Shown: positions 1 to 64,000, counted from the stretch's first letter. The stretch is 64,000 bases of DNA from Moniliella sp. 'wahieum' (GCA_003971905.1 RSEE01000008.1:1-64000), one strand, 5' to 3'. Notes: generated by a model from the letters alone, not told the origin. A program made the numbers and translations.

Positions 1-33
1 TAACCCTAACCCTAACCCTAACCCTAACCCTAA
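1..33 (+). repeat. Telomeric repeat (TAACCC)n, chromosome end
   Basis: 5.5 perfect TAACCC units at the very start of the window; canonical fungal TTAGGG-type telomere with the C-rich strand at the 5' end. Confidence 0.95.
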
Positions 34-562
34 GGGAGGTAGGTTGACCAAGACATGGGTGGGTGGAAGATTGGAAGATTGGAAGAGTGTAAGAGTGGAA
101 GGCTCAGGGCTGAGCGTCAAGAGGATTGTAACTCTGTAAGACCGGAGGAACCCAAGGGATGGGTGAAGAACCTCTGGAAATGTAGAGCAATGCAATCGCG
201 ATGGTGGTGGTTCAGGTCTAAGCCTTGTGCCACACCTAGAGACAGGGGTTCAGACAAGCCTGAGTATACACGTGGAGGCTTCGGAGGACAAATCAGGGGT
301 GAAGGGTGATGAGGCGCCTTGGCCTAAGTACGGGACCACGGGTCCCAACATCAATGAATGAGCGACCATACCCGCTGTCGCGTCTGGCTGCAGCAACATA
401 GCGCAACGGACGCAAACAAAGAGAACATGGAGCGGAGGTCCTAATGGGCCTGACGCGGCGTCAGCGCGTGAGGCCTGAGGATGGACTCTAGGAACCTCGG
501 CCAAACGCACGATCCGTAGGCTGCAGCGTGCTGAAATGTGAATGCGGCTGGACGGCCAGAAC

Positions 563-727
563 TGTAGAAGACCAACAGAGAGCAGGCAGTTGGTGGTGTA
601 TTGCATGGCACATGGACTACACAGGCAAGAGGATATTCCTGCCCGGAGAATATCGGAAGGAAGGCACCGGAAGGATCCGGGCCTGGGCTACCGGCGTCAC
701 TAGTCACTACACCAGTGTGGCGCTACA
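563..727. mobile_element. Solo-LTR-like dispersed repeat, copy 1
   Basis: Starts TGTAG and ends CTACA (TG...CA, short inverted termini). Colinear with 19593-19767 through shared blocks CAGAGAGCAGGC, TGTATTGC, ATATTCCT, CTGCCCG, CGGAAGG.TCCGG, GGGCTACCG, GTGTGGCG. Confidence 0.55.
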
Positions 728-1122
728 AAACCGGTTGGTGTGGATAGTATGGATGGAGGTGCGCGGTATACAGCCGGTGGGGCTAGTGTTGGGGGGCGGA
801 TGGACGCCGCCCTGCCTCGCATTGCTGGGCAGGGATGTGGGTGTGGGGCGAACCAATACCGGGTATGTGGGGTGTGCAAGGGTGCACATCCTCTGGCGTG
901 TACATAATGTCCATCCGCCACCATGCACAACCCGCTAAATACCGTTGACGGTGGGGACGATAGCTGGACGAGGGACCAGCGACGTGGGGGGGGGCAGTGA
1001 AGCTAGTGACTGGACTAGTGACGCGTGATGCGTGACGGTGACTCGCATCGCACCTCTCCTGGATTCTTGCTGATCGATGATCGATGATCGTCGTCATGAT
1101 GAAAGCGGCCTTTACCGCTCCG

Positions 1123-1158
1123 GCGTGAGGGGGCGTGAGGGGCGTGAGGGGCGTGAGG
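1123..1158 (+). repeat. Tandem 9-mer (GGCGTGAGG) x4
   Basis: Seen directly; the repeat unit can be phased as GCG-TGA-GGG with TGA central. Confidence 0.85.
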
Positions 1159-2141
1159 CATTTACTTGGTAAAATAGTTCACTGTGCCTGAGGGGCGTGA
1201 GATCGAGACGCGCTGCCCTCTGCCAGCACACGAGGCGTTGTGCCCCACTGGAGAACTGACCCTGGCCTGGCTCTTTTCCCCTCCGCGGCGGCTCCACATG
1301 CATTTGCAGGGCACTCCATGCGTGCGCAGGATGGCTCTGACGCGCGTTCCGAGAGGCATGGGATGCAGGCAGGCAGACACCATCTCGGTGGTGGGTGTTT
1401 GTACGTGGGCTGGACGCTGGCGGCATGCTGCGTTGGATGGTGTGGGACAGGTGAGCGTTGCGGATAGCGAGAGGAACAGACGGGACGTTGAACGTTGAGA
1501 GCGTGTCTGGGTGTGAGAGGGGCCGATCAGACGGAGTGGGTTTGAAATGTGGGTGGGCCTCAAAGCCAAGGCGAGCGCTTTCAGCATTGGGGTTTGTGCG
1601 GGTGTGTGGGACATTGCCACCAGCCGCATGCTTCAGCGCTTGCCGACGGCCTGAGACTCTTGAGGCGGTATCGATTATCGATTGTGTCTACGAGCCAGCG
1701 CCTGCCTGCCGATCCTTCGCCTGGCCAGGGAAGCAATATTAAGCACGTACGGCCAACCCTACCAGGCGGCGGGCAGGGGGGCACTGGACTGGGCGCAGCC
1801 AGCGTGGGTTGTGCATGCTTGGGTTGCCCCGCAGCAGCCGCGGGGACGCAACGCACGGGGGGAAGGGGGCGGGGCGGACAGCGGCGCCAGCGGGGCAAGC
1901 CATCGGCCACGGGCCCCGTGTCGCTGCTTTGTGGGTAAAGCCACCGCCAGCAGCCACCCCGCTGCCCCACGGTTATATAGCAACGCCCCATTGAATGCGC
2001 ACTCGCTGCGTCCACAGCCCAGCCCTACCCGCACTGGCACTCCTCCCTCCGCCGCATCCATCCCACTCTCAACCCCACCACCACCACCACCACCCACTCG
2101 CACCCCTGTCAACCCCCCCAAACCACACTCCCTGACGCAAC

Positions 2142-4365
2142 ATGCCCGTGCGCCACCACCATTCTGCCACCGTCGAGGGCGGCGGCCCCGCCCAGCCGGG
2201 CGAGACACGCGTCCGCCGCGCCTTCTGCAGCCCCGACAAGCTGGTTGAGGGCCCCAACGACCAGGTCAAGACCATGGCGGATGTCCTCACCTACGCGGCC
2301 AAGACCTATGGCGACAAGCGCGCTGTCGGCTGGCGAGAGATCATTCAAATCCACACGGAAAAAAAGAAGTCACCAAGACTGTGGGTGGCAAGGAGGTCAA
2401 GGGTGTGTGCATGTTCCCTGTGTAGTGTTTTATGCTGGATTCGGGGTGGTGGACCGGTACTGATCTGGATTGGCTGTGGTGCTACGCAGAGACCAAGAAG
2501 TGGCAGTACTATGAGCTGTCCGGGTACCAGTACCTCTCTTACAACCAACTTCTTGAGAAGGTCAAGATTGCTAGCAACGGTCTTCGTGCGCTCGGCCTCA
2601 ACGCGGACACCCACTTCAACATTTACGCCCAGACCAGGTGAGTAGCGCGCTTGCTCGCTCTTCTTTCTTTTATGTTGGCTAGGCAGTGCCAGTCCTAACT
2701 GATCTCTTGTTGCTCCTGTCCTCTTGTTCTCCATCAGTGTCAACTGGCAGATTCTTGCGCATGCCTGCACACGGCAGAGTATTGTGTTTTGTACTGCGTA
2801 CGACACATTGGGCGAGGAAGGATTGACGTTTTCTCTCAATGAGCCCGAAGTACAGGGCATCTTTACCAATGGCGCGCTGCTCAAGACCCTTGCCGCCGTG
2901 GCCCCCAACACGACTCACCTCAAGTACGTCATCTATGACGGCAAAGATGAGGCGCAACAGGTGCCCAAGCTGCAGGAAATTCTTGCCGAGCGCGGTGGCA
3001 AGGTGATCACGATCGACGAGCTGTACAAGTTGGGCCAAGGGATGGCCGACGAGCCTAACACGCCCAGCCCCGCGTCGCTGGCCTGCATCATGTACACCTC
3101 GGGCAGCACGGGTACGCCCAAGGGCGTGCTGCTGACGCACAAGAACGTGGTGTCGTCGGTGGGCACAGTGTCGTTGCTGCTGGGTCCCTATTTTACTCCG
3201 GACGATACGTTGCTCGCCTACCTTCCTTTGGCGCACATTCTGGAGTTTGTGGCTGAATGCTCCTTGATCTGCAGTGGGCTCACGCTGGGGTATGGGCGAG
3301 TCAAGACCCTGACTACTGCCAGCGTGCGCAACTGCAAGGGGACCTGCAAGAGTTCCGCCCGTCACTGCTGGTGGGTGTGCCGGCGGTATTTGAGACGATC
3401 CGCAAAGGTGTGCTGGCCAAGGTCAAAGAGGGCGGTGCGGTGATGAAACGCTCGGTGTTTAACACGGCGCTCAAAGTCAAGCAGGCCAAGTTGCCCGGCT
3501 TGGCGGCGCGTAGCGGACCATATCTTTAATGTGGTGCGTGCGCAGACGGGGGCGGCGACTGCGTCTGGCCTTGTCGGGTGGCGCGGCCATGTCCAAGGAA
3601 ACCCAGCAGTTCATCAACAACTGTCTCGTCACCATTGTTCAGGGGTACGGTATGACGGAATCCTCGGCCATGTGCGCGATTGCCACGCCCGAATTTAACT
3701 CGGGCTACTCGGTTGGCGTCATCTCGCCGGCCATTGAGGTGAAGCTGGTTGACGTGCCCGAGGCGGGATACAAGGCGACCAACACGCCGCCCCAGGGAGA
3801 GGTGTGGATTCGGGGCAATGCCGTGTGTTCGGGGTACTACAAGCGTCCGGACCTGACCAAGGAGACCATCACCGAAGACGGTTGGCTCATGACTGGCGAT
3901 GTGGGCCAGTTTAACAAGGACGGTACCCTCTCGCTCATTGATCGCAAGAAGAACTTGGTCAAGCTCGCCGGCGGTGAGTACATTGCGATTGAGGCATTAG
4001 AATCGACGTACAAGAGCAACGAACTGGTGGCCAACATTTGCGTTGTCGCCGACTCGAACGCCAACAAGCCGATGGCGGTGGTGTACCCCAACGAAGCCAA
4101 TCTGAAGGTGGCTGTGAAGGGCGGAGCGATTGCTGGTGCCCAGTCGAGCTGGGACTTGGAGCAGCTGTGTGAGAGCCAGGCCGTGAGCCAGTATGTCCTG
4201 CGCTCGTTGGGGAACACGGCCAAGGCGGCGCAATTCAAGCCACTGCAGACGCTGCAGACGGTGCTGTTGGTGCCCGACGACCTGGATATGACGGCAGCGC
4301 AAAAGATTGAGCGCAAAAAGGTCGAGGCAAAGTACAAGGCGGCCATCGCCAAGATTTACCCGTAA
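2142..4365 (+). CDS. FAA1: Long-chain fatty acyl-CoA synthetase (Faa1/Faa4-like)
   Basis: AMP-binding motifs IMYTSGSTGTPKGV, QGYGMTES, GWLMTGDVG, IDRKKNLVKL, plus YLPLAHILE. Introns at ~2403-2489 and 2638-2737. Frameshifts at ~2360, ~3340 and ~3510-3550. Confidence 0.93.
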
Positions 4366-5440
4366 GGACCAGCGTACGCTGCGCTGTGCTACGCTACACT
4401 GGACCTTACTCCCTCGTGTTCAACACTTTATTCTCTCCTCTCTCCTCCTTTTTGTATCCATTCTACCATCACCCACACACTCTTTTTCACCTTTGTGCGT
4501 GCCCTAGCCTCACCGGGACCTTGTCCGCTTCTCCCCTGCTTGGGTCCTTCCCCGCCTCGTTGCGTGTGGTAGCATACATTTACATTGTCACGGCGGCCCG
4601 CTTCGGCCGACATGTCGTGACCTGGTCGTGCTTTCCTTTGCTCTCCATCGACCCTCTCCTTCCTCTTCGATGGTCTGGCCATGGCCATGGCGTTGGCATT
4701 GGCTTTGACTGGCGACGAGGACCGAAGAGGCCTTGTACACATTTTTACGGGGAACTGAACGTGCCCCTGATACAGTGTGTAGAAGTAACGCTTCTAACGT
4801 TGGAATGATATACCCCAGCACTCGTTGCCCTGGAGCGATCATCGATCACCTCGATCTCCCCCGACTGAGGGGGGGGATGCACCTACATGTAGCACGCGAC
4901 CCAACCATCTTAACTGCCCCCCTCGGGTTCTCGACGTAGCGGAGAGGGAGCTGGAGCAGCGAAGCACGAACGCAGTGCAAGTAGACACAGCGCCCTGCTC
5001 ACCGCTTCCTCACCGCGCCTCACCAATGGGTCTCGACGACCGCGCATACATGCACTCCGAAACGTGCGCGGGCTAGGTGCCCTCCGAGCCTCAGGGGCCT
5101 CAGGTAAGCGTGATGGGTCAGGTGGTGCGGGCTGCTCCTGGTCTGTACTGGTCGGGAAAGAGCCTCGCCCAATCTCTCTGCCTGCTCACTATGACCATGC
5201 CCAAGGTCAAGTGCCCCCCTCCCCCCTAGCTAGACCTACCACTGCATGTTGCGTAGCTCACGGCCAGACGGATGTATCATTTCGTCTTCCTCCCCTTGCC
5301 GCAGCGCAAGCAAGAGAAGAGGTCCGGCCCCACCCCCTGCAAGCCCGAGAGTGGGACAAGAGATGCATACGACAATGACGACAAGCGGTGGAGTACAGTG
5401 GGTGACAGTTGGTGACAGTTCTTGACAGTTGGCGGTTGGA

Positions 5441-5598
5441 GTGGATTGGACTGGATGGAAGGGACTGGATTGGAGTGGATTGGATTGGGTTGGATTGGGG
5501 GTTGGATTGGATTGGATTGGATTGGATTGGATTGGATTGGATTGGATTGGATTGGATTGGATTGGATCGGATTGGATTGGATTGGATTGGATTGGATT
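5441..5598 (+). repeat. (ATTGG)n / (CCAAT)n pentanucleotide microsatellite
   Basis: Long near-perfect GGATT pentamer array with a degenerate 5' portion. Confidence 0.95.
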
Positions 5599-5703
5599 GA
5601 CCTCCCCCGCGCGCCACACCCCTCACGCGCACCCGCCAGTAAGGGGAAATGCCCACGACCACGTTCGTTCCCTTTTCCCTTTTCCCTTTTGCGTTTTGCG
5701 TAT

Positions 5704-8668
5704 TCAGTTTTCAGTTTTGGGCCGGGGCCCATGTCGAGGTGCCATGGCGGGCCAAGATGGGAGGCGAAGCATGGCTTTCGACTTGCGGCTTGCGGCTGCG
5801 GCTAGCGGCGTACGGCGTACGGATTCCGGCCTACGCTTCGTTCGCCGCGACCGGTTCGATTGACGGGCGGCCTCGCCCGGGCGCACCGAGACTTTCGGGC
5901 ACAAGAGCGGCGTGCGCGTGCCCGTAAGCGTGCGAATGGGTAGGAACGTACACTTGCGCTTGCGCATGAAGCTGCGTGGGAGGGGGGCGGAAGCAACAGG
6001 CCCCGGGACCGATACGGGGGTAGAGGCGTGTGCGTTTTGTGCATGTGCGTGTGTTTGGGATTGGGTTTGGGTTTGGGCTTGAGCTTGTGCCTGTGCCTGT
6101 GCTTGAGTTTGGGCATGAGGTTGCGCTTGCGATGGCACCAAGGCCGGTGCGTGCGGCGGGGCATGCGGCGGGGCGTGCGGCGGGACATGGCCATAAGGAT
6201 AGACCGAATAAAACGGCGTAGGAGAGAAGTACTGTCCGGGAGGCATGTACGGCGTGTACATCATGGGCATCGAAGCGGCGGGCACGTGCGTGCCCGATGC
6301 GACGGCAGGGAGAGCCGGGTGGGCTGCCGCTCCCTGACCCGCACCAGTGAAGCTGCGACGAGAGGCGGGCGGGCGCGGGGTACCGGATGGTCCGGACCAC
6401 GAAGGTCGGGTGGACAGGAAGCGCCTTTTTCCATTTGCTGGAGCGAGGCTGGGGTGATGGGATGTAGTGCCCCTGGACTGGTCAGGAGCGATTTGGGCGC
6501 GCCAAGCCAGGGAGCCCCTTGGTCCTCGGGAAGTATCGGGTTGCGTTCTTTCCCCCAGCCCATCTTGAGCGTCGAGCCACGCAGGCTCGCTTGGGATTTC
6601 CGAAGCTGGACAATCGCTTGGGCTGCCAGTTGGTGGCTTGTGAGACGGAGAAAGGCCCAATGATGATCCTGCTGCAACCGCACGTCCGTCACGAGCGGTG
6701 GACGAGGACGCTCTTCGCCCCCTTCTCCCTTGGGTGGAGACGCATCTTCATCTTCGTCCCCCCTCCAGCGCGGCCTGGCTCACGAGGGCGACAATCTCCT
6801 CCTTGTGGGCTTGCTCGGGCAAGTTTCCCACATAGATCGTCACCGTTGACGACGGAGCCGCAGCGAGCACCAGCGCAAGGTCCGTGCCCCCTCGAGTGTG
6901 GGCTTGGAGCGTCGGCTCGTCATGCGGTCCCGCTGAGGCGGGCCGAGCGGAGGAACCGAGTGCGAGGTCAATCCCAAGGCGGAGGTAGAAATGGCTACTG
7001 TCTCTTCCGTTGAAGGCGACATGGCAGAACCAGGCGACGACCCCGATTCGGCCGCGTCCAGCGTAGAGTCGGTAGGGGAGAGACTGGGCGGCACGAGCGA
7101 AGGGTCACTGGCCGCTTCCGACTGAACGGGCAACAGGGCCTTGGGCGCCAAAGGCGACAACTCGGACGGTACCGCGTCCCCGGCAGAAAGAGGGACGCGG
7201 TAGAGGGGAGAGGTATAGGAGTTCATCGGCACACGGGCAAAGGACGCTTGCATCGCAACTTGGTGCTGAACACTTTCGTAGCTCGCCGCACTGGTTGTGT
7301 TCATGCCCACGCCTGAGTTCGAGGGAGCAGACTCGATAGATAACAACGAGGCACTCGGCCTGCGCATCAACTGTGTTTGTCCCGGTGGGGAGTGTGTGTG
7401 GGCGGAATCTCGTCGATCCAGGCCTGGCGTAGAAGCAGTCGCGCCAGAGGCAGAAGGTGTTGTGGACGGTTCACCATCCTGTGATACAGGTGACGATTTG
7501 GGGGGCTCTGCTGGGTCCTGGTCCAAGGCAGCTGGCTGCCCGGGAAGAGGCGCATGATTCTCCAACCCCTGGAAAGCGGTGGACCGTTTGCTGCGGGGGA
7601 CAGCCCAGTTCAGACGGAGCGGACGCCCATGCAGTGGTTCGCCCGTATACTGCTGAATACATTGTTCTGCCTCAGCCCGGTCGGAGAGCGTGGCAAATCC
7701 AAACCCGCGACTGCGGTTGTTCAAATAATCCCATTTGACCCGCACATCCACCAAGGAGGACAGTCGCGGAGCAAAGTAGGCGCGCAAAATTGCATCTGTC
7801 ACGTCCGAGGCCAAATCGCCAATGAAGACCGTGTGCAGGGTCACGTCACTGGCAGTGTCGAACGATCGACGGGACGTGGCGGGCTCGTTGGCGGAGGGCA
7901 AGGGAAGGAGGGTTCCCGTCGACCTGATCGCGCTGGGGGGTGCACGGCGAATGACAGGGCGCCGTGGGGTGGGTTGGAGGGTGCGGCGGCGATCGAGCTG
8001 GCCGTGCTCGCACGCCGAATGGGTGTGAGGGAAGGGAGGGAATGGTGATGCTGGGGGGGTGGTGGTGGCTGGGCAGAGGCATACGACCGTGGATGAGGAA
8101 GCGCAGCCAACTGGTGGGGGGCTGCACTGGCTAGGGGCATGGGCAGGCTGGGGGGGGCAAACTGGACATGCGTTGTAGGCGGCATAGCTCCATACGGCAG
8201 AGGGGGGGGGGAGGAAGTACAAGCCCGGTTGAGACGGCGGCGGGGGCGGGGCAGAGGGGTAGTAGAGGTGGGGCGGGCCAGTGCGTGCGGGGTGGGCGGG
8301 GCAGCGGACGAGGTGCTGATGGTGGTGGCGGGGGGAGGCGCGCTGGGTGGCGGCGGCGGGATGCCTGGCGGGGCGGCGGTGGGGGAGGCGCTGGGGCTGG
8401 TTGAGGGTGGGGGATGGTGGGGGGCAGGCGAGACGCCGAGGGGCAGTTCCATGAGCATGGATCCATGCAAGCGCTGGACAGCCTGCGCCGCTGCGTCCGA
8501 GTCGGCGAAGGTGACAAAGGCGTAGCGGGCACGCGACGGCGAGGACTCGACGAGGCGCACACTGCGCACGTCGCCGGCGCGGCTGAAGACGCTGGCGAGG
8601 GCGTCGTCAGTGACTGTGGAGGCCAAGTTGGTGACGTGCACGACCGAGGCAGAGTCGTCGTGCGCCAT
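5704..8668 (-). CDS. Multi-RRM RNA-binding protein (Pub1/TIA-1/Nam8-like) with long low-complexity regions
   Basis: RRM1: VVHVTNLASTVTDDALASVFSRAG...YAFVTF. RRM2: VFIGDLASDVTD...RSRGFGFATL...GRPLRLNWA. Pro/Ser/Gln-rich linkers. Split over ORFs 7841-8668, 6840-8222 and 5704-6660; 3' end uncertain. Confidence 0.75.
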
Positions 8669-11165
8669 GGCGGGCAGCGGGGCGGGGGGGCAGAGGAGTA
8701 TGGCGGACTAGGGGGGTGGGATGCGCATCAGCTGGGGTGGGGTGAGGGGGCGCTGAGGGCGGCGGTGGCACAGGGCGGCACAGCACGGCACAGCACAGCG
8801 GCGGGGGAGAGGCGCTATGGAGGGAGGAGGAGGAGAGAGGAGGAGGAGGAGGAGGAGGAGGAGGAGGCGACGGAGAAGAGGCAGAAAAAACGATCAAGAC
8901 GAGAGAGTGGGTGGTGGTGGGTGGTGTGGTGTGGTGTTGTGGGGCAGGGCCGGGCAGGGCAGGGCACACCAGAGTGTCGGAGAAGTATACGCAGCCTGCG
9001 CTGAGGGGAGTGGGGCGGGCGGCATGGGCAGCTGCAGGCTGCATGCACGCTGGGCGGTGCCCGACAGCCGGTGGCGGGGCGCTAGTATGCATGCCCAGCG
9101 GCAGGGGGGCAGCACCCAGCACCCAGCACCCAGCACCCAGCAGAGCGCCCCTGTCCGAGAGATGCAGCAGGCTGGCCGTGTCCACCAAGCGAGCGCACGC
9201 GGCAGCGCAGTGTGCTCGCTGTCAGGTGGGCTGTGCGCCGAGCAGACGGCGGCCGTGCGCGGGGGCCGATGCGGCACGCGAGCTAGTGCGCACAGTGGCC
9301 CCGTGCGGCTGTCTGCCGTGCACCCTCCCGACGCCCGACGCCCGACGGGGTATTATTGTCTGGTATTGCCTGGCATTGCGACATGGAGTGCTAGCGAGCG
9401 CAGAAGCTTAGCCTAGCTTAGCTCAGCGCAGAGCAGCCTTGCGCCGCGCCCTTCTCCGCTCCCTCCGCCTGCTTCCAGCCCTGTTCCAGTCCTCCCTGCG
9501 CAATGTGCTTGAGCTTCAAACTTGAGGCCAGGAGGCCTTCCCGCTCAGATGCCGCTCACCAACGCACCGGCACTCACCTCGGGCCCTGGCCCCACGCTTC
9601 TGGCGTATGTTCAAGTTGGGCAGCGCTCAGGCAGACCCGGGCTGAGTTGAGTGCTGTCTGGCTGGTACTTGGCTCTTAACGTTTAAGGTTTAACGTTAAA
9701 CGTTTAACGTTGAACCCAGTTGCTTCCAAGCTTCGTCCCCGGTCCCCCCAGTCGCAGCCGTGTCGCAGGCCTGTCGCAGCCTTTTGCCACCCCGGCCGTC
9801 GTCATCGATCAGATGGATCATCGATCATCGATCATCCCAGCTCCCAACGTCCAACGCCCGAATGCGGCCAATGCGGCGCTGCATTGGCGCTGCTCACCAC
9901 CTGATCACCGTTCGCCGCGTTCACCGATCAGCAGCCACTCGATCATCGATCCCTGGCATGCCACATTTCAAAGACGCTGGGACCAACGTACGTACGTACC
10001 TGCTGGCTGCGCCCGACCGCATGCGCCTGCCCCCGCCATCTGTTGGATGGGGCAATGATTAATGCTGCAGATGTCTCCTGCATCCAGTCTGCATGCCCCT
10101 GGCAGGTTGTGCGTGGCCAGGGTACAGTATACCCTGTCCGTCTCTTCTCTGCCCCACCCCACCGCATCCAGGGCCAGAACTCAAACTGACATGTCAGATG
10201 TCAGATGTCCCTGTCCTGCCGGTGGTGCGCTGGTGGCCACTGAGCGCATGGCCGTTGTGAACGTTAATTGGTGTTGATAAGCACCCCCAACTTGCTGTGA
10301 TATGCCCCCCCCCTGCATCCATTTTTATGCATTGCACCCTTGCTTTCCTCCCTCTCTCCGTCGTATCAGCTGGGGGTGCCTGGCGCCGACCAATGGGCAC
10401 TCCTGCTATCCCCCTCTCTTCCCCGCGCGAGTTCGACAGCCTCACCCTGACGAACCCCCCTTCTCCATTTCAATGCATGTCGTTGTGCGCCACGTTGCCC
10501 CCACGGCACGGTGTGTGTGGGCTGAAGAAGCAAGGCCTAGCCATGACGGACCAGGACCATGTGGCCAGCATTCTCCACCGTCTGACTCGTGACTTTCCAT
10601 GCAGCCGAGATCAGGAGAGTGAGCTCGGGTCGTCTCCAGCCGGCGGCTCTCACCCTGTCAAAGCGTCTGCAAGACGATCCTAGTGTCACATCGCACGATC
10701 TGTTCGTGACCATGACCCATCCTACTACTCTGTTCCATACGCCGTTGGGGGAGGAGGAATTCCCCGGGGCCCACAACCAAGTCAGCCGCACAGCAGCCGC
10801 TGTACCTCGGTCAACCGGGGAGGCCGCACAAACCACGCAACGCCAGATTCTAATACTAGGCCAAACGAGTCCAACGGCAGCGATGTTCGTCGTTCGTCGT
10901 TCATCGTTCCCATCGTCAGGATCAAAGACCAATTTCTTGGGTGGCCGCTGTAAACTTGCACAACATTCAACATGCGAATGAGCGCGCACCATCTGCTTTT
11001 TTGCACCAGTATGTACATCGCGTATCCAATGATGGTATCAACACTATAGAATAGTGTGTGTGGCGGGGCAGGGCGCATGTTTCTCTTCACTCTGTATGTT
11101 CCTGCCGACATGACTATGTTGCTTCCACCGGATACCAAAAAAGGAACGAATCAGGTAGCGTTCGT

Positions 11166-12230
11166 TTACATAAACGAGTCGTCCGAGAGCCCCTCATCGT
11201 CTGTTGGGTCATCGTCAGTACACCATCTCTTGCCCGGAAAGCAAGACAGGCAAGGCACACACAGTTGGTGATATCGATCCCGTCCTTTGCACTGGCCGTG
11301 CTCAAGTTCTTGGGCTTGGGCTTCTTCTGACCACCCGTCTTCTTGGCTTCCTTCTCAGCCGGGCCTTCTTCTCCGCCAGGTCGCGCAGCTTGGTCGCCGT
11401 CAGACGCATGTCCGTGTCCCGCATCTTGTCCGCCACAAGGAGGGTGAGGGCAGGACCAAAGAACTTATCGAACCCGGTCCGACCCGCATAACCCGAGATC
11501 ACCTTGGTATAAATGTCTTGCGCCAACTTGTCCCAGTCGCCCTTGGTCACCGGCTTGGCACTCGTCAGCGCCGCCAGGCCCGCATCCGACGTCGTATCCT
11601 GCACACTCGTCTGGCCCAGAAGCGCAGCCGCATTGTCCAAGTCCGACTGGAGTTGCATCTCCTTGTCGCGCTTCTTCTTTTCCATAAGGTCCTCTTCCTC
11701 TTCCGACTCATCCGTCTACCCCCGCCTCCCGCGTTAGTCGTCACTCGCCTTTTAATCCAACGCAATGCCTAGGAACGTACGTCAAGACCCAGCTCCGCAC
11801 GACGGCGCTCCTCCGCCTCCTTCTCAGCCAGTTTCTTCTTCAGGTTGCCCTTCTTCTTGGGCGGGGCAAGGACCGGTTGGGGCTTCGGCGCCTCGTCCTC
11901 CTCTTCCCAGTCGTCCTGATAAGAGAAGGGTTAGGGGTTGGGTTCGCTGCGAAGGAGAAAACGGGTGCGAGGTGGCGGGTGACGAGACATACCTTCAGGT
12001 CATCTTCCTCGTCGTCAAACGTGCGGCGGCCATAGACCGATGCAACAGGCGCTTTGGGCTTGGGGGGCGCGGGCATAGCCTTCTTCTCGTCGCCCGAGGA
12101 GGCATCTGGATTGGATGGGCGAAAGCGCTCAGGTCAGATGAGATGGGATGGGATGGGATGGGGTGGGATACTCGGGCAGATTCGGGGTGGCGGCAGCCTG
12201 GACAACACCCCAGTCACTCAGGTCGGACAT
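11166..12230 (-). CDS. HCR1: Translation initiation factor eIF3 subunit J (Hcr1)
   Basis: Spliced model MSDLSDW|DASSGDEKKAMPAPPKPK...FDDEEDD...DDWEEED...QLQSDLDNAAALLG...KLRDLAEKK...YDEGLSDDSFM*. Acidic W-containing N-terminus and D-x-FM C-terminus are typical of eIF3j. Several GT-AG introns and frameshifts. Confidence 0.85.
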
Positions 12231-12670
12231 GTTCGCTAGCTCGATGGAGGTGGTGGTGAAACGTACGGAACGAGGGGAGGCGCGCGGCCGAGGGCCCCAA
12301 GCTCAGGCTCAAGCTTCACGGCTGGCTCAAAGGCGCTGCTGCCTCATGAGCGCATGAGCGCAAGAGCAGACAAGCCGAGGCGGAATTATGAAAAAAACCA
12401 GGGCCTGCACGGGGCCAGTGTCTATTCCGCTGCGGTGGACGAGGCGCTGCGTCACGCGTCATCCTTTCATTGCATCACTGAGTGAGGGGCCCAGGCCGCT
12501 GATCGATCGCTGAGCCACGGATCAAAGTGGTTAGCCCTGGCGCGGACTGGAGATGGATGGTCGATGGAGGGCGGCGAGCATCATCGGCAGCTTGCCCAGA
12601 CAACACTTGCGCGTGCTGCCTATCCTCTGTCCCCACGTGCACTTGTGTGTCTGCCGCTGCCTGGCCCAAC

Positions 12671-14117
12671 ATGCGTAAGAAGCTGGTGCTCATGGGGCGC
12701 TCTGGGTGCGGGAAGACGTCGATGCGCAGCGTGATCTTTTCTGGCTACCGTCCCAACGACACTGCCCGGCTCGGTACCACCGTCGGCCTCGAACATACTC
12801 ACATCAACTTTCTTACCAGTCTCAAGCTCAATCTGTGGGACTGTGGCGGGCAGGACAGCTACATTGAGCTGGCTCAACCGAAAAGCAGATGAGATCTTCA
12901 CGGGAGTGCAATTGCTTGTCTATGTGTACGACGTGCGCGGGGATCAATTCGAGATGTCTCTGGATGAGAACTACTTCCGGTAGGTGCAGTGACGTTGCGA
13001 CGTTTTGGTCCCGATCTTCCAGGTGCCAAGGACTAACGATCTGGGGCAGAGATTGCGTCAACGTACTGCAGCGTTTGTCCCCTGGCACACCAGTCATCTG
13101 TCTGCTGCACAAGATGGACCTGATTCGGGAGGAGGACCAGAACGAGGTGTTTGAAAGTGTCAAGGCGCGCCTTGAGGGGCGAGGCGATCCTCGACTGAAA
13201 GGCCGCTTTGAGTCCCCCAACGTCCGCTACTTTCCTACTAGTATCCATGATGAATCGCTTTACAAGGTATGCACCCTCCCCCCTCGCTCTACCCTTGACA
13301 CCGGTCCGGCTGACAACGCCTCGACCAGGCTTGGTCGCGCATCATGCGTACCCTGATCCCCGAGTACGTTGAGGCCCTCGAGTACCGATTGTCGAACCTA
13401 GCCCGCGGCTGCTCTGCCGCCGAAGTAGTGCTTCTGGAATACTCGACCTTACTTTTGATCGCTCGCAGCACGGCGCATGAGGATGTGCAACGGGGAGAGC
13501 AAGAGGAAGGGCGGTCACCGAGCGGGTCCAACGGCGCGCGGTCGAGCACCAGCTCGCCGTATGACTCGGATTCATCAGGATTGGACGATGATTCGACCCC
13601 ACACAGCATGGGGAGCATCAGCAGCAGCTCGGACAACGCCTTTTCCGACTCGGGGCTTTTCCAACGGCATTCTCAGCCCCAATCGATTCGAGACAATTAC
13701 GACTATGGTCAAAAAGCTGCGCGAGGTGACACGGTGCGTCTGCTTCCCAAACCTCGACCCCCCCCCCCGTTTGGTACTTTGCTTGAGGCCACTTACTTAC
13801 CAAGCACCTGCCCAACCAACCCATTGTGAGATACAGGAGGCAGCAGTCCAACTTTGCTGGATTCGAGATTCGGACAGGCGCATTTACCGCGTACATGGAC
13901 CAGCTCACCCGCCACATGATCATACTCGTCGTGGTGGCTGATCCCAGTATCGGTACGTTGTGCTATTGGCATGGAGGTGGAAGAATAGGTGCGGACTTGG
14001 CGGGGTGGGCGCTGACCATACCATTGTTGTCCGTTGGTAGAGTTGCCTGCGATCAAGATCAACGTCGACATGTCCCGAGCCGAGTTCAGGAGGCAAGAGG
14101 ACGAGAGCTTGACGTAG
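12671..14117 (+). CDS. GTR1: Rag GTPase Gtr1/RagA
   Basis: [53 protein letters not shown]. Multiple introns; last exon [15 protein letters not shown]...LT*. Confidence 0.9.
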
Positions 14118-14730
14118 ACAGCAGGCTGCCGGAGGTTCCCTCCAGGCGGCTTGCGCCAATAAAATCTCATCTCCCAGAGCACCTGGCCCTGCCATTGCCA
14201 TCGCCAGAGTAGGCGGTGGAAGGGCGGGAGAAGTTAGCTAACCGCAGCACGTGACGGCGTGGGCGTGGCAACCAGAACCCGCAGGGACGGAGCGCGGTGG
14301 GTGGCTGGTGATCGTGACGCGTGAGGACCAGCGGTGGTGCGTGCGCCTGCGGGAGTATGTATGTGGCGGTCGCGTGAAAGCGGCTGTGGTTGGGTCTTAC
14401 ATTTTCCATCGGCCCAGTGTGCGCAGTGTTTGAGTTTTCCCAACACACCAGCACCCAGCACCGCACTACCGCACCCCAGCACCCCAGCACCACTCGCACC
14501 GGGACGGAAGTGCGAGTTATAGCTACAGTTGCTGATGATCGGCACGTGTGCTTCTCTGGCGCACCCCCTGCAGGCGCGCTGCTAGGCTGGCAGATTCCAG
14601 ATGACGTAACCCCCGCTATGCGTTGCCTTTCCTCCAGCCTCTGTCTTCGCCTTTGGCCCACCACCGCTTCCAGCGCCTGCGCGTCGGCCCCGCCCGCGAC
14701 CCCTCGCCCTTGCCCTTGCCCTTGCCCACG

Positions 14731-16301
14731 ATGGCCGTGCTGGACTACATCCCCGCCTCGCGCCGCGCCAACCTGTGGAACTACCGCTACAGCGGCACCG
14801 ACAAGTCGCTCCTGAGCAAGCACCTGCTTGGGCCCTACTGGACCTGGCTCGTCTCCTTCTTCCCCACCTGGGTTGCGCCCAACACCCACCCTCTCCGGCT
14901 TGGTCTTGATCGCCATCAACCTCCTCACCCTCTTCTGGTACGACGCCTCGATGCAGGCTGGCACTGCGGCCCAGGAGATCAAGATCGTGTCTCTTCCCCA
15001 AGCCATCACAGAGCATGCGTCCCGCGGCGGCCTGCCTCCGGTCCGGCCTCTCTGGCCTAGCTATGGCGTGCCCAAGAGCGTCCTCACTGCTGAGCCTGCC
15101 AATGGCATCTCTTTTTCTTCCCTCCTCACTGGCAAAGGCGGGGCATTACCCGTTCCCACTTGGCTCTATCTCACGTAAGTTCATTCGCCTCTTCCTGTGT
15201 GTCATTGGCCTCACCGCTAACTTGGACAGCTTTTCGGTGGGGTTGTTCATGTACCAATCTCTCGACTCGATTGATGGAAAGCAGGCCCGGCGTACAGGCA
15301 TGGCCGGCCCTTTGGGTGAAATGTTTGATCACGGTTGCGACGCGCTCAACACGACCCTGGAGTGCATTCTCTGCTGCCAGGCTCTTAATGTCGGGCGCAG
15401 CTACTGGACCATCATGTCTATGATTGCAACCTTGTCCAACTTTTATCTGACGACCTGGGAGGAATACCATACTGGCACCCTTTATCTTTCCGCGTTCAGT
15501 GGCCCGGTGGAGGGCATCCTGCTCATCTGCGCCGTCTATGCACTTACGAGTTTGTTTGGTGGCCCCGCTTTCTGGGACCGCGGACTACTGGACATCACCC
15601 AACTGTACCGCCTTGACTTTGTCCAGTCATCGCCCGCCTTGCTCCGGTTCAACTATCCGCTGAACGAACTATTCTTGGCCCTGTCAGGGGTAGGACTGTT
15701 GGTCAACGTGTTGACGAGCTATGGCAATGTGGCCGTGTCACGCAAGCACCGGGGTCTGTCGGCTGTCACGCCAGTGTTGGGCTACTGCCATTTGTGGTGC
15801 AAGTAGTGGCGGTTTCCACCTGGTTCACCGCGCAAAAGTCCCAGATCATGGCCGATCCGTACACCTTCATTCCTTTCTGCCTCTTTTGGGGCATGGCATT
15901 TGCCTACAATGTCGGTCTCATGATTGTGGCCCATGTGACGCAGGCTCCATTCCCTACTGGAACCTGATGCTGGTATGGATCTGCCTTGGGGGGCCGATGC
16001 TCGCTTCTCCCTGGTGCAGTCCTCTCCGATGACCATCCGGTACGCCATCTATGGCTCCTTGCTTTTCGCCACAGTTCTCTATCTCCATTTTGCGCATTAT
16101 GTCATTACTACCATTACCACTGAATTTGGCACGGCCTGCTTCAAGGTCATCCCTCCCAAAAAGCGGCCAGACTCGCCCGCGAATGCTAACGGTGCATCGG
16201 CCATCGTCCCTCCCGTGGCTGCCACCGGTACAGCTGCCAATGGTACTGCTGCTTCGACGTCTGTCGCCCCCTCTGGTTCGCAACTACACAAGCGGGCCTA
16301 G
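14731..16301 (+). CDS. Choline/ethanolamine phosphotransferase (Cpt1/Ept1 family)
   Basis: YRYSGTDKSLLSKHLLGPYW; CDP-alcohol phosphotransferase motif QSLDSIDGKQARRTGMAGPLGEMFDHGCD; TWEEYHTGTLYL, GPVEG. Intron ~15175-15229; frameshifts. Confidence 0.92.
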
Positions 16302-18329
16302 TAGCAACCTTCGAAAAGACGGGTTGAGTTTGGCTAGGCCTGGTGTGCTCGCATCTTTCATCCCGTATATCCCCCCCCCCCCCCCCCCCCGATGCTGCAC
16401 TTGCAATTCAATTCATGGCCTTTCTGATGAGCCCTTTGGCCTTACTGGCCTTACCAAAAAGTAATTTGTTGACTGAATTCACTGCTTCGTTGGACCGGTA
16501 GCAGATAGTTGTCTGCTCTTTACTACGTTGTGGCCGAGCGGGGTTTTTTCAGTCGACAGTAGAACTTAGGCTCCGAGCCAAAGAGTGCGGTTGCTTGGCT
16601 TTTCCACTAACCGCGCCCGGTCAGTCCACCTTCTCCAGCGTCACCCCGCCAAGCGCATCTCGGCCCGAAGCGCGTTGGCACGCCCTCAATCGCCTGCAGC
16701 CCGATGAGGAAACCGAGATTTGACCGTTCCCCATGAAACAGCACGGGAGATCGGAAATCCACTGGGTAAATGGAACCTCATTTCATATGGACCAAAAGGC
16801 AGGCCATGTGGGATAGCATTGTGCCCACGGATAAGTGTTTTTGGCTCATCAGGCGTCCATCCTGCTGCCAGATCTGCTCAGGCAATGGGCACACAGGGAC
16901 GACTGGTGCAGCCCCGCTGAAGATAGGATTTCGTTGGTCCTTTTCACACTGCTTTGACTTGAACGGACCAGAGCGGACCGTACCAGTCTGATAATGAATA
17001 CAGGTGATGCCAGGTTACATTTGCCGACCAGTTTGCCGTACAATAACTGGGGTGAAACATCAATTAGCGCACAGCAACCAGACCTGCTTCACCCGTTGTA
17101 TCGTTAGTGCCCCTGTCTGTCCTCGCAACGGGGCTGGAAAGTGACGATTCGTGATACGTTGCCGGGTCACACGCATATCGAAATAGTATACGTTGACGTC
17201 GTTCTTCTCCTGCTGCATGGTATAACCACAAATGTGAGTCTCTAGAGCATGCCCAGGCTGATTGCCACAACCTTATTGCCACGATCGCATGTCAAAGGTT
17301 TTGTAACGTAAATGGCGTGAGAATCAATGTAGTACGGTTCGAGGCGCAAGATGGGGTCCCCTTCAATCCTCACTGCTTGGGTCGGCACAGTGTCATCGAA
17401 GAAACCGAGTCGAGCAGATAGGTTCGACGCCTGCCCTTGGTAGAAAAGACAGGCTGGATCTCAACTCAGGATTCGAGAACATTCGCGACGCGAAGGGAAA
17501 AAGATATCAGTTTAGATGAACAGCCGTGGTGCCTAAAGACGTACCATTTCCACCACTGTTCCAGCAACAGGTGAACCACATTTCGGGTGTACGTGGTTCC
17601 TACTTTCTTGACAAGTCGCGGGGCTGGACTGTGGATCAGTTTGCGCCCTTTCGTATGAACCGCGCTGTACGTGGGGACAGGATACACCGCAGGTATCCTC
17701 GACTTGGTGAATGTCATCAGTGACAGGACCAGCTTCGTGAGCTCTCGCGGCACATACTTTGTGGTAAACACACCTGGATGATATTGATGACAGCAATGAA
17801 CGGGTTCGGAAAAAGGGCGCGAGAACATATTGCTAGTAATCGGGCAGAGGCAGCGTATTGTTTCCGACAGACCCTCAATACAGAGCCGGAGATTACGAAG
17901 GAGTGCGTCTTCTTGCGAGGAACCAGGCTTTGGGGCGCTCTGAGTTGATCGCCGCTCTGGCTTGGATCCGGCATGCAGCTCCGATGCCGCTTCTCGGGTT
18001 CGGTATGCGGGCCAGCCGACTGGGCAATGCCCGTTTCAGCGTTGTTTTACATCCAGACATCTTCCACATCACCATTCTGCGTGGGAGACCAAGGGGGCGA
18101 CCTAGAGAGGAGCCGAGGGGGTAAATTCAGGGGAGATCACGTCTGACATAATGTCGGATGGGTCAGCAGAGATAGGTATGCGCTCGCCGGTTGGAACCAG
18201 ATGAGATCGTGCTTGCGCGCCGGCGCGCATTGTGCGCGAATGAGATCTGCTGCAGTGTCCGGTGTTGCAGCTGGGTTATTGGACGGGACCCAGCGTGCTG
18301 ACTGATATGACTTTGGTGACATCAGACGT

Positions 18330-19070
18330 CACTGTGTCGAAAAGACGAGTACGGGTATCGACGACATCCGATGCACATCCAATAGCTGGCAGTGTAGGGC
18401 ATTCTTGCAGCCGAATATAGCTGAAGCCTTGTCCGCTATCTTGGTGCCGTAGTATCCTCGCGTCGTCATAACCAAGGGGGAAAACGGCCTCTTGAGTGCG
18501 TCCCTGGTACTTGGCGTTCTTGTCGCATTCTGCTTGTTCCAGCAGCCGAAGCAGCTCCTTCTCCCGGCGTTCCAATGGCGTCGCGGTGCTCTCATGCACC
18601 ACCCTCCGGTACGCGCTCTGCGCCTCTTGCGTTCCCGTGTCGCGCAGCGTGTGGTCCACCTCTATTCCTAATCATCTGATTGCTCCAGGCCCCATCACGC
18701 AGTAGTCGGTGCGCTGTGCCCTCCGTCCGCACCTCGTCCCATCCTCTTCCTCCACAGTAGCTTCGTTGTGGATGTGGGTGTCGGGGATGGAGCGCACGAG
18801 CTGGAGAATGGGCCACCGCACTGCATCATGCACCGCACCAAGCTTGGCCTGGGTGCGGGCGCAAGCCATGATGTGCTCCGGGGAGGACATGACGCCGCAC
18901 TTACACATGCTGCGCGTGGAGCGGCACAGCGTGTGGAGCTGGAGACCAACCTGAACCTGCTTGTCAGAGAGCCGGAGGCACGGGGCGGATGGAATGGCGG
19001 AGAGCCAATTGTGGCTCAGCGGGTTGCTGTGCTCAACCACATGGCAACCATCCGCAGCGTCCAGCTTCTG
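18330..19070 (-). mobile_element. Truncated, degenerate CRE/Cnl1/MoTeR-like non-LTR retrotransposon (C-terminal zinc knuckle and RLE endonuclease)
   Basis: Across frames: WLSAIP..LRLSD; CKCG...EHIMAC (CCHC); HDAVR; RTDY...EVD; LEQAECDKNAKY; PLVMTTRGYYG. This is the motif order of RLE-type LINEs. 18428-18545 is near-identical to ~62513-62627. Confidence 0.8.
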
Positions 19071-19592
19071 GTGCAGCTCTTACTTAAGTTTAACGTTTAA
19101 CCCCTTCTGGCGGCGCCCGCCTGTGGCACCGGTGGCTGTGGCTGTGGGCTGGAAACGTACAAAACGGAACAGGGCCACTTGCTGCGACAAACTGCTCGCG
19201 CAGGCACTTGACAATGAGTACGTTTGGTATGCGTATAGGAGAGTAGTGGTGGTGGTAAATACCATCAGGTGCCTCTCAGGTGGAGGCATCAGGCACGTCA
19301 GTCATCAGGTCTGAGCCTCCGGCCTTGTCGAGGCGTGCTAACAAATCGCAGCAAAAAGAAGCCTTAGTATCAAGTTGTAAATTTCAAACGCCTTGATTGG
19401 TTGGTCAGAGCGCCACATTGCTTGTTGCGCCGAGTGTCTGATCGTCACACGACTCCCGCAAAGCCATTGTTCTGTAAAAAAAATCGACGGTACAGATACC
19501 GACACCGATTATCGGCAATGCTCTCTACATATCAGAACCTCAGAGCCTCCGGCCAGAGCCTCCGGCCCCTCAGTCCTCAGGGTCTCAGGCTT

Positions 19593-19767
19593 TGTAGAGG
19601 ACCAGAGAGCAGGCGGTTGATGGTGTGTATTGCGTTGTACAAGAGCTATAGGGGCTAGAGAATATTCCTTCCTGTGGACCTGCCCGCCAGGAAGGAATAT
19701 TGGAAGGATTGAACGGAAGGTTCCGGACTGGGGCTACCGCCACCACGTACACACGTGTGGCGTCACA
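19593..19767. mobile_element. Solo-LTR-like dispersed repeat, copy 2
   Basis: TGTAG...GTCACA; homologous to 563-727. Flanks GGCTT/GGTCT could be a decayed 5-bp target-site duplication. Confidence 0.55.
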
Positions 19768-22762
19768 GGTCTGAGCTTGGGCCTGAGCCTCAGGTAGCTG
19801 TGGGGAGGGGCTTACAGCTCACGCGCTCAGCGCTCACATGTCACAGCCCTTCAAGATTTAAAAAATGCTTTTCGGCCTCAGACCCCCGCCGTACTCACAA
19901 TGCGCTCCCATCTCAAGAGCACAGCAAAAAGCCAGAAACAAGGGGAAGCGAATCCTGGAACAGGTAACCGTCAGTAACGTACTAATCGAACTAATCCTTT
20001 TTTGTGGCGGCTTGGTGGGAACAGATAGATGCATGATGCATGTTGGGACAGGAGCGCAGGAGCAGGCAGGAGCGCCAAGCTGGATGGCAGACGGTCTCCG
20101 GTAGCCCGGGAACAGGGGTCCCCAGCGGGAATGCAGCGGAGCTCTGTGGCACTTGCCACCGTGGTGATGTGAACAGGTGAACGTGTTCAACGTTTAGTTC
20201 AACGTACTTAACGTTCAGTTGAACTAACCTTGTGAACCAGTGACCGGGACCCAGGCCCCAGGACTACAACCGGTAACCGGTAACCGGTGACCAAAAAAGA
20301 TCTGAGATCTCAGCCCTTCTGAGATGTGAGAAGATGTGAGACTCTGAGATGAGAGAGAGGCCACAGCCTGAGGCCCCTGGAGCGCGGAGACTTGAGGTTG
20401 AGTCACTCCAGTCTCTGGTCAGATCTCAGATCTCAGAGCTAATCAGCTAGTCACTAGTCAGGCCTCGGCTTCAGGCCACTCACGCGTCACGCCTCAGCCT
20501 CACCGACTTCACCGGTTAGTGGCTATTAGTGGGGAGCCATGCTGCATGCTAGCCATGTGCGATGGCAGGCACATAAGAGCGCACAGCACCACCGACGTGG
20601 CGCATGAGCCTCACGCCTCACGCCTCACCGGTGGTGAATGCTCGTTCATCGTCATCGATCATCCGTCGACATCCTTGTCCAACGTCCACCCATCCAACCT
20701 TCTGCAACGTGCGTTCAACACGTTCAACGTTCAATTGAACGTTGAGATCAACATCAATCCAATCCCACTCGCTCCAAACTTGGCTCGACATGCCATTGAA
20801 GATTGACATTGATATTGATCCTGCAACAAGTCGCCGGTCACCAAGTCACCGGCGTCTAACGCCTGACGTCGCTTAACGTTTAACGCTTACACGTAGCGCG
20901 TAACGCCCAACGCCTAACGCCTATCGACTATCGCTTCTACCCACCACACGACCGCTCGCGGCAAAACGTCGAGAAGCAACAGCTCAAGCTGAACGCTGAG
21001 GCGCTGAGGTGGGTTTAAAGGTCCTTAAAGCTTAAGGTCTAAGGTCTAAGATCTAAGGCCTGCTGTGGCCCTGAGGCTCTGAGTGCAAGACCAGGCGAGA
21101 CCTGAAAGCTCTGGTGCATGATGCTTTTGAAGAGCGAGTGGGGCCATCAGGCATCATGCATCATGCATCAACGTCAACGCACCAACCATTTCCTATTTTA
21201 AAGCGTTCTCCACGTTCATTGATCATCGATCATCATGTTCATGCAGCATCAACGACATTGTCGTCGACATCGGTGGGAGACTTGGAAAGCGTGGAAAGTT
21301 CCAGCATGGAAAGCTTGGTGGCCTGCTTACGCGCACGCGCGTCCTGGTCATGCGATTCAATAAGAAAAGCAGTGGCGCTCGTAACTAGTAACTAGTAAGA
21401 AGCTAGAACGCATGTCGAATTGCACAGTTGCTTGGCCAAAGAGGCTAGGAGTATGTAGGTGGAGAAGCAGGAGCTCTGGGGGACTATCTAGTGCTCCGCG
21501 CTTAGAGTAGTATAAAGTAATTCAGTACTCACTCAGAACTTCAAGTACTTAGGATTCAATATTCAGTGGCGGCGTCGGAGGGACCGAAGGCACCCTGGGC
21601 GAGGGTGTGGTGGGTGGTGGGGTTCTAAAGAAGGAGTTCGTGGGGGTGGGCAGAGCAGTGCATGGTTGCAGGCTCGCCCTAGGCCTCAGGGCCTCAGGGC
21701 TTCAGGCTCAGGGCGTCACGCGTCAGTACTCAGTGTAGGTAGACCGAGTACAGAGTGGAGCGTACCAGCCCAGCCAGGCCGTCTGAGAACCCAGAGAATT
21801 GAAACAGGCGGAGCAGGGCGGAGAAGCGCGGCGGGTACGGAGCAAGAAGACAAAAACCAAGCACGGAAACGAGTGGCGAGAGGCGAGAGGCGAATGGTCG
21901 GTGAAGATGTGAATGATAGTGGGGAGGGTGATGCATGATGGGCGGGGCGGGTGAGGAAGAGTTTTCGAGGCGGGGAGAGGAGAGGAGCGCTACTCGGTAC
22001 GAGGTGTGCCGCGAAAATTCTTACGTTATCCAGCCGGAGCGCCAGTCTTTGGCTGCTATCTGGGGCAGCACGCTCCGATGGATGAGATCGATGATCGCTG
22101 GTCTGAGCGATCTGAGCTCGAGAGCGCGTGAGCGCTGAGAATCGAGCAGTACGCTACCGAGCCTGTGGAGATGGGAGATCAGCTGGCGCTGCCAGTGCCG
22201 TGCCCAACACATGCCACGCCACGCCACGCCACGCCAGCCATGGCGGTGGGAGGCAGCAGAGAGGAGGTGTACGTTGCCAGACGCGCCTGGGGCGGCTCGG
22301 GTGGCATCTGTGGCCCATAGGCTCTGCCAGTGCTCGGCTCCGGGCCCCTTCTCACCTTGTCTGGGATCTGAGCCACGGACAGGTGGCTGGACAGGCAGGG
22401 TCCGCTGGGGTCCTCTTCTTCCGGCCCCTTGTCGTGCAAGCAGTGGGCCACTCACCGCGCTGCCGCGCACTAGCCCGCACCAACTCCACGCAGACGTGCA
22501 ACATTTTGCCAACGTTCACCGGTCACCGACCGTTCAGCGTCCGACACCTGCAGCCCGCCGACCGTCTCTTATACCGCCTCCGTCCATCCCCCGGCCCCGG
22601 CCCCCTCCCCTTCCTCCTCTTCTTCGCCCGACCATAACCCCTTCTCCCCCTCCAGCCAGCGGACAGACATACCCGCGCGCGTTCGCTCCTCTTCACTTGT
22701 CTGCTTGAACGTTCCTCCCCAACCTCTTCTTTTCCAGCCCCCAACTTCGCTTTGCTCGCACC

Positions 22763-23316
22763 ATGAACGCCTACGCTTCCGACTTTTCGGCACCTTCTGC
22801 ATGCCCTTTTTGGGCCAATGTGCGTCCCAACCTGCCCCCTCTGTCCCAGCCCTGTGTCTTTTGCGTATTGACCCACCGCCTGGCTTTCCCGCAGTCCGCA
22901 TCTGCCAAATCTCTGCACCTGTGCCTGCTTGGACCACCGTTTCGGCTGTGGCTGGGACGCTGGTGAATTTGACCACTCGGACCAGGACGTGGACGATGCT
23001 GCTGCGGCGGCCGCGGCGGAGCGGCGCAAGCAAGCCCGCCTGGCCAAGAAGGGGGGGACCGAGCATGACCCCCTCCGCCAGCTACGCGCCCACGGCTGAA
23101 CCCGACACTTCTGCCGATGAGAAGCAACACTCCGACACGGAGGCAGAGGCCAAAGTCGAGCCCAAGCCCGAGGCTGAGACCACGCCGAACCCATTGTTCC
23201 TGTCCACCAACCATCGGCGGATCACCACCCCTCTCCGCCGAGCCAGTAATTCTCCGCCCAAGATACCGCGTACCCCGCATTCAACCCCGAGGTCGTTTAA
23301 TGATGTACTTGGGTGA
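22763..23316 (+). CDS. Hypothetical protein (partial model)
   Basis: ATG after a CT-rich leader, probable intron GTGCGT..CAG at 22820-22894, charged coding-like segment (DQDVDDAAAAAAAERRKQARLAKK). No family recognised; frameshifted; 3' end unknown. Confidence 0.3.
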
Positions 23317-24585
23317 GCTTAGGTTCTCCTTCCTGGCTGGACACAACGGGCCTCCGATCTCATGGCTCAAGCCTCAAGTCTCAAGTCACCTTCACTCTCT
23401 TTCTGCCGACTGCACCCATCGTCCCCCCCCCCCCCGCCCCTTCAGCTCTCTACTCGCGTTAGTTTTGCTTCGCTTCTTCTCTCCCTTTTTGCTGCCTGCT
23501 GCCTAGTCTACATGTCATTCCTTCCCCACTTTCCCGCCCGCACCTCACGCTTTTACTTCCAATGCGTTTTGCTTCGTTCTTGTTGGGCCGATCATATCGT
23601 GCGACCAAGGTCAAGCTCATGGTTATGGTCATGGTCATGGCAAAGTCAAGCTCTTGTCTCCCCACCTGGAACAGTCAAGTGAGCCAGGAAAGGAGACAGG
23701 GCCTCCTTTTGATCTGTCGCCGGTCCCAAATGACCGAGTCCCACTGATTCCTGCTTGCATGTCCCAAATGTTTTTGTTGGATGTGTCCCCTGCGCATGTC
23801 GATGACGCGGGGGACTCGTGATGAGTAACTGGAAGTCTCCTGCACAGCCGTCGGTATCCTGTAGCTGTTGATTGGGAGACACGCCTTCAATTGGCCTTCT
23901 TAGCACATAGGACCTCATGGGAAGCGAGATGGACGCGGTCGACGCTGTTAGGGGGGAGATGTGCAAAGTGTTTCGGTATCATGCGTCAGCACACCTTTTT
24001 TTCGCCTTCTGGGTTCTGCCTGATGGAAGCCTGATGCACCTGATCGTCCTGTCTACGTATGAGTTTCCGCGCGGGCAATGGTGGAAGTGCATACGACTTT
24101 GGACTTTCTCTTGGAGCCCTTGTCCTGGCTCGTACAGCCCGTACAGCCACGCTGTGAGCCCTCAGGCCTCAGGCCTGGGATCTTCAGACCTACTGCTTTG
24201 TTGGTTGCCTCGGGTCGGGGAGCATGCGTGGTGAGGCCTGAGGGCTGGCGGGGGCGCTGTCCACAAACATCTTATAGGGAACCCTCAGAGTGCACAGAGG
24301 TGCCCTGTGAGTGCAGATAGGAAGGCACTGCTTCATGCGTCATCTTGCGTTCGGTCGCCCAGCTGTCTGTGCCTATATCGCCACTCTACCTCCATCCCGA
24401 TCTAGTTCCCACACCCAAGAGTTCGGAAGTGGTGTGAAATGCGTGACAAAGAGGGAAGATGGGGAAGAAGGGGCGGGGTGGGGGGGGGAAGGAAAAGAGA
24501 GGAGATTGATGCAATGATAGATAGATGGGTGACTTGTTATTCCAGGGTAAACGAAGGTGCGGTAAACACATCAGGGGAGAAGAGT

Positions 24586-26604
24586 CTAGGCGAATGCTCG
24601 CAGGGGGCGGAAGATGCCGTGGCCGAGAGGGTGGAGACGACCGAGTCGGACCAGCTGGGCTGCCGTAGCCCAGAGCACGTTAAATGGGGATTCGGTAGGG
24701 GAGGGGGCATGGGAAACGCTAGCTGAGGGAGCAGCGGTGGAGGCAGCGGCTGTTCCGGGAGCCGAGGCGCTCTGAACCTTGTGGTCCATCAGGAAAGGAG
24801 AAACAGTGGATGCGTACGGAGGAGGACGCTCCGGCTTGGAAGGGAGAGGAGGTACGGGCGCAGGGCTGAAGGGGCCTGGGTCTGTAGGGATGGCAAGGTC
24901 ACCCAGTTGAGCCACGCTGAGTTGGTGCAGCCCTCGAGAGAGAGAAGCGAGGGGAGCATCTTCTTGTTGATAGGGAGCTTGGGAGAGTAGAATGGGGGGT
25001 CGTAATGGAGAAGCCCGAGAGAGCTGGCTTGTCAGGTTCCTCGTCGGATGCCAGGCCGGGCTCCACGTACCCATCCAACCCTTCGTCGGACGAAGATACT
25101 TTCATCCTCTCCCCCTCGTCCCCGTACTCCGCCTCTTGCTCGCTATCATCTCATTCGTATCATCAGTCATCGTCATCGTCATCGTCATCGTCACCATCCT
25201 CGTTGAGCATCTCCTCGATCGTCTGTAGCACTTCTTCAAATTGGGCGCGAATGATGGTCTGGCCCTCGGGCACACTGCCGTCTGCGGCAAGCCACTTGCG
25301 CCCGGTAGGATTTCCGTCTTTGTCCTTCACCTCGCTGCGCATCGCATCGATCTGGTGCAGGGCGAGGCGGTAGGGATAGAGGTCACGCATGGTGTAGGGT
25401 CCGCCGTATTTGAGAACCTCCTTTAAGCACTTGGAGATGGTGGACAACTTGTTGCTGATCGGCATGAGTTCCTCGCCGATAGGCTCGCTGGAGGCAACCA
25501 AGCGGTAGACCAACCCATAGCACCGTCGCAGCAGAAAGAGCAGGACCAATTGGCCTTCGGGTTGGTGTCCTTCCGAATCGATAAACTTTCCATTTACCCG
25601 CATCCGGTCAATCTCCTTCAGGGTCATTTGGTAGTTCCACAGATCCGTCTCGCGTAGCGTCCAGCGACGCGTGCGTGTCAGATCCTCCAGTTCCTTCTTG
25701 ATTCCCATCAGGCGGTCATAAATCGGCTGCAGCGTCATCGGCACTTCATCCGCCCGTACATTGATCTCGTGGCAAATCTCAAATCCCTCCTCGAGGATGC
25801 CAACAAGAATAGCCTGACCTGCCGGTACACTCGACCCACCTGGTCCCAAAAACTTGCCATCAACCCGTTTGGAATCGATCCGCCTCAGCTCTTCCTGCAA
25901 CGCCTTGACCTCCGCGCGAGGGATCTTAGGCCGGGCGGCAGCCGCGACAATTTGCCGCCGGAGCGAAATGAGGCGCTGATGGATGGGCACCAACTCGACC
26001 GATAGCACAGTGAGTGTGGCCTGCAAATTCCTTAGGACACGTAAACAAGTGTCGAGCTTGCGCATCATTAGCTTGGTCAAGGCAGGGGGGTGTTTGCCGG
26101 CCTCGGCATCGGCGCGAACCATGGCCTTGAGCTCAGTCAGACGGGTGGAAAACGGCTCGAGGTCCGCCTCAGTGTACACCCCGCCTTCACTGAGGTGGTC
26201 CAGGAGTTGCTTCATACAGCTTAGTTGGCAGAACGCAGCGGGCGTTTCGCGATTACGACCAATGGTGAGGAAAAGAGGGACAAGAGGGAAAAGACGTCGT
26301 TCAGCGTCGTGTCCACTCGGTTCCCGCATGGCACTTGGCTTTGAGCATGGCTCTCCTGGGCAGCCATGCTGGTGGTGGGCGCGTTGGCCCCAGCGGCGTC
26401 TTCGTCCTCGGCTGGGGTGGCATCGTGCTCATCACGAATGGCGTTGAGGCGAGTGACTTGCTTGATGACAGCCTTGTAGATGTCCAGCACGTCCTGAGCA
26501 CGGGTGTTGTACTGGCCGCTGTCCTTCTTGAGGCGGGTGAGGCGGTTGCGGATGTCGACGAGGGCTTCGAGGATGGGCTGCTCGGCGGCAGGAATTGCAG
26601 ACAT
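24586..26604 (-). CDS. Conserved fungal DUF2408 / Cub1 (YPL260W)-like protein
   Basis: MSAIPAAEQPILEALVDIRNRL, NRVDTTLNDVFSLLSL/FLTIGRNRETPA, WTLRETDLWNYQ, LLRRCYGLVYRL; acidic tail. Frameshifts at ~26270 and ~25160; 3' end approximate. Confidence 0.8.
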
Positions 26605-27508
26605 GGCGGTGGTGGTGGGGAGCGAGACTGGTTTGGGCGGCGGTCAGACGGCGGAATTTTAATTGGTCCGGCCATCCCCCATGTGTGGGATGCGCCTGAA
26701 CGACGCAGAGGAGCCGGATATCGATCGCGACGAATCGGCCGCGCCTCCGCCTTGTCGTCTCGGCCTAGCCGGCCAGCGGGGCTACTCGATACCACTTACC
26801 AGCCACTGGGTCGGCCTTGGGCAAGACACGACACCGCGGGGGTACCCAGCGAGGCGCAGCTCAGCAAGCTCCCGTGTTCGCGATGCGCAGCCCCGCCGCC
26901 GCTCAGCCGCCGCGTGCCGTCGCCGCGGCCCCGCCTGGCCAGCGCCCGCCCACGCCGCTCGACACTCCGACTCAGCTGGGCACACATGATGCGTGACAGG
27001 CATGGCGCAGGTCCCATCCTGCTCCTGGCACACCTGGCCGCTGCTCGGCCCTGCTCGGCATCGGAACTAGGAGAATGCTCATGCACTCAGTATCATGTCC
27101 GATGATGTCCGAAGCGCCGTGAACATTTCTTCTCCACTTCAAAACGCCTGTATGACCGAACAGCCCGCAGGCCATTCTGCGCTTCGTCCAGTATACCTAC
27201 ACTCCAGCCGGTCTCTTGTTTACTGTCTTCCAGCCTCCCAACCTCGTAGCAGCCGGGACACCAGCCATCCCCGCGGCTTTAATTCCTGATCCTCGTCGAT
27301 TGTCCATCTCTCCATCGTCCATCATAATCTCCATCGCCTTCGTCCATATAGTGACCCCCGGTGTACTACTGTTCTATCACGGTCCGAGGCGCACCATGGT
27401 CTCCAGTGCGCCCGAATCCCTCGAGGTGTAGGTGCCCCTTACTGATCTGCCGGACGGGCTTGGTCCGTTTCTTCTGTGGTCCAATATGAATGCAATGGGA
27501 GAAAAAAG

Positions 27509-27611
27509 TGCACTCCGGGATTCGAACCCGGGCAACAACTTATGCTAGCTCCTCGTGATGGAACCCCAATGGCATGGGAAAGTTGCATCTTAACCACTTG
27601 ATCACGAGTGC
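27509..27611 (-). tRNA. tRNA-Gly(CCC) with 33-nt intron (27542-27574)
   Basis: Minus strand: GCACTCG acceptor 5' strand, D-arm with AGTGGTTAA, anticodon stem CAACT/AGTTG with loop TT-CCC-A^A, T-arm CCGGG-TTCGAAT-CCCGG, downstream T6 pol III terminator. The 3' acceptor strand is 2 nt short. Confidence 0.85.
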
Positions 27612-28133
27612 TTGTGTGGCTTGCAGGATACAAAAGATATACAATGTCATCTACAACGTTTTGTCTCCTTCATTCATTTATGATCACCTGATGGGCCCAG
27701 ACCCATCGACCGAGCTGGGTCTGCGAGCTGGGGGGCAGACACTTGGCCACTGGCCTGCGCCACATCACACGCACGGAGGAGCAGCCGCCTCGAGTGGGAG
27801 GCAGCCAGAGGGAGCGGATCAGCGCGATCAGCGACCGGCGCTCAGCGGTCGATGACCGGTGATGGCGAGGCTTGCGGCCCAGGGGCAGTGCCGATCGGCA
27901 ACGTCCAACCCTACTGGCGGCTGGTGGGGCTCCTGCGGCCTGAAGCCTGCAGCCGAGGCAAGTCAAGCGCTGGCGCATTGCAACTTGAAACGTCGCGCGC
28001 TCTTCGCGAGGAGGCTCACGCTAACACCCGCCCGGCACCCGCGCCCACTTGCGCCCAGCTGGGCGGCTCTACTGGCCAGCGACCACCATCTCCTGCCCCT
28101 GCGTCTCTGTCGCCGCCTGGCGTGTCGCGCGCG

Positions 28134-29342
28134 ATGAGCACCAACGCCGAGAAGCGTCGCACCCGCTATACGTCCCAGAACCGCCGCCGCCTTCCCACGC
28201 TCGCCGAGGTCCTGGCCCGCCGCACTGCGCCCCCCGTCGACCTCTTCTGCCTCTACATCTACCTCCAGAGAGAAGACGCCGAGGATGCGCTCGACTTTTG
28301 GCTGGACGTGCAGCAGCACGAGAACCTGTGCAAGGCCTACTTTAAGGATCTCCGCAAGGCCGGCCGCAGCGTCCAGGACGAGTGGCCCGAGTTTTACGCC
28401 CTGGCCTGTGCGCACGGCTCCATCTACTCCCACCTCATCGGCGTCGACGCTGCCCCCCAGACCAGTGGCCTCCCTGTGCAGAGTCCGCACCCGCCCCCCG
28501 ATCACGCCATCTCATCTCCCGCATTGCCCGCTGCCACCGCGGCATCGCCCATGACGCATGCATCGTCTCTGCATGTCCCCCGTTCGTCAGGCCCCCGCTT
28601 TCCTGGAGACCCCGACTACCCGCTCCCGGGCATGTCCTCGCCACGACGATCCATGCTGGGTTTGTCGCTCAAACGCAATGCCCAAGCACCCACCGTCATT
28701 CCCCGTGAAGGTGCCATCACCCAGACTGACCTCATTGCCTCGGCGGAGCGCATCTACGCACGCTACCTCCTCCCCGGATCGGAGAAGGAGATTTACCTTC
28801 CTTCTCCCCTGCGTATCCTCTCCTTCCCCATCTCTGCCTCTACCCGCGCTGATGAGCAGAGCGAGGAGAGCCGCAAGGCTTTGGCTGGCATTCCAGATAT
28901 GTTTCATGCGCAGAAAGAATACGTGTTCCGCACCATGGAGGCCGATGTGTACAACTACTTTTTGCGCGCCAAGGCGTTTGGCAACCTGACACCTGCCTCG
29001 TCGCTGGTCCGATTGGTGGCGGGCTTGCTTGCGTTGTGGGCTGCGCTGGCTACCGGTTTCTCCTTCATTTTCCTTGATGTGGACCGGCAAAAACGGTGCT
29101 GGGTGATTCTCCCCTTCACCATCGCCATTCTTTGTCTCATCTCGCATCAGTACGAACTGGATCCACTGTTGCATCTTTGCTTCCACCGGTCCGAGACAAC
29201 GCCTTTCAAGTACATTCCGGTACGAGAAAAGTACATTGGCAGTTTGCTCACCCGCCGCTCCCTCGGAGTGCTTCTGATTGTCGCTTCGATCACTGCTGCG
29301 CTTTGTGTCCTGTTCATCTTTGTTCCGGGCAAACGGCTCTAA
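28134..29342 (+). CDS. RAX1: Rax1-like RGS-domain polarity/bud-site protein with C-terminal TM helices
   Basis: RLPTLAEVLARRTAPPVDLFCLYIYL, LDFWLDVQQHENLC, SAERIYARYLLPGSEKEIYLP, three hydrophobic segments, C-terminal VPGKRL; intact ORF. Confidence 0.88.
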   Translation: MSTNAEKRRTRYTSQNRRRLPTLAEVLARRTAPPVDLFCLYIYLQREDAEDALDFWLDVQQHENLCKAYFKDLRKAGRSVQDEWPEFYALACAHGSIYSHLIGVDAAPQTSGLPVQSPHPPPDHAISSPALPAATAASPMTHASSLHVPRSSGPRFPGDPDYPLPGMSSPRRSMLGLSLKRNAQAPTVIPREGAITQTDLIASAERIYARYLLPGSEKEIYLPSPLRILSFPISASTRADEQSEESRKALAGIPDMFHAQKEYVFRTMEADVYNYFLRAKAFGNLTPASSLVRLVAGLLALWAALATGFSFIFLDVDRQKRCWVILPFTIAILCLISHQYELDPLLHLCFHRSETTPFKYIPVREKYIGSLLTRRSLGVLLIVASITAALCVLFIFVPGKRL

Positions 29343-29593
29343 CCGCCACGTACCGTTCCTGCTCTCCCTGTTTCTCTCGCTCCCTCGGCTCCCCGCCTCC
29401 ACCTCCCTGCTGTGCCCATATTCGTTTGTTTCTGCTGGCCAGATGGACACATGCTGTATACCAGTTTTTTGTTCTTTTATCTACCGTGTGCCATCCTATC
29501 TAGGCCGCTTTGGGTACTGCAAGCATTGGTTGTTCATAGCCGGACTATAGTCGGACGGAGCTGATCCAACTCCACCAGTTGCCGATTGCCACT

Positions 29594-30854
29594 TTAGAGG
29601 CTTAGTTGGTGGGCCATCCCTTCTCCACCCAGCAGGCCAAGACCACCAAGGACGTTACGGTTGGACGTGTCGCACATCTCCATGCGCGTCTCCGTAGTGG
29701 CCGAACCAATATGGGGCAGGAGTAGGACCCGATCCTTGATCGTTTCATCCACCAGCAAAGGGTGATCGGCCGGAATGTTGGGTTCGCCCTCGATTACATC
29801 GAGCCCGGCCCCAGCAATATCGCCCTGCCGCAGAGCCTCGATCAGGTCCTGCGTGTTCACCAGCCCACCACGGGAAGAATTGATGAGGAACGCAGTGGGT
29901 TTCATGGCTTTCAACACGTCCTTGTGAATGATGTGCTTCGTCTGCGGGGTCAGGTTGGCCATGACAAACAGAATGTCCGACTGCCGTGCCAGCTCCAGTT
30001 CATCTGCCACGTTCTCCATGGCAATCTCGTCATAGGGAAAGGGGTGGGCTTGCGAGGCGCGCGTTGTTGTCCGGCTTGCGTGGCCGTGGGTGGGATGGCC
30101 CCGGGGAGGGTTGAGGTCGGACCATGTGGCAGAAATACGGGTCTTGGGGATCAAACTTCCGCGGACGGGAAGTAGTGAAGATAACCTTACCCACCTCGAA
30201 GGCTATATACGGCGAGAAGATGAATGCATCCCATGCTCTCATGTCAGCAACCACATCAATCTGTGCTACGAAGCACCAATTCGACGTACCAGGTAACTTG
30301 AGCGCAATCGTCTGTGCGATTGCGCCAAATCCAAGGAAGCCAATCGTCTTGCCGGCGAGGGTGGGACCGCACCAAGCTAACGGATACCACAAATTTGCGC
30401 CCCACGTCCCCGCCTCGACCGTCTTGGTCGCCGCATTCACCCGCCGCGTCACATCCAAGGCCAAAAGCAGTGTCAAGTCCGCCACTGCACCACTTAGCAC
30501 ATCCGGCGTGTAGCCCACTAGGATCTGCTCCTCCTTGGGGCGGGTCGCATTGACCTGTCGCACTGCAAGTCCAGGTGGTCGTACCCGGCGCTCATGGTCG
30601 CTAGCACGCGCAGCGTCGGCCGGCCGCTTGCAGCACCTCCAATCAACCCGATCGGTCATCATGACTTGCAAGGCGCTTGCCCCTGGCACGTGCTCGAGCA
30701 ACCAAGCACGGGAGACGGGGATGCTGACGTCGACCTCTTGCGTGCCTGGCTTGAGCGGCGCCCACTCTACCAGCTGCACCTCGCCAGCTTGGGCGGCGGA
30801 GGTGAGCCGCGTGCTGGGAAGCTTACGGGTGGACACAACTTTGGGAATGGGCAT
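29594..30854 (-). CDS. D-isomer-specific 2-hydroxyacid dehydrogenase (glyoxylate/hydroxypyruvate reductase-like)
   Basis: GYTPDVLSGAVAD, GFLGFGAIA Rossmann motif, MKPTAFLINSSRGGLV, AGLDVIEGEP, LLPHIGSAT. Intron ~30203-30288; frameshifts. Confidence 0.9.
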
Positions 30855-33800
30855 GGACGTGGCGTGAGCTTGCACGACAGCTCGGTGGGATGTGGTGGTA
30901 GGAAACGCGGTGGAAAGGGGCGACGTTGGTCGAGGTGACGCTGATCCCGACTTCTTGTACCAGGGCCGCCGGACAGCTTACTCGATATCAAACGGGCCAG
31001 CGAGCCCATAGCAGAAGCGAGCGACTAGACTAGTGATGCTGACGCTTCAAAGTTTGCAGCTGGGGATAATTAGTGATTGGCATTGATCAGCGATCAGCGG
31101 TCAGCGGTCGGTGACGGAATGATAACCCGCAAGTGACTCCACCTGGGCACAGCAGACGGACGGACATTTTGGCACCGATCACCCCATCCTCACAGTAGTA
31201 TACGTTCACCTGAGGCCTGGACGTTAACTCGGGGGCCGGTTATCGTTATCATTTGTTGTTTCTCGAAACGCGCATGTCGGTAAAACTCATCATTTGCTTT
31301 TGAGGTCCTCTTTTGCGATGGGCCCTCTCGTCGATTGCCGGGCACAGAGAGGTCCACTCCGGGTTCAAGGCCTGGGGACGATTCGCGTCCTCTATGGACG
31401 ACTCAGCTCCGAAGATGGCCCTAGAGACCCAGGCTTCTCTCACACCTGGGCCCCGGCCTGTTCCTGCAATCAACCTCGAGGAGCTGGGTGATGCTCGCAC
31501 AGTTCTGGAGCTTGTAGCCAGGGAACCGCCGTGAAACGACAAGTGCTACGAAGTGGAGAAGATCTGCCACAGAATAGGGTCCGTACCCAGTTTCGACGGG
31601 TGGCCATGTTGAAGGAGAAAAGGCCGGCCTTCACCGTCGTCCCCTTGTTTCCCCGGTCCCAGCACCCCCCCACACACTAAAAGACCCTAAGTACGTATCT
31701 CTCTCTCTCCCTCCTAACGCCCAGCCTCCCCTCCAATCCCTTCCCCTCTCCACCTCCTAACCTGGCGATTGTTCTTCTCTTCCTCTGGAACAGCTTTTGG
31801 AGGAGTAGAGATGTCCAAGATCCGTGAGGCCACGGGATACAGGGCCCACCCCCCAAGCCCAGCCTTGGTTATCTCGTCAGTTTCCGTCGCTGAGGGCCCT
31901 TAGCCGGTGTTTCTTGACGAGTTTGGAACGCAGGGCTGCTTGATATGCCGACCACACACGTTTGGAACAGGGCGCCTACCTTCACGAGTCCCATCTGATG
32001 TACTTATATGGGCATCCACCCAACCCTCAGCACGGTGGTATCTCACCCCAAATCGGAAGGATAGACAGAACAGGTCAACCAGGTTCTCTAGCCCGCTCCC
32101 CAATCCCGTGTATTTCGAATATGGTGCAGTCCCCCACAATTCCAGGAAGTCCTTGACGCTCGCACCAGGGATCGCGGCGAACGTATTGAGTACTACGTCC
32201 ATTTCAAGACCTACAATGCATCCACCACAGCGGGAAAATGCCGACCTGTCCCATAAGTCCGAACTTTTATGTTTTCCTCTCCCACGAACGATCTTTTGTC
32301 ATTCTCTCCGTGTCTGACAGTGGACCTTTGGTTGGTCTCCATCGCTTGCGACTGTTACAGGTGGGAAGGGGGGGGAGATAGTGGTAGCATGTGGATCAAT
32401 AATGAGATCAATGGGATGATGTGGAAGTTTGATATGTGCTGTGGTGGTAGATATGAGAGAGAGCCTCTCCTCCCCCCCGTCTTTCATTCATGTGCCAAGC
32501 AGACTATTACGCGTTACGTGTTAGGGGTGCACTCTCAACTTTATTGAGTAATACCACAAAAACTGTGGTTGGTTTCCCGACTCCGTGCCTGATGCCAGCA
32601 CACTGCACCTGTGCGGGTCCCCCAGTCATTAATAGTTGTGTGGCTGCAGGGCGAAACTAAATTTTTGGTTATGAGGGTCGTCTCTTTCTCTTATTAACCT
32701 CGGGCCGCTCATCTCCTGGGCGGAGAGCTGTGGTTTGGACGATGTGGATGTATTTTTTGCAGTACGGGTGGAGCGGCACTCGAGCCATCAAAGAGGGAAC
32801 ACATCATCGATCAATCGCAACAAAACGGGCGTGGTAGAGGGCTGCTACGCGCCACGCGCGATATGTTCATGATGCCAGCCAATCAGCCGCTGCCTCAGCG
32901 CTTGTCTCCCAGACCACTTTTATCGTAGCGGTCAAAAGCCAGCCCCCCGACGGCCACAACCTCGCCCAGGACGCCAGCTGTGCACACCACACGCCATTGA
33001 ATGTTGCTCGATGAGTCTAGGCCTCATCGCCCAGGCTGAGCTCCCAGCCAACAATAACACACTGTCCCAGTGCCGATACGCCGACTAGGGTCTAGTCACG
33101 CGCCCTCGCCATTTTAACTGAGGAGCGCTAAAGTATAGTTGCCAGGGAGGCGTGTACCACTTGATTTTTATTTTCTCGCGTGCCTCTCTATATATATCCC
33201 CCCAAGCCCTGTTGACTGCGCTCAATTACAAGCGCGCATCTCAACCAAGTCCCTCCCATCTGCACCCGCCTTCCATCGCGCTCCAGGTGCTGGCCATGTC
33301 TCCGTTGCGTCCCATATCCAGCCTTGGGCTCCAAAGCGCGCTGCCCCTGGCCCGGAAAACCGTAACAGCGCCCTTCCTTCTTCGGGTGCGTTGGCTGCCA
33401 ACCGACCATGAGCTAGCTAGCAATAATGACTGGCTCATCAGTGGGCGGCATGCCCCCCGCACTCTTTCGCAAAGTGCTACCGCCTGCTATCGGTCTTGCC
33501 CGCCCCGGTTGCGCTTGTTGCCCCTCCCAATCCAGTACATGAAGAGCACACGTACATCGCGCCTTCACTCGACGGAGAGATGCTGCCCTTTGACGGTGCT
33601 GTCCTGCCGCCACTCACCCACACTCGACTAACTCGCTGCCCGCCCCCAACCGAACTATCCGTTTGAACCATGCCATGCCATTTTCTCAACTGCTCAAACA
33701 ATCAGGCAAATCCCATTAGGACTGAGGGTGGAGATCAGAGGCCACAACCGTCATGCACGCAGACACGCAGTTGTCCGCACCCCCCTCCTTCCCTCCCTCC

Positions 33801-34992
33801 CATTCCCCATTACATCTTCACGACATGTCTCCGTCCCAAGCACTCCACGAACCTCTCTTCTCTTTGACTGTTCACTTCCCAAGTCTTATGCTCATCGTTT
33901 TTTGGACGAGAGTGCAAAGGCTGCTGCTTGTGTATACCCGAGAGGAACTTGGAGGAAATGTTTTTATCAATGAACTGATCTTCTATTCCCAAGCAAATCA
34001 TTTATACCTTGTTTTCCTTTTGTACTTTTGCTCGTCAGGATAGAGTTGCCAGACTTTCTAGAATAGACGCACTCCTGAGAGTCATGACGACGTTCGGGTA
34101 CTATATTATGCGACTAACAGACGTCCAGCAACAAGGCGTTTGACCACATTGGAAGGAAGTGACCGAAGAGCCTCATTGGCAATAGTTCGTCGCCCATATA
34201 TGTCTACTATGTTCATTTGCATCCACTCGCGCTACATCCGTCGGTTTAATAGAAGCGAATGGTGGGGGTCTATGGCCTGACCCGTTCCCGACCCAACTGG
34301 CCTCTTGATTGGATTGGCAGAGACGAGCGGGCAGCACACGAAACACGAGCGATATGGAGAATAGAGGGTGTGGGCCTCTCAATACCAACAACCCGTCCTG
34401 GAAAATGCATCAGATTAAGAGAGTCCGGTCGCACCACTCATACACACAGGTTTTGGTATAGCGTCTCTCAGAACAATAAAACATTGTCGATAGGGACACA
34501 TACAGACAATCCCCGCGCGCCCTCTGGTTCGCAACCTCATCCGTCACACAGATCATCTCTACCGCCCATGGCCCGAAACAGATCGAAGCCTGTGATATCG
34601 TGAAAGTGGTTTACAGCGCACTATGAGTTAGGCGTTTTTACTAACGGCCATGGCCCTTTTTCGATCCATCCCAACCTTATGGTCGATCCGCCCCTCATCA
34701 CTTTCACATTGTATTGGTTGGTTGTATCGGGAGGGGCTTTATAGCACCGCAATCCAAAAAATCCATAGAACGTAGTAATGTTGAACAGGCTTCACTACGT
34801 ATCGTGTGGAACATGTTCTTCCATTTTCAACAGCAAGCATATGTTTTGGCTTGAATGTGTGAATGCATACATGGGACTGATGGGTGCTGGACCAAAACAG
34901 GAAAAGAGACATGATCAAGCACGAATGTGTCCCAGTTTGGTGTTCAGCTTGAAATGGGAGAAAAGATTCCAACCATGAAAGGCTCTCCTCTC

Positions 34993-35498
34993 TCAGTGCT
35001 TTTCATTCTGGGCCTGTGCACTCGTTTCCTGTGCCAAAGTGTGAGGATCAGCATCGGAATCCTGAGCTTTGGAAACAGCCTCTGATTCCGTGGTAACAGA
35101 GTCCTCATAATCACCACCGAGGGAAGAGTCACTTCCGTAATGGTCCTCAGTTGCGTTCTTGACGGTGTCCCGAGCTAAATCATGCGGGTCGCGCTCCTTA
35201 TGATACAGCTCGGCGTGCACCGATTGTTCCGAGTCAGTAGGGGTGCCTAGACCCAACTGGTGACTTCCCTGAAATTTTACAAGTCTTCAGAGTTAGAACA
35301 CCTTGATACCAACGGCGATATATGGCAGCAAAGAGGCCACTGACTAATCTTGCGGGTGGCATATAGAATCACGGTCAAACGTACATGAAAGGAAGAAGCT
35401 TGGGGAAATCGAGTGCGGAGAACCGGGCCGGATTTTGGATGGGCGGCACCAGCGCGAACCAATCGGTGAAAGCAGGAGAAAATGAGAGCCTTCTGCAT
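34993..35498 (-). CDS. Small acidic, hydrophilic protein (~129 aa) with mitochondrial-presequence-like N-terminus
   Basis: Exon 1 35385-35498 (MQKALIFSCFHRLVRAG...SSFH). Phase-0 intron 35269-35384 (GTACGT...CTAAC...TTTCAG). Exon 2 34993-35268 is in frame and has an internal repeat SEQSVHAE..DPHDLARDT / SEAVSKAQ..DPHTLAQET. Confidence 0.65.
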
Positions 35499-37514
35499 GT
35501 TGCGCAAACGTGAAAGAGGAAATGAGTGGTCGCGTCACTGAGAGCGGAAGAGGCAATGGTGATAAAAGATCGAAGAGTGCTGGGGGGGCCTCACTGGCTT
35601 TTATATATTTTTACCATCTGTCATGCATACCACCCAACACTGACATTAGGCAGCAAAATGTATTGGATAGAGGGTTCTATGTCCGGGGAGGCCCGGCTAT
35701 TGCCCGTGGGCCCAACGCTCCTCGCAGGTATGGCAGGTTGCACGTCCCTCAGCGTGTGTCGTTATATGCGACGGCAGCCCTCTGTCATCTCCTTCCATGT
35801 TATACTAGTTTCTCTTTAGAGTATTGCTGTAGGGATATGAGATCATATGAGTTCATACGAGACGGACCAATCTCTCGGATTTTTCGAGTGTATCCGGCGC
35901 GGTGACGGTCAGACCTATGTCAGCGGTTCGTGAAGCACGCCATCGTCCCCTGTGGACCTAATGACGCGGGCAAGAGGGTCAGATCTATGGGGCATTGTCA
36001 TATGCCTCGCAGACCACTAGTACGGTTGTCATTTCTGCTCCCCTTTTAGAGCTCTAGTTTTTTCGCGATTGAGGATGCCACACTGATGTTGGACGTTTTG
36101 ATGCCTCATCATGCATCAGACATAATATGCCTCTGTGCTTTATATTGGGGAGAAGAAGGAAAGTTCTAGGATCTCGAAGATGATTGATGGACGATGATCG
36201 ATTTTGACCGATGAAGCTTGAAGAAGAGAGGATCGGGCGCGCGCCTAAAAGACACAGTGGATCAGCAAAATACGTCACAGATGTTTCAAGATATAAAATA
36301 CCTTCAAAAACGTCAGAGCATTTTGGTTGTGGCGACGCGCAAACCTGTCACGGCTGTAGGTCTGGTACGTCCTCGACGTCACCCTTGAACGTCAGAGACG
36401 TCGTTGACGTGTCCATGGGCGACGTATCTGACGAATCTGATCCTCCTATGCTCGCTCTCCCTGGGTTACTATTGGTGTTACATTTTATAGTGTTGTTGTT
36501 ACGGGGCGCTCCGGTTATCTCCGGACGCTGAGCCCCGCATGTCGTAGACATCTCAGCCCAACATGCGTCAGTCGGTTAGACTAGCGAGAGACAGTCGACA
36601 CCTTATCCTTGTCCGCGGCCCGCCATGGCCGCATGGGCTTATCGGTACGATGCTTTGTGCCTATTGAGTCCAGTCTTGTCAGAACCCTTCCTGCTGCGCC
36701 CGACTGCGCCGCGTCAGCACCTTGGGAAGCAAGGGCTGTGCATTAGTCTTCTTTACCTTTCTGGGAAGTGCCCTGCATTCTGTCTATACCTGTGATGAGG
36801 CACTTGATTCCTTCTGCTGTATATAAGCAGCCATGTCTAAGGCTTGCTAGCTGTGGTCCTTGTCGACCATCCTGTCTATTACTGTTGGTCTCCCCGACTA
36901 CCAGTTCCTCTCTCGCCCTTCCACCTTCTACCACCCTTACGCTTACGAATTTACGACTCACGTCGAGTGCACTGCAAGCCGCGGTTACTCACATCAGTAG
37001 CGCTTGCTCTTCTTTAGGACTCTGTCTGTTCCCGCCAGCTACAGCGTACCAAGTGTGGTAACGCTGCGAGGAACAGAGTAATTCCGACGGAGCTCCTGGA
37101 CCCCTTCTGCTGGTCTAACGACCTACGTACGCGGCTCCTACCTCGGAGGGTCTGGACTGCGGCCTTTGCACACAGGCAGCCACCCAAACTAGAGGGTCTC
37201 TCCATAGCCTCTACACCCGCTCGGTTCAACCAGGATCTGGAGCAGGACCTAACGTACGAAGAGCCACCGATTGATCTGTCCAAGGGTTTATACCCCTAAA
37301 CTAACAGGGGGGGGCCCGATGACAGTTGTGGACCCTGCGGTCCACCAGGCATGCCCAATATGGCGGTGCTTGTGGGGCTCTCGTGACACTCGACGCTGAA
37401 GAATCGGTCCTCCTTTACTACGGGATCGGTTGAGTCAGTGGGTACAACAAATACACCGCACCGTCCGAAGAAGAGGATTTCTCGGGTCGCGTGGCTCAGT
37501 GACTATTATATAAC

Positions 37515-37640
37515 CCTGGCGATCCCCCTGGTTCCTTGACCTTAGTGGCGCCCCCAAGTAACCCCCGCAAGATGAACGGTTAGGTTTAGACGTAGCGTCC
37601 CCCCTGTCCCAGCCTTAAACTCTGTCAATGAAATGGACGT
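37515..37640 (+). mobile_element. 5'-truncated 3' end of the CRE-like LINE (~125 bp)
   Basis: Closely matches 62767-62891, including CCAAGTAACCCCCGCAAGATGAACGGTTAGGTTTAGAC and CTCTGTCAATGAAATGGACGT. Confidence 0.8.
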
Positions 37641-38664
37641 GGTCGCGAAAGGGGCACAAAATGGCAACACATTCGGCCTACTGGGCCACAGCATCCAGCA
37701 CAGTTGGCCAAGGCCTATCTTCAACGAAGGAGGCGAACGGCTGTCCCGGTAGCGAGAAGGGCGTCAATGAGCGGGAGGGTTGGGAGCTATATGGCGAGCA
37801 AGTGCAAGTCTCTGTTGCGCCGTGCAACAACAAGGCAGCAGCACCTCTTGCGTCTTTCGCATTACGCTTCGCCGTCACGTGTCACTCGACATGCGCCACA
37901 TGCCACGTGTCACATGCCACTCGAGCACCTGGCTCACACAGCCGCAAGGCGGAAGTTAGAATCTGCTTTCGTTGTTCCGCTCCCGTATAATTCCGATGCC
38001 ATTTTCATTGGCAACTTCACACGCGCCGGGGCAAGGAGAAAAGCGCCACCACGATGTGAGCCGGCCTTGGATTGATACACCTTTCCGTAATGCCTAGCGC
38101 CTGAGGCTCAGGCTGAAGCTGCGCTGAAGCTTGAAGGTAACCCTACCAGCTAGGCCGGCTAAGCAGCCACGGCCGCGAGCGATGCTAGCCGTCTAACATC
38201 ATTCAAAAAGCAAATGTTTCTTGAGAGTCGAATCGTATCCTCGGTAGTCTTATAACGGGGCCAACAGATTGTCTGTCAAGAGATAGTAGGCTGGCACCTA
38301 TCGGCCTGACTCCCAGGTCTCGAGCCCTCAGTGCAGAGTACAGATGCAGCGGAGCTCACGTTATATAGCAGATCAGAAAGCCTACCGACATTGACGCTGC
38401 AAGCTCGACATTCTACTGTTGTTCCAAGCTCGGCCCACACCCAAGCAATGTTGCAGAAATGGCAAAGGCGCCAATTTTTGAACAGGCCAAAACCATGAAC
38501 ACGAACATGCTCAATTCCCTGTTGTGGCCAGAGAGGAAGGGACTCCACCATGCACAGGAAGAGGTAGAGGTGAATCAGAGCCCCAAGGGGCCTAATCACT
38601 CTACCCTACCACTCAAGACAAAGGGAGGGTGTACCACCGCTGAAATGGGTAGGAATAAGCCTGC

Positions 38665-38984
38665 TTACATCTTACGGCGGAAGGAGCAGCCCTCAGTCAG
38701 ACGAGCCTTGCCACCGGTAGGGGTAGCCAGGACCTGGGAGCAGGAGCCGCAAACAACAACCGTCTGCGCGTGGGAGAAGACGGTGGTGAGGGCAAAGCAC
38801 CCGGGGCACTTGATGTCCTGGAAGTACGAGCGGGGCTGCTGGACGAGCAGTTTCAGCTTGTGGGTACGGGCTTGCTGCTCGGCGCTGGGGTTGAGGAGGT
38901 CGACGGCCAGAGTCTGGGGGGAGACAGGACGTCAGTTAGGACGGGCTGTTCCGAGGCGCATGAGGAGAGAGCAGGACATACCAT
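38665..38984 (-). CDS. RPS27: 40S ribosomal protein S27 (eS27)
   Basis: Not in the ORF track. ATG-only exon 1 (38982-38984), intron 38914-38981 (GTATGT..CAG), exon 2 38665-38913. Product [83 protein letters not shown]. Confidence 0.97.
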
Positions 38985-39300
38985 CTTGGGCAGCTAGGCG
39001 AGAGTGTGCGTGGTGGGGGACGATGCGGGCGGCTTGGCAGGATGGGTCTGACGAGGGCGATTGGATGCATAGCTAGGGTTGCTGTAACCCGCCTGGGAGG
39101 GCTGCGTACAGCACGCCATAATTCAGTTCAGCAGTAGACCAGTGTACTGTCCTATTTATTACGCCACTCTCACTCGGAGCACATGCGATGCCGCAGTGGC
39201 ATAACCCTAGTCGTGTGCCTCGCGCTTCATTTGCCCACCAGAGTGAACGCACCCGAAAGCGTTTCCCGACACCTCTCCACACCAGCAAGAGATTTCACCA
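38985..39300. promoter_or_regulatory. Bidirectional RPS27/RPL19 promoter with inverted AACCCTAG (telo-box-like) motifs
   Basis: 316 bp between divergent ATGs; CTAGGGTT at 39073-39080 and AACCCTAG at 39203-39210. Confidence 0.6.
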
Positions 39301-39895
39301 ATGGCGGGCAGTAACCTCCGGATCCAAAAGCGCCTCGCCGCCAGCGTGCTTGGCGTGGGCAAGCGCAAGGTCTGGCTCGACCCTGCTGAGCAGAGCGAGA
39401 TTGCCAACGCCAACAGCCGTGCCAACATCCGCAAGCTTGTTGCCGAGGGCCAGATCCTCAAGCAGCCTGATGTGGGCCAGTCCAAGGGCCGTGCCCGTGC
39501 TCTGCACGCTGCTAAGCGTCTTGGTCGCCACACCCGGCCACGGTAAGCGCTTCGGTACGGCCGAGGCTCGCATGCCCACTAAGATCCTCTGGATGCGGCG
39601 CCAGCGTGTCCTCCGCCGCTTGCTGCGCAAGTATCGTGAGGCTGGCAAGATCGACAAGCACCTCTACCACGAACTCTACCTCAAGAGCAAGGGTAACGTG
39701 TTCAAGAACAAGCGTGTCCTGATCGAGCACATCCACAAGGCCAAGGCCGAGAAGGCCCGCTCTAAGCACCTTGCTGACCAGATGGAGGCCCGTCGTGCCC
39801 GCAACAAGGCCATGCGTGAGCGGAGGGCGCAGCGCATTGCTGAGAAGCGTGCTGCGGTCATCGCTGTGGAGCAAGAGGAGGAGAGCAAGAACTAA
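39301..39895 (+). CDS. RPL19: 60S ribosomal protein L19 (eL19)
   Basis: [24 protein letters not shown]...[40 protein letters not shown]; intronless; one frameshift near 39537. Confidence 0.97.
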
Positions 39896-41521
39896 TTTTC
39901 TCTCCAATCTTCGTCGCCTTCTGCTGGATACGGCAGCCTCCGCAACTAAGGCGACGGTCGAGTTTTTGCTTTGCCGTTTTCGTCATAGTCTGCTTTGCTA
40001 CTTTGTCTGGCAGCGTTGGCGTTTCTATGCCCCATGCCTACCTTTCTCGGGGGTTATATCGCGCCATGCGTGGATCGCTCCACGCATAAGCAGTAACCCT
40101 CAAAAAGCCTGGTCTTTTCTCTATGAACCCAGGGTGGAATGCCATCACTCCCAAGCCTTGCATTGTTTCGCAGGTAGTATATACATGCTTTACACACACG
40201 ACGCAGGACATCGGCACACTCGGATAGGGCCAACGTAGTGCATTGTTGTGTTTGCAGTGCCCCAGTAGTTGCCAAACAGCATGTGTCAGTTCAGGAGTAC
40301 AGTTTGTACTTGCAGTGACCATCTGTCCACAGTCCATATTAAAGTCTTGTGCGACTGACTTTTTTTAGTTCTTGCCAAGCTTGAGCCAATCGCTCTGGCA
40401 CCAACCTGACTGGGTCTGAGATGGTCAATTCAGCCTCCACGGCAGCTTGGCATCGCAGGGCACACAGATCTGCGTGAACCGCTATAGCCCTGGACCCACG
40501 TTAACTTTGAGAGTTTCGTATATATGCTCAGCGCTCAGCACTATACGTTTAGTGTGAGCGTCTTGCCTGCTCGGCTTCGAGACTGCAGCGGCATGAGCGG
40601 CATTATGGACTTTGGCCTCGGCTTGCACTTCCGACCACATACCACGGTCGAGCTCTAGTACACCAGCTGTGTCGGGTCATCTGCATGGGTTCCACGCCCT
40701 TTTCAGTTCCTGATGAGGCGATGAAGTTGAGAATGTAAGCCATACGGGGACGATGACAACGAAGTCAGCAAAGTAGCACTGGGAACAATGTACTTGGAGC
40801 ACGGGGGATTCTTTGCGGGTGTCGCGAAGTCATATTAATACCGACTGTACTACGGGGCTCAGCTGTTCGTTGCGCATCGCATGTTCATGGTATGTGCCAT
40901 AGCGGTTGTATTATGCAAAACGCTGGGTAGACCAGAAGTGAGAGTCGTCCAGTGTTGATCAACGAGATCAACACACAGCTCCCAGCACTTTGTGTGCTCC
41001 TAAATTCCGCAAGGGCCCCGGCATGAAACCTGCCTAGCGGGCTTTTGCCAGAAGCGGCCTGACGCGAGAGAAGCTTGACAATCCCAATATGAGAGTCTTT
41101 AAACAGTCCAGGGCCCCGCTTGAACTGTGACAGTTGTCAACTGGGTGGACGCACCAACGATGTTGCTGCCTCTCGGAGGGCAAACTGGGGAGAAGTGGGT
41201 TGCGACTGGAGAGGAGACCGGTGACCGGTAATTGTGCATGGTGACCGGTGATGCGTGTATGATGGAGGGGACGTGATCGGCCCGTGACGAAGTACGTCCA
41301 GAAGAGCTCAATAAACCGAGATTTGAACAAATGCAACCTGGGGGCGTCTCACGCGTGGTCGTTACCGAACCCGCGTCGCGCTTGCCTATACGCGCGCACG
41401 CGTTTCTCTTCGCGTCTATGCGATTTCGCGTACGGGGCAAAGAGAGAAAAAGGGACAGTGCGTGTGCTTGTGCCTGTTTCCGTAGCCCCACCACCCTCCA
41501 CTCGTCCCAGCGTTAGTGACA

Positions 41522-42187
41522 ATGCCAATCACTACGACTACTACTTCGCCCACCAAGCGGGCTGCCGAAACCAGCGAAGAGGCTCCCCAGAAGGTGGTGA
41601 GAGTGGATGAGCCAGTGGGTACACTGCAGGTGCAGCTCGACCCTGCCCACCCCAACGCCAAGCTGCCAACCCGGGGCAGCGCCCTGGCCGCTGGGCTGGA
41701 CCTATACTCGGACAAGGCGGTCATCGCCCCCTGGTCTCGTGCTGTTGTGCAGACGGGCATTCGCATCGCCATTCCGCCGGGGTGCTACGGCCGTGTGCTC
41801 CGCGCTCGGGTCTTGCCGTCAAGCACGGCATCGACACGGGTGCCGGCGTTGTTGACGCTGACTACCGCGGATTGTTGGGTGTTGTGCTATTTAACCTGAG
41901 CCCCGATGCCTTTGAGAGTAAGTTTTGGGCTCCATTCTTTGTCTTGCTCACACTCTGACCCCTCGCCTCGCTCTCACAGTCAATGTTGGGGACCGCATCG
42001 CCCAGCTCGTCTTGGAGCGTATTCACTTGGCCGAGGTCACGCAAGTCGAAGTAAGTCCTCAATCTTGGATGCTCAGCACAAGTACGTTCTAGCTGACTTT
42101 TTCTTTCTGTATCCTTTGCAGTCCCTCGACGAGACAGCCCGCGGTGCTGGTGGGTTTGGTTCCACAGGCGGCTTCAACGGAAAGTAA
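41522..42187 (+). CDS. DUT1: dUTP pyrophosphatase (dUTPase)
   Basis: [20 protein letters not shown](AP)[40 protein letters not shown]. Introns 41918-41979 and 42051-42121; frameshift ~41800. Confidence 0.95.
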
Positions 42188-43181
42188 ACATATGTCTACA
42201 TGAGGGGGGCAACTCTTTGCGCTTGACCGATTGCGTTTAACGATCTCTCCCCAATTGGACAAATACGTCCGACTCGGACGATACTTCCCAGCTTGACACA
42301 CGGATCAGCAGTGAAAGGCCGCGCTTCTGTGCGAGTTATGTAGAAGGTTAGCATGCCGTACAAAGGACGATTCCGACCGGGCTTCATAACAACCTGAGAT
42401 ATAGCCTGCAACTGTCTTTGCCCCCTTTCCTGTGGCCAACAACATAGTTGCCAGGAAGCCGGGGGGGGGCAGGGGGTCGGGAAGAGTGAGGTACGATACC
42501 CAATGCGGACTGGGGTGCCAGTCAAATACGGATCAGATCGTATGTCCACTCTGCAACCCGGCTAGGAGGGGACAACAACTGGTCGATCGAAAGATATCCA
42601 GTACCAGTCGGATTGGTATATAGCGAATTGTACTAACATCGGTGTTTCTCCTTTCAACCCAGTCTATTGCTTACCCGAAATGTCCTAGATTTCTCCCATG
42701 AGTTCCATTGCGGTCTCACCCTATAGCCCAATGGCTCAGGCGTCGCTACAGACATAGCAGCATGATGGTGGGGTGGTGGGGGGGGGGGGTAGCGTCAGCT
42801 CGTTCTTGATCGACGCAAGAGATCTAAATTTGCGGTGCCGGCACTCCTATAGTCATTTCTAACTGTGTACTAGTAGCGCAACAAGAGGTGGTTCCGGAGA
42901 TCGACCGGTTGGCAGCCTGAAGGCGCGTTAAAGGGAGGCAGGCGGGGTGGCATCCCTCTGCATCCGCACGACGGCAGCCGGGCTACTGCTGCCGTAATTG
43001 ATAATTGAAACTGTGCCGCCTTGCCGTGCTGATCTAGATTAACGCCGGATTAAGCCCCAACCCCGATCCTTGCCGAATTCGTTCAGCGCACAACCATCAG
43101 CTGCGCGGACATTGAGCTGCACTGCTCTTACCGCTCCTCGCCCTCCCCGCCTTTCCCTGCTCCGTGTGCTGGCCACCCATC

Positions 43182-45051
43182 ATGACACCTCCCACCCCAG
43201 TTCCTGCCGCCCTCCAGGCGCAGCTCAAGGACCCGCAGGCTGCCCGCCCTTGTCACTCGCAGGCGGCACCCTCGTTGCCCTGAGCCGGCAGCAAATGCCT
43301 TCTCTTCTTTTGAGCCTCAGTTGCAGGAGTCGCTCCATCTCACGTCGACCCAGATCAACATAATTGGCCTTGCAGGCAACATGGGTGTTTATCTCTCGGG
43401 GCCCCTCTGGGGCACCTGGGTCGACCAGCACGGCCCCCGCCTCGCCCTCTTGTTGGCTGCCAGCCTCATTGCCCTGGGTTACGGTGGCTTGTCTTTCTTT
43501 GCTCCCAATGGCCCACACAGTGATTCAGGCTCTTCGGCGCTGCAAGAGCCTCCCGAGACGGCCTCGCTTACCGTTCTCGCCCCTCTCTTCTTTGCTCTGG
43601 CGACTGGAGTGGCCAACTCGGGCGCCTTGGCAGCAAGTATGAACGCTCAGGCCAAGTCATGGGGTGGGAACCGCCGGGGAACCGCCACAGGTATTGTGCT
43701 TGCTGGCTTTGGGCTGAGTGCGGCCTTCTACTCGACCTTGAGCTCCACATTCTTTGCCGACAGCCCACGCAACTATCTTCGTTCTATCGCTACCATCTCT
43801 TTCTTGGCTTTTGTTTCTGGCACATTTGTCATTCGCATCCTGCCCCCCATCCATCGGCACGCGCACCACCATCACCGTCCTACTCTCGCCCACTCAACAT
43901 GGGCTTCAAGCGGGCGATCACGCCTCAACTTTGCCGGCTCGCGTGCGCACCTTATCGGCCGCTCAATCCCGCTCTCGTTCGCGGTCTCTCTCGCGGCCTT
44001 ATACGCGCCGCCGTACCACATCTGAAGTGAGCGCGTTGCCCTGGTCTGGGACCTCGGTAGCATCAGGGGCCAATTCATCTTCCGATTCCGAGGAAGAGAG
44101 GGTACTACGCTTGCGGCCGACGTTGAAGCAATCGGAGGTTATGGCGCGGTGGGGGACCGGTCTAGGACACAGACTCCCTCCCTGGGTCAGCTGGCCCATA
44201 GCCTGCCTAGCGGTGAAGCACTGCCTGATCCGCAGTCCTTGGATATTACCGGGGGGCCTGCTGCGTGACTATGACTTTTGGCTGCTCTTTGCGCTCATGG
44301 CTATCGTATCGGGCGCTGGACTGCTGCTGATCAACAACGTCGGAACCATCACTCGTACTCTCTACCGATCGGGCCTCAAGCACCCCAAGTCACTCTTCGC
44401 CGAGACAGAGTGGGCGGTGCCTTTGGCGCAGGATGCGGTGGCGGCCTTGACTGGCGCGTATGTTCCACTAAAGGGGGGGAAGAAAAAGCAAGCTGAGCGA
44501 GCCGCCGAAGTGCATCGGCTGCAAGCTCAGCAAGTAAGTGCCATTCGCTTGGTAATGCAGTGGGGCGGATTGCAATCGGTGTGCTGGCCGATTTTGCTGT
44601 GAGCCTGGTGGGAGGACAAGAAGAAATTCGAGTCTGGCTTCTGGCCCCCGTTTGCGCTATGGCAGTCGCCTCGCAACTGTTTGCGGCCTACCCAGGCGCG
44701 GTTGCTACCGTTCCGGCTCTTTTGATCCTCAGCAGCTCCACGGGAGTGATGTATGGTACGCTGTTTGGTATTTGCCCCTCGCTCAACCTTGAGTTTTTTG
44801 GCCTGGCCAACTTTAGTGCCAATTGGGGCATCCTTTCTCTTGCCCCCGTTGTGGCCGGCAACACATTTAACCTGATCTTTGGCTCGGTGTACGATTCGCA
44901 CGTACGCCAAACTCCCGGCGCCCACGAGTGTCTGCAGGGGGAAGAATGCTACCGCTCCACCTTTGTCATTACGGCCTACTGCGCCATTGCCGCTTGCGGT
45001 CTGGCTGCTGGACTGATCTGGCGCCGGGGACGCTTTACGTTGTCCTCGTGA
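43182..45051 (+). CDS. MFS transporter, Mch1/nodulin-like family
   Basis: QINIIGLAGNMGVYLSGPLWGTWVD, RGTATGIVLAGFGLSA, GAGLLLINNVGTI, FGLANFSANWG, CLQGEECY; many TM segments; several frameshifts. Confidence 0.85.
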
Positions 45052-45613
45052 AGGAGTCAGACAAATGAACCACTCCCTCCCCCAATCCACTCCTGCGACC
45101 GTTTCCCATCATCTTCTCTGACCCGCTATCTCCAACTATTGGAACATTTTGCCTTTTGTGTCCTCTTCGTCTTGCCTCTGCTCGCAGGCCTTCAAGTGTA
45201 ATGAGCCCCTTTTATCTGCTTTGGACGTGCACACCTCCAGCCCACTAGCGAACGCATGACCCCCAAACGGGGGAGGGCATCGCCGTGCTGGGGATAGGGA
45301 TTCTGGTGGGGGCATGGTATCAGTGGGGCAGACGTGCTGGTACGTGTGCGTAGGCTTATCGGCAGGGAGACAGATGCATGTCGCAAGGGTGGGGCAAACT
45401 GCGGCAAGCGACCATGGCGTGCCAGCGCTGACATAAGATGGGCGCTGCCGCCCATTCACGCACAGGGGCGGTGCGGATGGGAGAGTGGGTGGGGCGGCGG
45501 GCGGCGCAGTGCGGGGGAACAGGAGACGTGGGGCTAATAAGTTTGTGGATCCTCCTGGGCCGCCCAACACCACCGCCATCGCCATCCCCCCCAGCGCCTG
45601 TGCGGCATCCAGC

Positions 45614-48600
45614 CATGGCCCAGGCCCTACGCCCCGCGTCGCCATCGCCATCGCCCGCGCCCCCACCCCGCACACACGACCCCGCCGCCCTCCCGGCCCC
45701 CCGCCTTACGAGTCGGACCTGGGCATCGACCTGACGTCCCTGCAGACCGAGCTGGCACGCCATGCCAAGCTTGCCAACCGTGCATCACGCGCCCCCTCCC
45801 GCCTTGGCTCGGCTCCAATGGAGGATGACGCCATCCACTTCCCTACCGCGCTCAGGGCTCCGCCCCCGGCTCGTAGCACGTCGGCATCGCACCCATCCAG
45901 CCCACCTCTGTCTTCCACCGACTCCAGCTCGGACACAGGTTCGGACACGGAAACTGAAGGCGACTCGGACGCATACGAACATCTGCCGCGCTACGAGCTA
46001 CAGGCCATGCTCCGAGAGGCTAAGCGCATGATCAAGCAGCGCGAGCGCGACCTCGAACTAGCAGCTCGCGTGGGTACCGCACTGGTCAATCGCAATTTGA
46101 GTTTAACCAAGCATTCCAACCACTCCCGCACCTCCTCCACCACCAGTCGCGGCCATCACTCTGTGTTGCAGGGGTCCCCACAGCGCCCGTATACCCATTC
46201 TCATACCCATTCTCATTCCCGCTTCCACCCCCATTCACACTCCCACTCCCACTCCCATTCCCGCACCCACTCTTCTGCCCATACCCGTACCCTCAGTGAC
46301 GTGCTCAGCGACCAGCCGTCGCCGCTCCCCAGCCCGGCATTTACCTCAGCATCGGGTCATGACCACCGCCTGCGCCACACATCCTCCTTGTCCGTTGATT
46401 CGACCAACTCAATGGACCTTCATACCCACGACTACTTTGGATCACTCGGCCGGTCTCCCCTCGCCAGGGATGGTCATGGACCTGGCGGCCACCACAGCCG
46501 AAGTGTATCGGATATGAGCAGTGCCTTCTCCGAGCACAGTTCTGCTATGTGGCCCAATCTGGGTGACGACACCTTAGTGGCGCTATCCCCCAACCTGATA
46601 CGGGACCCAATGGCCACCATGCCCCCGTCTGCCCGGCTCAAGTTTGACGACGACGAAGTAACGCGGGCTCATGCCCGCGAGGCGGAGACGCAACGCCGAT
46701 TGGCATCGTTGACGGAAGAAAATTCGATCTTGCTCGAGCACTTAACTCAGCTTCAAACGAAACCGAACGCAATCATCGGGACGGAGGGCGTAAGCTTCGT
46801 TCATTGGATCACGAACTGCAAGAGCTGCGAGACGAGTTGGATGCCGTCATGGAACGCAATGCCGAGCTCGAGCTACAGACCAAGACCCAACAGACTTCCT
46901 TTGACCTGCATTCCCCCAATACCCCTGACCGTTCTGGGTCCGCTGAGCATCATCATGGGTGGTACCACCGAACTCTTATGTGGTCTTGACTCGCTGCACG
47001 ACCTGCAAGGCGTGCTCCCCTTGGCCCGCACTCCACCCAAGAACAAAATGCACCCGTGAGCCCCTCCACCACCACCACCTCCGCTCTTGATGGGACGAAG
47101 ATTTGACCATGGTCGCGCCAATGACGATCCTGTTACTATGCCCCGGCACCCTGTCCACGAACAACGGCCGAGAAGAGCATGTCGAGTGATGATATGGGCC
47201 ATGGCGAGGCTGGCATGAGCAGTGTAGCCGTGGAGCTTCACAATGCTGCCCTTCGCAAGTTCGCTTCGGGCGGGGCCATTCGCGTCACACTTCCCATGCA
47301 TCACACGCTTCCTACGCATCGCATACATCGCATACATCGGCACAGAGCGAGGCACGGGCCAACCAAGAGGAAATGGACCAGCTCGTCAAGCGTCTCTTGG
47401 CCAAGATTGAGGAGCTGGGAGAAGACCAATCTGGAAATGACCCGAGCCGGATATGCTATGGACGGTCGCCTGGGTCAAGCTATTGAGGACAACGAACGGT
47501 TAAGGGATGCGTACCAAGCCATTGAAGGTGGTAGTGGATCGCTCGATTCCAGTCATACCAGTCATACCAGTATAACAAGCCCTCTACCGCAGACACCGCG
47601 TTCTTACAAGCCCAGCGAGCGCGGGGTTGGCAATCGGTATGCCATTACAGCGCAACGATTGGTCAACGATGTGATCCAGACCGAACTTGATCCTTCTTCC
47701 CCCGAAGCCGAGAGGGAGAGCGAAAGGGCATCATCCGAAGCGGACACGGAGGTGGCGGTGCAATCGCCGTTGCAGTTCGTTCGGACAGGGGGGGGGGAGA
47801 CCATACGATGGAGGTGATGGACATGTTGCGTGAGATCGATGAGCTCCGCCTGGGTCCCGAGGAGGGGGATAATGACGAGTATACTTGGACCCAGGCCGAT
47901 GAGTTGCAAGCGGAAAGGAGGACGACATTGCCTTGGTTGCAGCTGGTGACGGCGGTACTCATCCGACCACAGTGGAAGATGCGGAAGACGAGGACGATGT
48001 TCATCCTGAACATGCGGAAGCACGACTTCGTTTTTCCTCGGCCAAGACCTGGAGGGCACAAATCACGATGACGAGCACGTGTTGCCCTTGGGTGCTCTGC
48101 GTAAGCCGACGGTAGGAACGACAGCCGGATGGGTATGACTTGATCAGCGAAGCGACCAAACGCTGCCCCTTATTATGGGCTGATGACGAGGACTACGGTA
48201 AACCCATCACGTTGCAGCAAGCGGCCGAATACGGACTGATTGACCGCCGTAGCGCTCGGGGCCTAGTGGGAACGGATGGATGATCTTTGTTGCGCTGCGT
48301 CGGGCTTTGGGCCGTTGCCTACACTGAACGCAAGAGGGTCACTTCCATCAAGCCTACTACTGACCTAGGCCGTGCCTTGGCCCTCACTCCCAATCCACCG
48401 CATCTTCGCATCCAGAGCGCTGACCAACTCGAGGCCGAGGCCGAGTTGCACCGCCTCCTCCACATGCGTCGCCTGGAATTTGAGAAAGCGGTTCGCCGCA
48501 TGCGCCGTCGCTCCTCTTCGTCCGTCGCTGCACCCTCTACCTCGGGAGCAAACACGCGGAGTTCAACGGTGACCTCCCCCTCGACGGTTTCCGTGTCGCA

Positions 48601-49117
48601 GGGCTGTCCAACTCCCTTTCGCTCCAGACTTCCCCTACGTACGACCGGGGTAAGGGGAAGGCCAGGGAGTTGCCTTCCCCCCTTGGAATGGTGTCGCGCG
48701 CAAGCACGCGGTGGGATGTCCCGATTGAAGTATCGGATTTACCCGATTACCGTGGGCGTCCCAACACGTCCTTGTCCTACGCCAGCACCGAGTGGCTGAT
48801 TGACGAAGCGACCGACCGCATGTATGTTAAAATGCCCAAGCCCAAGTCGAGGCAGGTGACCCATACCAAGAAGCTGCCCACACCGTTGAGCCCCTTGGCC
48901 GCGACGGACATAAAAGCGAAAAGTCACTTTTGTTCCAAGCTGTGTCGGAGCCGCAGACGGTGGTTGCGAATGCTAAGCCAAGGTGGATGCCGTTTCCAAT
49001 GAAGTGGCTACGATGGTGTCGACGTGGGCCACCTTTACCTCCATCATTGTCTGCGCTGGGGTGTACATGCTATCGTACGTCCCCCTTCCCTCTTTTACCT
49101 CAACAGATAGATAACTG
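45614..49117 (+). CDS. Large coiled-coil/low-complexity hypothetical protein (boundaries uncertain)
   Basis: Chain of coding-like, frameshift-joined ORFs with coiled-coil segments (IKQRERDLELAARVGTALVNRN; LASLTEENSILLEHL; LDHELQELRDELDAVMERNAELEL) and a His-Ser tract. Confidence 0.55.
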
Positions 49118-50786
49118 ACCGGATGATATTCGCTTGTCACCAAAGGCATGGCCCCGTCGGTGCTTAACACTGCGCCAGAACCCGATACCCAGTCAGTCAT
49201 CTCCACTTTGACTCACAAAGCTACTGATTAGCTTTGCATCTGCATCGTTTGTTTGTTTTACGATGCTGTCCCCGCGTTTTTTTCTTTTCTTTTGCTGTTT
49301 TGCTTGTCTCCTTTCACTCTGGTTCCTCGCTGTTCTCCTTGACGTTTCGCCACTCCGTCCCGGATGTCTTTTTCCTTATTTGTCCTCCTGTGACATGTGA
49401 CATGTGATGGCGACCCCATCTCCCTCGTTCCTTTCGGTTTCCAGGCTTCTTCCTACGCATGTGGTCGCCGCTGTGGACGATTTGAACCTGGCTTTTTTCT
49501 TTTTCTTTTTTCCCCTTTGCCGGGCACATAAGTCGAGACTACTACGAGTACCAACCCTCTCCTGTGGGTTTTTGTCTTCTTGCTCCCCATACACATTCCC
49601 CCTTGTTCTTCTTTTGGCAATACCCTCCTGATACTACCCCTCCCTCCTCCGCTCTGCTTCTACCCCTGGATGACTCCTTTGCCCCCCATTTCCTTTTTTA
49701 CGATCGCTCTGTTGAGTACGCGCTGCACGACCTCTCCCACTTGCCCTTGTCTGAACCCATTCCATTCCATCCCATCCGAGCTCTTTTCTGCCCTGTCCTC
49801 CCATCCTCGAGATACAGCATCGGGCGCAAGCTAGTGGTTCGATCGGAGGAACAGCTTGGGCTCATGGAATGGACAATGGAGAATGGACCTTGGAATCAAG
49901 GCGGAATCGATTTGATGATTTTGAAGCTTGTGAGCGCTGAGTCTGGTCAGCTTGATGCTTGTGATGTTTGTGAAGCTTGGACCAAGTTCCGAGACGCCTC
50001 GGAACTGGGACAAGATCTAAGGTCTAGGATCTTTTGGCAACCCCGAGGCGATGCAATGATTACGCTGATACAACGCTGGAATTTGGAAGAGTTCGTATAA
50101 GATGGCGGCCGGGATGGCCAAAAGGTAGTAGTAGAGCATAGGTAATGGAGTAGGAGTACAAGTAGGAGTGGGGGAGGCGTGGTTTCTCTCTTCAATTAAG
50201 CTTCATCGGCACCAGCCAGCATCAGCACCAGATTCACTGGCCGGTCTCCTGAGGCCTGACCGATCAAGTCGATCAAGTTGATCCGTCAAGATCAAATTCG
50301 ACCCCTGCCCACACCCGAGCAGTTTGTCCAAGCCGAAGCGTCACTTCTGACATCGAAAGGCTGACGGCTGACGTGACGGCTGCTGGTGCGCGAAGCAACC
50401 CCCATTTGGGCGATACCTGAGCTAGCTATACCCAAGTCTAGTAACTGCTGGGGTACTCAGACTGAGTACTGGTACTGACCTCCCCCATCCCGTTGGATGG
50501 GCAGCCCAAGGGTGCGTACGAGATGGTACGGCACGGTACGGTGGAGGTGGAGGTGGACCTATACTGCGCCTGCATGTTGGATCGATAGAAATCCAATCCA
50601 TAACCAAACCCGTGGTACCACTGCAGGCAGGCGATCGCTCCTACCCGAGTACTGAGTTCAGTACAGAGGAGACAGACACAGTCCGGAAACAACACAGCAG
50701 ACACAAAACGGAATACAAGAAAGGTCGCCTCCTCCCGCCAGCCGCGTCGCACAGCACTTCCCAACCAAGTGACACAGGTGCAGGCA

Positions 50787-50866
50787 CAGGCACATAGACA
50801 CATAGGCGCATAGGCACATAGGCACATAGGCACATAGGCGCATAGGCACATAGGCACATAGGCATA
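50787..50866 (+). repeat. Octamer tandem repeat (GGCACATA)n, ~10 units
   Basis: Seen directly, with GGCGCATA and GACACATA variants. Confidence 0.9.
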
Positions 50867-50928
50867 TGGGCACATCCGCCCATACACATCCGCCCACGCC
50901 CATCTGCCCTGGGCTCGAGGCTAATTAA

Positions 50929-52374
50929 TCATTGCTGGAACGGCTGAGGCTTGTTCCAGGACAAGTGCTTGGGGTCGCCCAAGCGTTTGGGGCTGAACAA
51001 TTGCAGAAGCGTAATGATCAGGGCGATGGCAAAGCAAAATGCCGCGACGGAGAACATGGCAATTCCCAAAAAGTGGTTGCGGCCTCCGGTCCAGTTGGCC
51101 GTAGAGATGACAAAGCTCTTGGTTCCCTTGAAGCGCGCGACGGGGTAATTGTCCTCGACTTGGACACGGTACATGCCCGCGGTGAGGTCCTGATCGTCAT
51201 TGCGCATATACAGTTTGCGCAGCACGGGCAGCCCGGCCGTGCGCATCCACACAGCAAAGTGCTCGTTGCCCTCGGGATTAAAGAAATTGGTCTCATTGTA
51301 CATGCCCAACGGAATCCCAAATCGGCCCTTGGCACCTTGCCAATTCGGAGGCGGCGCCACATCATCGTACCGGTACTTGGACCGAATGTACTTCTTCATC
51401 TCGCCGGACCAGACAATGCCCTTCTCACTCATGGGGTACGTTGTCACCCCCACGTCCGTCCCGTCGCCAGACAGGCGCTGAATCGGGTAAAACGTGTCTA
51501 CAATACAGGGTTAGCCCAGGCGCAACAGAAGCAAATGGAAAAACAGAGAAGGCGCAAACGAAGAGAAGAGAAGAGAAAACGAACCATTAAACACGCTGTT
51601 GGGGATCAAACCACAGGGGTAGATGGGCACTTCGATCGTGCTCCCATTGGGATAGGTGCGGTAAAAGTTATGGACAGGCTTGCAGGTCTGCTTCTTGAGC
51701 TTGTGAACCGAACGGCGGTGACCAAGAAGCTGATCGTAATCCATCGAGCGCAGGTAACGCCGGTGGGCTTGGTAATAGTTGGTCAATTTGTAGTAGAAAA
51801 ACACAGACTTTTCATGTCGAGCGGGACATAAAAGTCCACCTGGCACACTTTGTCATTGGGTGCGCTCGGGCTGTCAACCCAGGACCATTGCGGGGCAGGC
51901 CACGAGGAAGAAGCATTGGGAGCCCTGTCGGCATCGACACGGTACTCGTACTTGGGCATCGGTTCGGGAGTTGCACTTTGACGGAAACAGTCCGTGTAGT
52001 CAAACGTCAACTCGTTGACTTTTTGGCTGTCGACATAGAGCACCGCCCCGAGCGGCGCAAGCAGGACAGCAGCAAAGAAGAAGATGCAGATGGCGAGATT
52101 GGGGGTGAAGATGGGCTCCCATCCAGGGAGACGCTGTTGGCGCAGGCGCGAGTCTAGGCAGGCGGACGCGGGGGTTGGGAGGGACGTGGGGGCGGGGAGC
52201 ACGTGGTCAGCAGCAGTACGTAGCAGCGCTTGGACATGTACATGGGCAGGAGGGACATCACGTACCGAGTGGAGGCTTTTCGAGGAAGCTTTTAGACTTC
52301 TGCTTGCTGGCGGAGGTGGCGGAGCGATTGGACTGGGAGTCGTCGTCCTTGGGCTTGCGCTTGAAGAGAGCCAT
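50929..52374 (-). CDS. CDC50: Cdc50/Lem3 family P4-ATPase (flippase) beta subunit
   Basis: RQQRLPGWEPIFTP, FFYYKLTNYYQAHRRYLRS, IYPCGLIPNSVFND, EHFAVWMRTAGLP, GGRNHFLGIA; two introns; one frameshift. Confidence 0.93.
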
Positions 52375-52879
52375 GGGGGGCAAGGGGGGCCAGGGCTGCC
52401 GCAACGGCGATGGAGGGGTGGGGGAGATGGAGAGGGGGACGCCGAGGGGAGGCAGATGGAGGGAGATGGAGGCAGGGAGGAGGCAGGTGGCAGCGGGGCA
52501 AGAACCGGAGCAGGGCGTGGCAAAAATGCGCAGCCGCCCAGCGCTTCAAGAGCAGCTTGACCAATCAATCCGTCCAGCCCGTCCCGTCCGACCGCATCCC
52601 ATCCCATCTACTGGCTGGCCCGTCACGCGTCACATGTCACGCCACGGCGCTACCCACGCGCGCGGCCTCCCGGCGCACCGCGGAGACGGCAGTGCTTAGG
52701 TCATCCCAACACTGACCCCGTACCGCCGCGCACAGCGGCTCCGGCTACGTACCCCTCTGAGATCTGACCCATCCACTATCCCCACCATCACGTGACCCTC
52801 TTCTAGCGCTCACCTGGGCGCCTGGTTGCGTCTGTGCTTCTGCAGCCTCTAAGATCTAACCCCCCCTCCCTCCATCCCC

Positions 52880-54376
52880 ATGGCCAACCCGGCGTGGCGG
52901 CGGCGCTGGCTCCCACCCGCTGAGGAGAGCGGATACTCGACTTCTCCCCCACCAAGGACGCATGGCAGGTGCAAGTGCCGTCGCTGCTCATGCTGCTGGA
53001 GGCGTACTGCCTGTTGCGCGTGCCGCGTTCGCAAGGCCGCCGTCTGGTGCTTGCCTTGGCCACCTGGTCCGTGTTCATTTACTCGCTCACCCAGTTCCGC
53101 GTCCACATCCCCGTCGAAGGCGTGGGAAGGGTGGTCAGCCGCGCTGATGGGCTTGTTCTGGTGCATGCAGGCGGCGGTCCAGATGATTCGAGCGGCCCAG
53201 TGGGTCTTTCTTCCTGGTGCGCCCGAGCCCGATGTTGCATCCGCTCGCGAGAGTGGGAGCGGTGCGCCTCCCGCTTCGAACGAGGACAACAGCCTCGTTG
53301 GCCGCCCGAGCATGCCCACTCTGCCCGAGTGGACTTGCTTCTGAATGTGCGTGGTCTGCGCCGCGGGGCACGACTGCGCGAGCTAACCCGGGCGGAAGAG
53401 AGGTTGTTCTGGGCAGCCAAACTGACGTTTGTCCTGCGCCGTGCCGTGTATGGAGTGTGTGTTTGGCGTGGGTAGATGTGGCAGACAGCGTTCTCAAGTC
53501 GCCGTTGGTGTACCCGCCTGCGCGCCGTGCCGAGCCAGCGTCGATCTTCGCTGCCAAGGACGGTGTCCTGGGCTGGGCCGGGCCGTACGTACTTGCGATC
53601 TGCATCGCCGTCGCCGTCAACATGCTCGTCCAAGGAAGTTTTTCCCTCTTATCCGCCGTATATGCCCTGCTGCATCCCAACCCCGACTTGCACGCCTGGT
53701 CGCCGTTTCCGGTCCATCGCTTGGGCCTCGCCACCTCGCTCACCAACCTGTGGGGACGGCACTGGCACCAAATGCTTCGCCAAGTTTTCCTGATTGGTGC
53801 GCGGGCGGGCCAGCGAGTCACCCGTCCCCTCGTAGGTCGGCGCCTGGCACGGCTACTGGGCGTTCTGTCGGCTTTTGCACTCAGTGGATTGGCCCATGAG
53901 TGGGGGCAACTCTACATGCGTTCTCCTGGGTACCCACACCAACCGTTTGGTCCTACTTTTCTCTTCTTTCTGGGCCAAGGCGTACTGGTCGTGGGCGAGC
54001 AGTTGTTCACGGCCGCTACGGGCGTACCCATCGGCGGCCCGCTCGGATGGCTCTGGACCAACGTCTCGCTCGTCCTGTGGGGGACCCTCGTTCCTATGGA
54101 AGTATGTTTTCGCTGAGTCCGCGGGGAAAAAAGAGGGCTGGGGAGGATGCACAGACAGATTGCTGACCTCTCTTGTTGACTGCAGATCTGGTTCCAATAT
54201 GGGTGAGTAGAGACGTGTCTCGGTTTCCTAGATGGGGGGCGTGCGGGATTTTTGCGTAACTGACTTTGCCCTTTTCTGCCCCAGCTTGGCGCCAGTGCCT
54301 TTTTTTCCGTCTCTCGCAGCCTATTGTGGACAAGCTCGTCGGGGGTAGCAGTAGCTGGCACCAAGAGAAGTCTTAG
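52880..54376 (+). CDS. Membrane-bound O-acyltransferase (wax synthase-like, MBOAT_2)
   Basis: ATSLTNLWGRHWHQMLRQVF, AFALSGLAHE (putative catalytic His), FFLGQG, LGWLWT; two 3' introns; frameshifts. Confidence 0.82.
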
Positions 54377-54708
54377 AACCCGCAAACCAACGTGGGATGG
54401 GTAGGGTAGTGTCCTGACAATCTTTTGCCCTGTCTTAACGCCCGGTCGGCGCCACGCTGCCATAGCAGCAGCATCTTCCCTTTTCTCCCCATTTTCATAA
54501 AAAACGCGGTTTTGGCCCTGTGCCGCCTTTGGCGGCGTGGGGTAACCGGTAATCCTGGTCCAAAACCCACAAAACGTCGGTTCGGATAGCTATCGCGTCT
54601 CTCTGTGTAGGGGGCAAGCTGCAAGTCGGTCCAACGACGATAAATGGGGATGCACAAAATCACCTTGAACGAGCTGATGTACAGCACAACATAGAAATGC
54701 CAATCAGC

Positions 54709-56270
<1,562 letters not shown>

Positions 56271-57146
56271 GGCAAACACAAGCGAGCTGGCGGTGGAGAC
56301 GCAATGGTGGGGGACCCAAGATGCGTCGGTGCGCTAGCAAAACTGACACGGTGCGGGCGGGGTGTAGTACGTGCAGGACGCAGTGCCTGTGGGGGGCGGC
56401 GGTTGAGCCGTGGCACACACACACTGGCGCCGTGCCGCTGTAATGAACATCAGATCCCAGTCACTATCAGCGCGCTGAGCGCTGAGCTGAGCGCACGAAG
56501 CATAGCGCCGTCTGCAATTTCAGACGCTGTGCTTGAACGTTGAAATTCATCCCACACCAGGGTTATGAGCATCCGGCCGGCGCTGACGTTCAGCCGGCAT
56601 CCCACCCCCAGTCACGTGCTCGGCAAAGGGGGCCCGAGAGCAGCGAATCGCTAGCTGGGCGGCTCCCCGTGGTGCCTCCTCGTGGTCACGTTGAACGCAA
56701 CGCTGAACGCTCGTTCAGGCTCCGCACACGCCTTGGCTGGGCCGACGCGACCGCCGAGTCCATCTCCCTCGTCGGCGCCTGAGCTCCAGCTCCATTGCGG
56801 CGGCGCCCCCCTCGCTGCCCATCGCCTCGCCCATGTTCCGCCTCCGCACACGCACCGCCAGTGGCCCCAGCACACCTGCTGCGCCCCCGCCTCCCGACCC
56901 TTTGCCCTCGCCCTCGCCCTCGCTTTCGCCCTCGCCCTCACTTTCGCCCTCGCCCTCGCCATCGCCATCGCCGTCGCCAGCCGTCTTGCCGTCCAGCACT
57001 ACTCTCCCCACCCGTCTCCGTCTTTGCCTCCTGCTCAGCACCCCACTGCCTCTGCCGGTGGTGAACACATCGCCTCCTTGGCATCGCTGCCGGAAACTGT
57101 CGACAATGCCTCCTCTCAGTCTATAGCCCCGGATCCCCGCCGCCAC

Positions 57147-60100
57147 ATGCCATCTCTCACCGATGCCTCATCGTACTTGCTTAACACCAGTGGCCACGTT
57201 CCGCCCCACTGATCGTGCGTAGATCCCCTTTGCCTCGCTGTCTCTGCGGCATACTAACCTCTCTGTGGCTGCTTAGGGGGCGTCTGCAACTCTTGTTGAT
57301 TCCGGTCCCGGCACATCAGACCAAGGCGATGCCTGCCTCTACGTTTTCGGTGGCCGCCTGGTGGACCGGCGATTGACATCCTCCCTCTACGTTCTCAACC
57401 TCGAAACCCGGGTGTGGGCATTTCTCGGACCGGATTCGGATGCCATCATCCAAACCGCTTCCAAAGCCGGAGAACAGGAGCCGCATGATGACATGGAGTC
57501 TTCCCCTTCTACGTGGCCCCAAGCACGGTACTTTCATGGGGCCAACGTCTGGCGTGGCCGCTTGATTATTTCTGGTGGCATGGCATTGAGCCACGGCGTC
57601 GATGGGGAACGTGAATCGTCTGACACTGTCACTATGCGCACGCCTCGGGCCAGTCAGGCGCCTGACCCCGATGGGACCCCTCGTCCCTCGATGGCATCAA
57701 CTGGTTCCACGAGCGATGGGCTTGTTGCTCTCTCCGAAGTTATTGCGTTCGACTTGCACACGCAACAGTGGGATTTAACGTTTGATCGTTTGCGATCCGA
57801 TCAGGCCTTTCCCTCTTCCATTTCTTGCCGTCGTCCCCGCGCTCGCTATGCGCATCTCTGCTATCACTGGCGACTTTCTTGTTCTCATAGGGGGACAAGA
57901 TGTCCAGAACGAGTACATCCAGGACGCAAATGTCTACAGCTTGTGTGATGCTCGTTGGATTTGTACGGACCCCATCAAGGGCAAGGTGGGGTCGTACCGC
58001 TCTTGCTGCTGTTCCCCAGTGGATGGTGGTGGATTCAAAGAGAATGAGGTGGGCGCATCATCATCACATGAGACCATGGCTTCTGACAAGAGGGGAGCCC
58101 TGACTGCACCCCCACGAGAATTGCCTTGCTGGTTGGGTTCTTCTGTACCAGGAGGCCAATCAGATGTTCGTTCCACCCTCCGCTCCTTGTCATCGAATCA
58201 TTCTGCCTCACCCCCTTTTTCTCCGCTCCCCGCGTTTGCTTCGACAGGCACCAAAAGCCTTCAATCGTCGCTCCTCATGCTGGAAAAATTGCATCAACCG
58301 GAAACCCCTTCTCCCTCTACGGAGCCTGTGGTGAAGATGCATCCCCTCCCCACCAGTGTGCCCTTTGGTCCCAAACGTTTGCCTCCCATTTACGTTTACT
58401 CCAACTCGCGCTTCGCCAACGTTCAGCGCGTACTTCAAGTTTTCCATTACCAGCTTGATGCCGGGAGGTGATCCCCCAGCTGCGCATCGAGGATGTGAGT
58501 CAGCGAATGGTGCAAGGGCGGTCCACCCGACCGCACAGCAGCACCTCCAATGGGGAGGGCGGGCCTCTTCCCCCAGGTCTGCGCTTCCCGGCTGGTTACG
58601 CGGTAGGCAACTACCTCATCGTTTCCGGCACCTATCTCGGCGTCATGGCTCAAACTCATGCCATATGGGCTCTCCATCCCGACCTTGACTTGGACCCATT
58701 TGGACGGCGGCGCGTGCTATGTCGGCAGGCTCCTGGAACAAAGCGGTCCTGCATCCGTTGGGCGACCGGCTCCTCGTCCTCGGTGACCGTCAGCGCAGTT
58801 TGGCCGAGGACTATCAAGCTCGCCTGATCAACAGTAACCAGTTGGCCGCGTTGAGCTTAAGCGCCTGGGGTATTTACCAGCCCCCGGTAAAGCGTAGCAC
58901 ATTTAGTGTGCAGCTTGGCCTGGACGTGTTTTCGCCTGCTATCTCTGCTGCATGTTCTTCTGGCCTGTCTAGCAACGCCAACCAACCGATTTCTTCTGCC
59001 TTGCACGTTCTTGGGATGCAAGGCGATTTTGAGATCATCTGTTTGGACGGGACCAAGTTGGGTGCCTCCCGAGCACTCCTGGAGCGTCGTTGGCCTTGGT
59101 TCCGTAACGCGATGCGCACGTACCGTGGCCGTGCTCTGCATCTCGCACGCACTTCGGCGACAGAAGGGGAGGAGGTGATGGTTTTGCGTCTGGGTAAGTC
59201 AGATGTGCGAGTGACCCCTCGGTGCTTGAGCTTGCAGAGCCCTCCCGAGGTGGTCTCAGCATTCCTTTTGTACTTGTACACTGAATCGCTGGCCACACCT
59301 TTACAACGTCATCCCCGGATTGCCGCTGCACTGCTGTGTATGTCCTATTTGTACGACATGCCTCAGTTGATGGCCTGGTGCAGGCATGCCCTTCACTATA
59401 CTTTGACGGTGGAGTTGACCCCTCTTCCTTCGATGGCCAACGCAGGGAACAACCCGGCGTTACAGATGCTTCATACATCTCTTCCCAACGAGACACGGCT
59501 TGCCATTGCAGACGGGGTATACGAAGCAGCCGCTCTGACAGGGTGCCTTCCTCTTCAGGTTCATGCTCTGCGCACCGTGATCACGCTCAAAAAGGCCTTG
59601 GCCCGCGCCTCGAGACAACGTAAATCAGGATTTTCACTCCAAAGCAGAGGTTTTCACGCCCATCGCTCCTCCATCGGCCTAACTTCCCCTCGTCCACCGC
59701 TTCCCTCTGCAGGTGCACCGGGTATGGACGATACTTCTGACACAAGTGCAATTCCCATCCCGCCAGGCCCAATCGACAGCAGCATCCCATCCATGGGCCA
59801 CGTCATGGGGAACACGGCACGATTCTCCATCCAGGAGTATTTCCACCCCTCTCGCGTTCACGTCCGTTACGGATTCGCCCGTCGATATTGACCCTGTGGA
59901 CGAAGCATATATGTCTGTGCCGAGCACCCCTCTTCTCCCTTTGACTCGTGCGGAAACAGAATCGAGTCATCAGAGTGTTGCTGCTCCGCACCGCGGCTCG
60001 CACTTTCCAACACGACCTCCCGACTTAGGTCCGATGGGCCCGACCACCAGACAACCTTCATCTCATGTTTCATCGCCTGGAGTGTCCACCCCCGCGACCA

Positions 60101-60408
60101 GTGAGAGTTTCTCCTCCTACAGCGCATCCTCCGTATCCGGAGAACCCAACCTGCGGACCAAATTGAAGCGTGTTGGGCGGCACACTCGCCTCCGTGCTGA
60201 GGTGGAGGTAGAGATGGGGGCGGACGCGCATGGCCATCCCCTGCCTTCTCCGTCTAGGCAGGAGGACGCTTTGGCGTATGCTGCGGACCAGGGGGACGGA
60301 GGCGGACCTGGGTTCCCCGTCACTGATTCACGGCCGAGCCTATCCAGTCTCAGTAGTGACCGCAGTACGAGTTGCTTCTCCTCGGCCTCCTCGGCCTCGG
60401 GTAGCTGA
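57147..60408 (+). CDS. Kelch-repeat + BTB domain protein (Mds3/Pmd1/Ral2-like)
   Basis: TSGHVPP..|GASATL, LYVFGGRLV, QARYFHGANVWRGRLIISGG, PPGLRFP, GSWNKAVL; BTB-like GDFEIICLDG..RALLERRWPWF, AFLLYLYT; frameshifts; 3' end approximate. Confidence 0.8.
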
Positions 60409-60989
60409 TCTAGCCATGTGGACCGACGTGGATCCTGCTGCCCTGTTTTCCTACCCCTGCTCACCCGTCTCGTTGGTTTCTCTTCCCGTGGCACTGTCAC
60501 ATGTCACACCTACTTGCGTATACCCCCCTGTTCCAGGGCCTCCTACCCTCCGATCATCATACGCCCACAAGGCCACCATGCGCTTGTCAGGGTGGCCTTG
60601 CGCTGGCGAGGTCGTGAGGCCGTAATACCCTTTGGTACTTTCTCTCTCCTGCTCCCGTGTTCTGTCTCTGCAGCCCCACCTTATCGATTATCTCCCTCCT
60701 TGCCTGGTTCAAGACGTTGGCAAGATGACATGCTCATATGAATATGGATGGATCTGTCACGGGCCTGGCTGGGGATGTTGGCCATAGATAAAGCAGATGG
60801 AATTTTCAGAGCCAAGGAGAGCCAGACTTAGGAGCTGGGATGCCCGGCACGATATACGACCAGCTCCGACCGCAAGCCCGTGCCGGGAGCGGAACGCTGC
60901 ATGTGTCGGCGTCTGTGCTTTGCATTCGGACTGCTGGGTTCATCAAGTAGACAATGGTGCATCCTTGCCCCACCGCGGTCGGGTTGTGC

Positions 60990-62040
60990 TCACGCGACAA
61001 GCGACTTGGCCCGCACGAAGTGCGTCACATCCAGTGCTTCCGAGCTGGGCTGGATCGCGCCGGCTTGGCGTAAAATCTCCACTGTCTTGGTCACCGTTTC
61101 GCTCGACACGGTGGACGTGGTAGTGGCCTGGCCCGTGGTCGCCGCCGCACTTTCCGGGTTGGCACGAGGGTCCTGTACGTACCGCACCGAGGAAAACCAA
61201 GTGGCCACGTCCTTGGCCTGGTACCCAAACCGTTTCGTCACCCACTCCTGTGGCTCATGGGCCAAAAAGCCCGCGATGCTCTGTTGCAGCTGGGATAGGA
61301 ACGCGTCCAGTGCCGCCTCTTTTTCCCCACCATCCAGCACCTCCTTGGACACTGCAATGGACCACGACGGCCAGGGCGTAGGGATCGAGCCCAAGAAACG
61401 CACTTCGCCACTGTGCACAAATGGAAGCGTCGTCACTTTTTCCCACAGGAACGTACCCGTCTCCAAGCTAGTAGGAACAGGCGAGGTTAGCCAACGGGTT
61501 TGGCCCCCCAAAATAGACACAACCTAGAATCAGACGAGTCAAGGCAAGATGGACGTACCCGGGAACTTGGTTGACGCCCTTGCGTAGGTTCTCAAACGTG
61601 TCATTCACTTTAAACTCAGGCTTGGACTTCCACCCACGCTGCATGGCAGGTAGTAAGCCCATCGTTTGCGATCCCGAGCCGAGACGGCTGATACCGATCG
61701 GCGCATGCTCCAAATCGTCCACTTGCTGGAACCGGTCCGCCTTGGGGTCGGTGCCGGTAATAATGGCCCATTCGAGCGGACTGCGCACATAGCTGCCCAC
61801 CAACACCAAGTCGTCCCGCCCATTCGCAATCGACGCGACCAACGCATCGGTCAGTGCGACGGCAACGTCGATGGTGCGTCCGTGCGAAGGATCGGTGCGC
61901 AACGAGCTGACCATCTGCCCCGTCCCACTGTTTTGCCACACTAGCTCAAACGCCTCTTGGCCCCACGCCGTCTCGCTCAGCTGCCAGAGCGGGGAAGAGA
62001 AGTGTTCTTGCACAGTACCCACCTTGAGCTTGAAGACCAT
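60990..62040 (-). CDS. Type-2 periplasmic-binding-fold protein, Ca3427-like (NMT1/THI5-related)
   Basis: LKVGTVQEHFSSPL, GTGQM, YVRSPLEWAIITG, IGISRLGSGSQTM, FLWEKVTTLP, IPTPWPSW; intron 61468-61558. Confidence 0.85.
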
Positions 62041-62512
62041 TGCGAACGACTGAACAGTGCGGGCGGAGACGAGCGAAGCGGAAAGAAGGCAGGAAAAAGG
62101 GAAAGAGAGGGGAAGGAGGTCAGATGGAAGAAGAGCAAATGCGACCGTCCGCTTCGCCAGCCTCAGGCCTCACCGTCGACGCCCGCCCCGCCTGCGCTCC
62201 TTTCGTTCGCCAGCTCTGCTCCTCACCTTCCTTGCTTCCGCCTGGCTTTGCGCAATCGATATTCAATCTTCAATAGTCCCTCGCTTGGGCCTTGTGGGAA
62301 GACAGGATATCTCCGAAATTGCATCATTGCACATCCGGCGGTACCTTCCCCGCACAACCCTACTTTGTTGGAATGAAATTGAAATAGAATTGGTAAACTG
62401 CACGAGGGCCCTTTCTTACCAACAAAGAAATGGAGAGGAGTCACTAGTCACTAGTCACTAGTCACTAGTCAAGCTTGAAGAGACAAAAAAATATGGTGCG
62501 TGGTCGTGTAAT

Positions 62513-62895
62513 GCTTGAACAAGCAGAATGCGACAAGAACGCCAAGTACCAGGGACGCACTCAAGAACCGTTTTTCCCCTGGTTTTGACGACGCGAGGAT
62601 ACTACGGCACCAAGACGGCGGGCAAGTTGTTTGCGCATTGGAAGGAGTTGGCTACTAAATCTCAGTGGAAATGGTTCCTCGCTCGGATGTCAACCACGTT
62701 CCTCCGTGTCCACACGCGCTTCCTCGGGTACGGGAACGGATGGCGAGAACCGGAGGGTCTCGCTATCCTGGCGATCCCGCTGGTTCCTTAATCTTGGTGG
62801 CGCTTCCAAGTAACCCCCGCAAGATGAACGGTTAGGTTTAGACCAGCGTTCCCCCTGTCCCAGCCTTAAGCTCTGTCAATGAAATGGACGTAGTA
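62513..62895 (+). mobile_element. 5'-truncated CRE/Cnl1-like LINE copy (end of RLE domain + 3' UTR)
   Basis: LEQAECDKNAKYQGRTQE / FPLVLTTRGYYGTKT..FAHWKE..WKWFLARMSTTFLRV. The 5' part matches 18428-18545 (minus), the 3' part matches 37515-37640; ends in GTAGTAGTAG. Confidence 0.82.
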
Positions 62896-64000
62896 GTAGA
62901 CGCGCTCTTCTCGTACAAAGTCGGCAAGGCAAAATCGACTCAGGCAAGTTAGTAAACTGCCCATCTTATCGTTCCGGAGTATACCTGACAAGGTGGTGTT
63001 GTTGGTCTCAGATCATGATCTCCACCCTAAGGGATATGATGTCGATGATGGAAAGGGAAAAAACCATCACTGGGCCCCCGCTCAAAAGTGGCGCCCTCTC
63101 CCCCCTCTCCCTCCACACGCGAGGGGCCAGGCTGGAAAGCCACACAACACAGCCTTTCATTCTCGCCACACATCTGTGCGCTTGTAACATGTAAGGGGGG
63201 ATAGGTCTGAGAAGGGCGTGCAATGAGCGCTGAACGCCCCATCGCCATCTCCACACTCCTCACGACTGTAGCCTTTAGTCTGCCCCGTCACTATGGCCCA
63301 ATCATTCTTCCCAAACAAAAAGGCGGGCAGCGATGGCGATCTGACCGTGAGAAACGCATGCAACAGGATGGAGGAATACAGCGGCGTGACGATGTACTGG
63401 CCCACCAGACCGGTATGAGGTTGAGGTCCATCTCCACGGAGCAGCAGCGTTTTCATATATATATATATCTTTCACCTAAGCTTTCCTAGCTCTCTGGGGG
63501 CTCATTAACCCTCTTCGGTCGTCCGAGACTCCTCGTGTGTTGGTTTCCGAGAGGACAGGGAGAGGCGTCCCCGGCCGTAGGAGAAACTCCGTGTGGCGTC
63601 CATTACACGGACCCCGAGGGACGAAATAGTACACCCGAGGTCATCGAACGTGCGTGTGCGGATTTGTACCAGCCTATTATACCGGCTCCGTGCAATGCTG
63701 TAGAGAATAGGGTGCCAGCCGCCCAGAATAGGCACTGGTGGGGGAAGTACAGGGTCTAAACTCAAAATGATTAATTAGGAAAGAAGGTTCGAAGGACTTT
63801 CATTAATCATTACTGAAAACGTACTAGATTATAGGACCTACATAGTATACTCAGTATGCAGGACTCAGTATTCATTATGAAGGGCACTCAGTACACTCAG
63901 TACTCGCCTATCATCAGGCCTGAGCCTCAGGCCTCACATGTCACATGTCACATGTCACAGGACATGCTCCAACTGTGCAAAACATCTGCGCAAAACATCT

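Follow-up and report, generated by a model that had tools for sequence, protein, structure and literature searches.

Intergenic DNA in a 64,000-nucleotide stretch of Moniliella sp. 'wahieum' (the whole stretch analysed, hereafter the window) contains many sites at which a TNA triplet recurs at 7-bp spacing across a palindromic 4-mer, raising the question of what process writes them. The first-pass annotation had described this geometry from twelve example sites, all of which were recovered in place by exact 10-mer search (Table 1). An exact count across the 64-kb window yielded 75 TNA-pal4-TNA 10-mers, grouped into 60 loci, as compared to Markov-simulated means of 2.1, 2.1, and 4.4 for orders 1, 3, and 5, respectively (30 simulations per order; maximum 10). 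The pattern is thus real, and its anticipated excess over a Markov background is borne out. The N4 spacer was palindromic in 75 of the 130 TNA-N4-TNA sites in the window (chance expectation 1/16), with 14 of the 16 palindromic tetramers in use as cores. TCA contributed 40 sites, TGA 22, TAA 8, and TTA 5, while any other triplet gave at most 6; non-TNA frames of palindrome sites were few in the window (ANT 1, CNG 3, GNC 10). Among reconstructed loci, no target preference beyond T and A was detected around the central base, which tracks availability (42 S/12 W at loci; 893 S/377 W at TNA triplets outside long ORFs).

Three controls were relied upon: the Markov simulations, the 15 other X-N-Y cores, and 80 natural fungal loci. 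The latter came from a metagenome scan with protein alignment, an earlier single-protein scan having returned no relative; the nearest control locus has 74% protein identity and is 3.5 kb long. Neither these loci nor the other genomes compared included a close relative with spacers that could be used, and no window of similar appearance turned up in those genomes. In these 80 loci (648,248 bp), 42 such 10-mers were counted; their density of 0.065 per kb is what chance would give, as compared to 1.17 per kb in the window. Two further controls were invalid: a "complement-not-reversed" control overlaps the real class at r = s, and palindromy survives reversal in a reversed-sequence control.

The sites avoid coding sequence. 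Pfam-supported ORFs occupy 30.9% of the window and contain 630 of its 2488 TNA triplets, but only two of the 60 loci fall within them, both at ORF edges (p = 9e-6), in agreement with the scarcity in coding sequence that had been remarked on before.

The spacer palindromes are copied from the flanks. An ancestral pq-TNA-rs becomes TNA-rs-s'r'-TNA-rs, or the mirror image, with a net gain of 7 bp. The 2-nt extension of the 7-bp period that this rule predicts was present in 37 of 49 single loci (13 right, 17 left, and 7 both), as compared to approximately 1/8 expected. Flank-specified +7 spacers numbered 37 of the right type and 43 of the left type (expectation 0.24 each), +9 spacers 3 and 4 (expectation 0.015 each), and +11 spacers 1 (expectation 0.001). 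At the other 15 X-N-Y cores, no more than 5 sites were seen in the +7 classes and 2 in the +9 classes. Across the window, flanks explain 68 of 130 TNA-N4-TNA, 7 of 63 TNA-N6-TNA, and 1 of 30 TNA-N8-TNA spacers. In mixed arrays, the outer flanks predict both cores in 3 of 4 cases. Left-only and right-only outcomes were about equally frequent (22 and 17 sites). Greedy stripping of rule-conforming insertions removed 69 events (501 bp) at TNA and 0 to 5 at seven control cores.

The longer junctions reveal the unit that is duplicated. In seven +9 junctions, two direct copies of the 7 bp enclose 2 inverted bases (U7 + 2 nt + U7), and a single +11 junction carries inverted bases from both sides (U7 + 4 nt + U7); in all of these, both copies of the duplication are kept, with TNA in the middle of U. 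Among all 13 U7 + 2 inverted bases + U7 16-mers in the window, TNA lies exactly mid-U in seven. Three +8 junctions were also found. Filler length in the window is 2 nt or none, 1-nt classes occurring once each, and alternative filler or duplication lengths tested across the window showed no enrichment. The insertions are therefore templated by their flanks, with a 7-bp duplication centred on N of the TNA triplet and a flush 2-nt inverted filler. They also age. Right-type 12-mers comprised 37 exact and 34 one-off copies, approximately 10 one-off copies being expected, and the scars decay as mutations do.

Table 1. Positions of TNA-centred scars, arrays, and recovered example sites in the window.
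Feature	Position	Strand	Remarks
Single +7 scar, right type, TGAGG-CC-TGAGG	469..480	.	
Single +7 scar, right type, TCACT-AG-TCACT	697..709	.	
Array (TGATCGA) x2.9	1071..1090	.	
+9 scar CCTCAGG-GG-CCTCAGG	5089..5104	.	7-bp direct duplication + 2 inverted right-flank bases
+8 scar CATGAGC-GC-ATGAGC	12345..12359	.	2 inverted bases; right copy 1 base short
Hot spacer	19700..22300	.	17/60 loci start within 20001-22000; many decayed 7-bp arrays
Mixed array TCA-GCGC-TCA-CATG-TCA	19827..19843	.	Flanks GC, CA predict both cores; ancestral GCTCACA
+9 scar ACTAATC-GA-ACTAATC	19981..19996	.	
+9 scar GTTCAAC-AC-GTTCAAC, then +7 scar TCA-ACGT-TCA	20713..20734	.	
+8 scar GCTGAG-GC-GCTGAGG	20995..21009	.	
+8 scar CCTCAG-GG-CCTCAGG	21684..21698	.	
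Mixed array TCA-CGCG-TCA-GTAC-TCA	21716..21732	.	Flanks CG, GT predict cores
+9 scar TCTGAGC-GA-TCTGAGC	22102..22117	.	
+9 scar GATCAGC-GC-GATCAGC	27817..27832	.	
+11 scar GCTGAAG-CT-GC-GCTGAAG, then +7 scar TGAAG-CT-TGAAG	38112..38136	.	+11 filler holds inverted bases of each flank
+9 scar GATCAAG-TC-GATCAAG	50262..50277	.	
Three loci (52623, 52758, 52850)	52621..52859	.	Short spacer, divergent CDC50-family and MBOAT-family ORFs
Perfect array (AGTCACT) x4.7	62439..62471	.	
+9 scar ACTCAGT-AC-ACTCAGT	63886..63901	.	
Mixed array TCA-GGCC-TCA-(CATG-TCA)x3	63924..63959	.	Flanks CC, CA predict cores
Example sites, first group	469, 697, 1019, 1071/1078, 20274, 20419/20426, 21382/21389		Exact 10-mer search
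Example sites, second group	38125, 49391/49398, 52623/52630, 56476, 62441-62462 x4, 63934-63948 x3		Exact 10-mer search

The sites are probably stacked excision footprints of a putative cut-and-paste element. The junctions fit an N-centred 7-bp target duplication combined with flush flank hairpins that would be opened 2 nt from the tip. At integration, the element would cut its target with a 7-bp stagger, the N of T-N-A being at the centre, and so duplicate pq-TNA-rs; upon excision the transposase would leave flush, covalently closed hairpins, one per flank. Nicking of these hairpins 2 nt off the tip by a host nuclease would produce a self-complementary 3′ overhang of 4 nt on each side (left, rs-s'r'; right, q'p'-pq), and the two could then overlap, each strand being ligated directly. 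Replication or mismatch repair of such an overlap joint would yield TNA-rs-s'r'-TNA or TNA-q'p'-pq-TNA, a net gain of 7 bp; the near-equality of left-only and right-only outcomes is what overlap ligation predicts. More rarely, one or both overhangs may be retained beside a full or nibbled duplication, giving the +8, +9, and +11 classes. Every scar would add a second TNA, and where a site is palindromic beforehand, the overhangs would pair perfectly, so that repeated visits, with later slippage, could grow perfect heptamer arrays. Three other geometries were rejected. A 5-bp duplication with 2 P nt places TNA at the duplication edge and makes the +9 and +11 junctions impossible; a 3-bp TNA duplication with two element-end bases per side conflicts with flank templating and with the 14 cores; and a fold-back palindrome conflicts with the central base, which is copied directly (62 TSA-pal-TSA versus 4 perfect 10-bp palindromes TSA-pal-TS'A).

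Neither the element nor its transposase was found in the window. None of its 218 ORFs of at least 110 aa contains a transposase domain, and no convincing long inverted repeat is present in it. A search for inverted-end elements within a 7-bp duplication centred on TNA gave 3 candidates in the window as compared to 1 to 4 at control cores, the end motif CTCACTG was not enriched there (6 matches versus 11.65 expected), and Rfam and ARAGORN returned nothing relevant for it. Self-comparison of the window detected two short paralogous pieces only, whose copies lack 7-bp differences. Element and transposase are both absent from the window, and the transposon reading is therefore inferred, as are the hairpins, the enzyme that opens them, and the ligation of overlapped ends. 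The earlier proposal of P-nucleotide hairpin footprints at TNA targets, with arrays built by repeated hits, is thus upheld in part and extended by the flank-templated spacers and the N-centred duplication with its +8, +9, and +11 forms. Its attribution to a DNA transposon agrees with the junction geometry but finds no element or transposase in the window; of the families it had named, the flush RAG/Transib/MULE type fits and the hAT-type hairpin geometry does not. Its statement that the process has reshaped much of the intergenic DNA was too strong given 501 bp in 69 exact events, although the spacer at 20 to 22 kb (17 of 60 loci) is heavily affected.

An alternative that requires no inserted element is a host process: a nuclease, resident or domesticated, would cut TNA sites with a 7-nt stagger, and fill-in of the ends would be followed by the addition of 2 nt, either through fold-back synthesis or via hairpins, prior to joining. 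The absence of an element and transposase from the window, the unusual uniformity of the product (filler nearly always 2 nt), and the crowding of 17 loci into one 2-kb spacer are all consistent with such a process. However, a full 7-bp copy together with inverted bases on both ends is unnatural for a single-step break, while integration, gap repair, and excision do yield this combination, and nucleases that cut TNA with a 7-nt stagger are not known to us. We regard the host process as unlikely.

Two observations favour slippage during replication, or hairpin-driven expansion of heptamers palindromic beforehand: tandem repeats in the window most often have a period of 7 (46 of 156 TRF rows), and arrays of 3 to 5 units, which are able to grow by slippage, are present. 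Slippage requires a prior repeat, however, whereas 44 of 54 reconstructed ancestral heptamers are non-palindromic. Flank-derived inverted 2-nt fillers and the +9 and +11 junctions are beyond its reach, and TNA specificity is left unexplained. The single-copy sites templated by their flanks already contradict this explanation, which is very improbable. Even less credible are functional palindromes, such as transcription-factor or other protein sites, maintained by selection in promoters. The non-coding position of the loci, often near gene starts (e.g., three between the divergent CDC50 and MBOAT ORFs), would suit such a role, but the use of 14 of 16 cores, each dictated by the neighbouring two bases, means that no single protein could read them; copies also decay by point mutation, and a hand reading of the ORF map places sites 4839 and 54543 in 3′-3′ spacers. 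A sequencing or assembly artefact is the least believable explanation of all, since avoidance of the 30.9% of the window in Pfam-supported ORFs, mutated older copies, and a single rule governing the +7, +8, +9, and +11 spectrum would not be expected from one.

If excision of a mobile element is indeed responsible, a single activity has marked the window with exact scars at a density above one per kb, with 17 loci in one 2-kb spacer, and tandem repeats can arise from unique sequence by a route other than slippage. The scars would then record the target of the enzyme (nnTNAnn) at base precision, as well as host hairpin opening and joining (the 2-nt offset and overlapped 4-nt overhangs). They would also point to a transposase in which flush hairpins accompany a 7-bp duplication; no superfamily in the literature examined is documented to have both. 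For annotation, the scars would account for the ANNNNT palindromes that fill the promoters of this fungus and need not be binding sites. The uniformity of the scars, as compared to the varied footprints of known hairpin-forming elements, needs special explanation. One tentative possibility is that their writer is an undescribed type of enzyme, active now or recently, be it a domesticated nuclease or a cut-and-paste enzyme of a new lineage. Such an enzyme might, again speculatively, combine a TNA-centred 7-bp stagger with RAG/MULE-like flush hairpins and visit its targets often enough to create heptamer microsatellites near genes, in which case hairpin repair would be recorded naturally in the genome thousands of times over. 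No description of such a genome-wide pattern was found in the literature searched, subscription-only papers being outside its scope.

Among known systems, flank hairpins are made by hAT, Transib, RAG, and the MULE Muta1, as described in PMC5499845. Footprints of hAT elements resemble these scars in showing P nucleotides and short deletions that arise via flank hairpins, fungi included, and 128 Ac/Ds revertants in Candida fell into 28 footprint types (PMC5873905). In the same paper, the centre of Ac/Ds palindromes is the complement of the element-adjacent flank base (PMC5873905). Duplications of hAT elements are 8 bp, as compared to the 7 bp seen here; in hAT7, a lineage present in Basidiomycota including rust fungi, they are 7 bp, and only this lineage matches in length (PMC12730594). 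The hairpin geometry of hAT (Ac/Ds, Hermes) does not fit: an offset model of the 1-nt Ac/Hermes type accounts for 0 sites in class (2,2), 0 in (4,0), and 1 in (0,4) in the window, as compared to 22, 37, and 43, respectively, for the flush model.

RAG and Transib hairpins are flush, and the preferred opening by Artemis is 2 nt from the hairpin tip. The scars resemble the coding joints of V(D)J recombination and the products of Transib in their filler, which repeats the two terminal flank bases exactly but inverted and so places the symmetry axis between bases, and the even palindromes rs-s'r' match the flush flank hairpin of Transib/RAG. In contrast, the CACTA/Mirage/Chapaev/Transib clade is reported to make 2- to 5-bp duplications (PMC12730594), shorter than the 7 bp here. 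V(D)J coding joints are also far more varied than the present scars, and a Transib-type transposase was not seen in the window.

Kyakuja (KDZ) elements have a KDZ transposase and CA..TG termini. Their 7-bp target duplications in Agaricomycotina (PMC12730594) equal in length those described here. No Kyakuja element was seen in the window. MULEs are not known to have a TNA target preference. Mutator-like elements are nonetheless akin in their flush flank hairpin, indicated for Muta1 by a 43 + 43 nt band, and in their long target duplication (PMC5499845). They occur in basidiomycetes, T3 of Cryptococcus being described with a MULE domain in PMC11588098. They differ in duplications of 8 to 10 bp, in the MULE domain and long inverted ends that are absent from the window, and in excision, which for Muta1 in yeast is >90% precise (PMC5499845). 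In the literature examined, no superfamily was found documented with both a 7-bp duplication and a flush flank hairpin.

Microsatellites and short minisatellites likewise form short tandem arrays in non-coding DNA, and the longer arrays here may grow by slippage. Period-7 consensus units obey yz-TNA-z'y' in 21 of 44 cases (approximately 2.7% by chance), and, unlike ordinary microsatellites, the single-copy scars are templated by their flanks.

The window opens with 5.5 copies of TAACCC (positions 1-33), a telomere repeat of the TTAGGG type, and therefore represents a chromosome end. Its G+C content is ~58%, and its genes are ordinary housekeeping genes split by introns, among them those for an AMP-binding enzyme, an RRM protein, an eIF3 subunit, Gtr1/RagA, ribosomal protein L19e, a dUTPase, CDC50, MBOAT, and a class-III aminotransferase. 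Among named sequences, those closest to its DUF2408 protein come from Malassezia species (62-68% identity; other proteins, up to 80%), and the fungus was accordingly taken to be a basidiomycete belonging to the Ustilaginomycotina or close to them.

The first-pass annotation had listed examples of TNA triplets repeated around a palindromic tetramer, all of which were recovered where it placed them; across the whole window, the 10-mer TNA-(4-bp palindrome)-TNA occurs 75 times, grouped in 60 loci, referred to here as scars. The proposed excess over a shuffled background was evident, with mean counts of 2.1, 2.1, and 4.4 in Markov simulations of orders 1, 3, and 5 (30 per order; maximum 10). The spacer is palindromic at 75 of 130 TNA-N4-TNA sites, and palindromic spacers of 2, 6, or 8 nt between TNA triplets showed no enrichment (9, 0, and 0 sites). 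TCA contributes 40 of the 10-mers, TGA 22, TAA 8, and TTA 5, with each remaining triplet at 6 or fewer, and 14 of the 16 palindromic tetramers serve as the core. No base preference was observed at the target beyond T and A, the central base tracking availability (42 C or G and 12 A or T among loci, as compared to 893 and 377 in TNA triplets outside long ORFs). Where it is C or G (S), the central base is copied directly (TSA-palindrome-TSA 62, TSA-palindrome-TS'A 4), and the scars are therefore not fold-back palindromes, a reading ruled out by this ratio. Seven is the most frequent tandem-repeat period (46 of 156 TRF rows), and rotation brings 21 of the 44 period-7 consensus units into the form yz-TNA-z'y' (~2.7% by chance). 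A long pentamer array with no relation to the TNA rule, (TTGGA) x32.6, occupies 5436-5599 in the spacer that follows the AMP-binding gene; directly downstream of the CDC50-family gene, 50788-50875 is taken up by the octamer array (AGGCACAT) x11.

Sites are written pq-TNA-rs, with primes denoting complements. Among 49 single loci, the 7-bp period extended exactly by two further bases on the right at 13, on the left at 17, on both sides at 7, and on neither at 12, with a chance expectation of ~1/16 per side. At its smallest, the event therefore turns TNA-rs into TNA-rs-s'r'-TNA-rs (right type) or, in mirror image, pq-TNA into pq-TNA-q'p'-pq-TNA (left type). For flank prediction, the spacer between two identical TNA triplets had to combine a prefix of rs-s'r' with a suffix of q'p'-pq, in that order (see table). 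Counted exclusively, flanks explained 68 of 130 N4 spacers, 3 of 44 N5, 7 of 63 N6, 0 of 43 N7, and 1 of 30 N8; one-base fillers occurred once each, and plain 7-bp duplications lacking filler four times. Under the same test, none of the other 15 X-N-Y cores exceeded 5 sites in the +7 class or 2 in the +9 class. Sixteen-mers made of a 7-bp unit, two inverted bases, and the same unit again number 13 in all, with TNA exactly central in the unit in 7. The sequence AGCGGCA-TG-AGCGGCA (40587-40602) has the +9 form, a 7-bp duplication with two inverted bases, but is CGG-centred and may reflect chance or a rare off-target event.

Junction classes at TNA-centred sites, named by net bases gained
Class	Form	Position	Sites observed	Uniform expectation
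+7			right 37, left 43	0.24 each
+8	one base trimmed off		3	0.06 in each of two classes
+9	7 bp duplicated directly, with 2 inverted bases		3 + 4	0.015 each
+11	GCTGAAG-CT-GC-GCTGAAG	38112	1	0.001

Repeated +7 events cannot generate the +9 and +11 junctions, which therefore indicate that the junction had a full 7-bp copy of pq-TNA-rs to its left and another to its right. Cutting by a host nuclease with no element inserted is an unlikely source and does not naturally leave the 7 bp on both ends. Slippage alone fails as an explanation, being contradicted by single-copy sites, by the inverted filler, and by specificity for TNA. Protein-binding sites fail as well, because the core is dictated by neighboring bases and 14 different cores are in use.

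The scars are best read, on sequence grounds, as stereotyped, pervasive, and array-building hairpin-type excision footprints of a putative element type. We infer the following order of events. The element would integrate at a staggered cut of 7 bp with N at its centre, and gap repair would then leave a copy of pq-TNA-rs on either side of it. Excision would then form flush hairpins on both flanks, and hairpin opening 2 nt from the tip would yield 3' overhangs of 4 nt (rs-s'r' and q'p'-pq), both of them self-complementary. Upon complete overlap of these overhangs, both strands could be ligated without synthesis or trimming, and the resulting 4-nt heteroduplex would be resolved to the right or left type. 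Such overlap ligation would make +7 the dominant class, right-only and left-only outcomes near equal (17 and 22 sites observed), and other filler lengths nearly absent, while +9 and +11 would arise where a single overhang or the pair is retained next to the duplication. At a target already palindromic, the overhangs would pair perfectly, so that arrays would extend cleanly; alternating right and left outcomes at one site would produce mixed arrays.

Of the four mixed arrays, those at 19827, 21716, and 63927 have two cores that both match the outer-flank prediction, and the one at 52623 matches it on one side only. Greedy removal of rule-conforming insertions extracted 69 events (501 bp) from 54 loci, as compared to 0-5 events for seven control cores; 10 of the 54 reconstructed targets were palindromic beforehand. 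Right-type 12-mers comprise 37 exact copies and 34 with one violated constraint (~10 suggested by other cores), indicating that many scars are young and that older ones are decaying. Exact counts do not show the proposed reshaping of a large part of the intergenic DNA, although the long spacer at 20-22 kb, in which 17 loci start (20001-22000), is visibly made of decayed heptamers. As compared to these 17, about 5 loci occur in 7 kb at 31000-38300, a gene-poor region of lower G+C (0.50-0.54) with few long ORFs; chromatin state or age may account for the difference.

Pfam-supported ORFs, which make up 30.9% of the window and contain 630 of its 2488 TNA triplets, include only 2 of the 60 loci (p = 9e-6), each at an ORF edge. 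With any ORF of at least 150 aa considered (61% of the window), 12 of 60 loci are inside (p = 6e-6). This depletion points to real mutations filtered by selection and, together with the decayed copies, speaks against an artefact. A tRNA of 103 nt, probably intron-bearing, was identified at 27509-27611 (-) by a full-model Rfam match (34.4 bits; absent from ARAGORN output), in the DUF2408/RGS intergenic spacer and adjoining the scars at 27817 and 27853.

As a natural control, 80 metagenome fungal loci (648,248 bp) were retrieved via the DUF2408 protein. These contain 42 TNA-palindrome-TNA 10-mers, or 0.065 per kb as compared to 1.17 per kb in the window, and the ratio of TNA to non-TNA equivalents was 42:620, which is the chance level, versus 75:95 in the window. 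The pattern is therefore not a general feature of fungal DNA; it is real, departs strongly from randomness, and is, within the set of sequences compared, specific to this genome. The nearest sequence in that set has 74% protein identity and is only 3.5 kb long.

Within the window, no transposase domain was detected in 218 ORFs of at least 110 aa, and no long inverted repeats resembling element ends were found; segments with 12-nt inverted ends lying between two identical TNA-centred heptamers were also sought, with 3 matches in the window as compared to 1-4 at control cores. The sole two paralogous pairs in the window, 62767-62891/37515-37640 and 62512-62626/18428-18544 (-), share 92% identity over ~120 bp each and probably derive from a dispersed repeat, as remnants of it; no Pfam domain was found in the overlapping ORFs.

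The first nick of Hermes falls one base into the flank, and a nick of this kind would explain the odd-centred palindromes of Ac/Ds. In Ac/Ds footprints, the axis of the palindrome falls on the complement of the base adjoining the element (excerpts of PMC5873905), in contrast to the even, flush-type palindromes of the scars. An odd-centred, hAT-type hairpin accounted for 0, 0, and 1 sites versus 22, 37, and 43 for the flush model in the same classes and is ruled out; shifting the frame does not help, since this would require a complemented central base, against which stands the ratio of 62 to 4. Flush hairpins are therefore needed to account for the scars, and the initial hairpin-footprint proposal fits with flush but not with hAT-type geometry. 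Flank hairpins of RAG and Transib are flush. The hairpin formed by Muta1 in vitro, a 43 + 43 nt product (excerpts of PMC5499845), is also flush, as needed by the scars. According to excerpts of Kojima 2025 (PMC12730594), target duplications measure 7 bp in the hAT7 families known from rust fungi and in the Kyakuja families known from Agaricomycotina, 8 bp in Zisupton and Dileera, and 2-5 bp in the CACTA/Transib clade. KDZ1 of Cryptococcus has an 8 bp duplication (PMC11588098), and T1 of Cryptococcus has neither a DDE transposase nor a target motif and shows strong promoter bias (PMC9942834). In the literature examined, partly as excerpts, no transposon family combines a 7 bp duplication with a documented flush hairpin. 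Hairpin-type excision footprints are a known kind, from which the scars are best read as set apart by their stereotypy, pervasiveness, and array-building.
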